IMG/VR virus record: IMGVR_UViG_3300042477_000769
Origin: a virus
Lineage: Duplodnaviria > Caudoviricetes
Reading direction: 5' to 3' (one strand)
DNA length: 64,000 nucleotides
Positions 1 to 64,000 of this stretch are shown here, piece after piece. Within the stretch, counting starts at the first letter, position 1. Each line of letters starts with the position of its first letter. Both the position numbers and the translations under genes were made by a program. The notes under the pieces were generated by a model that saw nothing but the letters and a program-made list of their open reading frames with translations, was not told the DNA's origin and searched no databases.

Positions 1-32
1 ATTTAAATTTTGAAAAATTCTTTATTCAAGGG

Positions 33-998
33 GTGTTTTTAATTAAATGCAAAGGTTTTGAATTTATTCATGCTGCCTTATTTCATAAGGGAAATCAAAA
101 TGAAGACGAAGTAAGTTTCTTTGTTCTGGTTTCTGATAATAATTATGAAAATTATCTTTCTTTTAGAAATTCTTTTGAAGAGTGGATTGTTCAAAGAGAT
201 AGAAGTAATTTGCATATCAAGGTCATTGATGGGAATGATATTCCATATACTAAAGATTCTTCTTGGGAAGAATTATATTTACCCAATGAATTAAAAACAG
301 AAATAAAAGAATTAGTAGAAAACTTCTTATCTTCACAAGAGTTTTATCAAAAATCTAAAATTCCATGGAAACGCGGAATTCTGTTGTTTGGGCAACCAGG
401 TAATGGAAAAACTTCTATTATTAGAACCATCATGTCAGAATATAATTTTAAGCCGATTACTTTTATGCCCGGAGCCTCAGCCGAGGCGATGAGAGAGGCT
501 TTCTCTTATGCGGAAGAGCAAAGCCCTTCCCTTTTATATATTGAAGATTTAGATTCATTAATTGAATCTGGTTTAGATATTTCTACTTTTCTTAACTTAT
601 TAGATGGAATTTCAGCTAAAAATGGACTATTAGTGATTGCGACGGCTAATAATATTAATAAATTACAATCCAATATTACTAGTCGACCCTCAAGATTTGA
701 TAGAAAATTTGAGATTCCATTGCCAAATGAAAAAATGGCTTATATATATCTTAAAAGATGGTTTGGTAACCTCATCACTCCTAAAAAGTGTGAGGATTTA
801 GCTAATCAGGCAGTTAAATATGAATTATCTTATGCTTACTTAAAAGACTTATATGTATCTTCCATGTTCGAAGCTTTATCTCACAATCGAAAAAAACCTA
901 GTGCTAAAGATATTGATAATACTTTAGTACGGTTAGTAAAAGATAAAAATATGATGAATAATGGAACTACAATTAGTACGGATAAATATTTTAAATGA
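33..998 (+). CDS. AAA+ ATPase (FtsH/Cdc48-type AAA module, no protease domain); 5' partial, frame is open to the window edge
   Basis: Walker A GQPGNGKT, Walker B LLYIED, second region of homology SRPSRFDRKF; no stop codon in frame from position 3 to 33. Confidence 0.9.
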   Translation: MFLIKCKGFEFIHAALFHKGNQNEDEVSFFVLVSDNNYENYLSFRNSFEEWIVQRDRSNLHIKVIDGNDIPYTKDSSWEELYLPNELKTEIKELVENFLSSQEFYQKSKIPWKRGILLFGQPGNGKTSIIRTIMSEYNFKPITFMPGASAEAMREAFSYAEEQSPSLLYIEDLDSLIESGLDISTFLNLLDGISAKNGLLVIATANNINKLQSNITSRPSRFDRKFEIPLPNEKMAYIYLKRWFGNLITPKKCEDLANQAVKYELSYAYLKDLYVSSMFEALSHNRKKPSAKDIDNTLVRLVKDKNMMNNGTTISTDKYFK

Positions 999-1021
999 AG
1001 GTTAAAACGGGTTATTGATAT

Positions 1022-1384
1022 ATGAAAGATAATAATAAAAATAACAGGAGAAATTCCTCGAAAAAGGCATCGAAAGGGGGTGAATCTAGCCAGATCTTAG
1101 TCAACGATCAATTCGCACACATTGAAGCTGTGCAAGCTCAACCTTTAGAGGTTAAAGTTTATAATAATAACTTTGATAAAGCGCTTAAAGCTTTCCGAGC
1201 CTTAGTTCAAAAAGAAAGAGTACTCTCCGATTTTAAAGAAAAACAAACTTACGAAAAGCCCTCTGATAGACGTCGGAGAAAACGTAATGAAGCCAAAAGA
1301 AAGAAACATGAGTCAACTTTCAAAAATACTACTAAAAGTAGTAAATATCGGCCTCAAAAAAACTCTGACTCTAATCAAAGTTAG
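1022..1384 (+). CDS. rpsU: 30S ribosomal protein bS21 with N- and C-terminal extensions
   Basis: Core EVKVYNNNFDKALKAFRALVQKERVLSDFKEKQTYEKPSDRRRRKRNEAKRK matches the bS21 pattern (V..n..dkAL..F..........y.EKPS.rRrrk). Confidence 0.85.
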   Translation: MKDNNKNNRRNSSKKASKGGESSQILVNDQFAHIEAVQAQPLEVKVYNNNFDKALKAFRALVQKERVLSDFKEKQTYEKPSDRRRRKRNEAKRKKHESTFKNTTKSSKYRPQKNSDSNQS

Positions 1385-1389
1385 GTAAT

Positions 1390-2028
1390 ATGTCAAACAT
1401 TGGAAAAATTAAGGTTTATAAAAATAAAGCTAGAGAAGTTCCTGAAAAGTTTATAGCTTATGTTCCTCAATATCAAGCATTAGGTATTGAGCCTCATGAA
1501 TATAAATCCCCCAATATGGGGACAGAAACATATCTAACGGTTAAAAAAACAACATCAGAACAAAAACCCCCTGTCATGGTAAGACAACCCTATGCAGAAG
1601 CAGTGCCTTCTCCAGTAGGGAGAGGTCGCGGTCCGTTGCCTAACATTGGAAACAATGTGGAGCAATCCTGGTCAGGAGTGGATGAAGAATTAATAGATGA
1701 TGTTTCTTTAGACCCTAATCATCCAATGATAGACAATAATGAATACGTTTCTAATAAGGCGTTAGGACTGCCGCCTTCATTAGAATCTCCTGCTAAGCCA
1801 GCTGAACATAATTCTCCATTAATGGAAACTCTTCAAGATTTAGAAGAAGATAATTATATTTTATTTTTGAAAAATTCACCTTTATGCTCAGGACCATTAG
1901 AGTATGTGCAAGAACAAACTACTGCTTTAGTGTTTGGAGAACATGAATCTTTCAAAAATACTCTTTTTTCATTAGATGATATTTTAGTATTCAAACGAAT
2001 AAAATTAAAAGTCGGAGTATTTCTCTAA
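1390..2028 (+). CDS. hypothetical protein
   Basis: 212-aa ORF, tightly packed in the operon. Confidence 0.7.
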   Translation: MSNIGKIKVYKNKAREVPEKFIAYVPQYQALGIEPHEYKSPNMGTETYLTVKKTTSEQKPPVMVRQPYAEAVPSPVGRGRGPLPNIGNNVEQSWSGVDEELIDDVSLDPNHPMIDNNEYVSNKALGLPPSLESPAKPAEHNSPLMETLQDLEEDNYILFLKNSPLCSGPLEYVQEQTTALVFGEHESFKNTLFSLDDILVFKRIKLKVGVFL

Positions 2029-2041
2029 TATCCGATCAGAG

Positions 2042-2833
2042 GTGAATGTGGAACAACGCAAAGCGTCAGAAGTTCTTCTAGAATTAGAAGCTAAAGTGAA
2101 TGCTATTCTAGATATTATTAGAACTCAAGATTTAAATAATAAGATTATTTCTAATAAATTGAACTCTACTATTCAATTATTAGAGAAATTAAATTCTGCA
2201 CCACCTGCACCTCCTAAAATTGAAGCAATTAATACTTTACCCACATCCACACACACACCTGCGCCTACGTCTTTTTCTGAGCGTGAAATACCTATTTCGG
2301 CCGAAAATAAAATCTCGGTAGAAGAGGCGCCTAAAGGTTTTAGAAGAAATTCTCGACCAGAAACTTTTGCTGGTGATGATTCTTTCTTACCAGAAAATAA
2401 TAAATATCCAGTACAAGTGCCCAAAATGTCCAACCAGCCTCCTCCAGGGAGGGCCGTAGAAGAAGTATCTGTTCCTAAAAAAACAGTTAAAAACTCTAAA
2501 AATTTATCAGAAAATACTACAGAATCAGTAGTATTAAATTCAGAAAATTTAAATGCAGTTCCAGTCTCTCAACGAGTAGTTAATGCTCATGGGAAATCAT
2601 TATTTTTAGCAGATGTGGAAGTTATTGACTTAAAAAGCATGCAATCAGTTTCTAAGACTAGAACTAATGGTACAGGAAAATGGTCAGCCTCTTTGCCTGT
2701 AGGGAATTATAGAGTTTTTATTAGAAAATTAGATTCTGCTACTAAAGAAAAATTGGAAGTAAAACAAGATATTGTAGTAGATGGTCAACAATCTCCATTA
2801 GAATTATCAGTAATTATTATTAAATCTCAGTAA
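2042..2833 (+). CDS. hypothetical protein: N-terminal coiled coil, Pro-rich linker, C-terminal carboxypeptidase-regulatory-like beta-sandwich
   Basis: C-terminal KTRTNGTGKWSASLPVGNYRVFI resembles the T..dG.f...l..G.Y.v pattern of prealbumin-like/SdrD-B folds. Confidence 0.55.
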   Translation: MNVEQRKASEVLLELEAKVNAILDIIRTQDLNNKIISNKLNSTIQLLEKLNSAPPAPPKIEAINTLPTSTHTPAPTSFSEREIPISAENKISVEEAPKGFRRNSRPETFAGDDSFLPENNKYPVQVPKMSNQPPPGRAVEEVSVPKKTVKNSKNLSENTTESVVLNSENLNAVPVSQRVVNAHGKSLFLADVEVIDLKSMQSVSKTRTNGTGKWSASLPVGNYRVFIRKLDSATKEKLEVKQDIVVDGQQSPLELSVIIIKSQ

Positions 2834-2839
2834 ACTGCT

Positions 2840-2865
2840 ACTGCCTTTATGGCAGTGACTTTTTT
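2840..2865 (+). terminator. possible intrinsic terminator
   Basis: ACTGCC-tttat-GGCAGT stem followed by gacTTTTTT, just after the stop at 2833. Confidence 0.45.
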
Positions 2866-2914
2866 AGGCCATAGATAAGGCTATGGGTATTCTGGCGAAG
2901 AAGTTATAAACTAT

Positions 2915-3181
2915 ATGGAATCTTTAATTGAATCCTTAATTAATCTTTCGGAAGAAGAACAACAAAACTTTCCATTTAAAGTGGGTGATCATTGTATAAT
3001 TAATGACTGTAAGCTATTTCACCCAGGCTTAGTAAATCAGAAGGCTATTGTAGTAAAAATTGGAAAATTACCATTTGATTTTATTAAAGTTGCTAGAATA
3101 ATAGCGGAACAACATACAGTTCCAGGCTATACTAGTTGTTTTGAGTGGGATATTGTTCCAGAGTTATTAACTCATATTTAG
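2915..3181 (+). CDS. hypothetical protein
   Basis: 88-aa ORF; FKVGD motif suggests an SH3-like barrel. Confidence 0.55.
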   Translation: MESLIESLINLSEEEQQNFPFKVGDHCIINDCKLFHPGLVNQKAIVVKIGKLPFDFIKVARIIAEQHTVPGYTSCFEWDIVPELLTHI

Positions 3182-3192
3182 TAAAGGCTATT

Positions 3193-3840
3193 ATGCAAAA
3201 ATTTAAAGTTATTGTAGCTGATCCGCCATGGTCTTTTAAAGATACATTAAAAATGTCTGATGTTAAAAGAAGCGCGGAAGCTAATTATCAGATCATGTCA
3301 TTACATAATATAAAAACTTTACCGATTCATGAGTTAATAGATTCGGAAGGAGCTATTTTAGCGTTATGGGTACCCTCTTCCTTGTTAAAGGAAGGATTAG
3401 AAACTATGGAAGCTTGGGGGTTTCAACAAAAGCAAACTTATATTTGGGTAAAAACAAAAAAGCATCCTTTTAAAGATTTTTTAAAATCAAAAGATAAATT
3501 AACAGATTTAATGAAGGTGCCGTTATCCATTATTAATGGATTATTAGCTTTTGGTATGGGTCGCTTATTTAGGCAAACTCATGAAATTTGCTTAGTTGGC
3601 ACTAGTAACAATAAAATATACCAACAATTACAGAATAAATCTCAACGCTCTGTTAGTTTAGCTCCTAATTTAAAACATTCAGCTAAGCCGGAAGCTTTGC
3701 AAGATTCATTAGAGATGATGTTTCCTAATGCTAATAAATTAGAATTATTCGCTCGACGTCAACGCCCTAATTGGACATGTCTTGGTAATGAAGTATGTCA
3801 AGGAGAAGATATTCGAGATTCCTTAATTAAATTAAAATAA
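3193..3840 (+). CDS. MT-A70 family N6-adenine methyltransferase
   Basis: VIVADPPW catalytic motif, LALWV, WGF..KQTYIWVK, HSAKP, LELFARR; start moved to ATG at 3193 to avoid a long overlap. Confidence 0.9.
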   Translation: MQKFKVIVADPPWSFKDTLKMSDVKRSAEANYQIMSLHNIKTLPIHELIDSEGAILALWVPSSLLKEGLETMEAWGFQQKQTYIWVKTKKHPFKDFLKSKDKLTDLMKVPLSIINGLLAFGMGRLFRQTHEICLVGTSNNKIYQQLQNKSQRSVSLAPNLKHSAKPEALQDSLEMMFPNANKLELFARRQRPNWTCLGNEVCQGEDIRDSLIKLK

Positions 3841-3852
3841 TTGGCTTGACCT

Positions 3853-5110
3853 GTCAATTACCACCAGCACAAGGCTGGTGGCTTGTAAGTAGCATCGCTG
3901 CTCCTACCATAGGCTGATTGACTTCAGCCCCATGGGACAGCTGATAGCTATCCCATGCTCGTCTGCTAATATTTCTACTAGCATTTAAGTCTGCATTTAG
4001 TTTAAAACTACATCCTTGACAACAAAAACTAACCTGAGTCTTCCTGTTTTTCTTATCAACATAACCGCATTTACTGCACTGTTGACTCGTATAAGCAGGA
4101 TTAACATGTACTACTTGTATGCCTTTAGCTTGACCTTTATAAATCAGAAATTGTTCTAATTGATAATAATTCCAACTATTCAAGGCTGATCTCTGAGGTT
4201 TTCTAACTTTTTGCCGTCTAATACCATTTAATTTTTCTAGTACTAGAGTGTCACCTGGATTTAAACTACTGATAATCTGTTTACTAATTTGATGGTTAAT
4301 GTCTGCTTTAAACCGTTTTTCTTTACCTGAAAGGTATTTAAGATGCCTTTTAGCAGATTGACTTCCACTTTGTTGTAATTTTCTTCTTAATGTTTTGTAC
4401 TTGTGACATATTGACTTAAGTTTACTTCCACAATAAAACTTATTATCTGAGGTAACCGCTAACTTTTTGATACCGCGATCAACTCCTAAAAATTTACCAT
4501 TAACCTTTATCTCTTCTTTCTCTTTCTCAAAAGAAACATGTAGGTAAACTTGGCCTTTTCTAATCAGAAGATCGGAGCTGGTGTATTTCCAATCAGTAAA
4601 GTAATGCTGATAATATCTAGGAATATCTAGCTTAATTTTCTTTCTACCAGAAAGCGTTAAAATAGATACTATTCCTTTGCGAATAGAATAGTTATTACAA
4701 TCTAGTCGAATCGCAGTTAATTTAGACTGCGGACATTTGCTATACTTATTTTTACTCTTAATACTTTTAAGAGCTTCTGCGGCTTTAGTTCTAGCAGAAA
4801 TAGCTAATTGAGACGGTAAGTTAAAGTTAGTTCGACACTCTTGGTAGGTTAATTTATGCAGTTTAATAGAGTTGGTTATTTTTTTTTGATACCCTACTTG
4901 ACACACCAGGTTAAAAGCAGCGGTATAAGCTTGCAGTGAAGGTAGAATTTCTTCTACCTTGACATCAAGTTTTAATTTGACCGTTCTATTTAACCTCATA
5001 TATAGTGATATATCTATTAATATAGAAAGTTTTATGTAAACGAAAATTTATTTAGATAACAGAAAGGGGATGCAATTCCTCCCACAGCACAAGGCTGAGG
5101 GTGTCCTTGC
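3853..5110 (-). mobile_element. IS200/IS605-family element carrying tnpB only (IS1341-like, non-autonomous)
   Basis: Subterminal hairpins with the same loop at both ends: CCACCAGC-acaag-GCTGGTGG (3861-3881) and CCCACAGC-acaag-GCTGAGGG (5081-5101); only large gene on the minus strand; exact ends inferred. Confidence 0.85.
3854..4999 (-). CDS. tnpB: TnpB RNA-guided endonuclease
   Basis: RuvC-I LGVDRG, RuvC-II LVLEKL, zinc finger CSKC/CQGC, RuvC-III NADLNASRNI; 381 aa. Confidence 0.95.
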   Translation of the reverse strand: MRLNRTVKLKLDVKVEEILPSLQAYTAAFNLVCQVGYQKKITNSIKLHKLTYQECRTNFNLPSQLAISARTKAAEALKSIKSKNKYSKCPQSKLTAIRLDCNNYSIRKGIVSILTLSGRKKIKLDIPRYYQHYFTDWKYTSSDLLIRKGQVYLHVSFEKEKEEIKVNGKFLGVDRGIKKLAVTSDNKFYCGSKLKSICHKYKTLRRKLQQSGSQSAKRHLKYLSGKEKRFKADINHQISKQIISSLNPGDTLVLEKLNGIRRQKVRKPQRSALNSWNYYQLEQFLIYKGQAKGIQVVHVNPAYTSQQCSKCGYVDKKNRKTQVSFCCQGCSFKLNADLNASRNISRRAWDSYQLSHGAEVNQPMVGAAMLLTSHQPCAGGN

Positions 5111-5119
5111 CTAAAGATC

Positions 5120-5632
5120 ATGAGTAAAAAAACGTTACTATTAAATGCTTCGTATGAAGTATTATGTTTTATTCCAGAAAGAAAAGTTTGTAAACTTATC
5201 ATTAAAGATAAAGTGGAAGTTATTTCTGACTGGGATGATTATATCATTTGGGGTAAAGGAAAAGTTAGACACCCATCTATTTTACGATTAAAAACACATA
5301 TTAGAAGAAACTTTTTTAATTCTAATTTTAGTCGTAAAGCTCTGATTAAAAGAGATAAAAGTACTTGCCAATATTGTAGTAAAAAATTACCTGCGTCTCA
5401 AATAACTATTGACCATGTCCTTCCTCGGGCGCAAGGTGGTATTACTTCATTTACTAATTGTGTAGTATGTTGTCATACATGCAACAATAAAAAGGCTGAT
5501 AAAACTCCAGAACAAGCTAATATGGTGCTTTTAAAAAAGCCAACTCACCCTTCTTTTGCGACACATAATTATGTGTCAGACCCTCAAGAATATTGGCACC
5601 ATGATTGGGATGATTTCTTAGGATATAGCTGA
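5120..5632 (+). CDS. HNH endonuclease (McrA/HNH_5-like)
   Basis: RDKSTCQYC...TIDHVLPRAQGG..SFTNCVVCCHTCNNKK. Confidence 0.9.
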   Translation: MSKKTLLLNASYEVLCFIPERKVCKLIIKDKVEVISDWDDYIIWGKGKVRHPSILRLKTHIRRNFFNSNFSRKALIKRDKSTCQYCSKKLPASQITIDHVLPRAQGGITSFTNCVVCCHTCNNKKADKTPEQANMVLLKKPTHPSFATHNYVSDPQEYWHHDWDDFLGYS

Positions 5633-5691
5633 AAAATTTAGATCATGCAATAATCCTATATACCTATACACCTAGATATATAGGATAAACT

Positions 5692-5937
5692 ATGATTAAA
5701 GAAAACTGTAATTGCATTGTGTGTGCTAAAGAGTTTGATCCAAACTTATTACATAGTGTCGCATTATCTGCGATTAACGCTACTAATTTTAAAGTTTGCC
5801 AAGCCTGCTTGGATAGTTCTGATCCTGCTGAAGATTATCAACAGGTTAGAGAAATTGTCTTTTCATATTTAAAATATGCGACTGCTAAAAATTTGTTTAG
5901 TGATGTCCATTCTATTCTGGAATCTAGAAAAAAATAA
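5692..5937 (+). CDS. small CxxC zinc-ribbon protein
   Basis: CIVC and CQAC pairs. Confidence 0.6.
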   Translation: MIKENCNCIVCAKEFDPNLLHSVALSAINATNFKVCQACLDSSDPAEDYQQVREIVFSYLKYATAKNLFSDVHSILESRKK

Positions 5938-6096
5938 TTAGAAAATATCGATAATAATAACAGACGTGTTTTCTTTATTTTCTTTGGGAGGTGGAGGGAC
6001 TAAGGGCTGTTCCATTTCAATATATAATGGAAGAGGTTCAAAGTTATCTTTCTTTTTCTTTTCTTTTTTATGAATAAATGGATAAAAAGGGCTCAT
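5938..6096 (-). CDS. 52-aa hypothetical protein missed by the ORF track (MSPFYPFIHKKEKKKKDNFEPLPLYIEMEQPLVPPPPKENKENTSVIIIDIF)
   Basis: Minus-strand ATG at 6096 preceded by GAGGTGG; fills the whole intergenic gap; TAA at 5938-5940. Confidence 0.7.
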   Translation of the reverse strand: MSPFYPFIHKKEKKKKDNFEPLPLYIEMEQPLVPPPPKENKENTSVIIIDIF

Positions 6097-6143
6097 TATG
6101 CCACCTCTAATAATATGCCGGAATAAGCATAAAGGAAAAAAAT

Positions 6144-6347
6144 ATGTTATGTTCTAGCTGTGCTAAATTAGCTTATATCCCGACTCAAAAAAAATGTATT
6201 CGTTGTCAAGGCGCTGTCGCCATTAGTATAGCTATTTTATGTGATTTTTGCTCAAATACTGAAAAAAAATGTGCAGTATGCATTAAAAAAATAATAACCG
6301 AAGCTGAAAGACAAGCTAAACGTGGCTGTAATTGTGGTGGAAAGTAG
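6144..6347 (+). CDS. Cys-rich small protein
   Basis: Four CxxC pairs plus CNC in 67 aa; AAAGGA upstream. Confidence 0.65.
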   Translation: MLCSSCAKLAYIPTQKKCIRCQGAVAISIAILCDFCSNTEKKCAVCIKKIITEAERQAKRGCNCGGK

Positions 6348-6362
6348 TTATATAGGAAAGTA

Positions 6363-6797
6363 ATGATTATTACCAATAATGAAGATGCTTTGCGCGTTAC
6401 TTGCGAAGAAGTAAAATTAGAAGAAGTTAATGAATTAATTTCTACTTTGGAAAATGAACTAAGCTATGCCAATAACTTAGGAAAAGGCGGAATTGGATTG
6501 GCGGCCCCTCAAATTGGAATAGCTAAAAAAATTGCTATTATTAGATTGCCCAATATGTCGTTAAATTTAATTAACTGTCATATTGATCAAGGTTATGATT
6601 TGTCCCTCTTTAAAGAAGAGGGCTGTTTGTCTTTTCCAGGACGAGTAGAAAATACGATGAGATTTCAAGAGGTTCATATTTCAAATAATTTAACCTATCC
6701 ATATAAATTTATCGCTCAAGGATTAATTTCTGTCGTATGTCAACATGAGTTAGATCATCTAGGATCTACTTTATTTATGGATCGTAAAGCCAAATAA
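6363..6797 (+). CDS. def: peptide deformylase
   Basis: All three motifs present: GIGLAAPQIG, EGCLS, QHELDH. Confidence 0.95.
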   Translation: MIITNNEDALRVTCEEVKLEEVNELISTLENELSYANNLGKGGIGLAAPQIGIAKKIAIIRLPNMSLNLINCHIDQGYDLSLFKEEGCLSFPGRVENTMRFQEVHISNNLTYPYKFIAQGLISVVCQHELDHLGSTLFMDRKAK

Positions 6798-6819
6798 ATT
6801 ATTAGCAGTTAGGATAATT

Positions 6820-7065
6820 ATGGATAAAAAAAATATGGTAGAATTAACTAATGACATGTTAATTGCTGATCTACTGATGAGAGTTAAGTGCATAGAAAAT
6901 CTCCTAATAGCTAAAGGAGTCTTTTCTAAAGAAGAATTACTCGCAGAAATGGAAGTAGTTGCTAAACAGATTGCTAAATCTGTATTAGAAAAAGCTGGCG
7001 TTTCTAATGAAAATGTAGAAAATTTATTACAAGTTTTTTCTCAAAATAAACCTACTGGAAATTAG
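6820..7065 (+). CDS. hypothetical protein
   Basis: 81-aa ORF, AGGA upstream. Confidence 0.65.
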   Translation: MDKKNMVELTNDMLIADLLMRVKCIENLLIAKGVFSKEELLAEMEVVAKQIAKSVLEKAGVSNENVENLLQVFSQNKPTGN

Positions 7066-7066
7066 T

Positions 7067-7384
7067 ATGTTTTTTCTTCTTGAAGAAAATGACTTTAAAA
7101 TCCAAAATGGAAGACAAGCCTTGTATTTTTATTCTACTTGGATGCCGTTTCATAAGAAAATGAATTCCATGATTTCAAAAATAGAACAAAAATATAAAGA
7201 TATTTCCTTTTGCGCTATAGATGTAGATCTGTTTAAGTCTCTGACTAAAAGATTTAGCGTAACCTCTATTCCAACTGTGATAATTCTTGTCAATGGTATC
7301 GAGAAAAAAAGGATTACCGGAATAGTAATGACAAGTGCTTTTAAAAGTATGTTTGCTGATATATGTAATACTAATATGGAGTAA
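7067..7384 (+). CDS. thioredoxin-fold protein lacking CxxC
   Basis: LYFYSTW.., IDVD, cis-Pro loop VTSIPT, KRITG; the WCxxC position reads WMPFH. Confidence 0.75.
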   Translation: MFFLLEENDFKIQNGRQALYFYSTWMPFHKKMNSMISKIEQKYKDISFCAIDVDLFKSLTKRFSVTSIPTVIILVNGIEKKRITGIVMTSAFKSMFADICNTNME

Positions 7385-7386
7385 TT

Positions 7387-7713
7387 ATGAATAAAAAGAA
7401 AATTGTTAGAGAACCAACCTTAGCCGAATTAGCCGCTCAACAACAACAAGAGAATGATGCTGATATGGCTTCTAAAATGGAAAATACTGTAGCTGGAGAA
7501 ATTTGGAATGAAATTAAAGATTTAAAAATTGAAATGTTCTCATTACCCAATCAATTTGTGCATATGCACTGTCATCCAGTAATGATTGAGCCCTCTAAAT
7601 TGTATTTAACTGTTAATTCTTCTGCCGTGCTGCCCTCATTAGAGGTGGCAGTGGGCAGTAAATTTACTGCCGATTTAGAAGGTAAATTTGTGACGGTAGC
7701 TCGAAATAAATGA
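7387..7713 (+). CDS. hypothetical protein
   Basis: 108-aa ORF, GGAG upstream. Confidence 0.65.
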   Translation: MNKKKIVREPTLAELAAQQQQENDADMASKMENTVAGEIWNEIKDLKIEMFSLPNQFVHMHCHPVMIEPSKLYLTVNSSAVLPSLEVAVGSKFTADLEGKFVTVARNK

Positions 7714-7719
7714 GGCCTT

Positions 7720-8157
7720 ATGTCATTTGACGATCATGATGAACAGCCATCACTCCAATCACAAAAGATTGGACTTAAAAAAGTTAGCACTCAACAGTCT
7801 ATTTTTGACTCTATTCCTAAAAAACCGAGTCAAGAAGAGTTTACACAAGGAGTGCAAAGAGTGCAGGAAAAAGCATCGGCATCTAAACGCCGAGCAGCGG
7901 ATTTAGCAGTCAAATTTTATAATATGATGTCAGATAAGACTTTACCGCAAAATAAGAATCAATTCCAAAAAGATTTGGAAATTGAATTATTGAAAGATAT
8001 GGTGAACTTTGCTTCGGACATTAATACTGATCCGAATGAAAAAGAAGGCATGGGATCTATCAGTTTAATTGCATTAATGTTGAAAAACGCCATCTCTCAA
8101 AGAGATAGAATAAATAACTTGGAATTTCTAATTTCTAAATTAGAAAAAAACAAATAA
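7720..8157 (+). CDS. hypothetical protein
   Basis: 145-aa ORF, GAGG upstream. Confidence 0.65.
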   Translation: MSFDDHDEQPSLQSQKIGLKKVSTQQSIFDSIPKKPSQEEFTQGVQRVQEKASASKRRAADLAVKFYNMMSDKTLPQNKNQFQKDLEIELLKDMVNFASDINTDPNEKEGMGSISLIALMLKNAISQRDRINNLEFLISKLEKNK

Positions 8158-8195
8158 TTATTTAAGATAAGGGCGGACTTGACATTATTTGACTA

Positions 8196-8393
8196 ATGGA
8201 TAAATTACCCATGATTACTAAAGAATACCTATTATCTCTAATTTCTGAAGAAAAAGAAAAATTTAGTAAATATTCTCAATCATGCACAAATTATCAAATA
8301 ATCATCGATCCACTGGCTACAGCCAGACATCAGGGCAAATTGGAAATACTTCAGCTTTTACTTCTCAAGGAGAAAGTTTTATCCAAAACTTAA
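8196..8393 (+). CDS. hypothetical protein
   Basis: 65-aa ORF overlapping the next ORF; the true start of one of the two is uncertain. Confidence 0.45.
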   Translation: MDKLPMITKEYLLSLISEEKEKFSKYSQSCTNYQIIIDPLATARHQGKLEILQLLLLKEKVLSKT

Positions 8394-8914
8394 TCATTCA
8401 AGCTAACTCTATTCCTCTAAATAATTTATTTAATTTCTATAAAATATCCATTAATCCAGTTACTAAAATGACGGTATGTCCTTTTAAATCCCATAAGGGA
8501 GGAAGAGAACAGACGCCGTCATTTAAATATTATGCCCATTCTAATTCCTTTAATTGTTTTGGGTGTAAAATTGGTGGAGGAGGCTGCCAATTAGTAATGA
8601 ATTTAGAAAATTGTTCTAAAATTCAGGCAGCAGAAAAAATTATGGCTAGGTGGGGAGAGGACTGCACTAATGATGGTGATGTTTTTAACGCCTATTCCTA
8701 TCAAAATCAAGAAGAAAGATTTAAATTATTATTGAAATTTTCTCAAATTATGAGAGACTTCTATTCGGTATATCAAACGCCATGCGCTCTAGCGCATATG
8801 GAACAAGCCTGTCAAAAATTTGATTCTTTATTCTTTAAAAGAAATTTAAGCGATGAAGCAATCACTCGAATAATTGAACAGATGCAGATTCATTTGTCTT
8901 ATTTCAAACCTTAA
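8282..8914 (+). CDS. stand-alone CHC2 zinc-finger protein (DnaG zinc-binding domain) with helical tail
   Basis: CPFKSH...QTPSF......FNCFGCKIGG; no Toprim domain. Confidence 0.85.
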   Translation: MHKLSNNHRSTGYSQTSGQIGNTSAFTSQGESFIQNLIIQANSIPLNNLFNFYKISINPVTKMTVCPFKSHKGGREQTPSFKYYAHSNSFNCFGCKIGGGGCQLVMNLENCSKIQAAEKIMARWGEDCTNDGDVFNAYSYQNQEERFKLLLKFSQIMRDFYSVYQTPCALAHMEQACQKFDSLFFKRNLSDEAITRIIEQMQIHLSYFKP

Positions 8915-8915
8915 A

Positions 8916-8950
8916 GTGAACTACCACTACCATAAAAGTAGTGGCTTCTT
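8916..8950. mobile_element. solo IS200/IS605-type end (hairpin remnant)
   Basis: GTGAACTACCACTAC-cataaaa-GTAGTGGCTT parallels the element end at 3853 (GTCAATTACCAC...GTGGCTT). Confidence 0.5.
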
Positions 8951-8962
8951 AGGAAGAGAATT

Positions 8963-10147
8963 ATGTCGGTTATTATCTTGGGAGATACCCATCTGGGTAG
9001 ATCTTTATCTATTGGAAAAGTAGGAATTGGCGCCACCCTTAATAGTAGAGTGGCGGATCAATTAAACCTATTAGATTGGACTTTAGATTTAGCAGTGGAA
9101 AAATGTTCCAGTGATATTATTATTACTGGAGACATTTTTGAAGAACCTCGGCCTAATCCACAATTAATCACTATGTTTATTGCCTGGTTAAAAAAATGCC
9201 AGGCATACCATATTCATGTTCATATTATCATGGGAAATCATGATTTATATCGAAGTGGAAACGTATTTGTGTCATCGCTAGATATCATTAGCGAAATGGA
9301 TTTAGAATATGTTTCAGTATATAAAGAGATTAATACTATTATCATCGGCTCAAATGCTTATACTTTAGTTCCTTTTCGCGATCGTAAATCTTTTATTACT
9401 GATTCTAATACTGATGCTTTAGCTATTTTACAAAATACTATTAGTTATGAATTAGCTTCTATTCCCATTACTTATACTAAAATTCTCATAGGCCATTTAG
9501 CCATCGAGGGCTCCATTCCGATTGGCGATGAAATTGATGACTTAACCAATGAGTTATTTTGTCCAGTAACCATGTTCAACGGTTATGATTATGTTTGGAT
9601 GGGGCATGTTCATAAGCCCCAAGTCATGAAAAAAAGTAATCCATATGTAGCTCATATTGGCAGCATGGATATCTCTAACTTTGGAGAAACTGACCATAAA
9701 AAACATGTAGTCATTATCGAAGATTCAAACTACTCAATCGAGTATTTACCGACTCGACCCTTAAAGAAAATTACTATTTCCGTTCCTAAAGAAACGGAAA
9801 ATACCACTGAGTTCATTTTAGAATCACTAAAAAATGAAGTAGATTTTAGTAAATCTATCGTTAAATTAGAGATTTCATTATTGGATTCTGAATTAAAGTC
9901 GGTCAATAAGTCAGAAATTGAGACATATATTATGTCTCAAGGCGCTTTTAATGTCGCTAACATTTCAGAATCAAAAAAATTGAATCTCATTAAAAGAGAT
10001 ATCAATAATAATATTGATACCAAAATGGATGTTGTTTCTGCTATTAAAACGTACGCGCACACATACGTAGACGCGTCAAAAAAAGATTCTTTTATTCAAT
10101 TAGCCATGGATATTTATAACGAATACCGAGCCGAGGGAAAAGAGTGA
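8963..10147 (+). CDS. sbcD: SbcD/Mre11-like metallophosphoesterase nuclease
   Basis: GDTHLG, TGDIFE, MGNHD, GHL, GHVH motifs; overlaps the SbcC gene. Confidence 0.93.
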   Translation: MSVIILGDTHLGRSLSIGKVGIGATLNSRVADQLNLLDWTLDLAVEKCSSDIIITGDIFEEPRPNPQLITMFIAWLKKCQAYHIHVHIIMGNHDLYRSGNVFVSSLDIISEMDLEYVSVYKEINTIIIGSNAYTLVPFRDRKSFITDSNTDALAILQNTISYELASIPITYTKILIGHLAIEGSIPIGDEIDDLTNELFCPVTMFNGYDYVWMGHVHKPQVMKKSNPYVAHIGSMDISNFGETDHKKHVVIIEDSNYSIEYLPTRPLKKITISVPKETENTTEFILESLKNEVDFSKSIVKLEISLLDSELKSVNKSEIETYIMSQGAFNVANISESKKLNLIKRDINNNIDTKMDVVSAIKTYAHTYVDASKKDSFIQLAMDIYNEYRAEGKE

Positions 10148-12390
10148 AACCACTAAGATTATATATTGAAAATTTCATGTGTCATGATAAGAGCTATATT
10201 GATTTTACTCAATTTAGCTCCGCCCTTATTATCGGAAATAAAGAACAAAATGAACTCCATGCTAATGGAGTGGGGAAAACAACAATCTTTAAAGCTATTG
10301 AGTATGTATTATTTAACCAGTCAGATGTGACTTTAGAGCACATTATTCGTGACGATACTGATTATTGTCATGTTATTATTGATTTTCTTATTAAAGATCA
10401 AGAATTTAGAATTTCTAGAAAAAGAACTAGAAAAGGAAATTCCGATGTTTCGCTCTTAGAAAAAAATGCTACTCCTAGCCTCCATATGGAAGCTTATCAT
10501 TTAGAAGGCGACAAATTACCCAATCCTAATTTAGATAAAGAGACTCTTAAAAAATATTGGAAAGATTTATCTGGTTCTCGTGCCGGAGACACCGAGAAAG
10601 AAGTAGCTAAATTAATAAAAATAAATCCTAAATCTTTTAGAAGTACGATTCATTTTTTACAGAATGATGTGTCTGGATTATCTACCGCAACGCCAGAAAA
10701 AAGAAAAGGTATTCTTAAAGATGCTTTTAATTTATTAATTTATTCGAAATTAGAAAAGATTGCTAAAGAACAAAGCAATCTTCTTTCTAAAGAAATCGAT
10801 AAAAATAATACTTTATTAAGTACTTTAGGAAATCCAGAGCAAGATATCAATACTATTACTGGGCAATTAGCTCAGTCATCTACTTTGTTAGTAGAGAAGC
10901 AATCAAATTTATCTCAAATTGAAGAAGTAATATCTCAATGTAATAATAATATCACTTCTTGGTTATCTGCTTGTTCTAATTTAGAAAATAAATGTGCCGA
11001 TTTGATTGCTCAAGAAAAATTAGCCACTCAAACTAAAAATAAATTAGAGATTTCGGTCAAAGAATATCAATCCAAAAAAAGCAATTCTGCCAAAATAGCC
11101 AAAGAATTATTATCTGAAATTGAAGATTTAAAAGCAACACAATTAAAATTAATTGCTTTAGATTATTCTCAGATAGAAATTTTATCAGCCAAAATTGTTG
11201 AAGCAAATCAACAAATTACTGAACACAATATTAGTATTAAAAATTATCTGGAAAAGATAGAAGATTATCGAATTCCTTTACCAGAAGGAAATATCTGTAA
11301 AAGCTGTCGCAAACCAATGTCGGTAACAGAAAAAGAAGAACATCAACAACATATTAATCAAGAATTATTGTTATGCCAAAAACAAATACAAGAAAGTAAA
11401 GCGATTATTAATAATTTTAATAAACAAATCTCTTCTTATCAACAACAAATTAATAGCTTAACTACAGCTAAAAAACAATTAGAAAATTTAAATGAGAGAA
11501 TATCTTCCAAAAATAAAGAAGTGTCTGATAAGAAAGCTCTTTATGATGAATACAGTGTTTTTCTTAAAAAATTCTCACTAGAATTAGAAGAAAAAAATGA
11601 AGAGTTAAGTAAAATAAATCAAGAACTAGCTAACTCTAGTATGGATGAAGTTAAATCTTTACAAAATAAAATAGAGTTAGAAAAGCAAAAAATTAAAGGA
11701 CTACAGGATCAAATAGGCTCTTTGAATAAAGAGATTACTCATTACAGTAATAGTCGGGCCGTGTTACAGCACACTTTAGAACAAAGAAATAAAGATAAAA
11801 TCTTATATCAAGAATTAACTACTAAGCAAGAAGAATTAAATAAAAAATTTAGTGTATATCCATTAGTAGTTCAAGGTTTTTCTTCTATTGGAATACCTAA
11901 TTTAATTATTCAAAATATTTTAAATGATTTGCAGGCAGAAACTAATAATTTATTGGCGCAATTGAAACCAGGAGGAAAAGAAATTCAACTTTCTTTTTCT
12001 ATTGAGAAAAAAATAGAAAAAACTGGAGATCAAGCTGACACCCTAGATATTAATTATGTTATTAATGGGAAAAATAGATACTATGAACAATTATCAGGCG
12101 CTCAGCAAATTGCCGTCATGTTTAGTCTAAAATTAGGATTATCATTCCTGCTTCAAAAAATGATTGGTGCTGATATTAGAATGCTGCTATTAGATGAAAT
12201 TGATCAGTCTCTAGATAAGGCCAGTGTGGATGAATATGCTAACATTATTAAATTCTTTCAAAAAGATTTTACTATCTTGATCATTACTCATAATGATCGC
12301 TTAAAGGATAAGTTTTCCCATGCTATTTTGGTAGAACAGGATATTAATATGATTTCTACTGCTCGTGTAGTTTCTTCTTGGCAAGGTTGA
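10144..12390 (+). CDS. sbcC: SbcC/Rad50-like SMC ATPase
   Basis: Walker A NGVGKT, long coiled coil with CKSC zinc hook, signature LSGAQ, Walker B LLLDE, ITH. Confidence 0.93.
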   Translation: MKPLRLYIENFMCHDKSYIDFTQFSSALIIGNKEQNELHANGVGKTTIFKAIEYVLFNQSDVTLEHIIRDDTDYCHVIIDFLIKDQEFRISRKRTRKGNSDVSLLEKNATPSLHMEAYHLEGDKLPNPNLDKETLKKYWKDLSGSRAGDTEKEVAKLIKINPKSFRSTIHFLQNDVSGLSTATPEKRKGILKDAFNLLIYSKLEKIAKEQSNLLSKEIDKNNTLLSTLGNPEQDINTITGQLAQSSTLLVEKQSNLSQIEEVISQCNNNITSWLSACSNLENKCADLIAQEKLATQTKNKLEISVKEYQSKKSNSAKIAKELLSEIEDLKATQLKLIALDYSQIEILSAKIVEANQQITEHNISIKNYLEKIEDYRIPLPEGNICKSCRKPMSVTEKEEHQQHINQELLLCQKQIQESKAIINNFNKQISSYQQQINSLTTAKKQLENLNERISSKNKEVSDKKALYDEYSVFLKKFSLELEEKNEELSKINQELANSSMDEVKSLQNKIELEKQKIKGLQDQIGSLNKEITHYSNSRAVLQHTLEQRNKDKILYQELTTKQEELNKKFSVYPLVVQGFSSIGIPNLIIQNILNDLQAETNNLLAQLKPGGKEIQLSFSIEKKIEKTGDQADTLDINYVINGKNRYYEQLSGAQQIAVMFSLKLGLSFLLQKMIGADIRMLLLDEIDQSLDKASVDEYANIIKFFQKDFTILIITHNDRLKDKFSHAILVEQDINMISTARVVSSWQG

Positions 12391-12391
12391 T

Positions 12392-12973
12392 ATGTATAAA
12401 ATTGCTATTTGTGGAAAAGCTAATACTGGTAAAAATACTTTAAGCCAAATGTTTAAAGAATACATGGGTAGTCATCATAAAGTCATGACCATGGCTTTTG
12501 CGGACCCTATTAAACATATTATTAAAACTATGTTTCCACAAGTACCAAGAAAACACTTATTTGGCTCTTCTAAGCATCGCAATCAAATTATTCCAGGAGC
12601 CATTAAAGATGGTAACCCTCTAACTATTAGACAAGCTTTAATTGATATTGGTACTGGCTTAGGTCGTTCTTACCAAGAATCATTATGGATTAATAATTTT
12701 CACCTTCGGCTGAATAAAATAATTAAAAAAAATTACCAGATGGTCATTGTGACCGATGTGAGATTTGTTAATGAGTTTAAATACTTACAAAGCGAAGGTT
12801 TTTATTTAATAAAATTAACACGAGATAATGAAACTAAAATTAATCATATTAGTGAAACCAATCAAGATTTGATTCCTGGAGAAGAATTTAATAATATTAT
12901 TATTAATAATGGTTCTCTAGAAGAATTGTCGCAAAAAGTTAAAGAGATCATGGAGACTATAGTAAATAAATGA
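12392..12973 (+). CDS. deoxynucleoside monophosphate kinase
   Basis: GKANTGKNT P-loop, AFADPIK, IRQALIDIG, VTDVRFVNE, HISE. Confidence 0.88.
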   Translation: MYKIAICGKANTGKNTLSQMFKEYMGSHHKVMTMAFADPIKHIIKTMFPQVPRKHLFGSSKHRNQIIPGAIKDGNPLTIRQALIDIGTGLGRSYQESLWINNFHLRLNKIIKKNYQMVIVTDVRFVNEFKYLQSEGFYLIKLTRDNETKINHISETNQDLIPGEEFNNIIINNGSLEELSQKVKEIMETIVNK

Positions 12974-12997
12974 CCATATTATGGTATATTCTGTAAG

Positions 12998-13327
12998 ATG
13001 AGCTTTGAACCATTTAAAGAAGATTTAGTACCAAAATTTATGGCTAGTGGAGAGCATAAATTTTATAAATCTATTTTGGTGATGGCATTATATAAATTAA
13101 TGGTTATGGAGCAGGGAAGTTATGAGGGCACTCCTCCTCATATTGAGTATATGAATTTTTGTGACAAATTTATTATTTTATATCGTCGAGAAGGAAATGA
13201 AGTTTATTTAAATATTGCTAAGATGTTTCGTAAAGCGGCCCATAAAATATACCGAATCATGTTGAAAAGAAAACTAACTACTCATAACTCTAAATTTTTA
13301 ACCTTGGTTGAATATGGCCGTAATTAG
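12998..13327 (+). CDS. hypothetical protein
   Basis: 109-aa ORF. Confidence 0.6.
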   Translation: MSFEPFKEDLVPKFMASGEHKFYKSILVMALYKLMVMEQGSYEGTPPHIEYMNFCDKFIILYRREGNEVYLNIAKMFRKAAHKIYRIMLKRKLTTHNSKFLTLVEYGRN

Positions 13328-14306
13328 CATTACTCTCGAAGAATCAGTTGAGCAAATAGTTTCTGGAATTCCTAGAACTATTGCTATTACCACTAATATT
13401 GCTTCCTCCATTTTTTATACGTTAGATGGTAGTACTCCCAATTTATATTCTAATATTTATACTAGTCCAATTACTATGCCTACTAGTAACTTAACAGTTA
13501 CACTAAAAGTTTTAGCTACTAATGGCATAGATACTAGCTCTATTATTACTGAAACATATGTAACTAATTTAGTAGAGAATACTAATGCTAGATTGCCTCG
13601 TTCAGGAACTACGGCTAATGCTGGCGAGAATATTCCTAGTTTATATCCTTACGGGAATACCCCTATTCAGCCTAATGCTAATTTTGAAAATCCCGCAGAT
13701 GCCGGTATTACCGTCGATAATCCGGCCTTACCAGCTACTTCTACTGGATTTGATGGTGCTGGTAATCCTAATGCTTTTACTAATGAGCCTTTTAATACTA
13801 CTAATTATAGTATCAAGTATTCAACTACCGATTGGCAAAATAAACCCGGTTATGGCATTGGCACTTTGCCAGGACAAGTAACTATCGATATTAAGCCTCA
13901 ACCCCCAGAAACTACGAATCAAAATAGTAATACTTTTGATCCTAAAGCTTTCGTTGTCTTTCAAGATGCAGCAACTGAAGACCCTAATCTGCCGCCGTCT
14001 ATTAATAGAATGCATTTTTCATCTGAAGATTCTAATATCAATCGAGATGGAAATAATTTCTTTAATAGCGGATTAGATGCACCACCGACTAGTGGCACCT
14101 TTTTAAGGTCTCATTTTAATCCTAGAACTAATTCTATTACTTATTATTATTTAGATACGTGGAGTAATAAATGGATTATTTCCACGGCTCCGTTTAATCC
14201 AAATGGTGGATGGGATGGAAATATGGCCGGGATGGCGTTGTCGAGGCAGAGTGGGGCGGGGTTTGTATTTGAATGGCTCCCCTTCACTCGTCGAGTACTA
14301 TTCTAA
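13308..14306 (+). CDS. Fn3-associated/CHB_HEX_C-like domain protein, probably virion-associated
   Basis: IFYTLDGSTPN...Y..PI motif; Thr/Asn/Pro-rich remainder. Confidence 0.7.
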   Translation: MNMAVISITLEESVEQIVSGIPRTIAITTNIASSIFYTLDGSTPNLYSNIYTSPITMPTSNLTVTLKVLATNGIDTSSIITETYVTNLVENTNARLPRSGTTANAGENIPSLYPYGNTPIQPNANFENPADAGITVDNPALPATSTGFDGAGNPNAFTNEPFNTTNYSIKYSTTDWQNKPGYGIGTLPGQVTIDIKPQPPETTNQNSNTFDPKAFVVFQDAATEDPNLPPSINRMHFSSEDSNINRDGNNFFNSGLDAPPTSGTFLRSHFNPRTNSITYYYLDTWSNKWIISTAPFNPNGGWDGNMAGMALSRQSGAGFVFEWLPFTRRVLF

Positions 14307-14311
14307 ACCTT

Positions 14312-14974
14312 ATGCTGTGCAAACTCTGTGGACTAGACAAAGAACTAAATTCTAGCAATTTTCAACAGGGCACCAATAAAAGAAATGGCATTAACCATCA
14401 TTATTGGTATCGAACTTGTCGAGCGTGTAATCGAGATAAAATTCGAGATAAAAATAAAAGATTTAAAGAGAAAAATAGAAAAAAATTAGCAGATAAACAA
14501 AAATTATATCGTGCTTCTCGACAAGAACATTATTCTCAAATAGCCAAAATTTGGTATCAAAAAAACAAAGAAGACGTTAAAATCCGCATCAAAAATAATT
14601 TGAAATTAAGACGACAAACAGATCCTCTATTTCGTTTAAAATTTAACATCTCCGCCAATATTCGTGCCTGTATTAAAAAAAATTATCAACCGGTAAAGAA
14701 TTTTCTTCCATATTCTATTGCGGAACTGAAAAAACATTTAGAACAACAATTTGAACCCTGGATGAATTGGAATAATTATGGTACCTATTCTACTTCCTGG
14801 AATGATCAGGATCCCCAAACTTGGACTTGGCAAATAGATCATATTATTCCTCATAGCACATTTAATTACACTTCACTACAAGACCCTCTCTTTCAAGATT
14901 GTTGGGCTTTAAGTAATTTACGGCCATTAAGCTCTAAAGCCAATTTATATAAAAGCAATAAAATTATTAAATAA
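14312..14974 (+). CDS. HNH-type homing endonuclease (paralog 1)
   Basis: N-terminal CKLC/CRAC, basic helix, WQIDHIIP...CWALSNLRPL...N..KSN. Confidence 0.8.
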   Translation: MLCKLCGLDKELNSSNFQQGTNKRNGINHHYWYRTCRACNRDKIRDKNKRFKEKNRKKLADKQKLYRASRQEHYSQIAKIWYQKNKEDVKIRIKNNLKLRRQTDPLFRLKFNISANIRACIKKNYQPVKNFLPYSIAELKKHLEQQFEPWMNWNNYGTYSTSWNDQDPQTWTWQIDHIIPHSTFNYTSLQDPLFQDCWALSNLRPLSSKANLYKSNKIIK

Positions 14975-15004
14975 GCTGGCAGTTTAAAAAATATCCCAAA
15001 TTAA

Positions 15005-15033
15005 TTGACATTGTTGTTAGGTTATATAATAAT
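15005..15033 (+). promoter_or_regulatory. sigma70-like promoter
   Basis: TTGACA (15005-15010), 17-nt spacer, AATAAT (15028-15033), upstream of the 15060 gene. Confidence 0.5.
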
Positions 15034-15059
15034 GATAACATACAACAGAAAAAGATATT

Positions 15060-15845
15060 ATGACTGATAATTTCAGAGTTTCCGTATCTAAAACGAAAAC
15101 TTTTTTAGATTGTAAGGCTAAGTTTAAATTCTCTTATGTTGAGAAGCTGCCGAAAAAAGATTGGGATTTCCATATTTTTGGTAAATTCTGTCACATGGTA
15201 CTTGAAGAGTTTCATAAGGTTTATATTGAAGGTTCTGACGCTCCTTATCATGTAACCATGGGGCAATCATATAAGTTAGCCTTGAAAGAATTTCAGGAGA
15301 AAATGACACCTGAAATGAAAAAAGAATGTTGGGCCATTATTGATCAATATTTAAGAAAGATTTCGGCCGAAAAAAATAATGGACATCCCGCGAATGTCAT
15401 TGCGGTAGAAAAAAGATTTGAACTCCAAGTAGGAGAGACCATAGTTCTCAATGGTGCCATTGACAGAATCCAATTGGATAGTGATGGAATTATTCATGTG
15501 GCAGACTATAAAACCAGTAAAAGTACCAAATATTTGAAAGATGATTTCTTTCAATTAATGACTTATGCGTATGTCATCATGTCCGATGACCCAACTATAG
15601 AAAAAGTTAGAGCGTCTTATGTCATGTTGCGTCATGATTTTGAGTATATTACAACTGAATTCCATAAACCAGAAGTCATGGAAGTAGAAAAAAAGTATAT
15701 TGATTATGTCAATCAAATGATGACAGAGAAGGAATTTAAGGCGAATCCGAGTGCATTGTGCAGATTCTGCGATTACGCCTCCTTGTGCCCGGAAGGAAAA
15801 AAAATGCTCGAACCCTCCCTTCGGTATGGCGAAGTGGCATGGTAA
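15060..15845 (+). CDS. PD-(D/E)XK exonuclease, RecB/AddB/Cas4-like, probable Fe-S staple
   Basis: FGKFCH, GAIDRI, VADYKTS, FQLMTY; N-terminal Cys plus C-terminal CRFCDYASLC. Confidence 0.85.
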   Translation: MTDNFRVSVSKTKTFLDCKAKFKFSYVEKLPKKDWDFHIFGKFCHMVLEEFHKVYIEGSDAPYHVTMGQSYKLALKEFQEKMTPEMKKECWAIIDQYLRKISAEKNNGHPANVIAVEKRFELQVGETIVLNGAIDRIQLDSDGIIHVADYKTSKSTKYLKDDFFQLMTYAYVIMSDDPTIEKVRASYVMLRHDFEYITTEFHKPEVMEVEKKYIDYVNQMMTEKEFKANPSALCRFCDYASLCPEGKKMLEPSLRYGEVAW

Positions 15846-16561
15846 CGGAATATAAAAACTGTACCAAATGTAATCTTCAAAAGATATTTCCCGATGATTT
15901 TGCTAGTGGTAAATCTTTCTGTAAACAATGTAGAAATCTTTACTTAAAAAGTAAAAGAACACCTAAATTAAAAAGCAAACAATCTTCAGCAGAAAGACTG
16001 TTAAAAATAAAAGAATGGCAACGCAATAATCCGACCAGAAGACAATTAGCGATCCAAAAATACCACGCTTCTCATCTTACAGAAGAAAAGCGTTATTATC
16101 AAGATAATAAACATAAAATCCTAACTAGGATTAAAAATTGGAAATCTTCTAACAAGGAACATACTAATGCGTGGACTAGACACTATCGTCAACAACCTAT
16201 CATTAAACTAAGACACACAGTTTCTGTGTTAATTAGATTTTACTTAAAAGGAATTAAGTCTGGCTCTGTTATTAATCATCTGCCCTATTCTATCGAAGAA
16301 TTAAAACTTCATTTAGAACAACAATTCGAACCCTGGATGTCGTGGTCCAATTGGGGCGTTTATTGTCCCGAAAAATGGAACGATGATGATCCCTCTACTT
16401 GGACTTGGCAGTTAGACCACATTATCCCACATAGTAGCTTTATGTATACTTCCATGGAAGATTCGGCTTTTCAAGAATGTTGGGCCTTAAGTAATTTAAG
16501 GCCATTATCTGCTAAAAAAAATATTATAGAAGGCGCTAGAAAAATAAGTGTTATAGAATAA
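15839..16561 (+). CDS. HNH-type homing endonuclease (paralog 2)
   Basis: Same architecture and shared DNA blocks with 14312-14974; WQLDHIIP...CWALSNLRPL. Confidence 0.8.
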   Translation: MVTEYKNCTKCNLQKIFPDDFASGKSFCKQCRNLYLKSKRTPKLKSKQSSAERLLKIKEWQRNNPTRRQLAIQKYHASHLTEEKRYYQDNKHKILTRIKNWKSSNKEHTNAWTRHYRQQPIIKLRHTVSVLIRFYLKGIKSGSVINHLPYSIEELKLHLEQQFEPWMSWSNWGVYCPEKWNDDDPSTWTWQLDHIIPHSSFMYTSMEDSAFQECWALSNLRPLSAKKNIIEGARKISVIE

Positions 16562-16594
16562 ATGTTACCAGTTAATTTTAACTAAAGAGGAAAT

Positions 16595-17842
16595 ATGCAC
16601 ATTGAAGTAAGAGAAATTGAGCCGTGTAAATTATGCGTTCAGTATACTGCTGAACCGAGTGAAATATCAGATAAAAAAGAAGAGGTGGTTGCTCGCTTTA
16701 AAAAAGCGCCTGTCTCTGGATTTCGGACTGGAAAAGTTCCGACAGATGTTATCAAAATGCATTATCGTACCCAAATCGAAGATGCATTGAAAGTTGCTTT
16801 AGCTGAAGAGGCATATCATAATGCTTTATTCGAAAAAAAACTTCGACCTCATGGAGCACCGAAGCTAAATTCAGCTATTTTAGTAGATGGTAAATTTGTC
16901 TGTGAATTTGAAATGCATACTAAACCAGAATTTCAACTCATGACTTATGATGGTATGCAGATTCCTCGACCACATGAAGCCTTGACGGTGACGGAATTAA
17001 CTGAAAAAATGTTACAGGAATTACGAGTCAAATATGGCGATTCTGTACCCTATGCCGATAATGAATTTGTCCAAGTTGGAGATACTGTGATTGTAGATTA
17101 TGAAGGATCTATTAATGGTGAAGTATTGCCTCATTTGTCAGCCACTGGAGAAATGATTACAGTTGGCCATAGTAATTTGCCGCAATTTGATGACAATGTC
17201 TTAGGGATGTCTATTGGTGAAACTAGAGAATTTGATATTGTAGTACCGCAAAATAGCTTACCTTCTCTCAGTGGCAAAACTGTACATTTAAAAGTAACTC
17301 TTAATATGGGTTCTAAAAATGTACCTCATCCATTAGATGATACCTTGGGTCAAAAATTAGGCAAGAAAGACCTACAAGAATTAAGAATGGCCGTAGGCGC
17401 CACCGCGATGGCCACGGTAGAAAATAAAGTTAAGGAATCTATTAATGAAGCGGTAGCTATTAAATTAGTCGAGATGCATGAAATTAACGTTCCTAATTGG
17501 ATGGCTTTATCAGAAGCTCAATATTTAGTCCATGGTGCTAAATTAGATTGGAATGCTTTGAGAGATGAAGATAAAGATATGTATGTAGCCATGGCGGCTA
17601 AGAATGTTAAGCTATCTCTGATTCTAGATAGAATTAGAGATGATAACCCAGAGGCACAACTAACTGATCAGGAAGTATTTGATATGATTAAGAGAAATCT
17701 AATGCAATCTAATATGCAACAACCATTAGAGCAAGTAGTGCAGCAAATGCAAAAGAGCGGCTATTTACAAGTATTGTTTGCTCGAATTAGAGATGAGCAT
17801 GCGATGGATTTTGTGACTAAAAAAGTTCAACTTATTGATTGA
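16595..17842 (+). CDS. tig: trigger factor
   Basis: Ribosome-binding signature GFRTGKVP, FKBP-like GDTVIVDYEG..NGE, helical C domain; 415 aa. Confidence 0.92.
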   Translation: MHIEVREIEPCKLCVQYTAEPSEISDKKEEVVARFKKAPVSGFRTGKVPTDVIKMHYRTQIEDALKVALAEEAYHNALFEKKLRPHGAPKLNSAILVDGKFVCEFEMHTKPEFQLMTYDGMQIPRPHEALTVTELTEKMLQELRVKYGDSVPYADNEFVQVGDTVIVDYEGSINGEVLPHLSATGEMITVGHSNLPQFDDNVLGMSIGETREFDIVVPQNSLPSLSGKTVHLKVTLNMGSKNVPHPLDDTLGQKLGKKDLQELRMAVGATAMATVENKVKESINEAVAIKLVEMHEINVPNWMALSEAQYLVHGAKLDWNALRDEDKDMYVAMAAKNVKLSLILDRIRDDNPEAQLTDQEVFDMIKRNLMQSNMQQPLEQVVQQMQKSGYLQVLFARIRDEHAMDFVTKKVQLID

Positions 17843-18174
17843 GGAGATTAAATATGAGTAAGAAAAAAGATACCCAAGCCCCTAGTTCGTTTCCAGAAAA
17901 ATGGTTTAAAGTAGTTCAGGCAATGCCAGAATTTAAAGATATTGCTGATGCTGCGAGTATAGATGATTTAAAAAAAATTATCGTAGATTGTGAAGGCAAT
18001 ATCTATACTATTGACCAAGATAAAGAAAATAATAGCAAATTAATTGCGGCTCAAGAGTTGGTTAAAGAGTATAAAGCACCTTATACAGATGCTATTAAGG
18101 CTCAAACGGCTAAAATTAAATATGCATTATTCTTATTAGAAGGCAAAGGTGTCGACTTAGATAATAAGGATTGA
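17839..18174 (+). CDS. hypothetical helical protein
   Basis: ORF; likely ATG at about 17854 after GAGGAG. Confidence 0.65.
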   Translation: MRRLNMSKKKDTQAPSSFPEKWFKVVQAMPEFKDIADAASIDDLKKIIVDCEGNIYTIDQDKENNSKLIAAQELVKEYKAPYTDAIKAQTAKIKYALFLLEGKGVDLDNKD

Positions 18175-18175
18175 C

Positions 18176-18460
18176 GTGAAAGTAACTAAATTTAATATCC
18201 AATCCTGCTGTGGTAAAACCGCGATTATTTTTAAAACTGATAGGCCATTATCTAAAAATCATTTGGCTTTCTTGGTTTCTCAAGGTTTTAAAGAAACTCC
18301 ACATTTTACTGCCGCAGGAATACTTTATGTGGATAATTCGGACTTTATTTTGAACGGCCCGTTAGGTTCTGATAGACTAACAGTTAAGTGCAAGAGAAAT
18401 GAAGCTGAATGCACCCAAAAGATCAATAATTTGGAGGTGTTACTTCAGCAGGTGGAGTAA
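18176..18460 (+). CDS. hypothetical protein
   Basis: 94-aa ORF with GTG start after AAGGA. Confidence 0.6.
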   Translation: MKVTKFNIQSCCGKTAIIFKTDRPLSKNHLAFLVSQGFKETPHFTAAGILYVDNSDFILNGPLGSDRLTVKCKRNEAECTQKINNLEVLLQQVE

Positions 18461-18463
18461 ACC

Positions 18464-19126
18464 ATGGCTAGTAGCACTAATTCCATTGTTCATGTTAGAA
18501 AAAAGTTTCATTCCTTGCATGATTTAATATCTACTTCCTACCATGAGGCAGGCCATACTATTTATGGCTTACTTCATGGTATGAATGTTGAATCGGTGCA
18601 AGTCTTTGAAAATAAGAAAACCAAAAGAATTGATGGAATTACCTATTATAATCCTCCTGAATTAGACGAAATTCAGGATGAACAATTAAAATTGGCCCTG
18701 GCTGAAAGCGAGGTTTGCCTGTGTTATGCAGGATTAATATCCGAAAAAAAGCTATTTAAATCTATTTCTGGATTAGATTCTTTCCCTATGTTTCTAAAAA
18801 ATGGCTCCTCGACTGATATCGCTGAAGCCTTATCTATTATAATTAAATTTAATTTAGCCGAACCGGGTCTTAAAAGATACCAATATAAGAAGAAATTAAT
18901 TAAAAAAATTAATCAAGAGTTAACAGAACACTGGGATGCTGTGACGGCAGTGGCTCATTCCTTAAATAATAAAAAAAGAATCAACTTCTTTGAATTAAAA
19001 GAATTGTTAATTAAAAAAACTAACCATCGAGAATTTTGGAAGCAAAAGTTTAAAATTCAGGAAAAATTATATATAAATCGTACCGACCTTGACGAAATAA
19101 AAATAAAATCTATCTTGTTACCTTAA
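18464..19126 (+). CDS. stand-alone peptidase M41 (FtsH protease domain)-like zinc metalloprotease
   Basis: YHEAGH, ..YAGLISE (compare llGGraAE), GSSTD (compare GAsnD, third ligand). Confidence 0.75.
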   Translation: MASSTNSIVHVRKKFHSLHDLISTSYHEAGHTIYGLLHGMNVESVQVFENKKTKRIDGITYYNPPELDEIQDEQLKLALAESEVCLCYAGLISEKKLFKSISGLDSFPMFLKNGSSTDIAEALSIIIKFNLAEPGLKRYQYKKKLIKKINQELTEHWDAVTAVAHSLNNKKRINFFELKELLIKKTNHREFWKQKFKIQEKLYINRTDLDEIKIKSILLP

Positions 19127-19140
19127 CCGTATTCCCTGGT

Positions 19141-19200
19141 GCTGCATACGCCGACTATTCTTAGTCGGAATAACTCATTTGTGAGTTGATATGTATAGCC
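19141..19200 (+). promoter_or_regulatory. candidate structured RNA/DNA leader upstream of dnaE
   Basis: CCGACTA-ttct-TAGTCGG and AACTCA-tttg-TGAGTT hairpins enclosed by GCT(GC)ATAC/GTATAGC pairing. Confidence 0.4.
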
Positions 19201-19228
19201 TCATAATACTTACCTATAAAGATATAAT

Positions 19229-22200
19229 ATGACTGACTTTGTCTCGTTACATAATCAGACGGATTTCTCTATTCTTGATTCTTTAATGTCCCCCAAAGCA
19301 CTCTTTAATCGAGCCAAAGAATTGGGCCAATCTGCAGTCGCAGTCACAGATCACGGCACACTAGCCGGAGCCTGGGATTCCTTAAAAGCTTCCCGAGAGA
19401 CTGGCGTTAAACTTATTATGGGCTGTGAAATCTACTTTGTAGAAGATGCCCAAAATATTACCGATAAATTTAGACATTTAACCCTGTTAGCTAAAAATGC
19501 TAATGGTTATAAGAACTTACTCACTCTCAATAAAAAGGGCTTTGATCAGGGCTCTTTTATTGGCAAGAGAGTATATCCTATTGTCGATTGGAAGTTGTTA
19601 GAACAATGTTATAACGGGCTAATTTGTCTCACTGGTTGTGGCAATGGAATCATTAGCCAATTATTAATGAATAAAAAGTTTGATGAAGTAGAAACTACTG
19701 TCCTGAAACTGAAACAGTTATTTGGAGATAATTTAGGCATTGAAATTCTTCCCAATAATATGAAGCGGGGCTCTAATATTTATAATGATGAAATTGATCA
19801 ACAATTTCTCAATATGAAGCTGATTAATTTGGGCAAAACACACAATATTAAAATTGTGCCCACCTGCAATGCTCATTATGTGAAGAAAGAAGATCATGAT
19901 ATTCATGATGTTTTTCTAGCTATTGGTTCTCATCAACCAAAATATTCTAATTTTAGAATTAAATATAATGTACCAGATTTTTATCTTAAATCTGCCGAAG
20001 AAGTTAAAAACTTCTTTGCTAGAAATCATGGCGAAGAATTAGCAGAAGAATGGTGTAATAATACGGTATATTTCGCCAATTTATGCGAAACTCCAGATTG
20101 GATTGACCCTAAATACTCTAATCCTTCTGGAAAAGAATTACCGATCTTCCCGGTCAAAGATGAGACAGATTATCCTGAATTTGTACACTGGCTGGAACTT
20201 CAACCGCCAGAAGTTAAATTATTAGATATTGATAAACAATATTTGAGATTTAAATGTCAAGCCGCTTTTTCCTCTCGTATTAAGGATTTATCTCCTGATA
20301 ATATGGAAAACTATCAACAGCGCTTGTTAGAAGAGCTAGATGTTATTGAATATCATGGCTTTTCTAGCTACATGTTAATTGTGGCAGATTATATTAATTG
20401 GGCTCGTCGTAATGAGATTGCCGTAGGAGAAGGTCGAGGCTGCCTCACGGGTGATACCCAAGTCTTAACTACTCAAGGATTTAAATTAATCAAAGACCTG
20501 TCTGTGACAGATACTGTGTTTAGTCATACTGGAAATATGAAAACTATTTCTAAATTATTTAAATTTGACGTATCCAATGAAAAATTATTAAAGTTTAAAA
20601 CACAGCAATCGTTTACGGACCTCACCATGACTTCGGATCATAAGGTGCTAATTGCTAAATCTCAAGATTTAGATAAATATTATTTTTACCCACCTAAAAA
20701 AGTTAAAGGTAAAATTAAAAGCTTTAATCCCCACTTGGAATGGGTGCCGGCTCACCAAATAAAAGTAGGAGATTATTTCTTTACTCCTAAATTAAATCGT
20801 TCCATTGACAACTTATCAGATATTGATCTTGCTCAATACAGCGACTCAATCATAGAAAATGATTTTATTGTCAGCAAAATTTACTTTACTAGCCCCCTCT
20901 CTTTACGCGCTTTACATAAAGTATCTCCAATCAGCTTTGAAAGTTTGAGAAAAATCAAAAATAACAAACCTATTGCTGATACACAAATTAATTTACTTCA
21001 ACAATACCTGTCTTCTACTGGGTCGTCTCTTCAAGATTTTGTCAATCATAAAAACTATAAATATAGCCGAATTCAAAGATTTATTAAAATTGATAATGAT
21101 TTCGCTTATTTATTAGGCCGATGGATCGGTGATGGATCCTTTCATGGAAATAAAGGGATTTCTATCTGTTTTAATAGTAAAGATATCGTAGGTCGAGAAA
21201 AAATAAAATCCTATCTCACTAAACTAGGATTTTATGTCTGCCAAGAAAATAGAAAAAATAATAATACCTTATTAACTGTTTCTAATAAGGCTATGTATTC
21301 TTTATTTAAAGAATTATTTCCGAATTATCATAGTTCTCAAACTAAACATATGCCAAATATTTTTCGTTTATTTTCTGATGAACTAATTCGTCATCTGTTA
21401 TTAGGATTATTAGAATCAGATGGTTGTGTTAATAATTATGAAAAAATAAAAACTACTAGCCAAACTTTAGCTCTGCAAGTAAAAGAAGCGTTAAATTATT
21501 TATCACTCCCCTCCTCTATTTATACAGAAGAAAACCCGAAAAGATATCAAGTAGCTACCTCTACTGCTTTTACCATTGCTTTTAATGGAATTAAAACTAA
21601 ACCTAATCCACATATCCACCGAACAAATCAAGGTTTTTATAGTAAAGTAGTTAGTATAGTGGAAACTACTGCTGATTTTGTCTATGATTTTACTGTTCCA
21701 GATGATCATAGCTATCTTACTACCAGTGGAATAGTTCATAATAGTGTAGGAGGCTCTTTAATTGCTTTCTTACTAGGAATTCATCAAGCAGACCCGATTA
21801 AGTATGATCTGATTTTTGCTCGATTTCATAATAAGGAGAAGAGCAGCTTTCCGGATATAGACACCGACTTCGCCCCCTCAGGTCGCGAAAAAGTCCAAGC
21901 CTATGTTCGCCAAAAATATGGAGAGGAACACGTAGCCCACGTCTCTAACGTTAATACTATTACCCCCAAGGTGTATGTTCGCGATATTGCGAGAGCCTGC
22001 GAATTAGGCGGCTCCAGAGAAGAAGCCGTTCGGATTGGTAATGATGTTGCCGATTGCATTCCATCAGATATTCATTCCATTGATGATGCGTTAGCTAAAG
22101 TTCCATTATTTGCTGAATATTGTAAAAAATATCCAGAATTAGAAAAGTATAAAAGCATTTGCGGAAAATATCGAGCTTGGTCTACTCATGCCGGAGGAAT

Positions 22201-23215
22201 TATTATTTCTGCCCGACCACTAACCGGATTAATTCCCCTGAGACGAGATAAAGATGGTGCCCTAGCTATTGAATATGATAAAGATAAAGCAGAAGAAAAC
22301 GGTCTAGTTAAAATGGATACTTTAGGTCTCTCCACTTTAGATATTATTGGAGAAACTTATCGTATTATTAAAGAACGCGGCAAAGAAGTGCCTCCCGATC
22401 AATTAGATTATGATGTTCATGATGCTCCTTCTTATGATTTGATTGCTAATGGCGATACCTTTTGCGTCTTTCAATTAGGGACTAGTGCTGGTACCGTAGA
22501 CTTATGCCGTCGAATTAAACCAGATAGTATCAATGATTTAGCCAATATTAATGCCTTGGCCCGACCCTCCGCTCGTGAGATGAGAAATGATTTCATTAAA
22601 ACTAAAAATGGAGGTAAGCCGGTTGCTTTATTGCATTCTAAATTAGCTCGAGCTTTTAATAGTACTTATGGCTTCGGATTATATGAAGAATGTTTAATGT
22701 ATCTGGCTCAAGATATTGCTGGTTGGAGCTTGCACTCAGCTGATAGATTAAGAAAATTAACTAAAGAAAAAGGTAAGAATCCTAAAAAGGTCCAACAATG
22801 GAAAGCAGAATTTATTGCTGATTCTGTTAAAATGGGCGTTCAAGAATTAATTGCTCAACGTATATGGAGTGAGGTAATTGAGCCTTTCCAGGGATATGGG
22901 TTCAACCGTTCCTTGTCCCTTTTTGAAATGATTGATATATATTCTAATGATGGTAGATTTATAAAGTCTAAACCTATAGGAGAAGTAAAACCAGGAGAAT
23001 ATGTGCGTTCACGAGATGAAGCTACTCAAAAAGAGATTTTTGTCGAAGTAAAGGCGAATCATGATCATGGTATTTTACCTTTAGTAGAGGTAGAATTAGA
23101 AACCGGCGAAACAGTCAAATGTACTATGGATCATAAGTTTAGAATTCAAGAAAATAAAGAGATGGTGCCATTATGGCAAATCTTAAGAGACAATTTATCA
23201 ATAGTGTTAGGTTAA
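19229..23215 (+). CDS. dnaE: DNA polymerase III alpha (DnaE) N-terminal part, with one cis intein and a C-terminal split-intein N-half
   Basis: PHP (LHNQT, TDHG), GRG|SVGGSL, FPDIDTDF, KMDTLGL, LYEE, FQGYGFNR. Confidence 0.95.
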   Translation: MTDFVSLHNQTDFSILDSLMSPKALFNRAKELGQSAVAVTDHGTLAGAWDSLKASRETGVKLIMGCEIYFVEDAQNITDKFRHLTLLAKNANGYKNLLTLNKKGFDQGSFIGKRVYPIVDWKLLEQCYNGLICLTGCGNGIISQLLMNKKFDEVETTVLKLKQLFGDNLGIEILPNNMKRGSNIYNDEIDQQFLNMKLINLGKTHNIKIVPTCNAHYVKKEDHDIHDVFLAIGSHQPKYSNFRIKYNVPDFYLKSAEEVKNFFARNHGEELAEEWCNNTVYFANLCETPDWIDPKYSNPSGKELPIFPVKDETDYPEFVHWLELQPPEVKLLDIDKQYLRFKCQAAFSSRIKDLSPDNMENYQQRLLEELDVIEYHGFSSYMLIVADYINWARRNEIAVGEGRGCLTGDTQVLTTQGFKLIKDLSVTDTVFSHTGNMKTISKLFKFDVSNEKLLKFKTQQSFTDLTMTSDHKVLIAKSQDLDKYYFYPPKKVKGKIKSFNPHLEWVPAHQIKVGDYFFTPKLNRSIDNLSDIDLAQYSDSIIENDFIVSKIYFTSPLSLRALHKVSPISFESLRKIKNNKPIADTQINLLQQYLSSTGSSLQDFVNHKNYKYSRIQRFIKIDNDFAYLLGRWIGDGSFHGNKGISICFNSKDIVGREKIKSYLTKLGFYVCQENRKNNNTLLTVSNKAMYSLFKELFPNYHSSQTKHMPNIFRLFSDELIRHLLLGLLESDGCVNNYEKIKTTSQTLALQVKEALNYLSLPSSIYTEENPKRYQVATSTAFTIAFNGIKTKPNPHIHRTNQGFYSKVVSIVETTADFVYDFTVPDDHSYLTTSGIVHNSVGGSLIAFLLGIHQADPIKYDLIFARFHNKEKSSFPDIDTDFAPSGREKVQAYVRQKYGEEHVAHVSNVNTITPKVYVRDIARACELGGSREEAVRIGNDVADCIPSDIHSIDDALAKVPLFAEYCKKYPELEKYKSICGKYRAWSTHAGGIIISARPLTGLIPLRRDKDGALAIEYDKDKAEENGLVKMDTLGLSTLDIIGETYRIIKERGKEVPPDQLDYDVHDAPSYDLIANGDTFCVFQLGTSAGTVDLCRRIKPDSINDLANINALARPSAREMRNDFIKTKNGGKPVALLHSKLARAFNSTYGFGLYEECLMYLAQDIAGWSLHSADRLRKLTKEKGKNPKKVQQWKAEFIADSVKMGVQELIAQRIWSEVIEPFQGYGFNRSLSLFEMIDIYSNDGRFIKSKPIGEVKPGEYVRSRDEATQKEIFVEVKANHDHGILPLVEVELETGETVKCTMDHKFRIQENKEMVPLWQILRDNLSIVLG
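20441..21742 (+). other. cis intein with LAGLIDADG endonuclease (434 aa) in dnaE at GRG|S
   Basis: C1 CLTGDTQV, block B MTSDH, LLGRWIGDG and LLGLLESDG, C-terminal VYDFTV...GIVHN then Ser+1. Confidence 0.93.
22910..23212 (+). other. split intein N-fragment (101 aa), Ser1
   Basis: SLSLFEMI block A, block B KCTMDHKF, ends at the stop codon. Confidence 0.85.
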
Positions 23216-23216
23216 A

Positions 23217-24431
23217 ATGGGAAATGTCAGCAAACCAATAGATTATTATCTTCAAAAAATTCCAGAACCATTTAGATCAAATGTTTCTTTAATGGAAGAC
23301 TATCAAGGTAATAGAACTAAAATATCTTTTAATTTTTCATGTGGGTGTCAGATACAAGAACAATTTAAGGTTTTTCTTAAGAGGCCGCGATTTGATTTTT
23401 GCACCTCATGTGCTAAGAAAAATAGTCAAACTTATAGTTGTCAGTATTGCTGTCAAGAATTTACTGTGCAACGACATTTGGAAAATTGTCAGCAAAAATG
23501 CCAAAATAAATATGCACAACTCATTTTGGGTACAGATTATGTAATTTGCCAGATTTGTAATTTACATGCAAGAAGTCTAGGGGCACATGTTACTAAGAAG
23601 CACAATATATCTCATAAAGAATATCGTGAAAAATATGGAAGTTTAATTTGCACTGAGGCTTCTAAAAATTATAAAGAAAGCGGTCAATATAATAGAGAGT
23701 GGATTACTCGTGCTCATTTAAATGGCACAGATTTAACCGAATATAGAAAAAAGTTATCTACAGCTGTTAAAGAGGCAATAATGTCAAATCCGGAAGAACG
23801 AAAAAGACGTTCCGAGTTAATGGCTACTATTAATAAAACAGAGAATATGCGGATTAAATCTTCTAAATCGGCCAAAATAACCTCTGCTAAACCAGAAATT
23901 TTAGAAAAAAGAACTAAGCAATTACAAAAATGGAGAGAAGAAAACCCAGAGTTATTTTATAACCAATGTACCGCTCCAATGATTAAATCATTTCAAAGTA
24001 AACCAGAAAGAATATTATTTAATTATTTCTCGCAATTAAAACCTTTTAATTTTAAAAGAAACCAATTTATAAAATCTAAGTATTTTACTAATTTTTCTAA
24101 GAAGAAACAAGTAGATATAATTGATTTGGATAATAGAATTTATATAGAGTTTGATGGTAAAGTTCATTTTAAGCCTATTTTTGGCGATTCTGTTCTCTTA
24201 AAAACTAAATTAAGAGATCAAGAATTAGAAAAAGTTATTACATCTAACAATTGGATTCTAATTAGAATTAGCTACGATCAATTTGTTTATACTACTAAAA
24301 ATATTAATAAAATTAAACATGATGCATCTTATTTCAAACCAGAAAGCCTTCAACAAATAGAAGCAATACTTAAATCAAAGCAACCAGGTGTTTACAAAAT
24401 CGGAGAGGCATATAATAGCTCAAAATCATGA
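23217..24431 (+). CDS. free-standing Vsr/DUF559-like homing endonuclease between the split dnaE halves
   Basis: Zinc fingers (CQICNL..LGAHVTKKH), basic repeats, C-terminal QVDI......IEFDGKVHF...RDQ......ILIRIS; ATGA overlap with the next gene. Confidence 0.8.
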   Translation: MGNVSKPIDYYLQKIPEPFRSNVSLMEDYQGNRTKISFNFSCGCQIQEQFKVFLKRPRFDFCTSCAKKNSQTYSCQYCCQEFTVQRHLENCQQKCQNKYAQLILGTDYVICQICNLHARSLGAHVTKKHNISHKEYREKYGSLICTEASKNYKESGQYNREWITRAHLNGTDLTEYRKKLSTAVKEAIMSNPEERKRRSELMATINKTENMRIKSSKSAKITSAKPEILEKRTKQLQKWREENPELFYNQCTAPMIKSFQSKPERILFNYFSQLKPFNFKRNQFIKSKYFTNFSKKKQVDIIDLDNRIYIEFDGKVHFKPIFGDSVLLKTKLRDQELEKVITSNNWILIRISYDQFVYTTKNINKIKHDASYFKPESLQQIEAILKSKQPGVYKIGEAYNSSKS

Positions 24432-25666
24432 CTAATATTAAAACTATTAAATACATTGGCAATCATGCTACGTGTGATTTGGAAGTAGATCATCCGGATC
24501 ATCAATTCTACTTATCGAATGGAATGTTAACCTCAAACTCTCATGCGGTCTTATATTCCATGACCAGTTATAAGACTTCTTATTTAAAGGCCCATTATCC
24601 GGTTGAGTTTTTATTGGCTAATTTAATGGCCGAAGTAAAATCTAATGCTCCAGATGCAGGGAGTAATATCAATAAAATTAAGAAAGAATTAAAAGCACAC
24701 AAGGTTAAGATTTCTCCTCCGGATATTAATTCGTCTAATTTGACTTATACTATTTCTGAAGGTAATAAATTATTAACCGGTTTAGATTCTTTAAAATTCG
24801 TGGGAGACGATGCGATTAAAGATATTATTCAAAAACGTCCTTTCAAAAGCTTTTTTGATTTCATGCATCGAGTGGATTCCAAAAAAGTCAGAGCTAATAG
24901 TATTCAAGCCTTAGCGGCAGCTGGTGCCTTAGAAAAATTTGGTATCCCTAGAAAGCTTATTTTCTTATATTGTTCAGATTTTAGAAAGAAATTACAAGTT
25001 TGGTTAAAGAAACATGACCCTCAACAAGAAGAGTTTATTTATCCTTGGCCTTCGGAACCGGATTGGTCATTGTCAGAACAATATGCGTTAGAGCAATATT
25101 ATTTAGGAGAATCTTTTATTTGTAAAGCGCCTGAGGCGTATGGTAAGTTTTTCAAAAGCCCTCATCATGTTATTTATGAAATTAAAAAAGCTAACAACAA
25201 AACCAAGATTTCGCCCATTAAAGGAATAGTTAAAGATTTCTTCGAATTCAAAGTTAAAAAAGAGACAAGTAGTTATTATGGTCAATCTATGGTGAAAGCT
25301 ATTATTGAAGATAAAGAAGGAGACCAATGCTCTTGTACTATTTTTCCAGATCGTTGGCAATTAATACAGAAACGATTAAAAGAATTAAATAGCAAAGCTA
25401 TATTTGATGTTGGCTTGGCTTTAAGTTTTTCTGGCAGTGTTAATACTTATGAAGATGAAGTTGGCATTATTTTAGAAGAATTATTAGATATTTCTCCAAT
25501 TCCAGCTTTACCTACTGATTTAAAAGCCAAGCGAGTCAATTTAAAGGAAGCTAAATTAAAAAATAAAGAGCCGGTGACTGAGGCGAAAAATGTTTTGGAT
25601 GAAATTGAAGATTTATTATATGATGAGGGTCTAATTGATTTAGATACCGATCCGGATAACGATTAA
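24428..25666 (+). CDS. dnaE: DnaE C-terminal part preceded by a 37-aa split-intein C-fragment (24428-24538)
   Basis: MTNIKTIKYIG...TCDLEV...HQFYLSNGMLTSN|SHAVLYS..SYKTSYLKAHYPVEF; PPDINSS, HhH region, OB-fold tail. Confidence 0.93.
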   Translation: MTNIKTIKYIGNHATCDLEVDHPDHQFYLSNGMLTSNSHAVLYSMTSYKTSYLKAHYPVEFLLANLMAEVKSNAPDAGSNINKIKKELKAHKVKISPPDINSSNLTYTISEGNKLLTGLDSLKFVGDDAIKDIIQKRPFKSFFDFMHRVDSKKVRANSIQALAAAGALEKFGIPRKLIFLYCSDFRKKLQVWLKKHDPQQEEFIYPWPSEPDWSLSEQYALEQYYLGESFICKAPEAYGKFFKSPHHVIYEIKKANNKTKISPIKGIVKDFFEFKVKKETSSYYGQSMVKAIIEDKEGDQCSCTIFPDRWQLIQKRLKELNSKAIFDVGLALSFSGSVNTYEDEVGIILEELLDISPIPALPTDLKAKRVNLKEAKLKNKEPVTEAKNVLDEIEDLLYDEGLIDLDTDPDND

Positions 25667-25743
25667 TTATAATAATTGCGCGGTGATATATTACTCTAGT
25701 AATCCTAGAATAATTAGAGCGATCGTTGACCTAAGGAAAAATA

Positions 25744-26547
25744 ATGAAATGTATATCGTGTGAAATTGAAATCAATCCTAAATGGGCGCATGCTATTGAT
25801 GTTAATATTTGCCCCTTTTGTGGGCAACATATTATGGAGGAGCATTTAAAAAACTTATTTGGCTCATTGCGTCAAACCATGGAAAGTTTAGTTGCTTATC
25901 CAGAAGCATTAAATGACTGGATGTTATCTAATTACTCGTATATTAAAACGGATTCGGAAGACATCATTAAATATGTACCTAAAGATCTAATTAAAAACAG
26001 TCATTATCATGCGGCTTCTGATCGAAAAGACTCTCAAAAATTCACGGTTAAAGTGGCCACCGAGCAAGGAGAGGAAGAGGTCATGGTAGAGAAGATTCAG
26101 CCAGAAGAAAAAACCAATGACTTTTTTAAGAGAGCGGAAGTAATTAAGCATAATGTGTTGCCGGCCGAAAAAACTCAGCATTTAAAAGCTTTAGCTCAAC
26201 AAATTAAAAAGGCAGGATCTCAAGGACTAACGACTAGCAATCACAACATGGTATTATCTCCAGAATTAATGGAAAATGCTGATCCAGAGGCCATTGCAGA
26301 ATATCAGCAATTAGTTTCTAATAATATGATTGGGTCATCCATTACTTCTAATGATTTAGATAGTGATGATTTGCCGGGAGGCGATTTTATTTTGCAAGCT
26401 AATTTAATGGCAGCGGCTACCAAAAATGGTAATAATAGAGATGGTGCTAATGCTAAAGATTTAGCCGCTTTGCAAAAAATGCAAGCTGGATTATCAGAAT
26501 CCAGAAAAAATTTGCTAACTGGCGCGAAAGGGTCTTTTCGTCGATAA
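25744..26547 (+). CDS. hypothetical protein with N-terminal zinc ribbon
   Basis: CISC...CPFC. Confidence 0.7.
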   Translation: MKCISCEIEINPKWAHAIDVNICPFCGQHIMEEHLKNLFGSLRQTMESLVAYPEALNDWMLSNYSYIKTDSEDIIKYVPKDLIKNSHYHAASDRKDSQKFTVKVATEQGEEEVMVEKIQPEEKTNDFFKRAEVIKHNVLPAEKTQHLKALAQQIKKAGSQGLTTSNHNMVLSPELMENADPEAIAEYQQLVSNNMIGSSITSNDLDSDDLPGGDFILQANLMAAATKNGNNRDGANAKDLAALQKMQAGLSESRKNLLTGAKGSFRR

Positions 26548-26554
26548 TAGGTGA

Positions 26555-26923
26555 ATGATGTCAATTCATATTGTAAATAATAAAAAGTTAGAGATGACCG
26601 ATGATGAATGGGCCATGTATCAAAAGATTGTAAAATCTTATACTACTGCTACTAATAAAGGCGAAGATCTATTTATAGATCTATTTGAAACAGATGATAA
26701 TGGAATTATCATTTTTCTCAAACCTCCGTCTCGATTTAGAACCTCTTTTGAGGTATTCTTATTTTTGATGGCTTTATTTCAGCATCAACATTTAAGATTA
26801 ATGTATCAACAAGTAGGTGAAATCTCTCAGCAAATGAAAAATAAAATTCAAGAATTAAATCAATTGCAGGAAAAATTAGCTAAGAATCTACCTCATTCGT
26901 TAGAATTAGATTCTAGAAATTAA
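26555..26923 (+). CDS. hypothetical protein
   Basis: 122-aa ORF. Confidence 0.65.
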   Translation: MMSIHIVNNKKLEMTDDEWAMYQKIVKSYTTATNKGEDLFIDLFETDDNGIIIFLKPPSRFRTSFEVFLFLMALFQHQHLRLMYQQVGEISQQMKNKIQELNQLQEKLAKNLPHSLELDSRN

Positions 26924-26932
26924 GGGTTACAT

Positions 26933-27436
26933 ATGAGCCATACAGTAAGACTTGGTGATTTTTTAGGGACAGAATTAGAAGAAGATTTTATTAATTTTGA
27001 TTTTACCGAAATACAGAAAGTATTAACACATTTACAAGAGACAGATGCTTTGGACTTAGTTCATGCCGAGTTTTTACAACAGCAAGCGTTGCGAGGAGCG
27101 GATATTGTTTCTGAATATCTCGGCAAGATTATTAAAACAGTTGGATATTTAGAGGCTAAAGTTAATAGAACTAAAAATAAAGTCTCTTTAGAATATAAAG
27201 CTCCGGATGGAGAGCGAACTACTTTAGACATGAAAAAATGGGCCGGAGAGTCTTCTCTAGAGGTAGAAGAGGTTCAGATTAAATTAGCCAAAGCTAAAGC
27301 TTCTAAAATTGTATTGGAAAAAAAATATGATATTCTGATTAGAAGTCATCATCACTATAAAGATATTGCTCAGGGATTAAGAAGAACTGTCTTAGGATAT
27401 AATTCTACTACTAAAATTCCCGAAGGATATGAGTAG
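26933..27436 (+). CDS. coiled-coil protein, possibly a UvsY-like recombination mediator
   Basis: Size, helical pattern and position directly before the RecA/UvsX gene; function is an inference. Confidence 0.45.
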   Translation: MSHTVRLGDFLGTELEEDFINFDFTEIQKVLTHLQETDALDLVHAEFLQQQALRGADIVSEYLGKIIKTVGYLEAKVNRTKNKVSLEYKAPDGERTTLDMKKWAGESSLEVEEVQIKLAKAKASKIVLEKKYDILIRSHHHYKDIAQGLRRTVLGYNSTTKIPEGYE

Positions 27437-29324
27437 AATTGCTAAATTAACTGATGCTATCTTAGATGCTCGACTCCCATCTTCCATTAAAAGAATAGAT
27501 TCAGTCATTACTGCTAAAACAAAAATTACTTTTCAATGCGCACTATGTGATTATCAGTGGCTAGCTAAACCTGATAATATCTTGCATGGCAAAGGCTGCC
27601 CAGCCTGTGCCAAGTCGCTCCCTTTATCTAATGAAATTGTAGACCAACGTTTACTAGGTCGGCCGACGCAAAGAGTCGGAGACTATATTAATAGTCGAAC
27701 TAAAATCTGGTTTAGTTGCAAAAAGTGTCATTATCAATGGTTAACCACCCCACATACTATCTTAATTGATCAATGTGATTGCCCCAAATGTCACAAGTTA
27801 AGAAAAAACGAAACACTAATTAATGATCTATTGATTAACTTAAATATTAAGTTTGAAACTCAAAAAGATATTCGGGCTTTTAATAATCAAGAAGTTAACA
27901 AATATTATGTTGATTTTTATGTGCCAGAGTTGCGTTTAATTATTGAATATAATGGTCATCAGCATTATGCTCCCGTTCGTTTTGGTAATAGATCGCTAGC
28001 TAAGTCAACTCAAGCCTTTCAAAAACAACAAATTAGAGATAATTATCTTCGGTCTTTTTGCTTTAATAATAACCTGAATTTATTAGAAATTGATGGCCGA
28101 CGGTATTATTCAAATAAATTAACCACGTATTTAACAAAATTACTAACTGATATAGAAGGAAGCATGAAAAATTACGATTCTTTTTTTAAAACATACTCTG
28201 ACAACGAAGAACAATTAGACTTTAAAATGGCGCATGAAACGGTAGGAGAAAAGCTACCCGTTATTTCAACGGGATCATTTATTTTAGATGATGCTTTATC
28301 TTCTGGAGGATTGCCAGAAGGCAGACTCATTCAATACTATGGCGCTCCGGGTAGTGGTAAAACCTTATTAGCCATGTTAGCTATTAAGGAAGCTCAGCAA
28401 CAAAATCCTTCAGCAGACCAGGTATTTATTGATGCGGAACAGACGTTTTCGCCTACTTGGGCAGAATCTCTAGGATTAGATACTTCTCGTATTATTTTGA
28501 TTCAAGGCGATACGGCAGTCAATGGTCGTAAATGTTTTGAAATGTTATTAGGGGTACCGAAAGAAGATGTGAGAACGCATACCTTAAAAGGTCAGGCTAA
28601 AGATGGTTTGTTAGATAAGGTGGCGAATAAGGAGTTTGATATTAATTTGATTGTGCTGGACTCGTTGGGCTCTATTATTCCCCCCGGAGAAGACATCTCC
28701 GCCGTTGGCAAAATGAACATCTCCCTCCTAGCCCGCTTCTTAACCACCACCTTCCGCAAGCTATCTTTAGCTCTTTCTAAAACCAATTGCCCATTAATTA
28801 TCATTAATCATAAGAAAACCAGCATGGATCCTTATGGTTCCGATCATACTTTTTCTGGTGGCAATACTTATGCTCACTTCTTGAGTGCTAACGTCTATTT
28901 TGAACCTGTCAATCGGGCTGATGCTAAAATTTTAGATGAAAAAGAAAACAAAATTGGGCAAACCATTCGAGCTACGATCGAAAAGTCTAAATTTGGTCCT
29001 TGGCCACGCAAGTGTGAATTTAAAGTAGATTTTGGTATTGGAGTCATTGATAAGCATGAAGAAATTGCCACCTTAGCTTTAGATTATAATGTAGTGCAAA
29101 AACCCACTAGTGTGACTCATGAATATGGAGAGCGAAAATGGGTTGGTTTTGCTAAGTTTTGCGAAGCTATTCAATCTGATGGTGAGTTAGCGGCAGAATT
29201 ATTAGCTAAGATTAATCATGCTCGAGATTCTAAGTTAGAAACTAAGAGATTAGAGCAAGAAGCTAAAAAAGCCGAAAGTTTAGAGAAGGCTGGAAAATCG
29301 AAAAAAGGTAAAAAAGATGACTGA
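27429..29324 (+). CDS. recA: RecA/UvsX-like recombinase (from about 28164) fused in frame behind a 245-aa zinc-ribbon plus PD-(D/E)XK homing endonuclease
   Basis: RecA: STGS..LD.AL..GGLP.GR, GAPGSGKT, FIDAE, VLDSL, IINH, SGG; N-part: four CxxC and VDFY....IIEYNGHQHY. Confidence 0.9.
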   Translation: MSRIAKLTDAILDARLPSSIKRIDSVITAKTKITFQCALCDYQWLAKPDNILHGKGCPACAKSLPLSNEIVDQRLLGRPTQRVGDYINSRTKIWFSCKKCHYQWLTTPHTILIDQCDCPKCHKLRKNETLINDLLINLNIKFETQKDIRAFNNQEVNKYYVDFYVPELRLIIEYNGHQHYAPVRFGNRSLAKSTQAFQKQQIRDNYLRSFCFNNNLNLLEIDGRRYYSNKLTTYLTKLLTDIEGSMKNYDSFFKTYSDNEEQLDFKMAHETVGEKLPVISTGSFILDDALSSGGLPEGRLIQYYGAPGSGKTLLAMLAIKEAQQQNPSADQVFIDAEQTFSPTWAESLGLDTSRIILIQGDTAVNGRKCFEMLLGVPKEDVRTHTLKGQAKDGLLDKVANKEFDINLIVLDSLGSIIPPGEDISAVGKMNISLLARFLTTTFRKLSLALSKTNCPLIIINHKKTSMDPYGSDHTFSGGNTYAHFLSANVYFEPVNRADAKILDEKENKIGQTIRATIEKSKFGPWPRKCEFKVDFGIGVIDKHEEIATLALDYNVVQKPTSVTHEYGERKWVGFAKFCEAIQSDGELAAELLAKINHARDSKLETKRLEQEAKKAESLEKAGKSKKGKKDD

Positions 29325-29658
29325 TAAAGATTTTATGATTGGAACGGTAGGTTTGCCAACCATTAACAATATCACTAAAAAGCCATGTTATCTAGTTGAA
29401 TTATTAGATAACATGGGTAAACAGCCTAAAAAAATATACTTTTTATCATTAGATAAGCCAGAAACTTTGAATGGGTTTATTCAAGTAAAAGGAATTTATT
29501 CTTCTTTATTAGAAGAAGAGTTAGTGAAAAAATTTGGTGAAATTCTTTCAGTCACGCCGAAAGAGCAAATTTTAGAATTAATGATACCCTGGCATCGGGT
29601 ATATAGTATTCGAAGCTTGGTATTTAATGCCAATAAGCCGTCTAGTTTGATTAAATAA
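29317..29658 (+). CDS. hypothetical protein
   Basis: 113-aa ORF. Confidence 0.65.
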   Translation: MTDKDFMIGTVGLPTINNITKKPCYLVELLDNMGKQPKKIYFLSLDKPETLNGFIQVKGIYSSLLEEELVKKFGEILSVTPKEQILELMIPWHRVYSIRSLVFNANKPSSLIK

Positions 29659-29702
29659 TTTAATCGTTTGTGTATTGAAAATAGTAAAAGAAAGGGAATA
29701 AA

Positions 29703-29987
29703 ATGACATTTAATAGTAATAAAAGTTCGAAAAAATCCACCTCAGAAGAGATTGTTTTTAATCGAGTTAAGACTTTAGTTACCCGTAAGAAAAATTGGCT
29801 AGGAACGATGACTGAGTTAATGTTTGCCATTAATGGTAGCGCCTTAGTGACCAGAAATCCTGCTAACTTAAGAGTAGTGTTAAATAAAGTTGTAAATCGT
29901 TTACGTAATCAAAGAATTAGTGTGAAATTTTTCCGAGAAAAAGATCGTACTAGAACTCGATTTGTACAGTTTACCATGAATAAATGA
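29703..29987 (+). CDS. hypothetical basic protein, possible winged helix
   Basis: 94 aa, Arg/Lys-rich; AAGGGA upstream. Confidence 0.55.
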   Translation: MTFNSNKSSKKSTSEEIVFNRVKTLVTRKKNWLGTMTELMFAINGSALVTRNPANLRVVLNKVVNRLRNQRISVKFFREKDRTRTRFVQFTMNK

Positions 29988-30079
29988 TAGTAGTCACACG
30001 ATACTAAAATAATTGTTAATATAAAAGTACATAGTGTACAATAGATAAATAACAGTAGATAAAAAAGTAGGAGATACAT

Positions 30080-30790
30080 ATGACAACCTTTGGTGAAATT
30101 AGCTGGAATGATGACGTCTTTGGCGGCGATAATAAAAAAAATGTCAATAGTAAAGATTTATTCCTTCGACTAGAGGAAGGATCTAACGAAATTAGATTAA
30201 TTACTCAACCATTTCAATATTTAGTACACAAATATAAGAAAGAAGGAGATCCTGGATTTGGACAGAAGATTTCTTGTTCAGCTATCCATGGCAGCTGTCC
30301 CCTTTGTGAATTAGGTGATAAGGCCAAACCCAGATGGTTTCTGGGAGTAATTTCCAGAAAAACTGGAACTTATAAAATCTTAGATATTTCTTTTGCTGTC
30401 TTTTCTCAAATTCGTAAGTTAGCGCGCAATACTCAACGATGGGGAGATCCGACCAAATATGATATTGATATTGTGGTAGATAAAAATGGCGGAGCAACTG
30501 GATATTATTCAGTGCAACCTATTTCTAAAGAGGCTTTGTCGGCGGCAGATCAACAAATTAAAGACAATGTTGATTTAGATGATTTGAAACGCCGAGCCAC
30601 TCCATTAATGCCAGATGCCGTTCAAAAGAGAATGGATAAAATCAATGGCGTTGGTGAATTTGCCACCGCAGGAGCGCCTGCGATGAAAAAGGCGGGAGCT
30701 AAACCGGTAGCTAAACCAGCAGTCGTCAGCATGACCGATGACGAAGATATGGATGATGCATTTCCGGCCTATAATAGTGATGCAGAATGA
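30080..30790 (+). CDS. single-stranded DNA-binding protein (gp32-like)
   Basis: FLRLEEGSNEIRLI, H...C....CPLC zinc site, YDIDI, acidic tail DDEDMDDAF; AGGAG RBS. Confidence 0.75.
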   Translation: MTTFGEISWNDDVFGGDNKKNVNSKDLFLRLEEGSNEIRLITQPFQYLVHKYKKEGDPGFGQKISCSAIHGSCPLCELGDKAKPRWFLGVISRKTGTYKILDISFAVFSQIRKLARNTQRWGDPTKYDIDIVVDKNGGATGYYSVQPISKEALSAADQQIKDNVDLDDLKRRATPLMPDAVQKRMDKINGVGEFATAGAPAMKKAGAKPVAKPAVVSMTDDEDMDDAFPAYNSDAE

Positions 30791-30812
30791 CCTAAAAAAT
30801 AGGTAGTAATTT

Positions 30813-30842
30813 AAAAGGGCAAGTAGTAACTTGCCCTTTTTT
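30813..30842. terminator. intrinsic terminator, possibly bidirectional
   Basis: AAAAGGGCAAGT-agta-ACTTGCCCTTTT-TT, perfect 12-bp stem. Confidence 0.85.
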
Positions 30843-30853
30843 ATTGGATAAAA

Positions 30854-31429
30854 GTGAGAAATATGACTCGGATTTTAGGGATAGATTGTTCTTCTACGAC
30901 CATTGGTTATGGAGTGTTAGATATTGATGCTAATAATAACATTAGTTTAGTAGCGGTCTCCTATCTTAAACCGAATAAAAAAGGCTCGATTATTGAAAGA
31001 ATTGTTTCGACTAGAGATGAGATTCAAAAAATAATGAATAAATACCAGCCCGATTTAATTGGCATTGAAGATATTATACAATTTATGCAAGGCAAGAGTA
31101 CGGCGAAAACGATTATTACATTGACTACTTTTAATCGTATGATTGGGCTGTGCGCCTTCGATTTTTTAAAAAAGAGCCCGAGCTTATTTAATGTAATGAC
31201 CATCCGTCACGGATTAAAATTAAATAAAACGCTGCCAAAAAAAGAAGATATTCCGGAGCTTGTGGCCCACCATTTAAAGATTACATTTCCTTACGAGCGC
31301 TCGGCCAAAGGTAAAAAAAAGGGCGCCATCAAAATTGAAAATTTTGACATGGCTGACGGTTTGGCGGTAGCGCTATATTATGCATTTATAGTAACTGGAA
31401 AAATTAAAAGAAAAAATAAGGTATTATGA
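30854..31429 (+). CDS. ruvC: RuvC-like Holliday junction resolvase
   Basis: ILGIDCS..TIGYG, IGIED, DMADGLAVA. Confidence 0.85.
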   Translation: MRNMTRILGIDCSSTTIGYGVLDIDANNNISLVAVSYLKPNKKGSIIERIVSTRDEIQKIMNKYQPDLIGIEDIIQFMQGKSTAKTIITLTTFNRMIGLCAFDFLKKSPSLFNVMTIRHGLKLNKTLPKKEDIPELVAHHLKITFPYERSAKGKKKGAIKIENFDMADGLAVALYYAFIVTGKIKRKNKVL

Positions 31430-32370
31430 AATTAAGTGAAGCTTATAATATTCTGGGAGTACAGCCCAATGCCGACCCTGAAGCCGTGAAGAAGCAATAT
31501 AAGAAATTAACTCGAGAATTTCATCCGGACATTAACAAGGAAGCCGGAGCCGAGGAAAAGTTTAAAAAAATAAATGAAGCTTACCAAGTGGTCACCTCGG
31601 GCAAAGAAGAGGGCGCGCAAATTCCTTGGCAAGGCTTTAATCCATTTGCGAATATGGATCCTTTTGGAATGAATCAACAAGTTATTCATCCGGCAGATCC
31701 TGTATCTTTGCATATTAATATTTCTTTTAAAGATTCTATTTTAGGATGCAAGAAAGAACTAAAGTTTAATAGAAAAATTAAATGTACTGAGTGTCAAGGT
31801 AATGGTAAGACTGTCATCCCCAGTAATTGTACGGAATGTCAAGGTAAAGGGAGAAAAGTAGTAACTCAAGGTCATATGACTTTTGTTACTACTTGTAATA
31901 AATGTTATGGCAAAGTAGAGACTAAAAATTGTGTGAAATGTAATTCACAAGGAACTTTGACCACTGATACGGCTATTAGTGTTAATGTTCCAGGCGGTAT
32001 CCAAAATGGAAATATCTTAAGATTAAGTCATATGGGTAATTTCATTACTACTTTTGGCCCATTGGATCAATATAGTGATGCTCATTTATCGGTGTCAGTA
32101 GAAGCCGATCCGGAGTTATCATTACATGGGACAGATGTAGTTTGTACAGTTTCTATTCCATTAGTCCAGGCTATTACTGGCACTACTAAAACAGTTAGAA
32201 CTATTTTAGGATCTCAAGAGGTAATGGTGCCGGCTAAATCTAAACATAAAGATGAAATCATTCTTACTAAATTAGGGGTCAATGGAGTCGGCAATCAAAA
32301 GGTAGTATTACATGTAGACTATCCAGAATTCACTGATAGTATGATTCAAGCTTTACAGGAGGTTGTGTGA
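31426..32370 (+). CDS. dnaJ: DnaJ chaperone (J domain, zinc finger, C-terminal domain)
   Basis: YKKL..EFHPD.N, F..INEAY, CTECQGNG/CTECQGKG repeats, VPGG..NG..LRL. Confidence 0.92.
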   Translation: MKLSEAYNILGVQPNADPEAVKKQYKKLTREFHPDINKEAGAEEKFKKINEAYQVVTSGKEEGAQIPWQGFNPFANMDPFGMNQQVIHPADPVSLHINISFKDSILGCKKELKFNRKIKCTECQGNGKTVIPSNCTECQGKGRKVVTQGHMTFVTTCNKCYGKVETKNCVKCNSQGTLTTDTAISVNVPGGIQNGNILRLSHMGNFITTFGPLDQYSDAHLSVSVEADPELSLHGTDVVCTVSIPLVQAITGTTKTVRTILGSQEVMVPAKSKHKDEIILTKLGVNGVGNQKVVLHVDYPEFTDSMIQALQEVV

Positions 32371-32693
32371 AAGTTTCTGCGATGTGTCCTGTGTGTCAAA
32401 AAGCGCAAGAGCCTTATTTGGATCCGCGTAGTAATAAAGTATATTGTTCTTTATGCGATGCAGAAATTAAAAATATTTCACATTTTGCTAAGATTCAAAT
32501 GCAAACGACTAAACAAATAAGAATTCCGACTAAGGGAATTTCTGTTAAATGCAATAAATGTAAAAATGATAGTCGGCCTCAAATAGTAGAGGCTAAAGTA
32601 GTGTGTGGAACTTGTGCCGGACCCTTAGATAATTTAACTCCTATTTTTAAAGAAATGTTAAAAGAGCTCTTGAAAAAAGAAGAGAATGATTAA
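32367..32693 (+). CDS. double zinc-ribbon protein
   Basis: Four CxxC pairs. Confidence 0.65.
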   Translation: MKVSAMCPVCQKAQEPYLDPRSNKVYCSLCDAEIKNISHFAKIQMQTTKQIRIPTKGISVKCNKCKNDSRPQIVEAKVVCGTCAGPLDNLTPIFKEMLKELLKKEEND

Positions 32694-33294
32694 TTCTATG
32701 CAAGAAATTAAGATAGATTATTTTGGCACTAAACATTATTATTGGAATGGTCAGCGACATCGAGAAGATGGCCCTGCCGTAGAATATGCTGATGGAACTA
32801 AGATGTGGTTTATTCATGGTTTGAAGCATCGAGAAGATAGACCAGCTGTAGAGCATGCTAATGGAGATAAAGAATGGTGGCTTCATGGCCAAAGACATCG
32901 AGTAGGTCATCCAGCTTATGAGGGTGCTGATGGATCTAAACAATGGTGGCTTCATGGAAAACGGCATCGAGAAGATGGCCCGGCTCTAGAATGTGTTAAT
33001 GGAACTAAAGAGTGGCGGATTCATGATCAACTCCATCGAGCAGATGGCCCAGCCCATGAAGGCGCTGATGGAATGAAAAAATGGTGTCTTCATGGTCAAT
33101 TCCATCGAGAAGATGGTCCTGCATTAGAACATGCTGATGGATCCAAATTTTGGTTTATTCATGGCCAACAACATAGAGAAAATGGCCCTGCTATAGAATA
33201 CTCTAATGGAGCAAAACAATTTTGGTTACAAAATTCTTTAATTCTTTCAGAAGAAGAATATTGGAGAATACTTAAGTTGAAAGCATTATGGTGA
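32686..33294 (+). CDS. HREDGPA-repeat protein 1 (7 units)
   Basis: MQEIK...YWRILKLKALW; alternative start at about 32698. Confidence 0.9.
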   Translation: MINSMQEIKIDYFGTKHYYWNGQRHREDGPAVEYADGTKMWFIHGLKHREDRPAVEHANGDKEWWLHGQRHRVGHPAYEGADGSKQWWLHGKRHREDGPALECVNGTKEWRIHDQLHRADGPAHEGADGMKKWCLHGQFHREDGPALEHADGSKFWFIHGQQHRENGPAIEYSNGAKQFWLQNSLILSEEEYWRILKLKALW

Positions 33295-33297
33295 AAT

Positions 33298-33546
33298 ATG
33301 CAAGAAATTAAAAATTATAAAGATGGCACTTCCAAATATTATTGGAATGGCCGATTACATCGAGAAGATGGTCCAGCGATAGAATGGTCTCATGGCACTA
33401 AAGAATGGTATCTTCATGGAAAATGTCATCGAGAAGATGGTCCAGCAATAGAGTGGACTAATGGAGATAAATATTGGTACCTTCAAGGTAAACAATATTC
33501 GGAGCAAGAATATTGGAGACGAGTTAAACTAAAAGCTTTATGGTGA
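33298..33546 (+). CDS. HREDGPA-repeat protein 2 (2 units)
   Basis: MQEIK...YWRRVKLKALW. Confidence 0.9.
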   Translation: MQEIKNYKDGTSKYYWNGRLHREDGPAIEWSHGTKEWYLHGKCHREDGPAIEWTNGDKYWYLQGKQYSEQEYWRRVKLKALW

Positions 33547-33550
33547 AGTT

Positions 33551-34003
33551 ATGCAAAAAATTAAAGAAGATCACTGGGGAAAATATTATTATTGGAATGG
33601 TCTCTTCCATCGAGAAGATGGTCCAGCAGCAGAATTCTACAATGGAGATAAAGATTGGTATTATTATGGTCAACGTCATCGAGAAAATGGACCAGCCAGA
33701 GAATTTGCTCATGGCCATAAAGAATGGTGGCTTCATGGTCAACGTCATCGGGAAGATGGTCCAGCCAGAGAATATTATGATGGGTCTAAAGAATGGTATC
33801 TTCATGGAAAATGTCATCGAGAAGATGGTCCAGCGGCAGAATATTCTAATGGAGACAAATTATGGTATTTTAAAGATCAGCTTCATCGAGAAAATGGTCC
33901 AGCTATAGAATGTGAAGATGGTGCTAAAAGCTGGTATCTTCAAGATAAAGAATATTCAGAAGAAGAATATTGGAGAGTAGTGAAATTAAAAGCTTTATGG
34001 TAA
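33551..34003 (+). CDS. HREDGPA-repeat protein 3 (5 units)
   Basis: MQKIK...YWRVVKLKALW. Confidence 0.9.
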   Translation: MQKIKEDHWGKYYYWNGLFHREDGPAAEFYNGDKDWYYYGQRHRENGPAREFAHGHKEWWLHGQRHREDGPAREYYDGSKEWYLHGKCHREDGPAAEYSNGDKLWYFKDQLHRENGPAIECEDGAKSWYLQDKEYSEEEYWRVVKLKALW

Positions 34004-34012
34004 ATAGTTATT

Positions 34013-34771
34013 ATGTTTAATAAAATTATTGATGCTTGCAAATATTTGCTGACTAGCTTTCCAGAAGCTCAAACTAGCAAAGAATATCTAGATTCAAGAA
34101 TCTCCGCTAGTAGTCAAGAACTATTTGATTTTGGATTTTTCCCCAATTTAGATAATTTGCCCGTATTAATTGATTTGGTCGGAGAAGCTGAACTAATTAA
34201 TAGTAATTTGCTGTATTCCAAAATTATTGAAGATTCTGGAGGGATTAGGTCTCTTAATTTTTGTTATTTTGAACATTATCCTATTATTATGCCGTTTAAA
34301 GATCCATATGGGGAAATAGTTGGTATTGTGGGTCGAACCTTATTAAGCGAATCAGAATATAAAAACTTAGGTATACCTAAATACAAGAATACTAAGAACT
34401 TTAAAAAAGGCAATTTTTTATTCGGCTTATATGAAAATAAAGAACATATTATTAAAAATAATAGCGTTTATTTGGTAGAGGGTCAATTTGATGTAATTAA
34501 AGCAAGAGAAAAAGGCTTTAATAATATGGTAGCCTTAGGGACTTCTAGTATGACAGATTATCAATTCTCTGTTTTAAGTCGTTATACCGATAATATATTT
34601 TTATTATTGGATAATGATGAGGCCGGAGAAAAGGGTCGTAAATTTATTACCCATAAATATGGCAAATATGCAAATATTCAAAACTTTTACTTGCCTGATC
34701 AGTACAAGGATGTAGATGATTATTTTTCATTATCTCAAGAAGATACCTTATCGTTTGCAGTTAAAGTGTGA
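34013..34771 (+). CDS. dnaG: DnaG primase catalytic core (Toprim), no zinc-binding domain
   Basis: IIMPF....GEIVGIVGR, PKYKN, K...LFGL, LVEGQFDV, VALGTS, LDNDEAG. Confidence 0.9.
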   Translation: MFNKIIDACKYLLTSFPEAQTSKEYLDSRISASSQELFDFGFFPNLDNLPVLIDLVGEAELINSNLLYSKIIEDSGGIRSLNFCYFEHYPIIMPFKDPYGEIVGIVGRTLLSESEYKNLGIPKYKNTKNFKKGNFLFGLYENKEHIIKNNSVYLVEGQFDVIKAREKGFNNMVALGTSSMTDYQFSVLSRYTDNIFLLLDNDEAGEKGRKFITHKYGKYANIQNFYLPDQYKDVDDYFSLSQEDTLSFAVKV

Positions 34772-34783
34772 AATGGTTAACTT

Positions 34784-35302
34784 ATGCAAAAAATATTAAA
34801 AAGAAAAGGAATTATAGAATATATTTCTTACGGCAAACGTCATCGAGAAGATGGCCCGGCAGCAATATGGTTTAATGGAGATAAATCCTGGTATCTTCAT
34901 GGTCATCTTCATCGAATAGATGGCCCGGCATTAGAATGGACTAATGGACATCAAGAATGGTGGCTTCATGATCAACGCCATCGAGACGATGGGCCTGCAA
35001 TTGAGTATTTAAATGGAGATAAAGAATGGTGGATTCATGGAAAGCGCCATCGAGAAGGCGCTCCAGCCATAGAAAGTTTCAGTGAGAAACGATGGTATCT
35101 TCATGGTCATCTTCATCGAGAAGATGGTCCAGCGATAGAGTTGCCTAATGGACGTAAAGAGTGGCATCTTCATGATCAATGCCATCGAGAAGATGGTCCG
35201 GCAATAGAAGATGCTTATGGAAATAAATGGTGGTACTTTCAAGGTAAAAATTATACAGAAAAAGAATATTGGAGAGTACTTAAATTGAAAGCTTTATGGT
35301 AA
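34784..35302 (+). CDS. HREDGPA-repeat protein 4 (6 units)
   Basis: MQKILK...YWRVLKLKALW. Confidence 0.9.
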   Translation: MQKILKRKGIIEYISYGKRHREDGPAAIWFNGDKSWYLHGHLHRIDGPALEWTNGHQEWWLHDQRHRDDGPAIEYLNGDKEWWIHGKRHREGAPAIESFSEKRWYLHGHLHREDGPAIELPNGRKEWHLHDQCHREDGPAIEDAYGNKWWYFQGKNYTEKEYWRVLKLKALW

Positions 35303-35305
35303 AGT

Positions 35306-35692
35306 ATGCAAGAAATTAAAAAAGAGATATGTGGCGCTAAAAAATATTATTGGAAGTATCAGCTACATCGAGAAGATGGGCCAGCCATAGAATGGCATGA
35401 TGGATCTAAAGAATGGTGGATTCATGGTCAACTTCATCGAGAAGATGGTCCGGCAGTAGAATATACTAATGGAGAGAAATTTTGGTATCTTTATGGTAAA
35501 TGCCATCGAGAAGATGGACCTGCCGTAGAATGGTTTAATGGAAATAAATATTGGTTTTTTCATGGTCAACGTCATCGAGAAGATGGCCCAGCTATAGAGC
35601 ATTCTGATGGATTGAAAGCTTTTTATCTTCAAGGAAAAGACTATTCAGAAGAAGAATATTGGCGATTAGTTAAATTAAAAGGTTTGTGGTAA
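35306..35692 (+). CDS. HREDGPA-repeat protein 5 (4 units)
   Basis: MQEIK...YWRLVKLKGLW. Confidence 0.9.
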   Translation: MQEIKKEICGAKKYYWKYQLHREDGPAIEWHDGSKEWWIHGQLHREDGPAVEYTNGEKFWYLYGKCHREDGPAVEWFNGNKYWFFHGQRHREDGPAIEHSDGLKAFYLQGKDYSEEEYWRLVKLKGLW

Positions 35693-35696
35693 CACA

Positions 35697-36083
35697 ATGC
35701 AAGAAATTAAGATAGATATATTTGGTACCAAAAAATATTATTGGAATGGTCGATTGCATCGAGAAGATGGGCCAGCGATAGAATATTCTGATGGAACTAC
35801 AGTGTGGTTTCTTCATAATAAGAAACATCGAGAAGATGGTCCGGCAGTAGAAACTATTGATGGAGATATGGGTTGGTATCGTTATGGAGAATTACATCGA
35901 GAAAAAGAGCCCGCCATTATATTAAATAATGGGGAGAAATCTTGGTGGCTTCATGATCAACGGCACAGAGAGGATGGGCCCGCCGTAGAATTTGCTAATG
36001 GAGAAAAAGAGTGGTTTCTTCAAGGCACAGAATATTTAGAAGAAGAATATTGGCGCTTAGTTAAACTAAAGGGTTTGTGGTAA
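35697..36083 (+). CDS. HREDGPA-repeat protein 6 (4 units)
   Basis: MQEIK...YWRLVKLKGLW. Confidence 0.9.
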   Translation: MQEIKIDIFGTKKYYWNGRLHREDGPAIEYSDGTTVWFLHNKKHREDGPAVETIDGDMGWYRYGELHREKEPAIILNNGEKSWWLHDQRHREDGPAVEFANGEKEWFLQGTEYLEEEYWRLVKLKGLW

Positions 36084-36087
36084 TAAT

Positions 36088-36474
36088 ATGCAAAAAATTA
36101 AGATAGATAAAGATGGTAATAAAAGATATTATTGGAATAATAAGTTACATCGAGAAGATGGTCCGGCCATAGAATGGTTTAATGGACGTAAAGATTGGTA
36201 CCTTCATGGTCAACGACATCGAGAAGCGGGACCAGCAGTAGAATATGAGAATGGAGATAAAGAATGGTTTATCCATGGAAAATATCATCGAGAAGATGGC
36301 CCAGCCAGAGAATTTTTTTGGGGAGGTAAAGAATGGTTTCTTCACGGTCAACTCCATCGAGAAGATGGACCAGCCATAGAATATGCTAGTGGAGAAAAAT
36401 ATTGGTACCTTCAAGGCAAAGAATATACAGAAGAAGAGTATTGGCGAGTGGTTAAATTAAAAGCTTTGTGGTAA
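36088..36474 (+). CDS. HREDGPA-repeat protein 7 (4 units)
   Basis: MQKIK...YWRVVKLKALW. Confidence 0.9.
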   Translation: MQKIKIDKDGNKRYYWNNKLHREDGPAIEWFNGRKDWYLHGQRHREAGPAVEYENGDKEWFIHGKYHREDGPAREFFWGGKEWFLHGQLHREDGPAIEYASGEKYWYLQGKEYTEEEYWRVVKLKALW

Positions 36475-36477
36475 AGT

Positions 36478-36798
36478 ATGCAAGAAATAAAAATAAATGA
36501 ACGTGGGACTAAAAGATACTATTGGAATGATGAATTACATCGAGAAGATGGTCCGGCCATAGAGAGGAGTAATGGAGATAAAGAATGGTGGATTCATGGC
36601 AAAAGACATCGAGAAAATGGTCCCGCTATAGAATATATTAATGGATATAAAGAATGGTATCTTCATGGTCAATGTCATCGAGAAGATGGTCCAGCCATAG
36701 AATATGCCGATGGTTATCAAGAATTTTGGCTAAATAACCGCTTTATTTCTTCAAAAGAAGAATATTGGCGGTTAGTTAAGTTGAAAGCTCTATGGTAA
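36478..36798 (+). CDS. HREDGPA-repeat protein 8 (3 units)
   Basis: MQEIK...YWRLVKLKALW. Confidence 0.9.
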   Translation: MQEIKINERGTKRYYWNDELHREDGPAIERSNGDKEWWIHGKRHRENGPAIEYINGYKEWYLHGQCHREDGPAIEYADGYQEFWLNNRFISSKEEYWRLVKLKALW

Positions 36799-36811
36799 CA
36801 TCCAAATTTCT

Positions 36812-37636
36812 ATGCTTTTTATTTACAAAATTACCAATTTAATAAATGGAAAAATTTACATTGGGCAAACTATTAATCCCTCTCGAAGATGGTCACAGCA
36901 TAAATCTAATGCTAAACTCCAAAAAGGTAAGCAAATTATTACCGCCGCCATCCGTAAATATGGGCCAGACTCCTTCTCTTTCCAAATAATTGCCACCTGC
37001 CTCTCCCAAGACCAAGCTAATTGTTCAGAAGAACTGATCATCCAACAAGAAAATAGCCGTCATCCCAATATTGGATACAATGTGGACAAAGGTGGTATGC
37101 TGCAATCTCAAGATCCAATTATTGCGGCTAAAATTAGTCACAGCCTTAAAAAATATTATCAATCTCACGATAATTGGAATAAAGGAGGCACCCTCTCTCC
37201 TGAATGGAAAGAAAAAATATCCCAATCTCATGTAGGGAAAACTGGAACCAATACTGGAAAAACACTCCCCAATAATTGGAAATTAAAAATTTCTCAATCT
37301 CAAGCCGGTCAACCTAAACTTTCCAAAAGAAAATTTCCGCCTCAAATAGAACAAGAAATCTGTCAATTATATATTAATAATAATTCTGCCTACTCATTAG
37401 CTAAACAATTCCAATGTCACCGGACTGTCATTACCGATATTTTAATTCGTCATCATATTACTTTAAGAGTTGCTTCCAATAATAAGAGAAAGAAATTATT
37501 CTCTGCAGAGCAAGAACTAGAGATATGTCAAGAGTATCAGCAAAAAATATATTCCAGAACTGACCTGGCTATCAAATATAAGTGTAGCAAAACAACTATT
37601 AGGGATATATTAATAAGACATAGTGTTCAACTGTAA
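36812..37636 (+). CDS. GIY-YIG homing endonuclease
   Basis: FIYKITNLINGKIYIGQT, RRW..H, GYN; NUMOD3-like and HTH tails. Confidence 0.9.
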   Translation: MLFIYKITNLINGKIYIGQTINPSRRWSQHKSNAKLQKGKQIITAAIRKYGPDSFSFQIIATCLSQDQANCSEELIIQQENSRHPNIGYNVDKGGMLQSQDPIIAAKISHSLKKYYQSHDNWNKGGTLSPEWKEKISQSHVGKTGTNTGKTLPNNWKLKISQSQAGQPKLSKRKFPPQIEQEICQLYINNNSAYSLAKQFQCHRTVITDILIRHHITLRVASNNKRKKLFSAEQELEICQEYQQKIYSRTDLAIKYKCSKTTIRDILIRHSVQL

Positions 37637-37641
37637 ATGAG

Positions 37642-38088
37642 GTGATGATGGAACCGAGAAAAAACCGAAGCGATAAGTACCAATGGATACTCCTCGAAAC
37701 CGCCTGCTCCAACGAAATGCTCGAATCCTTCTGCAACGAAGACAGCATCTCGTCTCGCTTAAACCCCTTTCAATATAATGAAAATCTAATTGATTTAGAA
37801 GATCAATTGAAGAAAGAATTTTGGAGAGTGGTAGAAACTTTGTTAACTCCTCGTCAACGTCAGGTGATTCGATTGTATGCTGATGGTTATACCCAGATGG
37901 AAATTGCTAAGATGTTAAATGTTAATCAAAGTTCAATTACGAAATCGCTGAACGGTAACGTGGATTATAAGAACGGGAAAAAGATCTACGGTGGCGCGAG
38001 AAAGAAAATCCGCAAAATCATCGAAAACGACACCAAGATCAAAGAAATCTTACAGAAAATCGCCGAATGTCGAGATGAAAAATGGTAA
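37642..38088 (+). CDS. sigma70 region-4-like HTH protein
   Basis: LTPRQRQVIRLYADGYTQMEIAKMLNVNQSSITKSL. Confidence 0.75.
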   Translation: MMMEPRKNRSDKYQWILLETACSNEMLESFCNEDSISSRLNPFQYNENLIDLEDQLKKEFWRVVETLLTPRQRQVIRLYADGYTQMEIAKMLNVNQSSITKSLNGNVDYKNGKKIYGGARKKIRKIIENDTKIKEILQKIAECRDEKW

Positions 38089-38094
38089 GTCACT

Positions 38095-38934
38095 GTGACA
38101 CTTTGCTCTCAATGCCAAATGCCTCAAACTCAATTTGTGCCCAAGACAAAATGGTGTGCCACCTGTCATCAAAACTATAAAAAGAGAAAATATCAAGAAA
38201 ATTTATCAGCCAGTAGATACTATACTAACCAAAGAAGAGCGGCAAGAATTCAATGGTTTCAACAACTTAAAGCCAATATTCCTTGTACGGATTGTGGAAA
38301 AATATATGATCCCGTTTGTTTAGATTATGATCACGTACCAGGTCGAGGCATTAAATATAAAAATGTGTCTCGGATGGTGTTAGATAATAGTCCGAAAGAA
38401 AAGATCTTAGAAGAAATCAAGAAATGTGAATTGGTTTGCGTGTTATGTCATAATGCGCGGACCTTTTGTCGTTTAAAAACGGCCACTGCTTATAAACCAC
38501 ATCAACAAAGAAATATTAATATAATTAATCAGTTCAAAGAACAACCGTGCGTTTACTGTGGTCAACAATACCCTAGCTATAATATGCAAATGGATCATAT
38601 CAATCCAGCACACAAGTTATCTAATATATCACAGTTGAAAAGTAGTAAAGTAGAAATTTTGCATCAAGAATTGGCTAAATGCCAGGTGTTATGTGCTGTA
38701 TGTCATCGGCTTAAATCGATTATTGAACAAAAGGCCGGAAAATATTTACTTGCCAAATCTAAAATTGCTAAAAAGAGGTTATATTTTGATGGATATGTCA
38801 AAGAGTGCGGTCGATGCCGGCAACTAAAAGAACTTAGCTGTTTTAGAAAACATCAGCACACTACTTCTGGCTATAACACTTATTGTATAAGCTGTTTTAA
38901 TGAGTACCGACGACAACGAAGAGCCAACCTGTAA
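38095..38934 (+). CDS. tandem double-HNH endonuclease
   Basis: CTDC..LDYDH...KCELVCVLCH and CVYC..MQMDH...KCQVLCAVCH. Confidence 0.8.
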   Translation: MTLCSQCQMPQTQFVPKTKWCATCHQNYKKRKYQENLSASRYYTNQRRAARIQWFQQLKANIPCTDCGKIYDPVCLDYDHVPGRGIKYKNVSRMVLDNSPKEKILEEIKKCELVCVLCHNARTFCRLKTATAYKPHQQRNINIINQFKEQPCVYCGQQYPSYNMQMDHINPAHKLSNISQLKSSKVEILHQELAKCQVLCAVCHRLKSIIEQKAGKYLLAKSKIAKKRLYFDGYVKECGRCRQLKELSCFRKHQHTTSGYNTYCISCFNEYRRQRRANL

Positions 38935-39778
38935 AATCTATTTGTTAACTAATGTAATCAATAATAAGATTTATATTGGTCAAACTTGGAATTCAGTTCA
39001 CTCTCGAATGGGTAAAAAAGGATCAAAATATAGGAACTCTCCTTATTTGTATAAGGCTATTGTCAAATATGGGGCCCAAAATTTCAAATATGAAATCTTG
39101 GTTAAGTGTTATGATCAAGAGACAGCGGATTATTTAGAAGAATATTATATTAAGCAATATCGAAGTCAAGATTCTCATATTGGTTATAATTTGAAAGAAG
39201 GCGGTCGAGGAGGTAAGCATTCGTTGGAAACCAAAGAAAAGATCTCTCAATCCGTAAAGAAACAATTGGCCAATTTAACTCCAGAAGAGTTATTAGAGAG
39301 AACGGCCAAAATATCTAGTTATTGGTCTGGAAAGCAGCGAGGCCCACAAACAGAGCAATGGAAACAAGAAAATTCTGCTAAAATTAAAGCTTGGCATGCA
39401 GAACATCCACACCCTATGTTGGGGAAGAGTCATTCAGCGGAAGCAAAAGCAAAAATTAAGCGGAGTAGTTTGGGCAGAAAGTGTTCTCCGGAAGCTATTC
39501 AAAAGCGAGTGGCAAAATTAAAGATAGATCAAGAATTAGAATTATCTATTATTATGGCGTATCAGAGTGGGGATCTTATTTCTGAAATTGAAAAAGAATA
39601 TGGGGTAAGAGTATCAACTATTTACCGAGTGCTGAAGAGGAACGCTATTCCGTTAAGGGGATGTGATCAGAGTTGGGTCGGTAAGAGTCATACTCCAGAA
39701 ACCTTGGAAAAGATGTCGAGAGCGAGGAAGAAGTATTGGGAGCGCCAACGAGTGATGGGGACAATTAATCAAGAATAA
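38900..39778 (+). CDS. GIY-YIG homing endonuclease
   Basis: KIYLLTNVINNKIYIGQT, GYNL..GG, NUMOD3 repeats (KHSLETKEKIS, SHSAEAKAKI, SHTPETLEKMS). Confidence 0.9.
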   Translation: MSTDDNEEPTCKIYLLTNVINNKIYIGQTWNSVHSRMGKKGSKYRNSPYLYKAIVKYGAQNFKYEILVKCYDQETADYLEEYYIKQYRSQDSHIGYNLKEGGRGGKHSLETKEKISQSVKKQLANLTPEELLERTAKISSYWSGKQRGPQTEQWKQENSAKIKAWHAEHPHPMLGKSHSAEAKAKIKRSSLGRKCSPEAIQKRVAKLKIDQELELSIIMAYQSGDLISEIEKEYGVRVSTIYRVLKRNAIPLRGCDQSWVGKSHTPETLEKMSRARKKYWERQRVMGTINQE

Positions 39779-39818
39779 TATCAATATTTGTTTATCTATA
39801 ATAGGCGTATTTTATTTA

Positions 39819-40289
39819 ATGGGAGACGTAATGTCAAAATTTAGTATAGATTATTCAAGTTTAGAGAATAAAATTTATAAGAAAGCTTATAGATTGAGCG
39901 AAGTAAAAGATAAACTTGAAACTGTGGCCTTTGACATTGTTAGATTCAAGGAAGGCGATAAGGGCGCTGATTTATGGCAAGTCCAGAGTGCAGATGATGG
40001 CGAGTATATTGTGGCTTTATATCAACCAGAAGAGGACGTAAAAACGGCTTCTTGGGATGTGGTATTGAGTAAAACGGCAGGTACTTTACATGTTTCTTAT
40101 AACGGGGATCCGATTGTCAAGGTAGCAGCTAGTAAATTGGGGATTCCGGCAGCTGAGTTAGATAAGGTTCAAAGTTATTTGCCAAATAAATTGGCTACTA
40201 ATAAAAAATTAGTACAAGCATTATTGAATGAATTGCCAGAATCAACTAAAAAAGAGGTATTAAGTAAGTACCCAGAAATGTTAGCTTAA
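39819..40289 (+). CDS. hypothetical protein (start of putative head module)
   Basis: 156-aa ORF. Confidence 0.7.
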   Translation: MGDVMSKFSIDYSSLENKIYKKAYRLSEVKDKLETVAFDIVRFKEGDKGADLWQVQSADDGEYIVALYQPEEDVKTASWDVVLSKTAGTLHVSYNGDPIVKVAASKLGIPAAELDKVQSYLPNKLATNKKLVQALLNELPESTKKEVLSKYPEMLA

Positions 40290-40305
40290 CCTTACCATAT
40301 AGGCG

Positions 40306-41913
40306 TTGAAAATGAGCGTTGATAAATTACATAAATTAGTGAGTTCTCTAAATACATCATTATTTAATAATGAGAGACTTGCCACACCTGTATTAGCTAT
40401 TAAATTAGCGCAAGCTAATGCCGCTTATCCGGAAGACCAAACCATTGGGGCGATGCATCGGATTATTGGTAAAATGGTAGATAATGAGAACGTGTTTATT
40501 AGCAAGGGAGAGTTAAAAGCTCTAGCTAATAAATTATATTCTCGTAATACTAAATTTGCCGAACTTTTTCAAGAAGAATTAGGATTAACTTCTCCGATTG
40601 CCGAGCCAAAATATTTTCCACGAGATGAATCAACAGCCGAAGTTCGTTATGAGGTACAAGACCAGGTATTAGCTAGTGCGTTAGATAGTGTCTTTAATAA
40701 TGCGCCATTAAAGATGTATTCTAAGAAATTAGCTTCACAAGCCTTACATTCAGTGGCCTCTAGTTTAGATGCTTGGAATTTAACACCTACTTCTTTAATG
40801 GTCGATGAGGGTAATGAAAAGTTTTTAGTGATTAAAGCTAATTATGAGACTCCTAAAGGGATGACCAGTTTATTTATTCCGGTAGAAACAGTAAAGGATC
40901 AAGTATTAGAAGCTTCGGTATTTATGGGTAATGTTGGCCCGCAAGAGTTAAATCATAGTGCTATTAAATCATATTTAACGACTCAAGCCGGGACTAAATT
41001 AAAAATTAATGGATCTCAGATTTTATCGATTCTGACTACTGCTGCTTCAGAAAACAGAGAAATTAGCGATGCAGAAATTGCGTTAACTAAATTAACTGCC
41101 TCTCGTCAAGGAGAGTCTCAATTTTTTGATAATTCGATTGTGGGACAAAAAGTGGCCGAAGCAGGACGTAAAGATATTGAATTTGCTAAATCAGATGAAT
41201 TTATGTCATTTGAGAAGCAATTTACTACTCCTCAAGGCCAAGCTATTTGGCAATTTGGGGAAGAAAAAGTTAAAATTGCTCGAGAACATATTATTAGAGA
41301 GTTAAAGAGTTATGGTCATAAGAACCCACAAGTAGTTATTGCCAAGAGCGATAATAACTCTATTTTTTACCATGTCTCATTAGATGTGGGTCGGGTTGGA
41401 TTTACGGTTCCGGTAAAAATTGCCTCGGGTAAAATTATGAAACCATCTATTATGTTATGTAATGGGGCGGTGAAATCATTTAATCAAGAGAGTATTAACG
41501 AATTATATGTCAAAAATACCAGCGATTATCGTGCCGCTGCGGGCGCCTCAACTTTCTCTGGCTTAAAGCCCAGTGAAGTATTAGATAATTTGCGTACGGC
41601 CTTAGCTGAAACGAATTACGCTAAAGCCGAAGATGCGTTAAATGTCTTAGCTCATAGTGGAGATACCAAAGCATATGCTACTGGATTTAGCGTTTATATG
41701 AGCGCGTTAGCTAATAAAAATAATGAGCCTGTGCATAAATGCGCTCATGCCATTCACAATAAAACCAGTGAGCATCCCATTTGCAGTCAGACCGGATTAC
41801 CGACTCATAAAGTTTACCAAGACAAAGATGGAAATTGCCGACCGATGTATCGTAGGGGCATGGCTGAGACCTATGAAGGCGCAATTTTTAACAACTACAA
41901 AATTTTTGGATGA
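40306..41913 (+). CDS. hypothetical protein, putative virion component
   Basis: 535-aa ORF with two similar F.V...Y.TP.G..S..VPV-type beta units; C-terminal C/H cluster. Confidence 0.7.
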   Translation: MKMSVDKLHKLVSSLNTSLFNNERLATPVLAIKLAQANAAYPEDQTIGAMHRIIGKMVDNENVFISKGELKALANKLYSRNTKFAELFQEELGLTSPIAEPKYFPRDESTAEVRYEVQDQVLASALDSVFNNAPLKMYSKKLASQALHSVASSLDAWNLTPTSLMVDEGNEKFLVIKANYETPKGMTSLFIPVETVKDQVLEASVFMGNVGPQELNHSAIKSYLTTQAGTKLKINGSQILSILTTAASENREISDAEIALTKLTASRQGESQFFDNSIVGQKVAEAGRKDIEFAKSDEFMSFEKQFTTPQGQAIWQFGEEKVKIAREHIIRELKSYGHKNPQVVIAKSDNNSIFYHVSLDVGRVGFTVPVKIASGKIMKPSIMLCNGAVKSFNQESINELYVKNTSDYRAAAGASTFSGLKPSEVLDNLRTALAETNYAKAEDALNVLAHSGDTKAYATGFSVYMSALANKNNEPVHKCAHAIHNKTSEHPICSQTGLPTHKVYQDKDGNCRPMYRRGMAETYEGAIFNNYKIFG

Positions 41914-42686
41914 TTATGAGAATAGTGAGACTGGCTAATTTATTAGAATTAAAGTATAATTTTACCTCTCAAGCCGGCCTTGCTGACATTATGGGGCAGG
42001 TAAAATCCGATTTAATTTCTGCCTATAATTTATATGTTAATAGTCAAACGGCGAAAGAGCCGGTCTTAGCTATGGTGGCTCAAATGGGAGAACCATTTAC
42101 GGTATCGTTTGTTCACAATATGAATAAAATGATTGCTAATTTGGATGTATTAGCAGAATCTCCGGCGTTATTATTTAATAGTATTAATAAGATGTTAGGG
42201 GCAATTCAAGAAGTAAAAGATGATAAAGACAAAACGGTACGTAATTTTATTCATGATTCTATTCGAGTCACGAAGCAATCGGAAAAAAATTATCGAGAAT
42301 TAGTTAAATCTAAATTTGAAACTATGTTATATCGTTTGTCGCATATTTTAGAAAAGCAAGCGAAGACTTTGAAAGTCTTTTTACCTAAAGAGGTAGAATT
42401 AGCTGGTGGTGGAGTGTTACCAGAAAGAAAAGAGTTAAGTAAAGATAAGTTACGAATGTTTTTAATGACTCCGGCTGCTCAAAAATATGGTTTACATTCG
42501 TTAGATATCTTAGAAAAAGTATTATCAGATCCAGAGTTAAAAGAAAAATTAACTACTTTAATCAATGCAGTTGATCGTGGGCATGTTCCAGCAGATGGTC
42601 CAGAAATTGCAGAAGCCACTCAAGAAATAATGGACTGGTTTAAAAGCAAACAAACTAATGCCAAACAATTTGAAGATGTGGAATGA
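41910..42686 (+). CDS. hypothetical helical protein
   Basis: 258-aa ORF. Confidence 0.7.
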   Translation: MIMRIVRLANLLELKYNFTSQAGLADIMGQVKSDLISAYNLYVNSQTAKEPVLAMVAQMGEPFTVSFVHNMNKMIANLDVLAESPALLFNSINKMLGAIQEVKDDKDKTVRNFIHDSIRVTKQSEKNYRELVKSKFETMLYRLSHILEKQAKTLKVFLPKEVELAGGGVLPERKELSKDKLRMFLMTPAAQKYGLHSLDILEKVLSDPELKEKLTTLINAVDRGHVPADGPEIAEATQEIMDWFKSKQTNAKQFEDVE

Positions 42687-42695
42687 GGAGCTATT

Positions 42696-43409
42696 ATGAG
42701 AGTTGCTGAAATATTACAGGCGATGGCGGCTTGGTTAGAGAGCCCAGATAATGAGGCATTATTATTATCTGAATATCATGAAGATAGCATGAAAATTGTG
42801 GCAGAAAATTGCATTTTGGCGGCAGCTTTGCTGAAAAATGCGGCAGAACAAGTCAATGAAATTGAGCCTCCCGCAGAATCCAAGATTACTCCAGAAGCTA
42901 TTGAGCAAACGGCCGCGTTAGCTGCTATGTTTGATGCTTCGGGCGATCCAGAATTAAAAAAACAAGCTTCAGTTTTAGATGAGTTATTATTATCTATTGC
43001 GGCTCCACCTCATGCATATGCCGAGAGAAAAGATTTACAAGACCAACGGTTAGTAGAATTAAAGAAAAAATATGAGAATCCAACTCAAGAATTAAATGAA
43101 ACCAATAAAACGGCTGATGCTGAGAAAATAATTGATAAAAGCAATATGACCAAAACTTATAAAGTGTTGGAAGCTCCCTTAAGCACTCGTTATTGCCCAG
43201 ATCATCCAGGAGTGCAAATTGCCAGAGTGGGAGAGCATATGTGGCAATGTGAGCTAGATAAAAAATCTTATAATTTTGAGACTGGATTTGAATTAACTAA
43301 TGGTGCTCAAGTTCCAGGAGGCGATGTAGCTAATCAAACTCAAGTCTTAGAAATTCCGTATCATGCCATCTTCGATAGTCGCGAAGATCGACTTGGCTAT
43401 AATAAATAA
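42696..43409 (+). CDS. hypothetical protein with C-terminal zinc ribbon
   Basis: CPDH...WQC; GAGGAG RBS. Confidence 0.7.
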   Translation: MRVAEILQAMAAWLESPDNEALLLSEYHEDSMKIVAENCILAAALLKNAAEQVNEIEPPAESKITPEAIEQTAALAAMFDASGDPELKKQASVLDELLLSIAAPPHAYAERKDLQDQRLVELKKKYENPTQELNETNKTADAEKIIDKSNMTKTYKVLEAPLSTRYCPDHPGVQIARVGEHMWQCELDKKSYNFETGFELTNGAQVPGGDVANQTQVLEIPYHAIFDSREDRLGYNK

Positions 43410-43432
43410 TATAATTATCATTTAAGATATAG

Positions 43433-43463
43433 ATGGTCGTGAAAACTTCACGGCCATTTTTTT
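43433..43463 (+). terminator. intrinsic terminator
   Basis: ATGGTCGTGAA-aac-TTCACGGCCAT stem (one G-U pair) followed by a T-run. Confidence 0.8.
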
Positions 43464-43501
43464 ATGTGTATAAATTTGGCGATAAAATCATATTATTCTA
43501 G

Positions 43502-44260
43502 ATGAATAAGCCGGCTTATAAAAAAATATTAGAACATCCAGATAAGGATGAAATTATTTCGAAATTGGTCATTGGTATTTCTGCCAGTGATATTCATGAA
43601 TGGTTAAAAATTAAGTATAGTGCTGTGAGTGAAGCTAAATTAGTCTTATCAGAAAAACACATTAAATCTTTTAATGATAATTATTTAGATTTTTATAATG
43701 ATATGTTGCAAGACGTTGCGGCTACTAAAACTGGTATGACTAATAAACCAGAAGATGAATTAAAATTAGCGGTCAGAAATAATCCAACTTATAAAGACGC
43801 GTTACTAAAAGTAGCTAATAATGAGTTAGATATTGAACGAATTATGGCCACGATGGCGATTAATGTAGAAACTCGAATGGCTCAAGTATTTGATGAGATG
43901 ATGGAAGATCCTCGCAATATTAATACCAAAGTGGATCGATTATTTGCAGAATACGCTGATATTTTAGGTAATTTATTAGATAAATATCATAAATGGAAAG
44001 AAAAACCAGCAGCTGATCAAGTGATTCAGCATAATGTTACTTTACAGGTTGTAGATCAGCATATTTCAGTATTTCATGATGTAATTAAAGAGGTGTTGTC
44101 TCAAATGGATTTAGAGACCTCCATGTACTTTATGGAAGTGTTTGCAGAAAAAATGGCAAAATTAAAACAACCGACCCATGAAGCTGGACCCAGTCAAGAA
44201 ATGAAATTAGCTGAAGCAAAACTATTAAATGAAACTATTAACCAAAAAGTTAATCAATGA
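43502..44260 (+). CDS. hypothetical helical protein, possible small terminase-like
   Basis: N-terminal HTH-like HPDKDEIISKL...SDIHEWL; function is an inference. Confidence 0.55.
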   Translation: MNKPAYKKILEHPDKDEIISKLVIGISASDIHEWLKIKYSAVSEAKLVLSEKHIKSFNDNYLDFYNDMLQDVAATKTGMTNKPEDELKLAVRNNPTYKDALLKVANNELDIERIMATMAINVETRMAQVFDEMMEDPRNINTKVDRLFAEYADILGNLLDKYHKWKEKPAADQVIQHNVTLQVVDQHISVFHDVIKEVLSQMDLETSMYFMEVFAEKMAKLKQPTHEAGPSQEMKLAEAKLLNETINQKVNQ

Positions 44261-46074
44261 AAACCCTGTTATCTACCTCAACATTAGATCTTCATCCTTA
44301 CCAAGATGAAGAATTAGAGCTTTCAGACGAAATGAAAGTAAAATTAGAAAAATTAATGGAATTTTTTGATGAGTATTCTATTGATTATGATAAATTCAAG
44401 TTAGATAATATTCCTACCTTAGATTTTGGTAAGAAGGATGCTTATCCTAATAATCGAGATTATTTTAATATTCCGGGTCAACATAATACTCAGAAGTGGC
44501 TAGAAACGGTAAAAAATATTTATCGAAGTGAACAACAAGGTGAAAATAGAGTGCAAGCTATTCGTCGGGCCACCAATGGTTGGCATATTATGGAAACCTT
44601 TGATTTTCTTAATTGGGTGAAGTTTTATGAGTCTGGAGATCATATGAAGTATAAATTTGCCAAATTGTGGTATGAAAATGATGATTTGGGTCCGGGTTAT
44701 TTCTTACAAATTAAACAAGATGAATCGGTTCCTGAAAAACACACCTCCGGTCAAGATATTGATTTTGCTCGAGAAACTGCCGTTTCAGATACTCAAAAAC
44801 GACAAACAATTGAAAAACAGCGTAATAAAATAATTGGTCGATTAGATTCTGCAGAAAAATTACTACGTTCTCCAGAAGGCAATATTTTCTCTGGCAAAGA
44901 ATTCCAATCTTTATTGGAAGCCATTTATGAATTAAAGAAAAAAATTCAAATGATTAATAAGGTTAGCACCTCTACTAAATTATATGAAGATATGATTATT
45001 AGAGAAGCTAATGTGTTAAATAAACGTGGATTTTATCAAGCTGCTAATTTATTAGCCTCTTATGCTCAAACTCCGGCCGCCTCGGGAGAATCGGCGACTG
45101 GTACACCCTCCGGAACAGAGGTAGTAGCTCCAGCTTCTGCAGGAGATCCTGCTGGAGCCGGTCATCCAGGAGCCCCAGGAGGATTACCTTCTACTGGACC
45201 CGGCATGGCTCCAGGAACCAGTGCGTCTGGGACAGTAAATACACCACCAGCTATTGAAGAATTTTTATCTGGTTTAAATAATGGGCAATACGCTCCTAAA
45301 GATAAGCAATTATCAGAAGACTCTTTAGAGGTAGAAGATAATTTAGAAGTTAATGAAGAAGAGTTATTAGTCACTGAAGCTCAACTTGCTACTCCTAAAT
45401 TAGAAGTGGATGAGCCAATTACTACTTCTCCAGCCCCGGCTCCTTTGGATCCTGCTCCAGTGGCCGCGCCTACCACTCCAGAGGCAGATCCAGATAAACC
45501 AGTCACTAAAGAAGAGTTAGAAATTTCAGAAGAGGATATTGAAAGAGCTAAACATAGAAAATTAACTCCTAATTTTGACACTAAAGTTAATGAAGTATTC
45601 TCTAATATTACTATTGCTGATGTAGTAGTTAAATTAGAAGATTTAGCTAAAATCTTCAAAATTAGAGAAGTGCCTCGTCAATTAGGCATTGTAGATATGA
45701 TGTTAGATAGTTTAGGATTAGCCTCTTTCTTCCCCTCCTTATCAGAAGCTACTAATAAAGCTTTAGAATCTAATAATTATATTTCTACTCGTTTAGAAGA
45801 TATTTTATCTAAATTACATGGAGCCATGGCTACCAAAGAAATTGATTTGACGGGAGAAGAACCCCCTTCCAATCCAGAAGTAGATAAAATTAAAGAAAAA
45901 TTAAAGCAAGATGAGAATAAAGATAAAGCCAGAAAACAAATGAGAAAACAACAGGAAATGTCGGAATTAGAAAATAAATCTAAAGAAACTCCTGAAATAG
46001 AAATCGAAGAAGATTTATCGGTCCCTCCTGCTCCAGTAGCACCCGTGACACCACCACCCGCCGTCAAACCATAA
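44257..46074 (+). CDS. hypothetical acidic, Pro-rich protein
   Basis: 605 aa with Pro/Gly and Glu-rich low-complexity linkers. Confidence 0.75.
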   Translation: MKTLLSTSTLDLHPYQDEELELSDEMKVKLEKLMEFFDEYSIDYDKFKLDNIPTLDFGKKDAYPNNRDYFNIPGQHNTQKWLETVKNIYRSEQQGENRVQAIRRATNGWHIMETFDFLNWVKFYESGDHMKYKFAKLWYENDDLGPGYFLQIKQDESVPEKHTSGQDIDFARETAVSDTQKRQTIEKQRNKIIGRLDSAEKLLRSPEGNIFSGKEFQSLLEAIYELKKKIQMINKVSTSTKLYEDMIIREANVLNKRGFYQAANLLASYAQTPAASGESATGTPSGTEVVAPASAGDPAGAGHPGAPGGLPSTGPGMAPGTSASGTVNTPPAIEEFLSGLNNGQYAPKDKQLSEDSLEVEDNLEVNEEELLVTEAQLATPKLEVDEPITTSPAPAPLDPAPVAAPTTPEADPDKPVTKEELEISEEDIERAKHRKLTPNFDTKVNEVFSNITIADVVVKLEDLAKIFKIREVPRQLGIVDMMLDSLGLASFFPSLSEATNKALESNNYISTRLEDILSKLHGAMATKEIDLTGEEPPSNPEVDKIKEKLKQDENKDKARKQMRKQQEMSELENKSKETPEIEIEEDLSVPPAPVAPVTPPPAVKP

Positions 46075-46075
46075 C

Positions 46076-48427
46076 ATGAAATTACGTAATTTATTAGATC
46101 AAATGCAATCTATATCTAATAAAATCGGCTCGTCTCAGCCGATGATCTGTGGAGGTACGCCTCGGGATCAGTATATGGAAAGATTAGATCATATTGCTGA
46201 TCTAGATATTACTACTGGAGATAAAAAAGTACAATTTTTAGCGCAAGAATTTGGTAATGCATTAGCTAAACAATATGATGTCACGACTAAAATTCATGAA
46301 GATGGTCACGGAACTATTTATTTAGGTGATTTTAAAATTGATTTTTCTTCCAATTTTAATATTCCTAATATTGATAATATTTTGATTAAACAAGGTATTA
46401 CTAAGCCAACTAGTATGCAAAAAGAAATGTTTAGTCGAGATTTTACTTGTAATTCATTATTATTATCCTTAGATCTAAAAAATGTCATCGATCCTACTTA
46501 TCACGGATTACAAGATATTGATCAGAAAATAATTAGAACTTGTTTATCTCCAGAAATTACTTTATTAACTAATAAAAATAGAGTGGTTCGTGCTATTTAT
46601 TTGGCCTCCAAATTAGATTTTAATATTGATCCCAATATTATCAGCTATGTGGCGGCACATCCAGAGTCAGTAAAAATCTCGACTCCTAAATCTTTAACAG
46701 AAAAACTAAATTCTGCTTTTGAATTTAATCCGGAACGTGCCGCTTTTTATCTGACTCAGATGAATTTGTGGAATTATGTTCCTATTACTCCTGTTATGAG
46801 ACCATTTTTTATGAAAAAAAATACCACCGTTTCTTATATTTTATCTAAATATGCTGCCATTTCATCCGTGTCAGAAGCCAAACAATTGTTTGGTTTATTG
46901 GAAAATTTTACAGAAGAAGATGTAAAAAAGAAATATAAAGAATTAGTGGTGAAAAATTATCCCGATGTTAATCCTGTTAATGGTCATGAGAAAATGTTAG
47001 ATATTACTCAAGCTAAAGAAATACTATTAAAAAGCCTGACTACTCCAGAGCCTGTATTATTAAAGGAAGAAGAACCATGGAGACATTCTTATCATACGCC
47101 TGTCTCTGAATATATGGATGATGAAAAATGGGAATATTATACCAATCCAGAAATATTTAAACAATATCAAAAAGATTTTGAAGCTGAGCAAAATTATCAT
47201 CAATATGATGAGGATAGTTCAAGATTAAGAGAACAAGCAGAAGAAGATAGAATTTATAATCTCAGAGATAATATCGTCTCTATTTTAGAAAAAGTTAACC
47301 CGAATAAATTAGTAGAAGATTTTGGAGTGGATCTCGATGCCACTTCAATAAAAGAACTAGGTTTAGGTAATTTAGCCTCAAATCAAGATGGAATAGAATT
47401 AAGTGATTTAATTTCAGCGGCTATTCTCGAGATCATCTATTATGACCATCCTAAATATTTACCTAAATTATTAGAATTAGATTATTTTAAAAATGCAGTT
47501 CGTTCAAATAATTATATGAACAAGAACATGTCAGACTTGCTAAACAAGATAGATAATGAAAATATTAATAAATTATTTTTGACCAGTAAACTTTCTCTTA
47601 AAGATTTATCTAATTATCGAGATGAGCAGGGTATTATTGATGTGTTATTAAATAATCAAAATAAAGTAGTTACTGATTTATTGCAAGCTAAAAATCCACT
47701 AGATATGGTAGTTTGGTTTAGCGCTCCAGTGTTAAAAAATGTTTCTTACATCTTGCTAGACCAAGAACAAACTAAGCCGATAGTAAAATTATTAGATTTG
47801 GTTAAGAGACAATTAAACCAAAAAATAAAAACAGCTTATTTTCAAGGTGGGGGAGGAGTCAACGAACCCACTCCGAAAAAACGAAAATATAAAATAGATC
47901 CGGCCGAAGTAGTCCAGCCGAGATTTGAAGAGCCGTTTTATCGTAATTATGATCTATATAATGTTCCTGGTAAATATGGTCCGGGCACTAGAAAAAATCC
48001 TAAAAACTTAAAAGGCAAATATAAAGCTAAAAAAACTGCTCGAACTAAAGTCTTATCTAATCTCTTAAAAGTAGCCATTGACTTTCCTTCTGATAACCAA
48101 GTTAATCCAGAATTAATTACTGGTCAGCAAAATAACTTAATGGAATATCTTAATCCGGCCGGAGGATATTTAGATAAATATCTTCCTGATAATGATTTGG
48201 AAGATAAAGACCCCACCAAATTAAACTTTGGTCGAGATTATGCCGATCAACCCACAGGGCCTAAAATCGATAATATTGAAAAATTATTAGAACAATATTT
48301 GCCGACTGATTTGTATGGATTACCAGATGGAGTCGATGTCACAGAAGAAGAATTAGACCAACCTAATGATATTAATCCATTTTATGGTACCTTAGGCCCT
48401 AATAGTTTGATTCATCAACGCTACTAA
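46076..48427 (+). CDS. class II tRNA-nucleotidyltransferase/poly(A) polymerase-like domain fused to a J-like domain (YPD) and a long tail
   Basis: CGGTPRD...DLDITT, SRDFTCNSL, DP...G..DI...IIR, NRVVRAI; VKKKYKELVVKNYPDVN. Confidence 0.8.
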   Translation: MKLRNLLDQMQSISNKIGSSQPMICGGTPRDQYMERLDHIADLDITTGDKKVQFLAQEFGNALAKQYDVTTKIHEDGHGTIYLGDFKIDFSSNFNIPNIDNILIKQGITKPTSMQKEMFSRDFTCNSLLLSLDLKNVIDPTYHGLQDIDQKIIRTCLSPEITLLTNKNRVVRAIYLASKLDFNIDPNIISYVAAHPESVKISTPKSLTEKLNSAFEFNPERAAFYLTQMNLWNYVPITPVMRPFFMKKNTTVSYILSKYAAISSVSEAKQLFGLLENFTEEDVKKKYKELVVKNYPDVNPVNGHEKMLDITQAKEILLKSLTTPEPVLLKEEEPWRHSYHTPVSEYMDDEKWEYYTNPEIFKQYQKDFEAEQNYHQYDEDSSRLREQAEEDRIYNLRDNIVSILEKVNPNKLVEDFGVDLDATSIKELGLGNLASNQDGIELSDLISAAILEIIYYDHPKYLPKLLELDYFKNAVRSNNYMNKNMSDLLNKIDNENINKLFLTSKLSLKDLSNYRDEQGIIDVLLNNQNKVVTDLLQAKNPLDMVVWFSAPVLKNVSYILLDQEQTKPIVKLLDLVKRQLNQKIKTAYFQGGGGVNEPTPKKRKYKIDPAEVVQPRFEEPFYRNYDLYNVPGKYGPGTRKNPKNLKGKYKAKKTARTKVLSNLLKVAIDFPSDNQVNPELITGQQNNLMEYLNPAGGYLDKYLPDNDLEDKDPTKLNFGRDYADQPTGPKIDNIEKLLEQYLPTDLYGLPDGVDVTEEELDQPNDINPFYGTLGPNSLIHQRY

Positions 48428-48442
48428 TGTTATAGATCCAGG

Positions 48443-49552
48443 ATGAGTCAACGGTCCTCTTTAATGGCTTGGACTCAAGCCGCTCTCGCTAAACATCATA
48501 ATTACTATGATTATTCTGCGGCAGTGTACCGTGGCAGTGATAGTAAAATTACTATTATTTGTCCGATTCATGGTAAATTTGAACAAACTGCCGGATCACA
48601 TTTAAAAGGTCATGGTTGTTCAGTCTGCTCGTATCAACAACGAGGCCGGCAAAAATCTTTGACCTTATCTCAATTTGTAGAAAAATCTCAATTAATCCAT
48701 GGAGTTACTTATGATTATTCATTAGTAACATTTGTTAATATTTTAACAAAAGTTAAGATAATTTGTTCTATTCACGGAGAATTTGAAATTCTACCCAAAT
48801 TCCATTTAGCCGGCCATGGATGTCAGCAATGCGGAAAAATAAATAAATCTAATAAACTGCGAGCTTCTACTCAAGATTTTATTGAAAAAAGTGAGAAAAT
48901 ACATGATCATAAATATGATTATCATCAAGTAAATTATATAACTTCTAAGCATAAAGTAACTATTACTTGTCCACTTCACGGTAATTTTAATCAAGTAGCT
49001 GGAGATCATTTAGCTGGTTATGGTTGCCCGAAATGTTCCAAATTATACCGTCCGACTACTGCAGAATTTATTGCCAGCGCACAATTAATTCATCAATTCA
49101 AATATGATTATAGTTTAGTCAATTATCAATCCAGTAAAATTAAAATTCCCATTATTTGTTCCGTCCATGGGACTTTTTGGCAAACACCTCATGCTCATAT
49201 TATTGGCAAATGTGGATGCCCTAATTGTAGTAATTGGAGTTCTAAAAAAGAACAAGCTTGGATTCAATCCTTAAATAATCCGAATCTTAAACTTCAACAA
49301 ACTATCAAAATTAATAATCGAATCTTTAAGGTGGATGGGTTTGATCCTGCTACTAATACTATTTACGAATTTTACGGAGATTTTTGGCACGGCAATCCTC
49401 AAGTCTATTCAGCTGAAGCGGTAAATTCCATTAATAAAAAGAAATTTGGAGAGCTGTATTTAGCTACGTTGGAGAAAGAAAATATATTGAAAAATCATTA
49501 CCATTTAGTCCATATTTGGGAATATGATTGGGATTTGTTAACAAAAACCTGA
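48443..49552 (+). CDS. homing-endonuclease-like protein: four YDYS..CP.HG.F...H..G.GC repeats plus C-terminal PD-(D/E)XK/Vsr-like domain
   Basis: KVDGFDP...IYEFYGDFWHGNP. Confidence 0.8.
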   Translation: MSQRSSLMAWTQAALAKHHNYYDYSAAVYRGSDSKITIICPIHGKFEQTAGSHLKGHGCSVCSYQQRGRQKSLTLSQFVEKSQLIHGVTYDYSLVTFVNILTKVKIICSIHGEFEILPKFHLAGHGCQQCGKINKSNKLRASTQDFIEKSEKIHDHKYDYHQVNYITSKHKVTITCPLHGNFNQVAGDHLAGYGCPKCSKLYRPTTAEFIASAQLIHQFKYDYSLVNYQSSKIKIPIICSVHGTFWQTPHAHIIGKCGCPNCSNWSSKKEQAWIQSLNNPNLKLQQTIKINNRIFKVDGFDPATNTIYEFYGDFWHGNPQVYSAEAVNSINKKKFGELYLATLEKENILKNHYHLVHIWEYDWDLLTKT

Positions 49553-49593
49553 ATAATTTAACATATTAAAAGATAATCAATTGAGGTACATAA

Positions 49594-50487
49594 ATGTTAA
49601 AATCTATCGCTCAAGAATTAGTAATTGTTGATCCTCCTTCGCAGGAACCGCCGTTAATGTTAGAAATGAGCGATTCCTCACCAGAAGATGGTCTGGATCC
49701 GGTAGAAGTATATGATAATTCTATAACTAATCTTCATATTGTCATGGAATTACCTGGAGCCCCACCTGGCACTCAAGACCCTGAACCAGTCTTAGAGGTC
49801 TCGGAAGAAGAACCAGAAGAAAAACTATCTGAGAAAGAATCAGATGAAAATGATGCTAAAGCAGCTAAAAATGAAAAATGGAACTGGGCTAAACATGGGC
49901 CTACGGGATTTATTGCTTGGGTCAAGGAGCGATGTGATGATGTGCCGAAACATTCGGGTTATGATTCGGCCGGTTTAGAGCGCGCTATTGCCTACCTAGA
50001 GCGGCTCGATAGCGAAGTCTCCAAAGCCATGCGCCTCGACATTGATGGAGAATTAGACGCCAATCAAGTAGAAAAAGTGAGAGCGGTCATTGATAACGGG
50101 ACAGAGCGCTTATTAGATCGTTTAGATAAAGTAAAAAAGAATAAGAAAAAGAGTCGTAAAAAGAAAGCCGATGTCACGGATAGTTTGGTGAAAGAGGCTC
50201 AAAAAATTACTGGAGTGCAAGGCGTATTTGTGACGGTACCCTTGCTAATTTCTAGAATAGCTAGAGTATGTATTAATGGTATGGTCTCTGGTGGCCATGA
50301 TATTGAAGATTTATATGAGCGACAAGTTAAGTTCTATAAATTAAATGATCGTGAACAAGCAGAAGTAATGCAACTATTATCTGATATGGGTTATGCTTTA
50401 AAGCAAGACCGTGGATTTATGCCAGAAGATGATTTACATATTGACGATAGTAGCAATATGGATTTTGCCGCTAACTATAAGGGTTAA
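49594..50487 (+). CDS. hypothetical acidic protein, putative head protein
   Basis: 297-aa ORF. Confidence 0.7.
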   Translation: MLKSIAQELVIVDPPSQEPPLMLEMSDSSPEDGLDPVEVYDNSITNLHIVMELPGAPPGTQDPEPVLEVSEEEPEEKLSEKESDENDAKAAKNEKWNWAKHGPTGFIAWVKERCDDVPKHSGYDSAGLERAIAYLERLDSEVSKAMRLDIDGELDANQVEKVRAVIDNGTERLLDRLDKVKKNKKKSRKKKADVTDSLVKEAQKITGVQGVFVTVPLLISRIARVCINGMVSGGHDIEDLYERQVKFYKLNDREQAEVMQLLSDMGYALKQDRGFMPEDDLHIDDSSNMDFAANYKG

Positions 50488-50489
50488 TT

Positions 50490-51437
50490 ATGCCTCGCTA
50501 TACTCGACACCAATCTATCATTTCCCGCCATTCGGATGAATCAATTTCAGATGAGATGTGGTTACATAAAGTAAAGAATAATTTACAAAAGGGAGCGGTA
50601 CAACCTCGAAGCCAAGATTCCCTATTTGATCAAATTAATTCTATTATGAATGGAAATGCTAAGTCAAAATATTCTTCAGTCGAAGCGGCAGTAGAAGATA
50701 TGAAGGCTCGAAGTGGATTAACTGAGTATTTAAAGAAATCTAGCGATCACAGCAAAATCAAACAAGCCTCGGCTGAAATGGACCAATTACATAGTCAGAT
50801 CAAATCAGCTGCTGCTTCGGAAGATTGGTATCAAGTTGGTTATTTAATGGGTAAATTAGATAGTCATCAAGGACAAGTATTAACGGCCGTTGAATCGTTA
50901 AAAAACATTAAAAAGTTTGAAGACCCAGAATTGAATAAGATTCAACCTCCGATGAATAAATGGTTAGCTTATACTATGGGATATAGTACGGGGACTAATA
51001 AAAACGAAGAAGAGTTTAAGACTGACATGAAGCATACCATGTCAGTTATTAACCGTATTAATTTAAAGAAAAAAGCTTTAGATAATAATGCGGTGATGGA
51101 TAAGAATACTGATGATACACCAATAGTAATTAAAAAGTATCCGACGATCATGAATACTATTCAAAATTATATTCGTGATACCAAGGGAAATTTACCTGTA
51201 CCGGCTATTTTAGATAAAATTAGATCTATTCATCAAGCTGATTGTTCCGATGGTGCCGATTGGGAAGATGAGAAATTAATTAGATTAGTGAGTCGTCTTA
51301 ATTTAGAAGCTAAGAAGAGTAATCCTGATAATTATATGAATTATACTAATTTGGGCTCTCATGATAATAGTTCTAATTCAGAGATTGATCCGGCTAATAC
51401 TGATGCATTTTTTGGATTAAATCCCGCCAAAATGTAA
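50490..51437 (+). CDS. hypothetical protein, putative head protein
   Basis: 315-aa ORF. Confidence 0.7.
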   Translation: MPRYTRHQSIISRHSDESISDEMWLHKVKNNLQKGAVQPRSQDSLFDQINSIMNGNAKSKYSSVEAAVEDMKARSGLTEYLKKSSDHSKIKQASAEMDQLHSQIKSAAASEDWYQVGYLMGKLDSHQGQVLTAVESLKNIKKFEDPELNKIQPPMNKWLAYTMGYSTGTNKNEEEFKTDMKHTMSVINRINLKKKALDNNAVMDKNTDDTPIVIKKYPTIMNTIQNYIRDTKGNLPVPAILDKIRSIHQADCSDGADWEDEKLIRLVSRLNLEAKKSNPDNYMNYTNLGSHDNSSNSEIDPANTDAFFGLNPAKM

Positions 51438-51438
51438 C

Positions 51439-52152
51439 ATGGGCAAGCCAAAATCCAACACGGCAGAATTTATTGCTAAAAGCAATAAAAAACATCGTCA
51501 TTTTTATGATTATCAACAAGTGGATTATATTACTCAACATATTCCAGTCGTTATCAAGTGTCCTATTCACGGATTTTTTACTCAAAAACCAAAAGCACAT
51601 TTACGGTATGGATGTAATAAGTGTGCCCAAGAAGTAAGATTAAAATCAATTCGAAAAACTAGTGAAGAGATATTATCTCAGTGTTTCTTAGTGCATCAAG
51701 ATCGATATGATTATTCTAAGATGCAATTTCTTTCGACTCGCCAAAAAGTAGAAATAATTTGCAAAATCCATGGGCCGTTTTGGCAGACGATGCATGATCA
51801 TTTGGCCGGCAAAGGCTGTGCTAAATGCATTAATAAAGTATCCAAAAACGAAACTCGATGGTTAGATTTAATGAGCATCGACCCAAAATTTAGAAATTAT
51901 AAAATTAACTTAAGCAAGTCATATTATGTCGATGGATATGATCCAATGACTAAAACTATTTACGAGTTCAATGGTGATTATTGGCATGGTAATCCTAGTA
52001 AATTTTGTCCGGATAAAATTAATAATCATACTAAATGTAGTTTTGGTCAATTATATCAACAAACTTTAGCTAAAGAAGTAGAGTTTAAAAAACATGGCTA
52101 TAAAGTTATATCTATTTGGGAAGTTGATTTTGTGAATATTTATGGCCGATGA
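51439..52152 (+). CDS. homing-endonuclease-like protein, paralog of 48443-49552 (two zinc repeats)
   Basis: YVDGYDP...IYEFNGDYWHGNP. Confidence 0.8.
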   Translation: MGKPKSNTAEFIAKSNKKHRHFYDYQQVDYITQHIPVVIKCPIHGFFTQKPKAHLRYGCNKCAQEVRLKSIRKTSEEILSQCFLVHQDRYDYSKMQFLSTRQKVEIICKIHGPFWQTMHDHLAGKGCAKCINKVSKNETRWLDLMSIDPKFRNYKINLSKSYYVDGYDPMTKTIYEFNGDYWHGNPSKFCPDKINNHTKCSFGQLYQQTLAKEVEFKKHGYKVISIWEVDFVNIYGR

Positions 52153-54472
52153 TAGTTTATTTTTAAAATTAAAGAATCAATTGATGATGTTAGATCCGGT
52201 AGTCTTTGTGGAATCTAACCTGACATTAGATGGCAAGCCTTTTAGATTGCGAGGGAATGGATATCGACCCTTTGCGGAGATTTATCGGTATATTGGGATT
52301 AAGGCGTTGGAGCCAAATTCGAAGCCGATCATTATCGTGAAAGGTAGACAAGTGGGCGCCACCACCATGGCCTCCGCCCTAGAAATGTACTTCATGGGCT
52401 CCGGCATTTTTGGCACCGGCAGCAAGCCTCCGGTTCGAATTATTCATGCCTTTCCCCAATTAGAATTAGCGGCAGCCTACTCTAAAACCAAATTAAATCA
52501 AATTATTTCTTCTTCGGTCCCATTACCATCAGATCCCAATAATAAGTCATTAAAGCCCAAAGCTTATATGCAATCGTTATTGGATCAATCTACTTCCACT
52601 AATGATTCGTTACATTTTAAGCAATTTGTAGGTGGTAATCATTTATGGATTGAGTCTGTGGGTTTAGATGGTGATAGAGTAATGGGACGCAGTGCGGATA
52701 TTATCTTCTTTGATGAATGTTTTCCGTATAATCAAAAAATAGCAACTAATCAAGGTAAAAAATCTATTGGTCAATTATATGATTTATTTACCAATAATCA
52801 AAATGTTCCATTAGTTTTAACTTTTAATTTAGAAAATGAAAATTTTGAATACAAAAAAATTGTTAATGTCTTTAATCGTGGAGATAAAAAATTAGTTAAT
52901 ATTAAATTAAGTGGAAGAAAAATTTCATGTACTGATAATCATCGGTTTCTGACTGAATTTGGCTGGAAAGAAATAAAAGATATTCCTATTGGAACATTAA
53001 TTAAAAGCTACGATGATACTTATAAAAAAGTTAGTTGGTTAGTTTTAGATAGCATTGAATATTCGAATGAGACAAAAACAGTCTATGATATTGAAGTAGA
53101 AGATAATCATAATTTTATTTTGGCGCCAAATAAAAATGGAAAGCATCAAGGTGGTCCGATAGTTCATAATTGCCAGAAAACTACTAGTATTGCCATTGGA
53201 AATTCTCTTAAAACTTTAACAACAGCCAAATATGGTAAACCGTCTAAAGGAGTTCAAGTTTATTTTGGAACTCCTAGAAGAAAAGGCTCTGATTTCCATA
53301 AAATGTGGCAAACTTCTTCTCAACAATATTATTATTTAGGATGTGGAAAATGTAAAGAATATTTTCCTCTATATACTCCTGGATCAGATGATTGGAAGAA
53401 TATTTGGATTTATGGATTTATGGTTAAATGCCCACATTGTGGTCATGAGCAAAATAAATTAGAAGCGGCAGAAAGAGGTAAATGGACTGCCTTACGAGAC
53501 CCAGATGATCCGGATTGCAAAATGGTTGGGTTCCATATCAATCAATTATACATGCCTATGTTTAGTCGAGAAGATATGGATAATGAAATGCCGGGGAATC
53601 ATCCTATTAATACTGAACGTGTCTTCATGAACGAAGTTATGGGAGAATTCTTTCAAGGAGATTCTAGTCCCATTACTCCAGAAGAAATTAAAGAGAAATG
53701 TGGAGATGACCGTAAATTTAGTGCTCGTATTGCTCCTTCTCGAAATGGTACCGATCAACAAATCGTAGTCTTAGGTATCGATTATGGTGCTAGAGCAGAC
53801 GTAGAACAATTAGCCGATATTGAAAATTCTAAATCTAAAGGTCAATCCTATAGTACAGCAGTGGTGTTATCGGCTAAAGGCCCAGGATTATTACATATTG
53901 AATTTGCCACTAAATTTAAAAGAAACGATCCGGAAAGCAAAAAGGGTCTGATTGAACAAATTATTAGACAATATGGTGTGAATTTAGCGATTGGTGATAT
54001 TGGATATTCTAATGATTTTTCTCAAACGTTACATCAAATTTATGGGGACAAATATATTGTCTCTCGTGCTCATCCAAAAGTCAATAATCATATCAAATAT
54101 AGTATAGATGCTTTTCCCAAAGAATTAGTCTTTGAAAGAGATTATTATATTGGAGAATTATATGAACAATTAAAGAATGGGATGATTAAGTTTCCTTTTG
54201 GAGACTATGAAAAAATTGCTTGGTTAATTGATCATTGTTGTAGTATGGAAATTAAGCCCTCTATTTCTCGAATGGGGGCGGATCCTCAAATCCATTATGT
54301 CAAGGGCGGAACTCCCAATGACGGATTTATGGCCTTATTGAATGCCTATTTGGCATATAAATTTATCATTACTAAGGGATTTACTAATAATAATCCTATT
54401 TTGCAAAAATCTAATTTTTCTAATATGAATAAGCCATTAGTAACTGGTGGTTATATTTCTCGTAAATTCTGA
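52142..54472 (+). CDS. terL: terminase large subunit with a mini-intein
   Basis: Walker A KGRQVGATT, Walker B IFFDE|CQ, FGTP coupling motif, CGKC/CPHC insert, nuclease LGIDYG. Confidence 0.88.
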   Translation: MADDSLFLKLKNQLMMLDPVVFVESNLTLDGKPFRLRGNGYRPFAEIYRYIGIKALEPNSKPIIIVKGRQVGATTMASALEMYFMGSGIFGTGSKPPVRIIHAFPQLELAAAYSKTKLNQIISSSVPLPSDPNNKSLKPKAYMQSLLDQSTSTNDSLHFKQFVGGNHLWIESVGLDGDRVMGRSADIIFFDECFPYNQKIATNQGKKSIGQLYDLFTNNQNVPLVLTFNLENENFEYKKIVNVFNRGDKKLVNIKLSGRKISCTDNHRFLTEFGWKEIKDIPIGTLIKSYDDTYKKVSWLVLDSIEYSNETKTVYDIEVEDNHNFILAPNKNGKHQGGPIVHNCQKTTSIAIGNSLKTLTTAKYGKPSKGVQVYFGTPRRKGSDFHKMWQTSSQQYYYLGCGKCKEYFPLYTPGSDDWKNIWIYGFMVKCPHCGHEQNKLEAAERGKWTALRDPDDPDCKMVGFHINQLYMPMFSREDMDNEMPGNHPINTERVFMNEVMGEFFQGDSSPITPEEIKEKCGDDRKFSARIAPSRNGTDQQIVVLGIDYGARADVEQLADIENSKSKGQSYSTAVVLSAKGPGLLHIEFATKFKRNDPESKKGLIEQIIRQYGVNLAIGDIGYSNDFSQTLHQIYGDKYIVSRAHPKVNNHIKYSIDAFPKELVFERDYYIGELYEQLKNGMIKFPFGDYEKIAWLIDHCCSMEIKPSISRMGADPQIHYVKGGTPNDGFMALLNAYLAYKFIITKGFTNNNPILQKSNFSNMNKPLVTGGYISRKF
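52718..53170 (+). other. mini-intein (151 aa, no endonuclease) at Walker B DE|C
   Basis: CFPYNQKI, CTDNHRF, VYDIEVEDNHNF, IVHN then Cys+1. Confidence 0.93.
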
Positions 54473-54527
54473 TTATTGCTAAGAATTGATATATATCATA
54501 TTGTTGCATAGTATAAAATGAGGATAC

Positions 54528-57500
54528 ATGGCTAAAAATAAATTAACACGTTGGGATGGCCCTTCTAAATCGGAGCAATATTTAGCATCTCGATCTGATG
54601 TACCGCAAGTTAGCGCTTTGATGGCAAAATCAGTGTCACAGTTTAGACGAGATGGAATCTCAAATGAAGTCAATCAAGGATTTTTTCGTGATGGTTCGGG
54701 CCCGTCAGCCTCAGAAGATGGTAGTACGGTTAATGGAAGGGTAGTATCTTCAGTTGGTCAAAATAAATTTGCTCAAGTAGTTAGCTCTTCTGGAGGAAAC
54801 TATCGTGGTGGTAACGGAGATACTGTTAAACAATCTCCAGAAGTTTATTCTCCATTATGGTTGAATTCTAATTTAAACTTACCACGAGATAGAGCCACTA
54901 TTAATGCTTGGTGTCGCAGCTTTTATGCACTAAATCCCTTTGTCCATAATGCTATTAATTTGCATAGCACTTATCCTATTAGTAAATTAAATATTACTTG
55001 TCCCAATAAAGAAATTGAAAGATTCTTCAATGATATGATTGAAGAAATTGATTTAATGAATGTCTGCGTTCAAATTGCCCAAGAATATTGGTTATTGGGA
55101 GAGTCTTTCGTCTATTCAGAATTAGATGAAAGTCGTGGCAAATGGAGCCGGTTATTAATTCAAAATCCAGATTATATGATTGTCAAACGTACTGTAGTGG
55201 CGAATGAGCCCATCATTATGTTACGCCCGGATGAAAATTTAAAGAAAATTATCTTTTCTAATCGACCTACTGATATTGAGCAAAGAAAACAATTAAATAG
55301 TCACATTATTAATTCCGTTAAACGTGGCGAGAATATTCCTTTAGATAATTTTCATGTCTCTCATTTGGCGAGAAGAATTAGTCCGTATGAAATCCGAGGG
55401 ACGGGGTTGCCGGTGTGTATTTTCCGGCAGCTGATGTTGTTTGATAAGTTACGCGAGTGCTACTCCGCTGACACCGAAGTTCTCACCAATCAAGGTTTTA
55501 AAAAAATCACCGACCTTTTACAAGTCAATAATACAGTCAATCATAAACTAGCTCGTATTAAACTAGCCTTAGTAGATGATAATAACCAAGTTAATTATGA
55601 TTATCCTGAAAATTTATCTATTGAGCAATATTCTGGTCAAATATTTTCGGTGACTGGTAAAAAAGTAGATTTAGCAGTTTTACCAACTAGTTGGTTAGAT
55701 GTAGCTAAAACTGATAATAACTTTCAAAAGGTGATGGCCTCTTCTTTATTAGAAAAGAAATCCTATTATCAATTTAATTCTCAAGTCCAATTTAATAATA
55801 CTGACCATCCGGCCACCGTGGTAGTCAATGGCAAGCATATTCCAACCGAATTATACTTAAAAGTATTAGGCTATTTGGTCTCCGAAGGATGCATTTATGC
55901 TAATGATCAAAATAATAGACATGATGCGTCTATCTCGGTCAGTCAATTAACTTCTAGTGATTGTTATCAAGAGATGAGAGAGTCTTTTGATGTATTTGCC
56001 CAATTATTAAATAAAAAGGCTAATCATACTGTTAAAGTAATTGGTTCTGGATATTCTGCTCATACTCCCAAAGAAAAATGGCAAGTAGTGATTCATGGCA
56101 AAGATCTCGTTGACCATTTTAAAAAAGAAATTGGTACTAATCAAAATACCTTATCGGCTCATAAATGTTTGCCTCGATGGGTATTAAATTTAACTCCCGA
56201 ATTAATGAATACATTATTGCAGGCATTAGTTAAAGGAGATGGCTCAGAACGAGTAGCAAATAAGTCGACTAGTTTTAAATATTCTACCATTTCTAAGCAA
56301 TTAGCTGATGATGTATATGAATTAGTATTTAAATTAGGGTTTGCGCCGAATCTGTGTATTTCTACTGCGACTAAAACCAATAACAAATCAGTGACAGAAT
56401 ATATTGTCATGTGGTCGACTACTGAGTATGGCAATCATCCATATGTCTGTTCTTTTGATCACAAGAATAAATTTGGTGGTGCGACTATTGCTCTTAATGA
56501 GTATACTGGTAAATTATGGAATATTGCGACCAATAAAAAAGTTATTTCTAGAAGAAATGGTAAAATCACAGTCCAATATGCTAATTCTTATGATGAGCAC
56601 ACTGAAATTTTAACAGAAGAAGGCTTTAAATATTTACACCAATTAGAGAAAGATAATTACATTAATGGCATCATTGTCAATGAGGATCAATCATTATCGT
56701 TATTAACTTTGAAAGATGATATTAAAATTGCTTGTGTTAATCCTAAGACTCAAGCCATGGAATATCATACGCCTATTGAAATGCATATGTCTCACTATGA
56801 TGGAGATATGATTCATTTTCAAGGTAAAAAAGTAGATTGCTTAGTTACTCCCAATCACAAAATGTGGGTCAATCCAATTATTAACAATCAAGAAATGGGA
56901 TATGCTAAAATTCCAGCTCGAGAATTATCCGTTGGACATTCTTATAAATTTAATAATGTTATTGATTGGGCCGGTAATAATGTAGAGTCGGTAACAGTCA
57001 TTGATAAACAAGTTCCGATTGAGGTATATTTAAAATTTATTGGCAATGTGATTAGTGAGGGTTGTGTTGATAGTAGTTTGAATAAAAAAACCAATCAACA
57101 TAGAAATAGGGTGGTAGTTACTCAATTAACGCAATCTTTATATTATCGCAATATGAGAGAGAATATTGAAAATTTTGCTCAGATTTTCGATAAAAAAGTA
57201 TCTACCTCCATTAAAGTTAAAGGCGGAGGCTTCTCGGCTCATTGTCCCAAAGAACAATGGAGCGGAACTATTTATTATAATTTGCTCAATAAGTACTTAA
57301 TTGAGACTATTGGGATCGATGGTAAGTGTGATTCTAAAAACAAACGAATTCCTAGATTTGTTTTAGATTTATCTCCAGATAAATTGCAAATTATTTTAGA
57401 CGCTTTATTGGATGGTGATGGTTCTAGAAAGAAATTAAATAACTCGCAATCGTCTTATAAGTATTCTACTGCCTCTAAACAATTAGCAGATGATGTTTAT

Positions 57501-58601
57501 GAGTTAGTTTATAAATTAGGATATGTGCCTATTTTACAAGCTTTCAAGAGAAAGACTTGTACTGAATATGTAATTCGATGGTCTGATACTAATAAAGGGT
57601 TAACACCTAAAATTAATGGTAGCGGTAAAAATCAAAAAGGCGCTTCTTTTAACAAAGTAAATTATCATGGTTTGGTGTGGTGTTTTGAGGTACCGACGGG
57701 ATTGTTTGTGACGAGAAGAAATGGGAAGGTGACGGTGCAGGGGAATTCGAAGTACGCCCAGGCGGATAATATGGTAAACCCCCTCACCCTGGTCAAAATC
57801 GGCACCGACGCTGCCGACGGCCTTCACCCCACCTTTGCCGACCTAGAAGCCTGGCGCAATGTCTTTGAGCAAGCTCAATATGATAAGGATTTTAAGATTT
57901 TTACTCATTCTGGCGTAGCGGTAGAACGAGTGGGTTATGGTCAAGGCATTTATGACATTTCTGGAGATATTACCCAAATTATTAAAGAGATTTATGTTGG
58001 GTTACAAGTACCGCCGGTATTAATGGATGGTGGCGCGGATACCACTTATGCTAATGGTAGTGTGGCCTTGGATGTATTAAAGCAACGCTATATGCAATTC
58101 CGAAACATGCTATCTACTTGGTTAAAGAGAAAAATCTTCGCTCCTATTTCTAAGATCCAGGGATTTTATGATTATTCTCATGGAGAAAAGCAATTAATTG
58201 TGCCCGAAGTAGATTGGAATCATATGGCATTATTTGATGCTGGTGATTATATTAATACTTTGTTAACCTTAACGCAAGGCGAAGGAGACGCTAAACGTGC
58301 GTCATTGCATACGCTGTATCGTTCTTTGGGTCTAGAGTTTGAAGATGAAATTAGAAAGATGAGAAAAGAATCGATTCAAAGTGCGATCGCTGTAAAAGAG
58401 AAAGAGTCTTTAGCGGCTATGGATTTGAATGCCTTACGAGCCTTGGATGAAGAGGATGAAATTCCAGAAATAGAAAAAGATCCTAATGAGGCTGGTGGTA
58501 GTGAGGGAGCTTTACCAGGACAAGATGCTGGTGGAGGACTTCCTGGATTAGAGAAGGGTTCGGGAGAAGAACCTCCAGTCCCACCTCCACCTGGAGCGTA
58601 A
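54528..58601 (+). CDS. portal protein interrupted by two tandem inteins (mature about 594 aa)
   Basis: Directly after terL; F...NPFVHNAINL, IAQEYWLLGE, HLARRISPYEIRGT, IYVGLQVP, acidic Pro/Gly tail typical of myovirus portals. Confidence 0.8.
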   Translation: MAKNKLTRWDGPSKSEQYLASRSDVPQVSALMAKSVSQFRRDGISNEVNQGFFRDGSGPSASEDGSTVNGRVVSSVGQNKFAQVVSSSGGNYRGGNGDTVKQSPEVYSPLWLNSNLNLPRDRATINAWCRSFYALNPFVHNAINLHSTYPISKLNITCPNKEIERFFNDMIEEIDLMNVCVQIAQEYWLLGESFVYSELDESRGKWSRLLIQNPDYMIVKRTVVANEPIIMLRPDENLKKIIFSNRPTDIEQRKQLNSHIINSVKRGENIPLDNFHVSHLARRISPYEIRGTGLPVCIFRQLMLFDKLRECYSADTEVLTNQGFKKITDLLQVNNTVNHKLARIKLALVDDNNQVNYDYPENLSIEQYSGQIFSVTGKKVDLAVLPTSWLDVAKTDNNFQKVMASSLLEKKSYYQFNSQVQFNNTDHPATVVVNGKHIPTELYLKVLGYLVSEGCIYANDQNNRHDASISVSQLTSSDCYQEMRESFDVFAQLLNKKANHTVKVIGSGYSAHTPKEKWQVVIHGKDLVDHFKKEIGTNQNTLSAHKCLPRWVLNLTPELMNTLLQALVKGDGSERVANKSTSFKYSTISKQLADDVYELVFKLGFAPNLCISTATKTNNKSVTEYIVMWSTTEYGNHPYVCSFDHKNKFGGATIALNEYTGKLWNIATNKKVISRRNGKITVQYANSYDEHTEILTEEGFKYLHQLEKDNYINGIIVNEDQSLSLLTLKDDIKIACVNPKTQAMEYHTPIEMHMSHYDGDMIHFQGKKVDCLVTPNHKMWVNPIINNQEMGYAKIPARELSVGHSYKFNNVIDWAGNNVESVTVIDKQVPIEVYLKFIGNVISEGCVDSSLNKKTNQHRNRVVVTQLTQSLYYRNMRENIENFAQIFDKKVSTSIKVKGGGFSAHCPKEQWSGTIYYNLLNKYLIETIGIDGKCDSKNKRIPRFVLDLSPDKLQIILDALLDGDGSRKKLNNSQSSYKYSTASKQLADDVYELVYKLGYVPILQAFKRKTCTEYVIRWSDTNKGLTPKINGSGKNQKGASFNKVNYHGLVWCFEVPTGLFVTRRNGKVTVQGNSKYAQADNMVNPLTLVKIGTDAADGLHPTFADLEAWRNVFEQAQYDKDFKIFTHSGVAVERVGYGQGIYDISGDITQIIKEIYVGLQVPPVLMDGGADTTYANGSVALDVLKQRYMQFRNMLSTWLKRKIFAPISKIQGFYDYSHGEKQLIVPEVDWNHMALFDAGDYINTLLTLTQGEGDAKRASLHTLYRSLGLEFEDEIRKMRKESIQSAIAVKEKESLAAMDLNALRALDEEDEIPEIEKDPNEAGGSEGALPGQDAGGGLPGLEKGSGEEPPVPPPPGA
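55458..56585 (+). other. portal intein A (376 aa, LAGLIDADG), Cys1, degenerate block B
   Basis: CYSADTEVLT; VLGYLVSEG and LQALVKGDG; ends SRRNGKITVQYAN. Confidence 0.85.
56586..57746 (+). other. portal intein B (387 aa, LAGLIDADG), Ser1
   Basis: SYDEHTEILT; LVTPNHKMWV; FIGNVISEG and LDALLDGDG; VWCFEVPTGLFVTRRNGKVTVQGN then Ser+1. Confidence 0.9.
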
Positions 58602-58662
58602 TCCTAGCAATATTTGGATATAAAGGTGCATTCTATAAATCAGATGCCGCTAAAGGATTATT

Positions 58663-59901
58663 ATGGAAAAAATTGCTCAAAAAAGAAGCATTTTAAATAA
58701 AATAAGAGAAAAAACCAATCTTAGTGGGATTGCGACAGAAAATTTCTTTAATCCAGAATTTAAAAAAGTAATGGATAGTTTACGATTAAAGGATGATACC
58801 ATTCGTTCTATTGTAGCGGGCGAAGTAATTGGTGATGGAGACGCTGGAGAAGATTCGGTGGCTCTTAAAACTTTAATTAAATCCATGAATTCTAATATTA
58901 AAAAACGCGAATATATGTCCGCTATCGCTGATTTAGGTAGATTTCATAAAAAGTCCGCTAAAATAATAGACATTATTAATGAATTAAATTTGGATGTCAG
59001 TGCGGTTCATCAAGAATTCTTGTTTAAAGAATTAGGAGATGAGCAAAAAAAATATTTGCAAGAAATTAAAAATCGTTTTGCTAGTACTAATATGACTAGT
59101 ATTAAAACAGCTGGTTTTTTTGATTTATTTTTTGGAACCGAACGAGATCGAGCTTTAGCTGCGTGGGAAAAAAGATATCCTAAACAAATAGGAAAATTGA
59201 AAAAAGATACTGCTGCGATGACAGATAAGTCTGAAACTTTATTAGATTCTATGCTTTCTGCTCTTAAAGTAATGGCCTCTGCCAGGTCGGTGAGAGATAT
59301 TGATAATTATCTCAAAGGAACAGATAAAATAGTAAAAGCATTTAATAATTATGATAAATCTTTTAGAGATTTTTATTTGGCTAATGTCAAAGGATTTTTG
59401 GATAAAGTAGATTTATCTATTCCGGTTCCGCCCACCAAAGTTAAAGAATTAGAGCAACAACCCGTGCCAGCAGAAGCGATGCCTTCTTTAGTTGATAAGC
59501 CTGCTACTATTCCGGCTAAACCTTCTCCTACTGCTTTTGACAATACAGATACCGTGGAAAATAAATCTACAGTAACTACTACTTTGCCAATGAAAGCTGA
59601 AGAGTCGCCGTTATCTACTTGGCAATCTCCAGTAAATTCAGAAGCTGATACTATGCAAGCTCCACCGCCATCTTTTTCTTTAGAAGAAGATGAAGATCCA
59701 GAGTTTAAAAGCGATCAAATAGCTAAAGAACTATGGGGTAAAACCTCTCATCAAAAATTTCTTCATTGCTTAGAAGCCTTAGCTAATGAAGACCCGATGA
59801 TTGTCAAATCCTATATTAAGAAATATGCGACTTTAATACAAAAAACTCAGCCTACTCTTGCTAGCAATTTATTTAAATTAGCTAATACTTCTCGGAGATA
59901 A
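58663..59901 (+). CDS. hypothetical protein, putative head protein
   Basis: 412 aa with two related helical units (KKREYMSAIADL / RSVRDIDNY) and a Pro-rich linker. Confidence 0.7.
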   Translation: MEKIAQKRSILNKIREKTNLSGIATENFFNPEFKKVMDSLRLKDDTIRSIVAGEVIGDGDAGEDSVALKTLIKSMNSNIKKREYMSAIADLGRFHKKSAKIIDIINELNLDVSAVHQEFLFKELGDEQKKYLQEIKNRFASTNMTSIKTAGFFDLFFGTERDRALAAWEKRYPKQIGKLKKDTAAMTDKSETLLDSMLSALKVMASARSVRDIDNYLKGTDKIVKAFNNYDKSFRDFYLANVKGFLDKVDLSIPVPPTKVKELEQQPVPAEAMPSLVDKPATIPAKPSPTAFDNTDTVENKSTVTTTLPMKAEESPLSTWQSPVNSEADTMQAPPPSFSLEEDEDPEFKSDQIAKELWGKTSHQKFLHCLEALANEDPMIVKSYIKKYATLIQKTQPTLASNLFKLANTSRR

Positions 59902-59903
59902 TT

Positions 59904-60899
59904 ATGGGTCAAAGAGTAAAAAGAGTTAGAACTACTGTGTCTGATTCTGAATTAGCTAATACCATGGTAAAAGCGTGGGAAGAACTTTTTAGAACAACTC
60001 CTTCTAAAGAGCAAATTAACATGCTTATGGCTCATAATGCTTTAGAAACGGGTCACCGTAAAAGCATGTGGAATTATAATATTGGAAATATTACTACGGA
60101 TGGTAAGGGTAGTTTTAATTATTTTGATGATTTAACCACTGATGAACAAATTAAACCCGGAAAATGGGAAAAAAGAAATCTTAAATATCGAGCTTATCCT
60201 AATTTATTAGAAGGAGTTAAAGATTATTTAAAATTATTAAGCAATGCTAAATATGCTAATGCCTGGAAACATATTCTGAATCCAGATATTGCTGCCTTTT
60301 CTAAAGGATTAAAAGAATCTAGATATTATACTGCTAATGAAGCTCCCTATACTAAATATTTAACGACTATTTATAATCAATTAGCTAAAAAAGATTTACC
60401 TCTTGAAACATCCACTAAGAATGTATCTAATAAAGATTTTCAATATTATGAAGATGAATTATCCTCTGTCTTAAATCAATATCTGCAAATGGTGGCGGCG
60501 AGCGAAAAAAGCAATAAACAATTATATAAGAAATATTTGCCGCACCATAATTTTTCTATAAAAATAACTTCTAATAATATTTGTGACTCCTCCGAGTATG
60601 CTAGAGTATTATCGGCCGTTTTAGAAGAAGAATTATTAGCTTCAACTGCGATTTATCATCAAGATAATCAGGTAGAGGTAGAGTGTAAAATAATGGGACC
60701 GAAACCTCAATGTTTTCAAGCGGTGGCTCAAATAAATGAATTATTAACTGATACTTTTAAACAAGCTACCCAAAAAATTGGGTCTCCGTATATTTCAGCT
60801 CAAGTAATTAACAAACGTGCTGCGCATCAGCTATTAGATCCCGCTGTAGCTTATGAGTATCACTTGCAATTTTTATCAAAATTTAAGGAATATCCATGA
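59904..60899 (+). CDS. GH73/FlgJ-like glucosaminidase domain plus C-terminal domain
   Basis: ALETG...NYNIGNI...YRAYPNLLEGVKDYLKLL...Y...F...L....YYTA. Confidence 0.7.
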   Translation: MGQRVKRVRTTVSDSELANTMVKAWEELFRTTPSKEQINMLMAHNALETGHRKSMWNYNIGNITTDGKGSFNYFDDLTTDEQIKPGKWEKRNLKYRAYPNLLEGVKDYLKLLSNAKYANAWKHILNPDIAAFSKGLKESRYYTANEAPYTKYLTTIYNQLAKKDLPLETSTKNVSNKDFQYYEDELSSVLNQYLQMVAASEKSNKQLYKKYLPHHNFSIKITSNNICDSSEYARVLSAVLEEELLASTAIYHQDNQVEVECKIMGPKPQCFQAVAQINELLTDTFKQATQKIGSPYISAQVINKRAAHQLLDPAVAYEYHLQFLSKFKEYP

Positions 60900-61315
60900 T
60901 TACTGAAGAATTGGTTCTTGAAACTATAGCCGAATGTAGCAAGGATAAATCCAAAACTATGGCAGAATTTATTGCCACTTTGTTTAAGGACCAATTTGTG
61001 GAAATTTATTTGGGCGATTCTTATGAAGAAGTCAGCACTGAACAAATTTCTACAGCTTATCCGGCAGTATTTTGTGGAAAAGTAGTGGCTGCTTATAGAG
61101 AATGTTTAGTATTAAGTTCTGTATATACTAATAAATCAACTAAATCTTTAGAGTTAGGTAATTTGGTTTTTATTAGTGAGCGAGCTATTCGTGGTTTAAA
61201 TGCCATTGATGGTAAAGGCGTGATGGAAGATATGTTTTTACGAAGTAGTGAATCTTTAGATATCAAGTCTCAATTTATTGATGGTTTGCCACGACCTGTT
61301 AAAAGTAAAAAATAA
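60896..61315 (+). CDS. hypothetical protein, possible Sm-like fold
   Basis: VEIYLG...FCGKVVAAYRECLVL...VFISERAIRGL. Confidence 0.55.
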   Translation: MITEELVLETIAECSKDKSKTMAEFIATLFKDQFVEIYLGDSYEEVSTEQISTAYPAVFCGKVVAAYRECLVLSSVYTNKSTKSLELGNLVFISERAIRGLNAIDGKGVMEDMFLRSSESLDIKSQFIDGLPRPVKSKK

Positions 61316-62043
61316 TGTCTACTGTTAAACAGCTCTTATCTTTGGCCTCTGACTATGCAGACCACTGCCAATGGATAGCTACGGCTAAAATAAAAAAACT
61401 ACCCAATGGTCAATATCGAGTATTATCAGAAAAAGGTAAAAATTTAGGAACCAGTGACACCAAAGAGAAAGCAGAAAAAAGATTACGTCAAATAGAGTTT
61501 TTTAAACATCAAGACCAACATCATGCTGAATCCATGATTGATTTAACCCAAGCTACTGATTTTTCTTTCTCTGCTATTATGAGAGAGTTAAGACAACATG
61601 GTTCAGCTGAACAAGTTAATTATTTTTTAAAATTATTTCATCAAGAGTTTAATCAAGCCTATCGAAAAGAATTGCAACAACCAGAAAAGGTGGCGCTACA
61701 AAACTCATTAACTAAATTTAATAAAAAACATAAAATTAAGGTTAAAGGTAAATTAGTTAAAGCGGCAGCGGTGAGTGAGTTAGGAGACCCGGCTAAAGTA
61801 GGTAAATATTTATCTGATATTGTTAAATTCACTATTAACAAAATACCTCCAGATAAAAGATCTAAAGCTTTAGATAGTTTACGAAAGAAATTTTATGGAT
61901 TAAATGCTAATGAAATAGCGCAAAAGAATCTACCACCTACTTCAGGAATTGGGCAATCTATTACTTTCGTCAAACACGTCTTATTTAATCATAATCCTCA
62001 TTATATTCGTGAAGTTCTCAATAATTTAGTGAGAAACTTATGA
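61315..62043 (+). CDS. hypothetical protein, putative head protein
   Basis: Small basic domain IKKLPNGQYRVLSEKGKNLGTSDTKEKAEKRLRQIEFFK, then helical domains. Confidence 0.7.
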   Translation: MSTVKQLLSLASDYADHCQWIATAKIKKLPNGQYRVLSEKGKNLGTSDTKEKAEKRLRQIEFFKHQDQHHAESMIDLTQATDFSFSAIMRELRQHGSAEQVNYFLKLFHQEFNQAYRKELQQPEKVALQNSLTKFNKKHKIKVKGKLVKAAAVSELGDPAKVGKYLSDIVKFTINKIPPDKRSKALDSLRKKFYGLNANEIAQKNLPPTSGIGQSITFVKHVLFNHNPHYIREVLNNLVRNL

Positions 62044-62795
62044 TTCAAAGATTTAAACAAGTCACTCCTCAGTTATTTCGAGGCAGCGCGCCCCATCCTT
62101 TAGAAGTAATTGAATTAAAAAACAAATTTGATATTAACAAAATTGTTAGTTTGGATCGTAAATCGGGTGAAAAAATTGCTCATATTACTAATAAACTGGG
62201 TATTGACCACATTATCTTACCATTAGAATTAGATAATTTTTTACCTAGTTTATTAAATTTTTTACGATATGATTTAAAAGAATTATTATTAACTAATGGG
62301 CCCACTTTTGTTCATTGTTATGCAGGTAAAGATCGTACGGGATTAGCGGTAGCGTTAGTAGAATGTAAATATTTAGGTAAAAAACCAGAACAAGCATTAG
62401 CTGAGGCTAAAAAATTAGATTTTGGCAAAAATGTTGATCCTAAAGTGATTAAAATATTTGAAAAATTAATTACTTCTTGTCGACCTGTCTCTGATATCAA
62501 TGAGGCAGATATTGTGTCTAATCAAAGAGAATACATAGGTGATTCTAAAGATTCTTTCTTAGATCAAGCTCACCAAGGTTCTTTTGCCCCTCATATTGTG
62601 GATACGAGACAACAGCCAATTGATCCGGTTTATAATTTTATTATGGATCAACCACAAACCCGTCAAAATTATCATCAACCAGTTATTCCTGGTACTTCTA
62701 ATAATGTGATTCCTCAAGTCGGAGTTTATAATAATGATGCTGGAATGCGTGGAGCAGGACCGACAGATAACAATGGTGGATTCATCTACGACTAA
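62040..62795 (+). CDS. Cys-based tyrosine/dual-specificity phosphatase
   Basis: LFRGSAP, HCYAGKDRTG (CX5R). Confidence 0.92.
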   Translation: MIQRFKQVTPQLFRGSAPHPLEVIELKNKFDINKIVSLDRKSGEKIAHITNKLGIDHIILPLELDNFLPSLLNFLRYDLKELLLTNGPTFVHCYAGKDRTGLAVALVECKYLGKKPEQALAEAKKLDFGKNVDPKVIKIFEKLITSCRPVSDINEADIVSNQREYIGDSKDSFLDQAHQGSFAPHIVDTRQQPIDPVYNFIMDQPQTRQNYHQPVIPGTSNNVIPQVGVYNNDAGMRGAGPTDNNGGFIYD

Positions 62796-62831
62796 ATTAG
62801 GCATAAATCAAGATATATAATAACGGAAATT

Positions 62832-63479
62832 ATGAAAATAACTAAAGCTTATGCAGTATCTATGACTTATGAAGTCTCTGATGAAGAAAAGCATCAGGCA
62901 GAGAAAGCTTTAATATTTTTTAACCATGCTATTAAAGTATTAGAGATTGCTAAAGATCATTTAAATATTATGAAGACTCCGTTCAAAGATAATCCCGAAA
63001 TAGAGTCGACAGAAATAATGAAAGTTCGAGCTGCGATGCGAAGATTTAGAGATAAATCTATTGAAAATTTTAATGATTTCAAACGAGAAGGCTTTAAATG
63101 TGTTAATATCATGCAATCTTTTGAATCAGATACTCAGATTGTTAAATTAATTAAATCTTTTATTGCTTCTGTAGATGAATTAGAAGATAAAGTAAATAAA
63201 TTTTCTGGATTATTTGATGATTTAGAGTCTAAATCTTTTTCTAAAGATGTGGTGGGTGCAATTGAAGCGGTGCAAGATAAATGTGAAGAGATTGAAGAAA
63301 TAATTGATGATCGAATCAAAACTCATATTCAAACTAATATTTTAGCTACTAGCTGGATTGATAGTGTGAGTAACAATTATGAGTTAAAAATTGAAAAGAA
63401 AACTCCATTAATTATGGAGCTGTTCAATAAAAGACAAGATCAATTAAATGACGCAATTGTTAACAAAAGAATAAATTGA
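62832..63479 (+). CDS. hypothetical coiled-coil protein
   Basis: 215-aa ORF. Confidence 0.7.
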   Translation: MKITKAYAVSMTYEVSDEEKHQAEKALIFFNHAIKVLEIAKDHLNIMKTPFKDNPEIESTEIMKVRAAMRRFRDKSIENFNDFKREGFKCVNIMQSFESDTQIVKLIKSFIASVDELEDKVNKFSGLFDDLESKSFSKDVVGAIEAVQDKCEEIEEIIDDRIKTHIQTNILATSWIDSVSNNYELKIEKKTPLIMELFNKRQDQLNDAIVNKRIN

Positions 63480-63519
63480 TAGTAATATTGCTATATTGTA
63501 GTAAATAAGTGGAGTAACA

Positions 63520-63666
63520 ATGGGTTTTATTAAACGTGGCGATGGCAAAATACTTTCTGTAGTAGAGCCAGAAGCTGTACCAGAAGAACAAAAAAAAGTG
63601 GCTCAAGATTTAGTTAAAAAAGAAAAAGAGACTAAAGAATCCACTACTAAAAAAATAGAACAGTGA
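63520..63666 (+). CDS. 48-aa hypothetical protein missed by the ORF track (MGFIKRGDGKILSVVEPEAV...)
   Basis: GGAG at 63511-63514, ATG 63520, TGA 63664-63666. Confidence 0.65.
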   Translation: MGFIKRGDGKILSVVEPEAVPEEQKKVAQDLVKKEKETKESTTKKIEQ

Positions 63667-63669
63667 GAT

Positions 63670-64000
63670 ATGCTGAAGACTTGTTGTATGTGTAAAATAG
63701 CTCAAGACACTGATAATTTTTGTCAACACAAAAATAGACCAGATAATTTATCTGATCAGTGCCGACACTGTGCTAAATTATATCGACAACAACATCAAGC
63801 AGATAAAAAGAAATATCCTTCTTCTTCTCTGGAGTATAAAAAAGAATATCGCCATCAAAATAAAGAACGCGCCAACTATTTGCGTCGCTTAAATAGAAAA
63901 AATAATCCAGAGAAACATCGACAATTAGCCAAGTTAAGATATCAAAAAAATAAGCAAAGTATTAGAGAACATCAGAAAAAATATTATTTATCTCATAAAA
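63670..64000 (+). CDS. probable HNH homing endonuclease, 3' truncated by the window edge
   Basis: MLKTCCMCK...NF......SDQCRHC plus basic helix, like the N-termini of 14312 and 15839. Confidence 0.6.
   Translation, partial: MLKTCCMCKIAQDTDNFCQHKNRPDNLSDQCRHCAKLYRQQHQADKKKYPSSSLEYKKEYRHQNKERANYLRRLNRKNNPEKHRQLAKLRYQKNKQSIREHQKKYYLSHK

Follow-up and report, generated by a model that had tools for sequence, protein, structure and literature searches.

Huge phages that encode ribosomal protein bS21 together with peptide deformylase (PDF) have been published, and the two genes were interpreted as a means of taking over translation, with the extensions of bS21 proposed to bind RNA (Al-Shayeb et al. 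2020, Nature, PMC7162821). Among these phages, the Judaphage clade has genomes of 426-462 kb and carries, as does the DNA analysed here, an N-terminally extended bS21 and a PDF. The main text of that study contains no trigger factor, DnaJ or chaperones. In its supplementary GenBank files of BM_PHAGE_CIR_35_55, GD_PHAGE_CIR_35_878 and SR-VP_PHAGE_40_16, automatic annotations name a 'Trigger factor', a DnaJ and a methionine aminopeptidase (PMC7162821). What is already known of such phages is S21 and PDF, with trigger factor and DnaJ appearing only as these automatic supplementary annotations.

For PDF, there is additional experimental background. The E. coli enzyme is tethered to the ribosome by its alpha-3 helix, while viral PDFs without the C-terminal helix function in vivo, and the PDF of phage Vp16 has the same substrate profile as that of E. 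coli (PMC5591237).

A conserved block in a huge-phage genome

The window, by which we mean the whole stretch of 64,000 nucleotides that was analysed, is a portion of a Judaphage-type huge phage, with putative membership in that clade. ORFs were read under table 11, and every feature described below lies on the + strand. A phage marker outside the gene set of interest is the intein-interrupted large terminase subunit (52142..54472; PF05876 and Intein_splicing), which is ~26% identical to annotated phage terminases (tblastn); the window has no DNA match in INPHARED. GC content is uniform across the window (0.28-0.37). Phage contigs in IMG/VR that come from other samples and reach 448 kb in length are collinear with the block at 1-32.7 kb, and collinearity holds over the full block in each of the four relatives compared (G002, G003, G010 and G011). 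Complete relatives of this phage are 426-462 kb long. Based on the intein-bearing terminase, the uniform GC content and the collinear block, we read the contig as a real huge phage. A bacterial/phage chimera, which an earlier, sequence-only reading of this DNA had named as a possible flaw, is contradicted by the collinearity of the whole block in other huge-phage contigs.

The same reading had named six genes, and bS21, PDF, trigger factor, DnaJ, a thioredoxin and an AAA ATPase are all present at the coordinates stated, uninterrupted and on the + strand. The family matches are strong, and chance ORFs are excluded. The order S21, PDF, trigger factor, DnaJ is kept in 14 related IMG/VR contigs wherever the contig reaches: among contigs that extend to the relevant position, S21 is present in 9 of 9, PDF in 10 of 11 and DnaJ in 12 of 12. 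The one exception is G010, in which PDF alone was lost. All four genes are old, conserved members of the phage lineage. The view that they are intact phage genes stands, and they have been kept over deep divergence.

It is a different matter whether they belong together functionally. The four genes had been presented as one pathway, but they form no operon and are scattered among replication genes, with SbcCD, a kinase, nucleases, DnaE, RecA and RuvC between them. A survey of their co-occurrence had been suggested as a check. The survey did recover the conserved order in the 14 contigs, but vertical inheritance of one collinear block is a single evolutionary event, and co-occurrence therefore cannot demonstrate functional coupling. 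We describe the region at 1-32.7 kb as an anciently inherited collinear block in which replication and recombination genes are interspersed with genes of protein synthesis and maturation.

bS21, peptide deformylase and associated genes

Ribosomal protein bS21 (1022..1384) matches PF01165 (E 4e-16, 58.8 bits) and TIGR00030 (58.1 bits), clearing the cut-off in each case. Its core at aa 43-95 is preceded by an N-terminal extension of 42 aa and followed by a C-terminal tail, both of them basic. Directly 5' of it in every relative examined (G002, G003, G010, G011), as in the window, is a single-module AAA+ ATPase of the classic clade (33..998; PF00004 E 3e-19) that resembles VAT, Cdc48 and YjoB, its best PDB matches (~1e-35).

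The PDF (6363..6797; PF01327 E 1e-23, 84.2 bits) is of the short viral type and scores below the strict NCBIfam equivalog cut-off. All three catalytic motifs are present (GIGLAAPQ, EGCLS and HELDH), and the eta-3 turn (FMDR) is kept. Interpreting the C-terminus from PMC5591237, we find that the alpha-3 ribosome-binding helix is missing, as is a SEC-C tail; no SEC-C coding pattern occurs anywhere in the window. In five sister phages, a SecA-type SEC-C zinc tail on PDF replaces the helix. Binding to SecB and to ribosomes has been reported for the SEC-C domain (bioRxiv 10.1101/613315), and a literature search pairing 'SEC-C motif' with 'peptide deformylase' found no paper. PDF genes as such occur in 124 INPHARED records. 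Two genes 3' of PDF is the thioredoxin (7067..7384; PF00085 E 2.6e-11), which is collinear in the four relatives compared.

The window covers 64 kb of its genome, and we took the status of methionine aminopeptidase and of Hsp70 (see below) from relatives. The complete relative G002 encodes a type I methionine aminopeptidase that passes TIGR00500, which fits a theme of protein maturation.

A full-length trigger factor

The gene at 16595..17842 encodes a full-length trigger factor with Trigger_N (2e-21), FKBP_C (1.7e-5) and Trigger_C (4e-11) domains, all above Pfam cut-offs. It also passes the NCBIfam 'tig' equivalog TIGR00115, with 206.7 bits against a cut-off of 180.2. In order, the protein comprises an N-terminal ribosome-binding domain, an FKBP-type domain and a C-terminal arm, and the signature GFRxGKxP, noted previously as intact, is found in the first of these as GFRTGKVP at aa 42-49. 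An AlphaFold model (pLDDT 87.6) has E. coli trigger factor structures 1w26 and 2vrh as its best Foldseek matches, with a TM score of 0.67 over 428 columns.

This protein had been singled out as the least expected member of the set, and its family bears that out. Homologues number at least 585 at E<=1e-10, with many of them carried by contigs of 340-480 kb, and there are at least 162 clusters (50% identity) at E<=1e-30. The best cellular trigger factors are only 22-29% identical to the phage protein. In the phylogenetic comparison with bacteria that had been proposed for tig, bacterial trigger factors lie on one side of a branch with 99-100% support and all viral-contig trigger factors on the other.

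No stretch of the protein is as well conserved across 121 cluster representatives as the signature loop (mean 0.65, versus 0.41-0.47 for the domains), in which G42 is retained in 99%, R44 in 98%, G46 in 94% and K47 in 90%. The last loop residue varies among P, T and S in many family members. The conservation of the loop suggests selection on ribosome docking, and we take it as support for our main reading (see below). The phage family also has a conserved cysteine pair, at positions 11 and 103.

The trigger factor gene always lies between a PD-(D/E)XK nuclease and DnaE. A small conserved ORF (17839..18174) overlaps its stop; the likely start of this ORF is the ATG at 17854, and the Atlas sequence runs from residue 6 on. 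The ORF is 70% identical in G002 and also occurs in G011; it has no Pfam or NCBIfam match, and its Atlas matches are phage hypotheticals only. A second small conserved ORF (18176..18460), found in G002, G003 and G011, likewise has no family match in Pfam or NCBIfam, and its Atlas matches are phage and bacterial hypotheticals. It is followed by a gene tentatively assigned as a stand-alone FtsH-protease-like (M41-like) domain (18464..19126). The match to PF01434 (E 8e-5, 23 bits) is under the 29.9-bit cut-off, although the protein has the motif SYHEAGHTIYG and aligns with the active-site helix of E. coli FtsH (410-480; E 0.087). Of the four relatives compared, only G002 yielded an ortholog.

DnaJ and its presumed partner

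The DnaJ co-chaperone (31426..32370) matches PF00226 (67.1 bits) and PF01556 (80.5 bits). Its score for PF00684 (30.2 bits) is marginally under the cut-off, two of the four zinc motifs are degenerate, and the protein falls below the TIGR02349 cut-off. Nonetheless, all parts are recognizable: the J domain has its HPD motif and is joined by a shortened Gly/Phe linker to a zinc-finger domain with four CxxC motifs, after which come the C-terminal substrate-binding domains. The best PDB match is 6jzb (E 1.6e-38). The start of DnaJ is overlapped by 4 nt by the stop of a RuvC-like resolvase (30854..31429; PF02075 E 1.7e-9), and the distant contig G020 has this overlap too. At the other end, a double zinc-ribbon protein (32367..32693) overlaps the DnaJ stop and directly follows DnaJ in G002, G003, G010 and G011 (tblastn).

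Neither Hsp70 nor GroEL/Cpn60 is encoded in the complete relative. Since Hsp70 is absent there, the phage DnaJ would have to use host DnaK. In the proposed hand-off of folding clients to Hsp70, the phage would contribute an intact DnaJ, and the receiving Hsp70 would need to be the host's.

Possible roles of the gene set

We consider that the scattered genes probably add capacity, acting on host ribosomes and together with host DnaK, and do not constitute a dedicated, coupled pathway. Phage bS21 would enter host 30S subunits, and the short deformylase would act free. Using its signature loop, the trigger factor would dock where chains leave the host ribosome and shield them as they emerge, DnaJ would pass clients to host DnaK, and the lineage's type I methionine aminopeptidase would join in N-terminal processing. 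Such ribosome binding and use of host DnaK may be timed to the burst of phage protein synthesis, and the benefit may be a boost to initiation, N-terminal processing and folding, in which phage factors top up or replace limiting host factors. Some observations weigh against this reading. PDF is dispensable in G010, and the window's enzyme carries no ribosome tether of a known kind. The placement of DnaJ, whose translation is coupled to that of RuvC, and of trigger factor, which adjoins DnaE, is also compatible with a role in handling the replisome. Finally, both PDF and DnaJ are below strict NCBIfam equivalog cut-offs.

The gene neighbourhoods raise the possibility, which we consider unlikely, that DnaJ and perhaps trigger factor serve phage replication and recombination by recruiting host DnaK to assemble or remodel complexes, with bulk folding of nascent chains being secondary. 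Replication of phage lambda uses host DnaJ and DnaK. The 4-nt overlap of DnaJ with RuvC extends to the very distant G020, and trigger factor is invariably placed between the nuclease and DnaE. Moreover, a second and more divergent group of phages, with neither S21 nor PDF seen on its fragments, retains the order trigger factor, DnaE, RuvC, DnaJ. However, the best-conserved feature of the trigger factor is its ribosome-docking loop, which points to the ribosome rather than to DNA machinery. In phages, genes are often neighbours because of when they are expressed and not because they share a function, and the lineage also has bS21, PDF and methionine aminopeptidase, none of which acts in replication.

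A second alternative, the strong form of the earlier reading's idea that the phage may refit host ribosomes on both sides, is that the phage makes specialised ribosomes: bS21 at the mRNA entry and trigger factor and PDF at the exit would convert host ribosomes so that phage proteins are favoured, or host trigger factor or SRP is excluded. The phage-specific basic extensions of bS21 are consistent with this idea, as are the SEC-C tail on PDF in five relatives and a trigger factor that is far from all cellular ones and has features of its own, such as the Cys 11/103 pair. Yet selectivity for phage mRNAs or proteins is without support, the genes are not co-localised, PDF is untethered in the window and dispensable in G010, and the Vp16 enzyme shares the E. 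coli substrate profile (PMC5591237). We therefore find specialised ribosomes quite improbable.

The explanation that we are looking at an assembly artefact, or at recently captured and decaying host genes, could draw on the fact that the four families all belong to the usual housekeeping genes of bacteria and that trigger-factor matches in INPHARED are mostly short or mislabelled bacterial fragments, but it is already contradicted, and has almost no chance of being correct, given the uniform GC content, the location of all genes on one strand amid phage genes and on the same contig as the terminase, the collinearity of independent phage contigs from other samples over the whole block, an identity to cellular trigger factors that never exceeds ~29%, and intact docking and catalytic motifs.

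Comparison with known systems

The trigger factors in the three Judaphage files are of the same 415-aa 'E-x-C-K' type as the window's protein and are 53-57% identical to it; the window's phage is a different species. Phages of Bacteroidota from lakes that encode bS21 (Chen et al. 2022, PMC9723584) have genomes of at most 331 kb and belong to other clades; the accessible part of the supplementary tables of that study includes DnaJ, and no trigger factor or deformylase. The Prevotella Lak megaphages also have a full-length DnaJ, which is 28% identical to that of the window. In comparison with bacterial type I DnaJ, the phage protein has the same J domain with HPD, zinc-finger and C-terminal domains, while its Gly/Phe linker has ~19 residues versus ~47 in 6jzb.

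The PDB matches of the window's PDF include those of phage Vp16 (5mtc) and cyanophage S-SSM7 (3uwa), which are similarly short, contain the three catalytic motifs and lack a ribosome-binding helix at the C-terminus. The S-SSM7 enzyme is ~32% identical to the window's; that of Vp16 lacks the eta-3 turn (FMDR), which the window's PDF keeps.

Finally, the phage trigger factor shares with bacterial Tig (1w26, 2vrh) its three-domain order, length, fold and GFRxGKxP loop. It differs in belonging to a separate phage-borne family, at 22-29% identity, in which the Cys11/Cys103 pair is specific, and in its genomic context: the phage gene adjoins DnaE, whereas bacterial tig adjoins clpP-clpX.

Gene identities and motifs

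The region of interest holds 30-odd tightly packed ORFs on the plus strand. The sequence-only reading had named bS21, peptide deformylase (PDF), trigger factor (TF), DnaJ, an AAA+ ATPase and a thioredoxin among them, and profile searches confirmed these assignments; in translation, the PDF, TF and DnaJ genes are intact. The bS21 gene (1022-1384, +) matches PF01165 with an E-value of 4e-16 (58.8 vs. 27 bits), and is above the TIGR00030 cut-off (58.1 vs. 28.95 bits). The PDF gene (6363-6797, +) matches PF01327 with an E-value of 1e-23 (84.2 vs. 22.8 bits), and the catalytic motifs G-x-G-x-A-A-x-Q, E-G-C-x-S and H-E-x-x-H are all present, as GIGLAAPQ, EGCLS and HELDH. The metal-binding Cys, His and His lie in these motifs. 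The score for the NCBIfam equivalog TIGR00079 falls under the cut-off (90.7 vs. 103.95 bits), which is expected because the protein is a truncated viral form. It lacks the C-terminal alpha-3 ribosome-tether helix of bacterial type 1B enzymes, as only 3 residues follow FMDR before the end, and its alignments to E. coli-type PDFs end near residue 146 of 168. A missing alpha-3 helix has been described for viral PDFs (PMC5591237).

The TF gene (16595-17842, +) encodes the N domain, FKBP-type PPIase and C-terminal arm in that order (Trigger_N, E-value 2e-21; FKBP_C, 25.5 vs. 21.1 bits; Trigger_C, 43.5 bits). Its signature loop, GFRTGKVP at amino acids 42-49, conforms to the pattern GFRxGxxP, and the protein scores above the TIGR00115 equivalog cut-off (206.7 vs. 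180.2 bits). The DnaJ gene (31426-32370, +) has a J domain (PF00226, 67.1 bits) with the HPD tripeptide, in the context FHPDINK, as well as the C-terminal client-binding domains (PF01556, 80.5 bits). Of the four CxxC motifs in its zinc finger, two are canonical and two degenerate, and the finger scores slightly under the cut-off for PF00684 (30.2 vs. 32.7 bits). Only ~19 residues, with a few Gly or Phe left, separate the J domain from the next aligned block, vs. ~47 in the structure 6jzb. The DnaJ score under the NCBIfam TIGR02349 equivalog cut-off (196.9 vs. 377.2 bits) would fit this shortened Gly/Phe linker. We considered a second DnaJ candidate, a CCA-adding-enzyme-like nucleotidyltransferase fused to a J-like domain (46076-48427), and rejected it. 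Because YPD replaces HPD and the score is slightly under the Pfam cut-off, this J-like domain is unlikely to be functional.

The remaining named genes are a single-module, unfoldase-type AAA+ ATPase (33-998, +) and the thioredoxin (7067-7384, +). A putative M41-like gene (18464-19126) has HEAGH in an FtsH-like context as a stand-alone domain; the match to M41 is weak (Pfam, 23 bits vs. a cut-off of 29.9; PDB search, E-value 0.087), and an ortholog was seen in one relative only, the complete phage G002. This gene and the AAA+ ATPase, 17 kb apart, could be the two halves of an FtsH-like machine. For two small ORFs coupled to the TF gene (17839-18174 and 18176-18460), Pfam, NCBIfam and the Atlas gave no assignment.

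A block shared among phages

The window bears phage markers, including a large terminase with an intein that is ~26% identical to annotated phage terminases. It also encodes SbcCD, a RecA-nuclease fusion, RuvC, an intein-split DnaE and several homing endonucleases. A bacterial/phage chimera, which would have undermined the sequence-only reading, is ruled out, because a gene-by-gene comparison shows all of 1-32.7 kb to be collinear with four independent IMG/VR phage contigs (G002, G003, G010 and G011), and because composition is even, with a low GC content of 0.28-0.37. The shared order is AAA+ ATPase, bS21, PDF, thioredoxin, SbcCD, PD-(D/E)XK nuclease, TF, DnaE, RuvC, DnaJ and a zinc-ribbon gene. 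One of the four contigs, G002, is 447,763 bp long and rated complete. We found no DNA match to the window in INPHARED, nor its genome in IMG/VR by exact 41-mers.

Several local features of the block are worth recording. A gene of the TnpB/IS605 family (3854-4999, -) lies between an MT-A70 methylase and an HNH gene; since these two are adjacent in G002, the window's phage acquired it recently by insertion. The ORFs at 14273-14974 and 15758-16561, which flank the PD-(D/E)XK nuclease, both match one same gene elsewhere in G003 and G010, and neither was found in the corresponding block of G002. These ORFs beside the TF gene look like paralogous, possibly mobile insertions. DnaE (19229-25666) is encoded in two halves, split by an intein that has LAGLIDADG motifs and by a free-standing gene (23217-24431) that lies between them. 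The latter gene is common to G003 and G011; it has no match in G002, where a single ORF of 1180 amino acids occupies the DnaE position. RuvC, DnaJ and a double zinc-ribbon protein (30854-32693) overlap by 4 nt, stop to start, at each junction. The zinc-ribbon gene directly follows DnaJ in all four relatives compared, and the RuvC/DnaJ overlap recurs in a very distant contig, G020.

Co-occurrence across relatives

We surveyed 14 IMG/VR contigs that carry a phage-type TF at 30-55% identity. Among contigs reaching far enough, bS21 is present in 9 of 9, PDF in 10 of 11 and DnaJ in 12 of 12, and gene order and strand are constant wherever they could be assessed. The 266-kb contig G010 has the complete block minus PDF, which is gone from between the HNH gene and thioredoxin (G010:C1:174290-180203). 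bS21, PDF, TF and DnaJ are thus each long-lived and under purifying selection. The sequence-only reading had gone further, treating the four as one nascent-chain pathway. That they are kept together is borne out by these counts. That they are functionally coupled does not follow, since their joint presence reflects a single inherited block, i.e., one evolutionary event, and so provides no statistical evidence for four cooperating genes.

A second, more divergent viral group (G015-G021) retains the order TF, DnaE, RuvC, DnaJ, even to the 4-nt RuvC/DnaJ overlap. S21 and PDF were not found in the fragments of this group. Its TF is longer, at 432-439 amino acids, and more bacterial-looking (e.g., G020:8000-27999 and G016:56000-75999), and a sigma-70-like gene lies close to the arrangement. 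As the window spans 64 kb, the status of MetAP (methionine aminopeptidase), Hsp70 and GroEL is drawn from relatives only: the complete G002 encodes a type I MetAP that passes TIGR00500, and Hsp70 and Cpn60 are absent from it.

In INPHARED, PDF occurs in 124 records and full-length DnaJ in 41, of which 15 are Lak megaphages. No credible phage TF was found there, as matches were below 30% identity and on short or mislabelled records; phage PDF is therefore not generally accompanied by TF. A tblastn search of INPHARED with bS21 gave no hits; the short, low-complexity query is the probable reason.

A phage family of trigger factors

TF is, to our knowledge, the sole ribosome-bound chaperone of bacteria. 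A structural model built from ten family members has a pLDDT of 87.6 and most closely resembles full-length E. coli TF in the free (1w26) and ribosome-bound (2vrh) states, with a TM-score of 0.67 over 428 columns; taken alone, its N domain matches 1oms with a TM-score of 0.81. Among 121 family representatives, conservation along the protein peaks at the signature loop, with retention of 99% at G42, 98% at R44, 94% at G46 and 90% at K47, which is the pattern that selection for ribosome docking would produce. The N-terminal domain of the phage proteins also has a conserved Cys pair in these representatives: C11 (window 16625-16627; 93%) and C103 (window 16901-16903; 87%). In E. coli TF, the position matching C103 is not a Cys, and C11 falls outside the aligned region.

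The family is very large, with 585 or more homologues at an E-value of 1e-10 or below. The best 120 of these are all ~415 amino acids long and 56-73% identical, and many belong to contigs 340-480 kb long. At E<=1e-30, the protein matches at least 162 clusters of a library that has 1.84 billion cluster representatives; we infer the phage origin of ~110 TF cluster representatives from 15 members with known genomic context. When 185,579 species genomes were scanned with the phage TF consensus, no close cellular relative emerged, and a looser scan of cellular genomes recovered bacterial TFs from many phyla at only 22-29% identity.

Phylogenies of tig, a check that the sequence-only reading had called for, separate bacterial from viral-contig proteins. 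In a FastTree analysis of 202 rows, a branch with 100% support divides bacterial TFs from the phage-type family. With IQ-TREE (LG+C20, 61 rows), 28 bacterial TFs form one side of a branch with 99% support, and every viral-contig TF is on the opposite side, including two further groups that are bacterial-looking. The bacterial sample was picked by motif pattern, and the trees are unrooted. These results are consistent with one old acquisition of TF, which would have been followed by long evolution inside phages.

A SEC-C tail on PDF in sister phages

In five relatives (G001, G002, G004, G005 and G009), PDF terminates with a SEC-C zinc-finger tail of the SecA type that scores above the PF02810 cut-off (e.g., L004:1480-2025 in G002 and L131:455-967 in G009). 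This tail stands where the ribosome-binding helix would be. It is absent from PDF of the window, G008, G011, G012 and G013. SecB and ribosomes are reported binding partners of the SEC-C domain (bioRxiv 10.1101/613315), and a literature search returned no paper joining "SEC-C motif" with "peptide deformylase".

Possible roles of the four genes

The likeliest reading, which we favor with some reservation, is that these genes supplement the capacity of the host's own machinery. Phage bS21 would enter host 30S subunits, and the short PDF would act without a tether, as does PDF of phage Vp16, an enzyme with in vivo activity that lacks the C-terminal ribosome-binding region (PMC5591237). Phage TF would dock at the exit of host ribosomes, and phage DnaJ would supply host DnaK. 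The AAA+ unfoldase-type ATPase and the weak FtsH-protease-like domain point to a broader proteostasis set.

The main rival is that DnaJ, and perhaps TF too, serve replication or recombination complexes. The fixed positions of DnaJ beside RuvC and of TF beside DnaE are in its favor, and we nonetheless regard it as unlikely. Somewhat more doubtful is the stronger idea in the sequence-only reading, that host ribosomes are refitted at both the mRNA-entry and exit sides: the SEC-C tail on PDF in five sister phages speaks for such refitting, but the window's own PDF has no such tail. An equally speculative proposal is that the TF family does more than add capacity and would serve to take over the ribosome exit, displacing host TF or competing with SRP and SecA on host ribosomes. 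In combination with phage bS21 and, for sister phages, SEC-C-tethered PDF, it might then create phage-specialised ribosomes that favor the folding of phage proteins or stop host protein export.

Across a whole lineage of huge phages, TF is old, widespread and strongly conserved. Its retention with bS21, PDF, DnaJ and, in relatives, MetAP suggests that co-translational protein maturation, beyond translation initiation, limits these phages. The family also provides a large natural set of highly diverged proteins with a preserved docking loop, useful for studying minimal chaperone needs.

Relation to known huge phages

bS21 in huge phages, including forms with N-terminal extensions, and PDF were discussed by Al-Shayeb et al. 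2020, whose main text does not mention TF, DnaJ or chaperones (PMC7162821). Full-text literature searches found no paper describing a phage TF. The supplementary GenBank files of that study do contain automatic annotations of "Trigger factor", DnaJ and MetAP in BM_PHAGE_CIR_35_55 and GD_PHAGE_CIR_35_878 (437,772 bp each) and SR-VP_PHAGE_40_16 (426,196 bp). That paper lists GD_PHAGE_CIR_35_878 and SR-VP_PHAGE_40_16 as "Judaphage", and BM_PHAGE_CIR_35_55 clusters with both in its trees (PMC7162821). These named genomes are annotated with DnaJ, MetAP and the same 415-amino-acid type of TF as the window's, which is indirect evidence that the window's phage may belong to the Judaphage clade. The published gene-taxonomy profile of relatives is ambiguous as to host (Proteobacteria, 4.2% vs. 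Firmicutes, 3.0%; PMC7162821), and Shine-Dalgarno sequences at 12 of 33 starts in the window are a crude count of no use as a host hint. The window's TF is an already deposited but undiscussed component of the known translation and proteostasis genes of huge phages.

Follow-up and report, generated by a model that had tools for sequence, protein, structure and literature searches.

The window (the whole stretch of DNA that was analysed, 64,000 nucleotides) belongs to an AT-rich giant phage from a lake, in which free-standing homing-family nuclease genes (HNH, GIY-YIG and DUF723) sit sporadically between conserved genes. It also encodes break-processing machinery, comprising SbcCD-like and PD-(D/E)XK/Cas4-like proteins, RecA and DnaE. 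The mobile nucleases and inteins are listed below, with the basis of each assignment in brackets.

14273-14974, plus strand: free-standing endonuclease gene, HNH / endonuclease VII-like (phrog_1035, phrog_7091)
20441-21742, plus strand: LAGLIDADG intein in DnaE, Cys405 to Asn838 (Pfam; coverage and translation)
22916-24532, plus strand: split-intein cassette in dnaE, comprising the IntN tail of ORF 19229-23215, the HNH gene 23217-24431 and the IntC head of ORF 24428-25666 (coverage drop in relatives; phrog_559)
27429-28150, plus strand: DUF4379 + DUF559 (Vsr-fold) endonuclease domain (Pfam; coverage)
36812-37636, plus strand: GIY-YIG free-standing endonuclease gene (Pfam PF01541)
38095-38934, plus strand: HNH free-standing endonuclease gene (phrog_2255, phrog_3106)
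38900-39778, plus strand: GIY-YIG/NUMOD3 homing endonuclease gene (Pfam; PHROG)
48443-49552, plus strand: DUF723/HNH-type free-standing endonuclease gene (Pfam; phrog_559)
51439-52152, plus strand: DUF723/HNH-type free-standing endonuclease gene (Pfam; PHROG)
52718-53173, plus strand: terminase mini-intein at Walker B, without an endonuclease domain (Pfam; alignment of relatives)
55458-57746, plus strand: two tandem LAGLIDADG inteins in the portal gene, 55458-56585 and 56586-57746 (LAGLIDADG_3 matches)

Comparison with two sets of relatives (989 kb each, from approximately 140 related phage loci) places several of these elements as insertions. The DnaE intein is missing from nearly all relatives, and the DUF4379 + DUF559 domain, an in-frame fusion at the RecA N-terminus, is likewise missing from them. 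The DUF723 gene at 48443-49552 is an insertion relative to most relatives (matches in 6 of 80 loci), as is that at 51439-52152 relative to most syntenic ones, and at the terminase mini-intein site relatives join residue 192 directly to residue 345. The tandem portal inteins have no extein residues between them, and in most of the 80 relatives of the first set the two portal exteins abut exactly. The portal and DnaE thus each combine the marks of intein homing, namely an in-frame intein with splicing blocks, an endonuclease domain and a site empty in relatives. The nuclease genes themselves are AT-rich.

The conserved genes adjoining these selfish DNA-cutting genes carry about ten stretches of 180 bases in which silent positions are switched to G and then to C, such that approximately 30 G-ending codons are followed abruptly by approximately 30 C-ending codons. 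A raw G/C switch score proved unspecific, since protein tails that are Gly-rich and then Pro-rich also score (e.g., the portal C-terminus at ~58570), and a third-position score was adopted in its place. This score, S3, is the difference G3-C3 over the left 90 nt minus the same difference over the right 90 nt, counted at third codon positions, for which the baseline is G3 0.14 and C3 0.11; its standard deviation across the whole window is 4.35. The patches, given without strand, are as follows.

14187-14330: polar patch, S3 18-20 (raw 60-nt counts G29/C6 left, G11/C17 right), with a strong G-arm at ~14223-14275 in the 3' end of ORF 13308-14306 and a weak C-arm over the opening codons of the HNH gene that begins at 14273
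15700-15845: weak G-then-C trend, S3 only 12 and alone not significant, where the PD-(D/E)XK nuclease gene 15060-15845 overlaps the unassigned non-core ORF 15758-16561
21791-21931: polar patch at the DnaE PDIDTDF motif, S3 18 (third-position tracks), with a weak G-arm, a clear C-arm and a switch at ~21842-21860, ~100-118 nt into the C-extein
28578-28757: polar patch at RecA Walker B (LIVLDS), S3 29, G-arm 28578-28667, C-arm 28668-28757
37631-37767: polar patch at the start of the conserved sigma-r4/HTH gene, S3 21, with a short G-arm and a C-arm at 37660-37767
37900-38040: polar patch at the 3' end of the sigma-r4/HTH gene, S3 18, ~105 nt upstream of the HNH gene 38095-38934
41400-41590: weaker polar patch in the conserved gene 40306-41913, S3 16, 415 nt upstream of the non-core ORF 41910-42686, for which no nuclease assignment was obtained
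49909-50094: polar patch in the conserved gene 49594-50487, S3 18, ~430 nt downstream of the DUF723 gene 48443-49552
52265-52444: polar patch at terminase Walker A (KGRQVGATT), S3 23, G-arm 52265-52354, C-arm 52355-52444
55368-55547: polar patch at the portal N-extein/intein-1 junction (55458), from third-position counts of G3 15/C3 3 at the N-extein end and G3 0/C3 12 at the intein-1 start (binomial P 2.7e-6 and 4e-5)
57672-57863: strongest polar patch, portal intein-2/C-extein, S3 34 (binomial P 4e-7 and 1.5e-9), G-arm 57672-57773 covering the intein-2 end and the first 27 nt of the C-extein, C-arm 57774-57863, switch ~28 nt into the C-extein

The strongest S3 peaks lie at 57778 (34; G3 18/C3 2 on the left, G3 2/C3 20 on the right), 28668 (29), 55454 (25), 52334 (23) and 37680 (21), followed by four peaks of 18 (49983, 21860, 37986 and 14319) and one of 16 (41494). 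Significance was judged against 200 within-gene shuffles of synonymous codons that preserve both the protein sequence and gene-wide codon usage. The shuffles reached maxima of 12-21, compared with the observed 34, and gave on average 0.45 peaks of at least 16 (at most 3), compared with ten observed. Amino-acid composition is thereby ruled out as the cause, as it is by codon alignments at identical residues, and the view of the initial annotation that much of the pattern lies at silent positions is borne out by both the third-position score and the alignments. Its four hand counts are exact (57661-57750 G35/C8, 57781-57840 G12/C28, 28621-28680 G16/C7 and 28681-28740 G11/C24), and nine of its 11 proposed centres coincide with the nine strongest peaks, whereas that at 15770 is weak and that at 22905 is indistinguishable from noise. 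The GC-rich stretch at 31.0-31.6 kb, which it had raised as a possible counter-example, is real (GC3 0.37-0.47, relatives 0.22-0.30) but broad and not polar, and is a different or much weaker thing.

Read along the plus strand, all patches run from G to C and none the other way, and the patch-bearing genes within the window are all on the plus strand. Peaks of the opposite sign are confined to the outer flanks of positive peaks. Arms are uniform in length (~30 codons), with a near-plateau profile, an abrupt switch and sharp outer edges. Several codons at or beside switch points remain unrecoded; in the terminase, AAA GGT AGA CAA directly before the switch, within the nominal G-arm, is unrecoded by a codon alignment with six relatives (L001, L002, L004, L006, L010 and L022). 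Two further compositional features occur inside nuclease genes: a C3-rich stretch at ~36940 within the GIY-YIG gene 36812-37636 (S3 14 at 36936), and a G-arm formed by the last ~45 codons (~39650-39765) of the gene 38900-39778, to which no downstream C-arm corresponds. Contigs from four other lake metagenome runs, independent assemblies dating from 2020 and 2024, are letter-identical over the patches and intein junctions, and the patches are therefore not an assembly artefact. The population is monomorphic at the patches across these samples, so that no ongoing process is visible, and the contigs of the four runs contained no variants lacking the nuclease genes or inteins, a negative that carries no weight at their low depth. 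One joint in the lake runs skips 6349 nt; its short side is just 24 nt and it was not trusted.

The patches are derived and specific to this lineage. Relatives carry A- or T-ending codons at the same residues, and their peaks of at least 16 are distributed as symmetric noise (28 and 25 positive, 28 and 35 negative in the two sets), none exceeding 21. In the RecA patch, GC3 is 0.53-0.63 in the window compared with 0.25-0.32 in 48 relatives. Relatives with LAGLIDADG inteins at the same portal site, or with nuclease genes nearby, lack polar patches, and none were found near DUF723 nuclease homologues in other phages. The best relatives share only 60-90% protein identity, no near relative was detected among deposited phage genomes by megablast or tblastn, and an exact 21-mer of the RecA patch is absent from IMG/VR. 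Unpolarised GC3 elevation is seen at the same sites in some relatives (the terminase of L001, RecA of L106 and the portal junctions of L045, L144 and L151).

At fourfold-degenerate sites, the left arms contain A 21%, T 19%, G 54% and C 6% and the right arms A 13%, T 14%, G 5.5% and C 68%, compared with a background of A 26%, T 41%, G 15% and C 18%. The shift is independent of the source base, every base feeding G on the left and C on the right. With the consensus of the relatives as reference, left-arm sites are G at 49% of consensus-T positions, 58% of consensus-A positions and 4 of 4 consensus-C positions; right-arm sites are C at 76% of consensus-A and 63% of consensus-T positions. Changes at first and second codon positions also run to G on the left and to C on the right, with only 1 of 13 and 5 of 28, respectively, going to A or T compared with 46% in the background, the right-arm counts including about eight misaligned intein-start positions (55459-55486). 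Such changes are those that a directional pressure on all positions would give. Background fourfold sites are already saturated relative to the relatives, so that equilibrium composition can be read from them and mutation rates, including those of transitions versus transversions, cannot, and mutation bias is inseparable from selection for composition. No shared k-mer motif in the patches survives multiple testing against mononucleotide or synonymous shuffles.

The patches are associated with mobile nucleases, as the initial annotation had held: the median distance from a peak to the nearest homing-endonuclease gene or intein boundary is 115 nt, compared with 1518 nt expected (P ~2e-5). The association holds overall but not at every element, for neither junction of the DnaE LAGLIDADG intein bears a patch, the split-intein/HNH cassette shows no significant one in the third-position tracks, and the HNH gene at 5120 lacks one. 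The enzymes with adjoining patches belong to five families (HNH, GIY-YIG, DUF723, Vsr-fold and LAGLIDADG), a spread that favours a common repair step downstream of them over any single enzyme. The G-then-C order is the same for patches with the nuclease gene on their left (RecA, 37686, 49980 and 52340) and for those with it on their right (14272, 37990 and 41495), suggesting that the process has the centre as its axis of symmetry and takes no direction from the gene. Centres lie 0-30 nt from the portal inteins and 50-520 nt from free-standing genes. Intron- and intein-encoded enzymes cut within about 25 bp of their insertion site and free-standing ones hundreds of base pairs away (PMC2988022), distances that fit the centres as candidate cut sites.

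In the portal gene, both outer junctions of the tandem inteins bear complete patches with arms that reach inside the inteins, giving the order G (N-extein end), C (intein start), G (intein end) and C (C-extein), which is expected if synthesis begins at breaks at or near each junction. By the third-position tracks, the internal junction between the two inteins has no patch, nor does either junction of the terminase mini-intein, a natural negative control that lacks an endonuclease; both absences support a break-repair origin.

The best explanation, held tentatively, is that the patches record repeated breakage or nicking by homing endonucleases, with C gained during repair by the strand whose synthesis proceeds away from the break. 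The phage's endonucleases would repeatedly break or nick a neighbouring conserved motif or intein-extein junction, the switch point marking the position of the break and hence a candidate cut site. For some 90 nt to either side, the strand running 5'-to-3' away from the break would become C-rich and its partner, which ends 3' at the break, G-rich. This geometry would correspond to synthesis primed at, or filling in from, the break, whether a D-loop is extended, a short stretch of resected 5' strand is filled in or nick translation takes place. Either the synthesis or the ensuing mismatch correction in this lineage may be biased toward C in the new strand whatever the template base, with purifying selection then sparing silent and conservative changes alone, and many cycles of cutting and repair or of homing could bring silent sites near saturation. 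From the pattern we infer that the centres would be cut sites, that the cause would be mutational or drive-like rather than selected, and that a polymerase or repair step would be responsible. The break-processing genes within the window count in favour of break repair. Counting against it are the several nuclease elements in the window that lack patches, the near-plateau and sharp outer edges, which are unusual for resection-linked mutagenesis, and the imperfect mirror symmetry of the arms, A being kept on the left and its mirror T not kept on the right. The patch-less relatives that carry nucleases also weigh against it, since an extra lineage-specific factor must be assumed.

The bias itself might be more specific. 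Rev1 inserts dCMP opposite any base or lesion, but to our knowledge no polymerase of bacteria or phages follows a comparable rule, which also counts against the break-repair reading. That a polymerase step of this lineage or its host follows such a "C rule", placing dCMP opposite any base or lesion in the first ~90 nt beside the break, at every cut site and at both intein junctions, is decidedly doubtful.

A serious rival, possible though not probable, is selected recoding, in which the patches are favoured on the nuclease-linked haplotype or in the phage as a whole. They may render the resident target immune to its own or rival endonucleases; the dense mismatches may form a "homology barrier", so that co-conversion has to be long and the nuclease gene stays with its resistant site; or the G-rich 3'-ended strands may serve end protection or recombinase loading in a Chi-like manner. 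Free-standing endonucleases do require a resistant resident target (PMC2988022), the changes are nearly all silent, and the population is monomorphic, with patches unaltered over four years. The plateau shape and sharp edges of the patches are in keeping with a functional footprint, a RecBCD/AddAB-type enzyme that entered at the centre would be reading the G-rich strand, and GGTG-type words are mildly enriched (21 compared with 14 expected). However, 180 nt far exceeds any recognition site, A-to-T swaps, which would be equally good for immunity, are unused, and the unrecoded codons at and beside the switch points are the opposite of what immunity predicts. An intein-bearing allele needs no immunity, yet the portal patches are the strongest and have intein-internal arms. 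The lack of a surviving shared motif, and of polarity in relatives under the same nuclease pressure, also speaks against selection, which would have to act weakly per site at ~60 sites in each of at least ten patches in one lineage.

Importation of co-conversion tracts, whereby pieces of a GC-richer relative's genes were copied in with the nuclease genes during homing, is very unlikely. Co-conversion of flanks is the rule in homing (PMC2988022), the clade includes relatives with 40-45% GC, and two relatives (L068 and L001) share some G-ending codons with the portal N-extein end. Nevertheless, third-position identities rule out import from any sampled donor: no match to an arm among 130 loci exceeds 0.63, and the arms (averaging 0.27-0.45) are less relative-like than their flanks (~0.41-0.50). 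Moreover, GC-rich relatives mix G3 and C3 without segregation, the AT-richness of the nuclease genes is at odds with a GC-rich source, and a donor would require the same unexplained G-then-C structure.

The initial annotation had attributed the patches to A>G and C>T changes, here read as deamination, in the single-stranded 3' tails that resection leaves at repeated double-strand breaks, an account that is now most improbable in its chemistry although its geometry stands. The nuclease association is as it would predict, and the arms are mirrored about a point with the polarity expected for 5'-to-3' resection on either side of a break. The same mirrored switch occurs in the "single-switch" clusters of yeast, which arise by bidirectional 5'-to-3' resection at double-strand breaks and in which the strand ending 3' at the break loses C (PMC6786661). 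The yeast clusters, however, consist of C>T/G>A changes by a deaminase or alkylating agent, span kilobases, reflect single events and lower GC (PMC6786661), whereas in the phage any base changes to G or C over ~90 nt per side, the result is evolutionarily fixed and GC is raised; the strand switch is thus shared, and a single-stranded-DNA lesion spectrum such as C>T is absent. A>G on resected tails is contradicted by the fourfold composition, as T and C are depleted 2-3-fold in the left arms and A is the base least lost (26 to 21%). C>T would lower GC. The arms inside the inteins, C-rich at the start of intein 1 and G-rich at the end of intein 2, are wrongly placed for damage to the recipient's resected extein tails, which does not predict them. 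Finally, a translational or RNA feature, such as a rare-codon cluster or a long G-arm/C-arm mRNA hairpin pausing ribosomes at motifs or junctions, is scarcely credible, for although G- and C-ending codons are rare in the genome and a G-arm could pair with the later C-arm in the mRNA of these plus-strand genes, a hairpin is rejected because the folds predicted for 57650-57860 and 28570-28770 do not improve on dinucleotide shuffles (z +1.4 and -1.1), the same motifs lack such codons in approximately 50-80 relatives, and rare codons explain neither the G/C segregation nor the nuclease link.

Among known systems, phage endonuclease homing is one of the closest. As in intronless homing by the T4 Seg and Mob enzymes (PMC2988022), selfish nuclease genes lie between or within conserved genes, their candidate targets are conserved motifs at comparable distances, and recombination repair rewrites the flanks; unlike in intronless and intein homing as described there, the recoding here is polar and extends inside intein ends. 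A literature search returned no description of strand-polar, near-saturated synonymous G-then-C recoding around a homing target. GC-biased gene conversion is established in eukaryotes and has been proposed for bacteria. It shares with the patches a source-base-independent silent shift from A/T to G/C around sites of break-induced recombination, but as described it has longer tracts and no strand polarity of G versus C such as separates the two arms here (G54/C6 versus G5.5/C68). What some relatives show at these sites, GC3 islands without polarity, resembles it. Chi sites are read on the 3'-ended strand. In Chi orientation and replication GC skew, as in the patches, G is enriched on whichever strand has its 3' end at a break or spends more time single-stranded, and the plus-strand G-to-C switch resembles a miniature replication terminus. 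The patches differ in lacking a recurring motif, in their scale (100 nt versus hundreds of kb) and in their tie to nucleases.

The G-then-C polarity would constitute a natural, evolutionary-scale record of break-repair strand geometry in a virus, and would imply either a biased repair activity not yet described or selection of a novel kind acting on sequence near nuclease targets. Should the switch points prove to be cut sites, sequence alone would suffice to predict the targets of homing endonucleases that uncultured phages encode by the dozen and that are still uncharacterised. Both the discovery of nucleases and the study of how such elements influence phage genomes would benefit. If the C rule holds, the short-range end-processing length of the phage's SbcCD/Mre11-Rad50-type machinery could be read from its genome, and selfish nucleases would drive the local codon evolution of essential phage genes. 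Genetic conflict may also locally rewrite the silent sites of essential phage genes in sequences as conserved as terminase Walker A, RecA Walker B, the DnaE catalytic motif and the portal.

Polar patches of about 180 nt recur in the window, their silent positions being G-rich in the left arm (G-arm) and then abruptly C-rich in the right arm (C-arm) of the plus strand. Because amino acids can drive composition, only third codon positions were scored, and the patch score S3 was defined as the difference between G- and C-ending codons (G3-C3) in the left 90 nt minus the same difference in the right 90 nt. With a baseline G3 of 0.14, a baseline C3 of 0.11 and an S3 standard deviation of 4.35, the nine top peaks (S3 34 down to 18) recover 9 of the 11 centres proposed in the initial annotation, whose four hand counts of G and C proved exact on recount; the centres at 15770 (S3 12) and 22905 are unconvincing as patches. 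At the strongest peak (57778), the left arm has 18 G-ending and 2 C-ending codons out of 30, the right arm 2 and 20 respectively. The S3 scan found no C-then-G order in the window apart from the outer edges of patches. The suggestion that patches might vanish once amino-acid composition is controlled for fails, since within-gene synonymous codon shuffles, which gave maximum S3 values of 12-21 and 0.45 peaks of at least 16 per shuffle, do not reproduce the observed maximum of 34 and 10 such peaks. Two sets of relatives' DNA, of 989 kb each, yielded symmetric noise only (53 positive versus 63 negative peaks of at least 16, none above 21), and independent assemblies from four other lake samples contain contigs identical across the patches and both portal intein junctions.

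Two other compositional features were noted. At the portal C-terminus (58540-58600; about 10800 in many portal loci), raw counts switch from G to C, a feature conserved in relatives; this was rejected as a patch, being a protein-composition effect of a Gly-rich and then Pro-rich tail (GGSEG...PPVPPPPGA). The GC-rich stretch previously listed as having no adjacent endonuclease is a broad, unpolarised rise in third-position G+C (GC3) at 31034-31600, where values are 0.37-0.47 and those of relatives 0.22-0.30. The rise occupies the 3' end of a conserved gene (30854-31429) and adjoins a DnaJ-type chaperone gene (31426-32370), an insertion absent from relatives.

When about ten patches are aligned on their switch points, the pooled profile shows G3 at baseline until about -30 codons, then climbing to 0.3-0.5 before falling to 0.1 within about one codon of the switch, where C3 leaps to about 0.5, holds for 20-30 codons and is back at baseline by +35. 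Several patches keep a few A/T-ending codons at or beside the switch point, the unrecoded codons being TCT ATT ATT in RecA, GAT AAT ATG GTA in the portal gene and AAA GGT AGA CAA in terminase; no comparable gap is seen in the pooled profile of only about ten patches. Some centres lie at catalytic motifs, namely RecA Walker B, terminase Walker A and DnaE PDIDTDF.

The window has a GC content of 34% across its 64 kb, with nearly every gene on the plus strand, and covers the part of an uncultured giant phage genome devoted to replication, recombination and packaging. Its core genes encode an SbcCD-like nuclease, a primase, a dNMP kinase, a PD-(D/E)XK/Cas4-like nuclease, DnaE, RecA, a sigma-r4/HTH protein, terminase and portal. 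Relatives from IMG/VR and JGI metagenomes show protein identities of 60-90%, some on contigs of 430-470 kb, and the window sequence itself occurs in at least 24 metagenome runs of lake water, spanning 2020-2025. Family assignments point to a dense packing of selfish nuclease elements:

Selfish nuclease elements in the window
5120, 14273, 23217 and 38095: HNH genes
36812 and 38900: GIY-YIG genes
48443 and 51439: DUF723/HNH genes
RecA: fused Vsr-fold endonuclease domain
DnaE: LAGLIDADG intein and split intein
Terminase: mini-intein
Portal: two LAGLIDADG inteins in tandem

RecA reads as a single 631-aa ORF (27429-29324) whose N-terminus carries about 240 aa that relatives lack, comprising a DUF4379 zinc finger and a DUF559 (Vsr-fold) endonuclease domain; either a homing nuclease has been fused in frame to recA, or a nuclease gene continues into a true recA start at about 28150-28200. 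The dnaE gene (19229-25666) carries a contiguous LAGLIDADG intein at 20441-21742. Its split intein breaks it into two genes that flank an HNH/Ros-MucR zinc-finger endonuclease gene (23217-24431), a split form common to only about 6 of 36 relatives. The terminase mini-intein (52718-53173; about 151 aa), directly after the Walker B 'DE', lacks an endonuclease domain and looks like a degenerated copy; the relatives L001 and L006 carry a longer one there. The sole minus-strand gene, a transposase (phrog_506) in 3854-5632, adjoins the 170-aa HNH endonuclease gene (5120-5632). A row of small paralogous ORFs (34784-36798) with faint DUF6745-like matches, absent from relatives, lies directly upstream of a GIY-YIG gene, and three of them (35306, 35697, 36088) run exactly 128 aa. 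A nucleotidyltransferase of the CCA-adding/poly(A) polymerase family (46076-48427) contains an insertion of about 330 aa (about aa 250-570), including a DnaJ-like J domain, that is missing in relatives, and the gene at 50490-51437 has about 110 extra residues (aa 84-193).

Patches cluster near these elements. Counting only elements for which family-level evidence indicates a homing nuclease or intein, the ten strongest peaks are a median 115 nt away from the closest element boundary, versus 1518 nt expected for random positions (P about 2e-5), and 9 of the 10 lie within 550 nt. Most syntenic relatives have no counterpart of the two inserted DUF723 genes, whose patches lie 190 and 430 nt downstream, inside conserved neighbour genes. 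Intron and intein enzymes cut within about 25 bp of their insertion site and free-standing homing enzymes hundreds of bp away (PMC2988022), distances that the patch-to-element spacing fits. The order is G then C regardless of whether the nuclease gene lies to the left or the right. The correspondence is imperfect: the DnaE intein junctions are without a patch, the dnaE patch lying about 100-118 nt inside the C-extein; the split-intein/HNH cassette of dnaE has none; the HNH gene at 5120, beside the transposase, has no polar patch nearby (maximum S3 of 10 over 1-13.5 kb); and the GIY-YIG gene at 38900 has a G-arm alone, at the gene end. As negative controls, neither the terminase mini-intein, which has lost its endonuclease domain, nor the junction between portal inteins 1 and 2 bears a patch.

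Codon alignments mark the patches as derived: relatives encode the same residues with A/T-ending codons, and the RecA patch has a GC3 of 0.53-0.63 versus 0.25-0.32 in 48 relatives. Import from a sampled donor is rejected by third-position comparison, since no relative matches the arms above 0.63 and the arms are on average less similar to relatives than their flanks are.

The initial annotation attributed the patches to A>G and C>T changes on resected 3' single-stranded tails. Deamination of that kind should remove A, add T and lower GC. None of these shifts was observed at fourfold-degenerate sites, where the earlier state was approximated by the relatives' consensus:

Base composition at fourfold-degenerate sites
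Left arms: A 21%, T 19%, G 54%, C 6%
Right arms: A 13%, T 14%, G 5.5%, C 68%
Background: A 26%, T 41%, G 15%, C 18%

Left arms carry G at 49% of consensus-T sites, 58% of consensus-A sites and 4 of 4 consensus-C sites, with A the least depleted base, and right arms carry C at 76% of consensus-A and 63% of consensus-T sites; as background fourfold sites are saturated at this divergence, these arm figures describe equilibrium composition rather than rates. Where arm codons differ at first or second positions, the difference runs toward G (left) or C (right) and almost never toward A/T; in the background 46% of such differences run toward A/T.

The portal gene is the most telling case. Its paralogous LAGLIDADG inteins (55458-57746; 376 and 387 aa) stand back to back with no extein residue between them, the Ser following the terminal Asn of intein 1 being residue 1 of intein 2. 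L001 carries two inteins here and 7 of 80 first-set relatives a single one; most are intein-free at this site. In most of these 80 the exteins are exactly contiguous, which fixes the insertion site. Each outer junction forms a complete patch:

Third-position counts in 30 codons at the portal junctions
N-extein end: G3 15, C3 3
Intein-1 start: G3 0, C3 12
Intein-2 end: G3 16, C3 0
C-extein start: G3 6, C3 17

The binomial P of each arm count lies between 4e-5 and 1.5e-9, and G-type codons persist through the first 27 nt of the C-extein. If an intein-free recipient had been cut and its resected extein tails damaged, only the extein halves could show the shift. The composition of the intein halves is as expected if new strands primed at the junction 3' ends are C-rich, the plus strand being extended rightward into the intein start and the minus strand leftward into the intein end. 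Such a rule, by which the strand synthesised away from a break would gain C, reproduces every other patch too, and a footprint of break or nick repair of this kind is our tentative reading. Possible routes would be D-loop extension during homing, fill-in of the short resected 5' strand, or nick translation once the phage's own sites or half-sites have been cut repeatedly and repaired from sister copies. Arms of about 90 nt fall within the range of short-range end processing, and a link to the SbcCD-type complex that the phage itself encodes is speculative.

An enzyme that places C opposite any base is, to our knowledge, not known from bacteria or phages. Polarity is missing from relatives that carry inteins at this portal site, and from equilibrium composition a mutational or conversion bias is indistinguishable from selection favouring G on one strand. 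For these three reasons a selective reading is a serious, though less likely, alternative: recoding would confer immunity, a mismatch barrier would enforce co-conversion, and G-rich 3' strands would favour recombinase loading or end protection. Against it stand the length of the patches, the absence of A-to-T swaps, the codons left unrecoded at switch points, the lack of a motif common to the patches, and their presence on the intein-bearing allele, which needs no immunity. An mRNA hairpin is not supported.

Among known systems, classical homing with co-conversion shares the setting of the patches, break-centred strand-switch clusters share their polarity (PMC6786661), and GC-biased gene conversion shares the source-independent shift toward G/C; none joins a strict G-versus-C switch, silent saturation over about 90 nt per side and a nuclease link. 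The literature searched contained no description of this G-then-C pattern. GC3-rich islands with G and C mixed occur at the same places in some relatives, namely at terminase Walker A in L001 (3850-3990), just after RecA Walker B in L106, and at the portal junctions of L045, L144 and L151. In L001, a 287-aa minus-strand ORF (2817-3677) occupies the same slot upstream of terminase as the DUF723 gene of the window, and slot and target alike seem to be used repeatedly. The sharp G/C polarity is peculiar to the genome of the window, and, given the mixed islands, GC3 at nuclease targets may be elevated throughout the clade.

Follow-up and report, generated by a model that had tools for sequence, protein, structure and literature searches.

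A fractured dnaE gene of a giant phage with a Ser1 split intein and a free-standing Vsr-like endonuclease gene

The fractured dnaE gene described here very probably carries a mobile cassette that pairs a class-1 split intein with a free-standing homing endonuclease gene of the Vsr-like (EDxHD) type. The two halves of the polymerase are almost certainly rejoined through serine rather than cysteine chemistry.

Structure of the fractured gene

The window, by which we mean the whole stretch that was analysed (64,000 nucleotides of the IMG/VR record IMGVR_UViG_3300042477_000769), comes from an uncultured giant phage of lake water. The dnaE-N open reading frame (19229-23215, plus strand, as are all features below) begins with a first N-extein part (19229-20440) comprising the PHP domain and the start of the polymerase core, to ...VGEGRG (Pfam PHP and DNA_pol3_alpha). 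After a cis intein (20441-21742) comes the second extein part (21743-22909), with the rest of the core and the fingers (Pfam DNA_pol3_alpha and DNA_pol3_finger), which closes with ...FQGYGFNR at 22909. The 101-residue IntN occupies 22910-23215; its coding part (22910-23212, SLSLFE...TMDH...SIVLG) is followed by a TAA stop at 23213-23215. A single nucleotide (23216) separates this stop from the ATG of the endonuclease gene (23217-24431, 404 codons), whose TGA at 24429-24431 overlaps the dnaE-C start codon at 24428 by 4 nt (ATGA). IntC (24428-24538, 37 residues) closes with ...NGMLTSN, and the Ser+1 codon at 24539 opens the C-extein (24539-25666, SHAVLYSM...), which contains a Pfam HHH_6 domain. 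The break falls after the fingers and ahead of the HHH domain. An earlier sequence-only reading had placed the cassette (22910-24538), with its junctions and half-intein sizes, correctly to the base. The three open reading frames share a strand, the first gap between them being 1 nt and the second boundary a 4-nt overlap, and downstream of 20385 the plus strand showed no terminator-like site; they are therefore likely to be co-transcribed and translationally coupled.

A sequencing or assembly error might be suspected behind the stop at 23213, in which case the intein would be contiguous. The N and C halves do lie in one frame, the insert of 1215 nt being a multiple of 3, and some relatives have contiguous mini-inteins. 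However, the dnaE frame meets 57 stops over the endonuclease gene, which rules out an error at 23213-23215, a possibility that the sequence-only reading had itself raised. In addition, the insert contains an intact, conserved 404-aa reading frame in a different frame, and the layout recurs in many independent assemblies. We give the error practically no credence.

The sequence-only reading had also claimed a second intein, in cis, within the same polymerase gene. Pfam matches (Hint, Intein_splicing and LAGLIDADG_3) and colinearity after its removal bear this out: it is a 434-residue intein bearing a LAGLIDADG homing endonuclease domain (dnaE-N residues 405-838) of the Cys1...HN|Ser+1 kind, with junctions GRG|CLTGD and IVHN|SVGGS. 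Many close relatives lack it and have N-halves of about 897-905 aa. Excision of both inteins in silico yields a DnaE of 1168 aa that is gap-free at both junctions when compared with unbroken homologues. Its residues 1-1168 align with the unbroken DnaE of one relative (L002) at 78% identity and residues 3-1168 with that of another (L004) at 77%. The dnaE-C extein is 53-75% identical to unbroken DnaE from IMG/VR giant-phage contigs, and the matches begin exactly at residue 38. That splicing would rebuild dnaE, as had been proposed, agrees with this colinearity; the three "junction events" counted earlier are two splicing reactions, one in cis and one in trans.

Could dnaE have been killed by the endonuclease insertion, the phage replicating with another polymerase? 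The window, like its relatives, belongs to a giant phage whose replication modules are large, and in four related loci (L016-L019) a single dnaE has two or three fractures. Nevertheless, both halves are full length, are 53-78% identical to unbroken homologues and have neither frameshift nor internal stop, and the arrangement is kept, with intact intein motifs, in more than 100 diverged clusters. A dead gene is therefore very improbable.

The split intein

A profile of IntN matches the intein of Npu DnaE, whose trans-splicing is proven, with an E-value of 1.4e-13, no other intein being among the best 60 matches listed, and the alignment of IntC with Npu IntC runs from end to end. For each half the top NCBIfam model is that of a cyanobacterial split half: NF007079 for IntN (positions 818-868 of 876) and NF005616 for IntC (positions 1-60 of 449). 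Against the general models TIGR01445 (score 20.3, cut-off 24.5) and Pfam Intein_splicing (20.8, cut-off 35.8), IntN stays below threshold. By these alignments, the window's intein is specifically homologous to the split intein of cyanobacterial DnaE. It shares with the Ssp/Npu intein (PDB 1ZD7, 2KEQ, 4KL5, 4LX3) the host protein, the split point in the HINT fold and nearly the half sizes (101 + 37 aa here, about 102 + 36 aa in cyanobacteria). It differs in its nucleophiles (Ser1/Ser+1 rather than Cys1/Cys+1), in having His at position 53 where the cyanobacterial intein has Arg50, and in its site, FNR|SH, which had been read correctly as lying 4 residues downstream of EY|CFNKSH. The first 40 or so IntN residues are unalignable with cyanobacterial IntN, and the halves are encoded side by side with the endonuclease gene between them, not at separate chromosomal loci. 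The site had been taken as a sign of an independent split. As stated this is unsupported: both halves match Npu/Ssp DnaE best, the fold is split at the cyanobacterial position, and one or two splitting events fit equally. Nor is the Ser before the terminal Asn a peculiarity: Npu DnaE ends in ASN where this intein ends in TSN, and neither has a penultimate His.

The residues expected of a class-1 split intein are present, among them the Ser1 and Ser+1 that had been claimed for this gene. IntN has Ser1, HDH at 51-53, Cys71 and block B T72-M-D-H75; IntC has the block F D17 and block G ...LTSN37. Across 9 loci, H51, C71 and H75 of IntN and D17, N37, S+1 and H+2 of IntC and its junction are invariant. 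In the wider family, all 159 sequences have H75, with Thr at position 72 in 131 of them and Ser in the other 28, and every one of the 109 C-half protein clusters ends in (T/S)SN|SH, the 37-residue IntC being found in 103 of them. A predicted IntN-IntC complex scored 0.70, the best of 3 controls 0.01. The mark it passes is one that 51 of 78 solved complexes attain, as do 2 of 108 mismatched pairs; at least 94% of contacts agreed between runs, and partner pLDDT was at least 77. Since a similar complex (Npu DnaE) has been solved, this pass speaks for likeness, not for binding.

Residue 1 is Ser, Thr or Cys throughout the family, save for a few ambiguous junction calls. His53 accompanies Ser1 in 85 of 86 members and Thr1 in 14 of 15 (together 99/101), as against 3 of 52 members with Cys1. 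Position 53 is the IntN column with the highest mutual information with residue 1 (0.72 bit), although only 2 pairs fall on supported branches, from which phylogenetic independence is not demonstrable. Such covariation is meaningful only with residue 1 acting as a nucleophile.

This bears on two other explanations. If Cys71 rather than Ser1 were the first nucleophile, splicing would pass through a class-3-like branched thioester. Cys71 adjoins the block-B Thr and is kept in 157 of 159 members, irrespective of residue 1. Yet the class-3 hallmarks are missing (position 12 of block B is Phe, not Trp, and position 4 of block F is Asp, not Cys), position 1 is limited to Ser, Thr or Cys in step with His53, and the homologous Npu intein, with Ala at the equivalent position in the profile alignment, splices by the class-1 route. 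We regard a Cys71 nucleophile as highly unlikely. The same conservation touches on the suggested use of the pair for thiol-free ligation. Each half does have one non-junction Cys, as had been noted; the constancy of Cys71 makes "thiol-free" an overstatement, since this residue may not be dispensable.

The second explanation is that splicing has been lost and the intein halves merely hold the DnaE pieces together as a dimerisation device, with no peptide bond formed. Fractured genes without working inteins do exist, such as an SbcD-like locus (PMC2677866), and the fragmented Aeh1 NrdA, which is put together by interaction domains (PMC3045599). A non-covalent joint might also be tolerated where dnaE is broken. 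Against dimerisation alone, the conservation of Ser/Thr/Cys1, T72, H75, D17, N37 and Ser+1 goes far beyond the needs of binding, and the coupling of residue 1 to His53 is explicable only by a working nucleophile. This explanation is improbable, and we retain a splicing intein.

The endonuclease

In the 404-aa protein a Cys-rich zinc-finger region (residues about 40-141, of which 105-141 form a Ros/MucR-like finger) is followed by a helical region (about 146-258), and the Vsr-like/EDxHD nuclease domain takes up residues from about 259 to 398 (nt 23991-24410). The protein matches PHROG 559 and Pfam ROS_MUCR and has 42 homologues. D300, E311, D313, G314 and H317 are invariant, and D334 is conserved in at least 90%. 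The nuclease domain of its AF2 model (pLDDT 89.8) superimposes with VIA-align on Vsr (1cw0; Z 12.4, rmsd 2.7, 118 aa) and on I-Bth0305I (3r3p; Z 10.8, rmsd 2.7, 96/97 aa), in keeping with the earlier assignment of a free-standing Vsr-like endonuclease between the halves; phmmer detected no sequence match to I-Bth0305I. That EDxHD prototype (PMC3239194, PDB 3R3P) is likewise built in two parts, the N-terminal one for DNA binding and the C-terminal one a nuclease of Vsr fold, and has conserved acidic and His residues (D300, E311, D313, H317 and D334 here). It differs in being intron-encoded in recA and in using NUMOD/HTH modules in place of Cys-rich zinc fingers.

Distribution of the cassette

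Seven IMG/VR loci have this three-gene layout. Every allele state occurs among relatives: empty-site dnaE (L002-L008, L010, L012-L014), a contiguous Ser1 mini-intein in unbroken dnaE (P0161, P0167, P0173), the split form with endonuclease (the window, L009, L011, L015-L019) and the split form without it, with a 104-nt spacer (L020). The contiguous inteins at FNK|SH share the site and the block F/G signature with the window's intein, but are single polypeptides splicing in cis. At the same site, the DnaE of Rhodococcus phage NiceHouse has a Cys1 mini-intein, L021 has a Cys1 intein with an HNH domain, and the chromosomal dnaE genes of Thiocystis, Allochromatium, Thiorhodospira, Methylomarinum and Thiomargarita have Thr1 mini-inteins carrying HDHG and YDLEVDHPEHNF...CCSN|SH. 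The endonucleases at this dnaE site are mutual homologues in 7/7 fractured loci (30-48% identity); those at other fractures are not homologous to them.

Proposed mechanism

We propose the following. From the three probably coupled reading frames, DnaE-N-IntN and IntC-DnaE-C would be made and would associate in the manner of the Npu DnaE "capture and collapse", the acidic IntN strand LVEVELE pairing with the basic IntC strand NIKTIKY. The joined halves would form one HINT domain that splices in trans by oxyester chemistry. Ser1 would carry out the N-O acyl shift with help from Thr72 and His75 of block B and, probably, from the His51-Asp-His53 dyad; transesterification by Ser+1 and cyclisation of Asn37, which like its Npu DnaE counterpart has no His before it, would follow; and an O-N shift would restore ...GYGFNR-SHAVLY.... 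With the upstream LAGLIDADG intein spliced out in cis as well, the product would be the 1168-aa DnaE. The cassette would spread by endonuclease cutting of cassette-free alleles, candidates being the empty FNK|SH site and the contiguous mini-intein allele.

Relation to known systems

Fractured DnaE genes (loci DnaE-1, DnaE-2 and DnaE-3) were described by Dassa, London, Stoddard, Schueler-Furman and Pietrokovski in 2009 (PMC2677866). As here, they place N-host with IntN, a free-standing Vsr-like endonuclease and IntC with C-host on one strand, the 3' end of the endonuclease gene overlaps the IntC gene, the sites are other than the cyanobacterial one, and the sources include phage-like ones from fresh water and the sea; DnaE-1 also has an additional in-frame intein upstream. 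The window differs in its spacer (1 nt against 27-51 nt), its overlap (4 nt against 6-69), its residue 1 (Ser, where the 2009 text lists Cys1) and the 5' hairpin described for those genes, which is not significant here (fold z-score -0.32).

Ser1 split inteins already serve as ligation tools: Neq Pol, Aes123 PolB1/CL, PolB16 OarG and LCGC14 PolB2 (PMC10189870, PMC12707363, PMC11923092). These are split in nature and use Ser1 and Ser/Thr+1 in the oxyester chemistry that we predict here, and the "NX" histidine motif, reported to be peculiar to Ser1 inteins, may have a counterpart in Lys/Arg50-His51 and the conserved upstream Glu37. They sit in PolB-type polymerases, whereas the window's intein sits in DnaE, is a sibling of Npu DnaE and, with C71 and C16, is not Cys-free. 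The pair can hence hardly be called new, as it had been: Ser1 tools with Ser/Thr+1 exist (Aes123 PolB1, PolB16, LCGC14 PolB2), the DnaE layout, in one locus together with a further cis intein, has been in print since 2009, the family is abundant in metagenomes, and cis versions occur at the same site in cultured bacteria.

The layout of the dnaE cassette is of a known kind, and the cassette belongs to a large family. In that family residue 1 covaries almost perfectly with IntN position 53, and this is the new lead from our analysis.

A fractured polymerase gene

The DnaE polymerase of this virus is encoded in two pieces with a free-standing endonuclease gene between them, all on the plus strand. 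The first piece (19229-23215, 1328 aa) holds the N-terminal part of DnaE, whose extein ends ...FQGYGFNR at 22909, followed by a 101-aa IntN (22910-23212) that begins with Ser1, contains block B as T72-M-D-H75 and ends ...NLSIVLG. A single base separates its TAA stop codon (23213-23215) from the ATG of the endonuclease ORF (23217-24431, 404 aa), and the TGA of that ORF overlaps the ATG of dnaE-C at 24428 (ATGA). There the 37-aa IntC starts; it ends ...NGMLTSN, with its last Asn at 24536-24538, and the extein resumes with Ser+1-His-Ala-Val-Leu-Tyr. These coordinates and junctions, taken from a sequence-only reading, proved exact when the sequence was read again. The same reading had allowed for the stop codon at 23213-23215 being a sequencing error. 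This is ruled out: the dnaE reading frame contains 57 stop codons across the endonuclease gene, so no single error can explain the break.

The same polymerase carries a second, contiguous intein further upstream (20441-21742, plus strand, 434 aa; GRG|CLTGD...IVHN|SVGGS) with a LAGLIDADG domain. Only some close relatives have it, and their N-halves measure ~1328-1369 aa with it and ~893-905 aa without. Removal of both inteins in silico leaves a DnaE of 1168 aa, whose end-to-end alignments with unbroken DnaE from related giant-phage contigs in IMG/VR (78% and 77% identity) are gap-free at both former intein junctions. The product is colinear with its unbroken relatives, as expected if splicing restores DnaE.

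The public gene call for the C-half on the same contig (P0109, 380 aa; 24524-25666) begins at Met33 of IntC (MLTSNSH...) and misses most of IntC. The curated models TIGR01445 and Pfam Intein_splicing score 20.3 and 20.8 bits, where their cut-offs are 24.5 and 35.8. With the gene call truncated and the generic models below their cut-offs, standard annotation would miss this split intein.

Some 1.4 kb upstream of dnaE, the ORF at 16595-17842 (+) encodes a full-length homologue of trigger factor, with Trigger_N, FKBP_C and Trigger_C domains. A homologous ORF of ~418 aa occupies the same place in most related giant-phage loci whose flank reaches that far.

Allele states and distribution

Scanned with dnaE-C, IMG/VR yielded 20 loci. 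In 11 of them dnaE is unbroken (53-75% identical; some on contigs of 176-433 kb), and the match begins exactly where the extein does, at residue 38. The IntN-endonuclease-IntC arrangement of the window recurs at seven loci (L009, L011, L015-L019). At one locus, L020, the IntN and IntC genes lie 104 nt apart and the endonuclease is absent. At L021, the intein in this position is contiguous and contains an HNH domain. A contiguous Cys1 mini-intein occupies this site in Rhodococcus phage NiceHouse (FNK|CLAKD...LTHN|SHAVAY). The high-GC viral contigs L016-L019 have two or three fractures in dnaE; every break has its own split intein, and most also have an endonuclease gene.

Searches of protein collections widen the picture. 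This IntC is carried by 109 C-half clusters in a collection of 5.8 billion proteins, and it is exactly 37 aa long in 103 of them. Among 30 N-half matches, 29 have Ser1 and one has Cys1; in three of the 30 (P0161, P0167 and P0173) DnaE is unbroken and holds a Ser1 mini-intein of the family in contiguous form. A profile search of 1.84 billion representatives returned 1101 proteins at E <= 1e-3, of which 179 reach E <= 1e-10. Within the best 150, the inteins with a callable junction are mostly split; 52 of them begin with Ser, 49 with Cys and 14 with Thr.

Thr is rare as the first residue of an intein. It is present in ~14 phage representatives, and a scan of bacterial genomes revealed contiguous Thr1 mini-inteins of 143-192 aa at the same site of chromosomal dnaE (GFNK|TL...HDHG...CTLDHKW...CCSN|SHSAAY), namely in Thiocystis minor DSM 178 (L024), Thiorhodospira sibirica (L033), a Methylomarinum MAG (L034), Allochromatium warmingii DSM 173 (L040) and a Thiomargarita MAG (L041). 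Seven further dnaE loci of sulfur bacteria and methanotrophs (L022, L026, L028, L029, L031, L032, L036) have no stop in the dnaE frame over at least 240 codons ahead of an IntC-like part, a stretch that looks like out-of-frame translation. These open frames would fit a contiguous intein within which an endonuclease gene is overprinted in a different frame.

Neither blastn with 22000-26000 nor tblastn with the endonuclease gave a match in the phage collection; at the DNA level the window has no close cultured relative there.

Relation to the cyanobacterial DnaE split intein

Among solved structures, the best relative of each half, searched alone, is the cyanobacterial Npu/Ssp DnaE split intein (IntN E 2e-4; IntC E 2.5e-3, end to end). 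A profile of nine IntN sequences finds the Npu entries of the PDB at E 1.4e-13 and Ssp at 3e-9, and there is no intein other than Npu/Ssp among the 60 best PDB sequences. Unlike the match to generic intein HMMs, this one is specific and strong. The top NCBIfam models are NF007079 for IntN (positions 818-868 of 876) and NF005616 for IntC with its extein (positions 1-60 of 449), which we take to be models of the cyanobacterial split DnaE halves. N-halves of the cyanobacterial type (FAEY|CL, as in P0278 and P0281) score within the range of the more distant FNK-site members.

The two inteins differ in position and in nucleophiles. The cyanobacterial one sits at EY|CFNKSH with Cys1 and Cys+1, its C-extein being reportedly given as CFNKSH by Wu, Hu and Liu in 1998, whereas the one studied here sits four residues downstream, at FNR|SH, with Ser1 and Ser+1. 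They are nevertheless homologous in both halves, and the fold is split at the same point. The site in the window is thus a different allele from the cyanobacterial one, yet one that holds a homologous intein. It had been called an independent split from its position; the separate site stands, but an intein that is homologous (profile E 1.4e-13) and broken at the same point of the fold is hardly unrelated. How many times the intein was split is another matter. The split point is the canonical site of endonuclease insertion, and convergent splitting is therefore possible; one splitting event and two, in the window's family and in cyanobacteria, both fit.

Catalytic residues

All class-1 catalytic positions are present and conserved. 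Ser1 at 22910, straight after GYGFNR, fills the nucleophile position. Block B has its TxxH, with H75 in 159 of 159 sequences and position 72 being Thr in 131 and Ser in 28. D17, N37 and Ser+1 (blocks F/G) are invariant across nine loci, and IntC ends (T/S)SN|SH in all 109 C-half clusters. Ser at both nucleophile positions, as first claimed, is read directly in the sequence. A class-3 intein was also considered, and is rejected on the sequence, which lacks both the Trp of position B:12 and the Cys of F:4.

A penultimate His is absent, IntC of the window having Ser36. This had been singled out as a peculiarity, but Npu IntC likewise ends ASN and the trait is a shared one. Npu DnaE is a fast splicer despite having no penultimate His. 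The window's pair would perform oxyester trans-splicing via Ser1 and Ser+1, and cyclisation of Asn37 would proceed without that His.

The predicted IntN-IntC complex scores 0.70 against 0.01 for the best of three controls, with contact agreement between runs of at least 94% and a partner pLDDT of at least 77. It passes a mark that 51 of 78 solved complexes and 2 of 108 mismatched pairs reached. Because the Npu complex is already solved, the prediction is read as likeness only, and it may reflect resemblance to that complex, not binding. The predicted contacts run between LVEVELE, an acidic strand of IntN, and NIKTIKY, a basic stretch at the start of IntC, a pairing that resembles the 'capture' step of Npu DnaE.

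The pair had also been proposed as thiol-free, with one non-catalytic Cys per half. The count is right (Cys71 in IntN, Cys16 in IntC), and for that reason the intein is not cysteine-free. Cys71 (23120-23122), just before the block-B Thr, is kept in 157 of 159 family members regardless of residue 1 (Npu DnaE has Ala), and such conservation matters for any 'thiol-free' use.

Covariation of residue 1 with His53

Across 153 IntN sequences of the family, the second His of H51-D-H53-G, at position 53, is present in 85 of 86 Ser1 members and 14 of 15 Thr1 members, but in only 3 of 52 Cys1 members, which mostly have Asn. The Npu residue at this position is Arg50, for which a literature search of Ssp/Npu DnaE found no catalytic role. 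No other column shares as much mutual information with residue 1 (0.72 bit); position 56 comes second, with Leu or Ile accompanying Ser1 or Thr1 and Lys accompanying Cys1. The nucleophile (Ser/Thr1) is tracked by His53, not by His51. As a pattern in aligned sequences, this covariation supports Ser1 as the probable working nucleophile. Of all Cys1 sequences, those closest to the Ser1 sequences are the three that retain His53, which would fit recent nucleophile switches. The best IntN tree implies 14 changes of nucleophile and 11 of position 53; a test of joint change on this tree, which is underpowered with ~100 columns, gave only two pairs on supported branches.

In PMC10189870, Pasch et al. 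2023 reported that Ser1 inteins have a histidine of their own, 'NX', preceded by a Lys or Arg that pairs with an upstream Glu. The family consensus, [KR]50-H51-D-H53 with an invariant Glu37, would fit this description, although the window itself has Asn50; either His51 or His53 may be the counterpart of NX. The contrast of His53/Leu56 with Asn53/Lys56 provides a testable rule for what Ser1 chemistry requires.

The endonuclease

We found 42 homologues of the 404-aa endonuclease. In 33 of them D300, E311, D313, G314 and H317 are invariant and D334 is kept in at least 90%, with a spacing that fits the Vsr-like motifs. In an AlphaFold2 model (pLDDT 89.8) the N-terminal part is Cys-rich and includes a Ros/MucR-like zinc finger, the middle is helical, and residues 259-398 form a C-terminal domain. 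This last domain matches Vsr (1cw0, Z 12.4, rmsd 2.7 over 118 aa; 1vsr, Z 11.7), the catalytic domain of I-Bth0305I (3r3p, Z 10.8, rmsd 2.7 over 96 of 97 aa) and the DUF559 protein NGO0050 (3hrl, Z 10.8), a likeness to Vsr and I-Bth0305I seen only by VIA-align and on the same candidates as Foldseek. Foldseek with the whole model had no match at E <= 1e-3; phmmer against the PDB found nothing beyond a weak Ros zinc-finger match, and an NCBIfam search gave no match. Judged by its modelled fold, the protein is a Vsr-like ('EDxHD') endonuclease of the family in PMC2677866 and PMC3239194, and the assignment made in the sequence-only reading is upheld.

All seven fractured loci have, at this site, an endonuclease homologous to that of the window, with 30-48% identity that roughly follows the divergence of the exteins. 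No similarity to it is detectable in the endonucleases at other fractures of the same genes, nor in the one fused to recA in the window. Since this homology is site-specific and roughly tracks extein divergence, the intein and its endonuclease have long been co-travellers.

The recA-associated gene is a 631-aa ORF at 27429-29324 (+), in which two DUF4379 zinc fingers and a DUF559/Vsr-like nuclease (residues ~1-245) stand in frame with a RecA/UvsX recombinase (residues ~246-631). The nuclease part belongs to PHROG 559 and 9084 ('homing endonuclease'). BLASTP shows no similarity between this protein and the dnaE endonuclease. It could be either a homing endonuclease gene running without a stop into recA or a true fusion.

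Two suggestions can be made regarding the target. The endonuclease might cut the empty FNK|SH site, in which case intein and endonuclease would home together. Alternatively, it might cut alleles with a contiguous mini-intein, as in the gene-breaking model of Dassa et al. At residue -1, where the Lys of FNKSH is near-universal, intein-bearing alleles mostly have Lys or Arg and occasionally Gln, Asn, Ala or Leu. The empty site has Val, Met or Leu in 10 of 11 close relatives (L002-L008, L010, L012, L014; GFNV|SH, GFNM|SH, GFNL|SH), and Lys only in L013. Such empty-site alleles could be target variants that resist the endonuclease.

Comparison with published systems

A fractured DnaE arrangement with a Vsr-like endonuclease, at one locus with an extra in-frame intein, was published in 2009 (PMC2677866), and the cassette is not a new kind of system. 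It shares with the fractured genes of Dassa et al. 2009 the single-locus, one-strand order of N-terminal host part with IntN, endonuclease, and IntC with C-terminal host part. It differs in details. Their loci have a non-coding spacer of 27-51 nt and an RNA hairpin before the endonuclease; here the spacer is 1 nt and no significant hairpin precedes the endonuclease start (fold of 23160-23250, z -0.32). No terminator-like site was found on the plus strand after 20385. The 3' end of the endonuclease gene overlaps the IntC gene by 6-69 nt in theirs and by 4 nt (ATGA) in ours, and Ser1 is counted as a further difference.

Few split inteins are known to combine Ser1 with Ser/Thr+1, and those characterised all belong to PolB (PMC10189870, PMC12707363). 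The cysteine-less split inteins share these nucleophiles with the window's pair but have no cysteine anywhere, which Cys71 and Cys16 contradict here. DnaE is unmentioned in the library of 34 inteins of PMC7090010, and a limited literature search found no paper describing a Ser1 DnaE split intein.

Implications

Efficient split inteins free of catalytic cysteines are rare and in demand. A large DnaE-borne Ser1/Ser+1 family that appears, from its sequences, to be sister to Npu DnaE would offer many candidate ligation inteins. A more speculative suggestion, which we consider rather doubtful, is that the family is a natural near-isogenic series of Ser1, Thr1 and Cys1 split inteins in which His53 with a hydrophobic residue 56, against Asn53 with Lys56, sets the switch between oxyester and thioester. 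If true, the family, as the nearest relative of the cyanobacterial DnaE split intein, could give a direct recipe for making inteins of the Npu/Cfa type cysteine-independent. A further suggestion would then be that a fractured-gene cassette borne by phages, on losing its endonuclease, gave rise to the split dnaE of cyanobacteria.

Whatever the origin of the cyanobacterial gene, the dnaE family of giant phages presents a complete fractured-gene life cycle, with empty-site alleles, contiguous inteins, split inteins with an endonuclease and split inteins without one all present. In sulfur bacteria and methane oxidisers, the same intein also occurs within chromosomal dnaE, there in its cis form.
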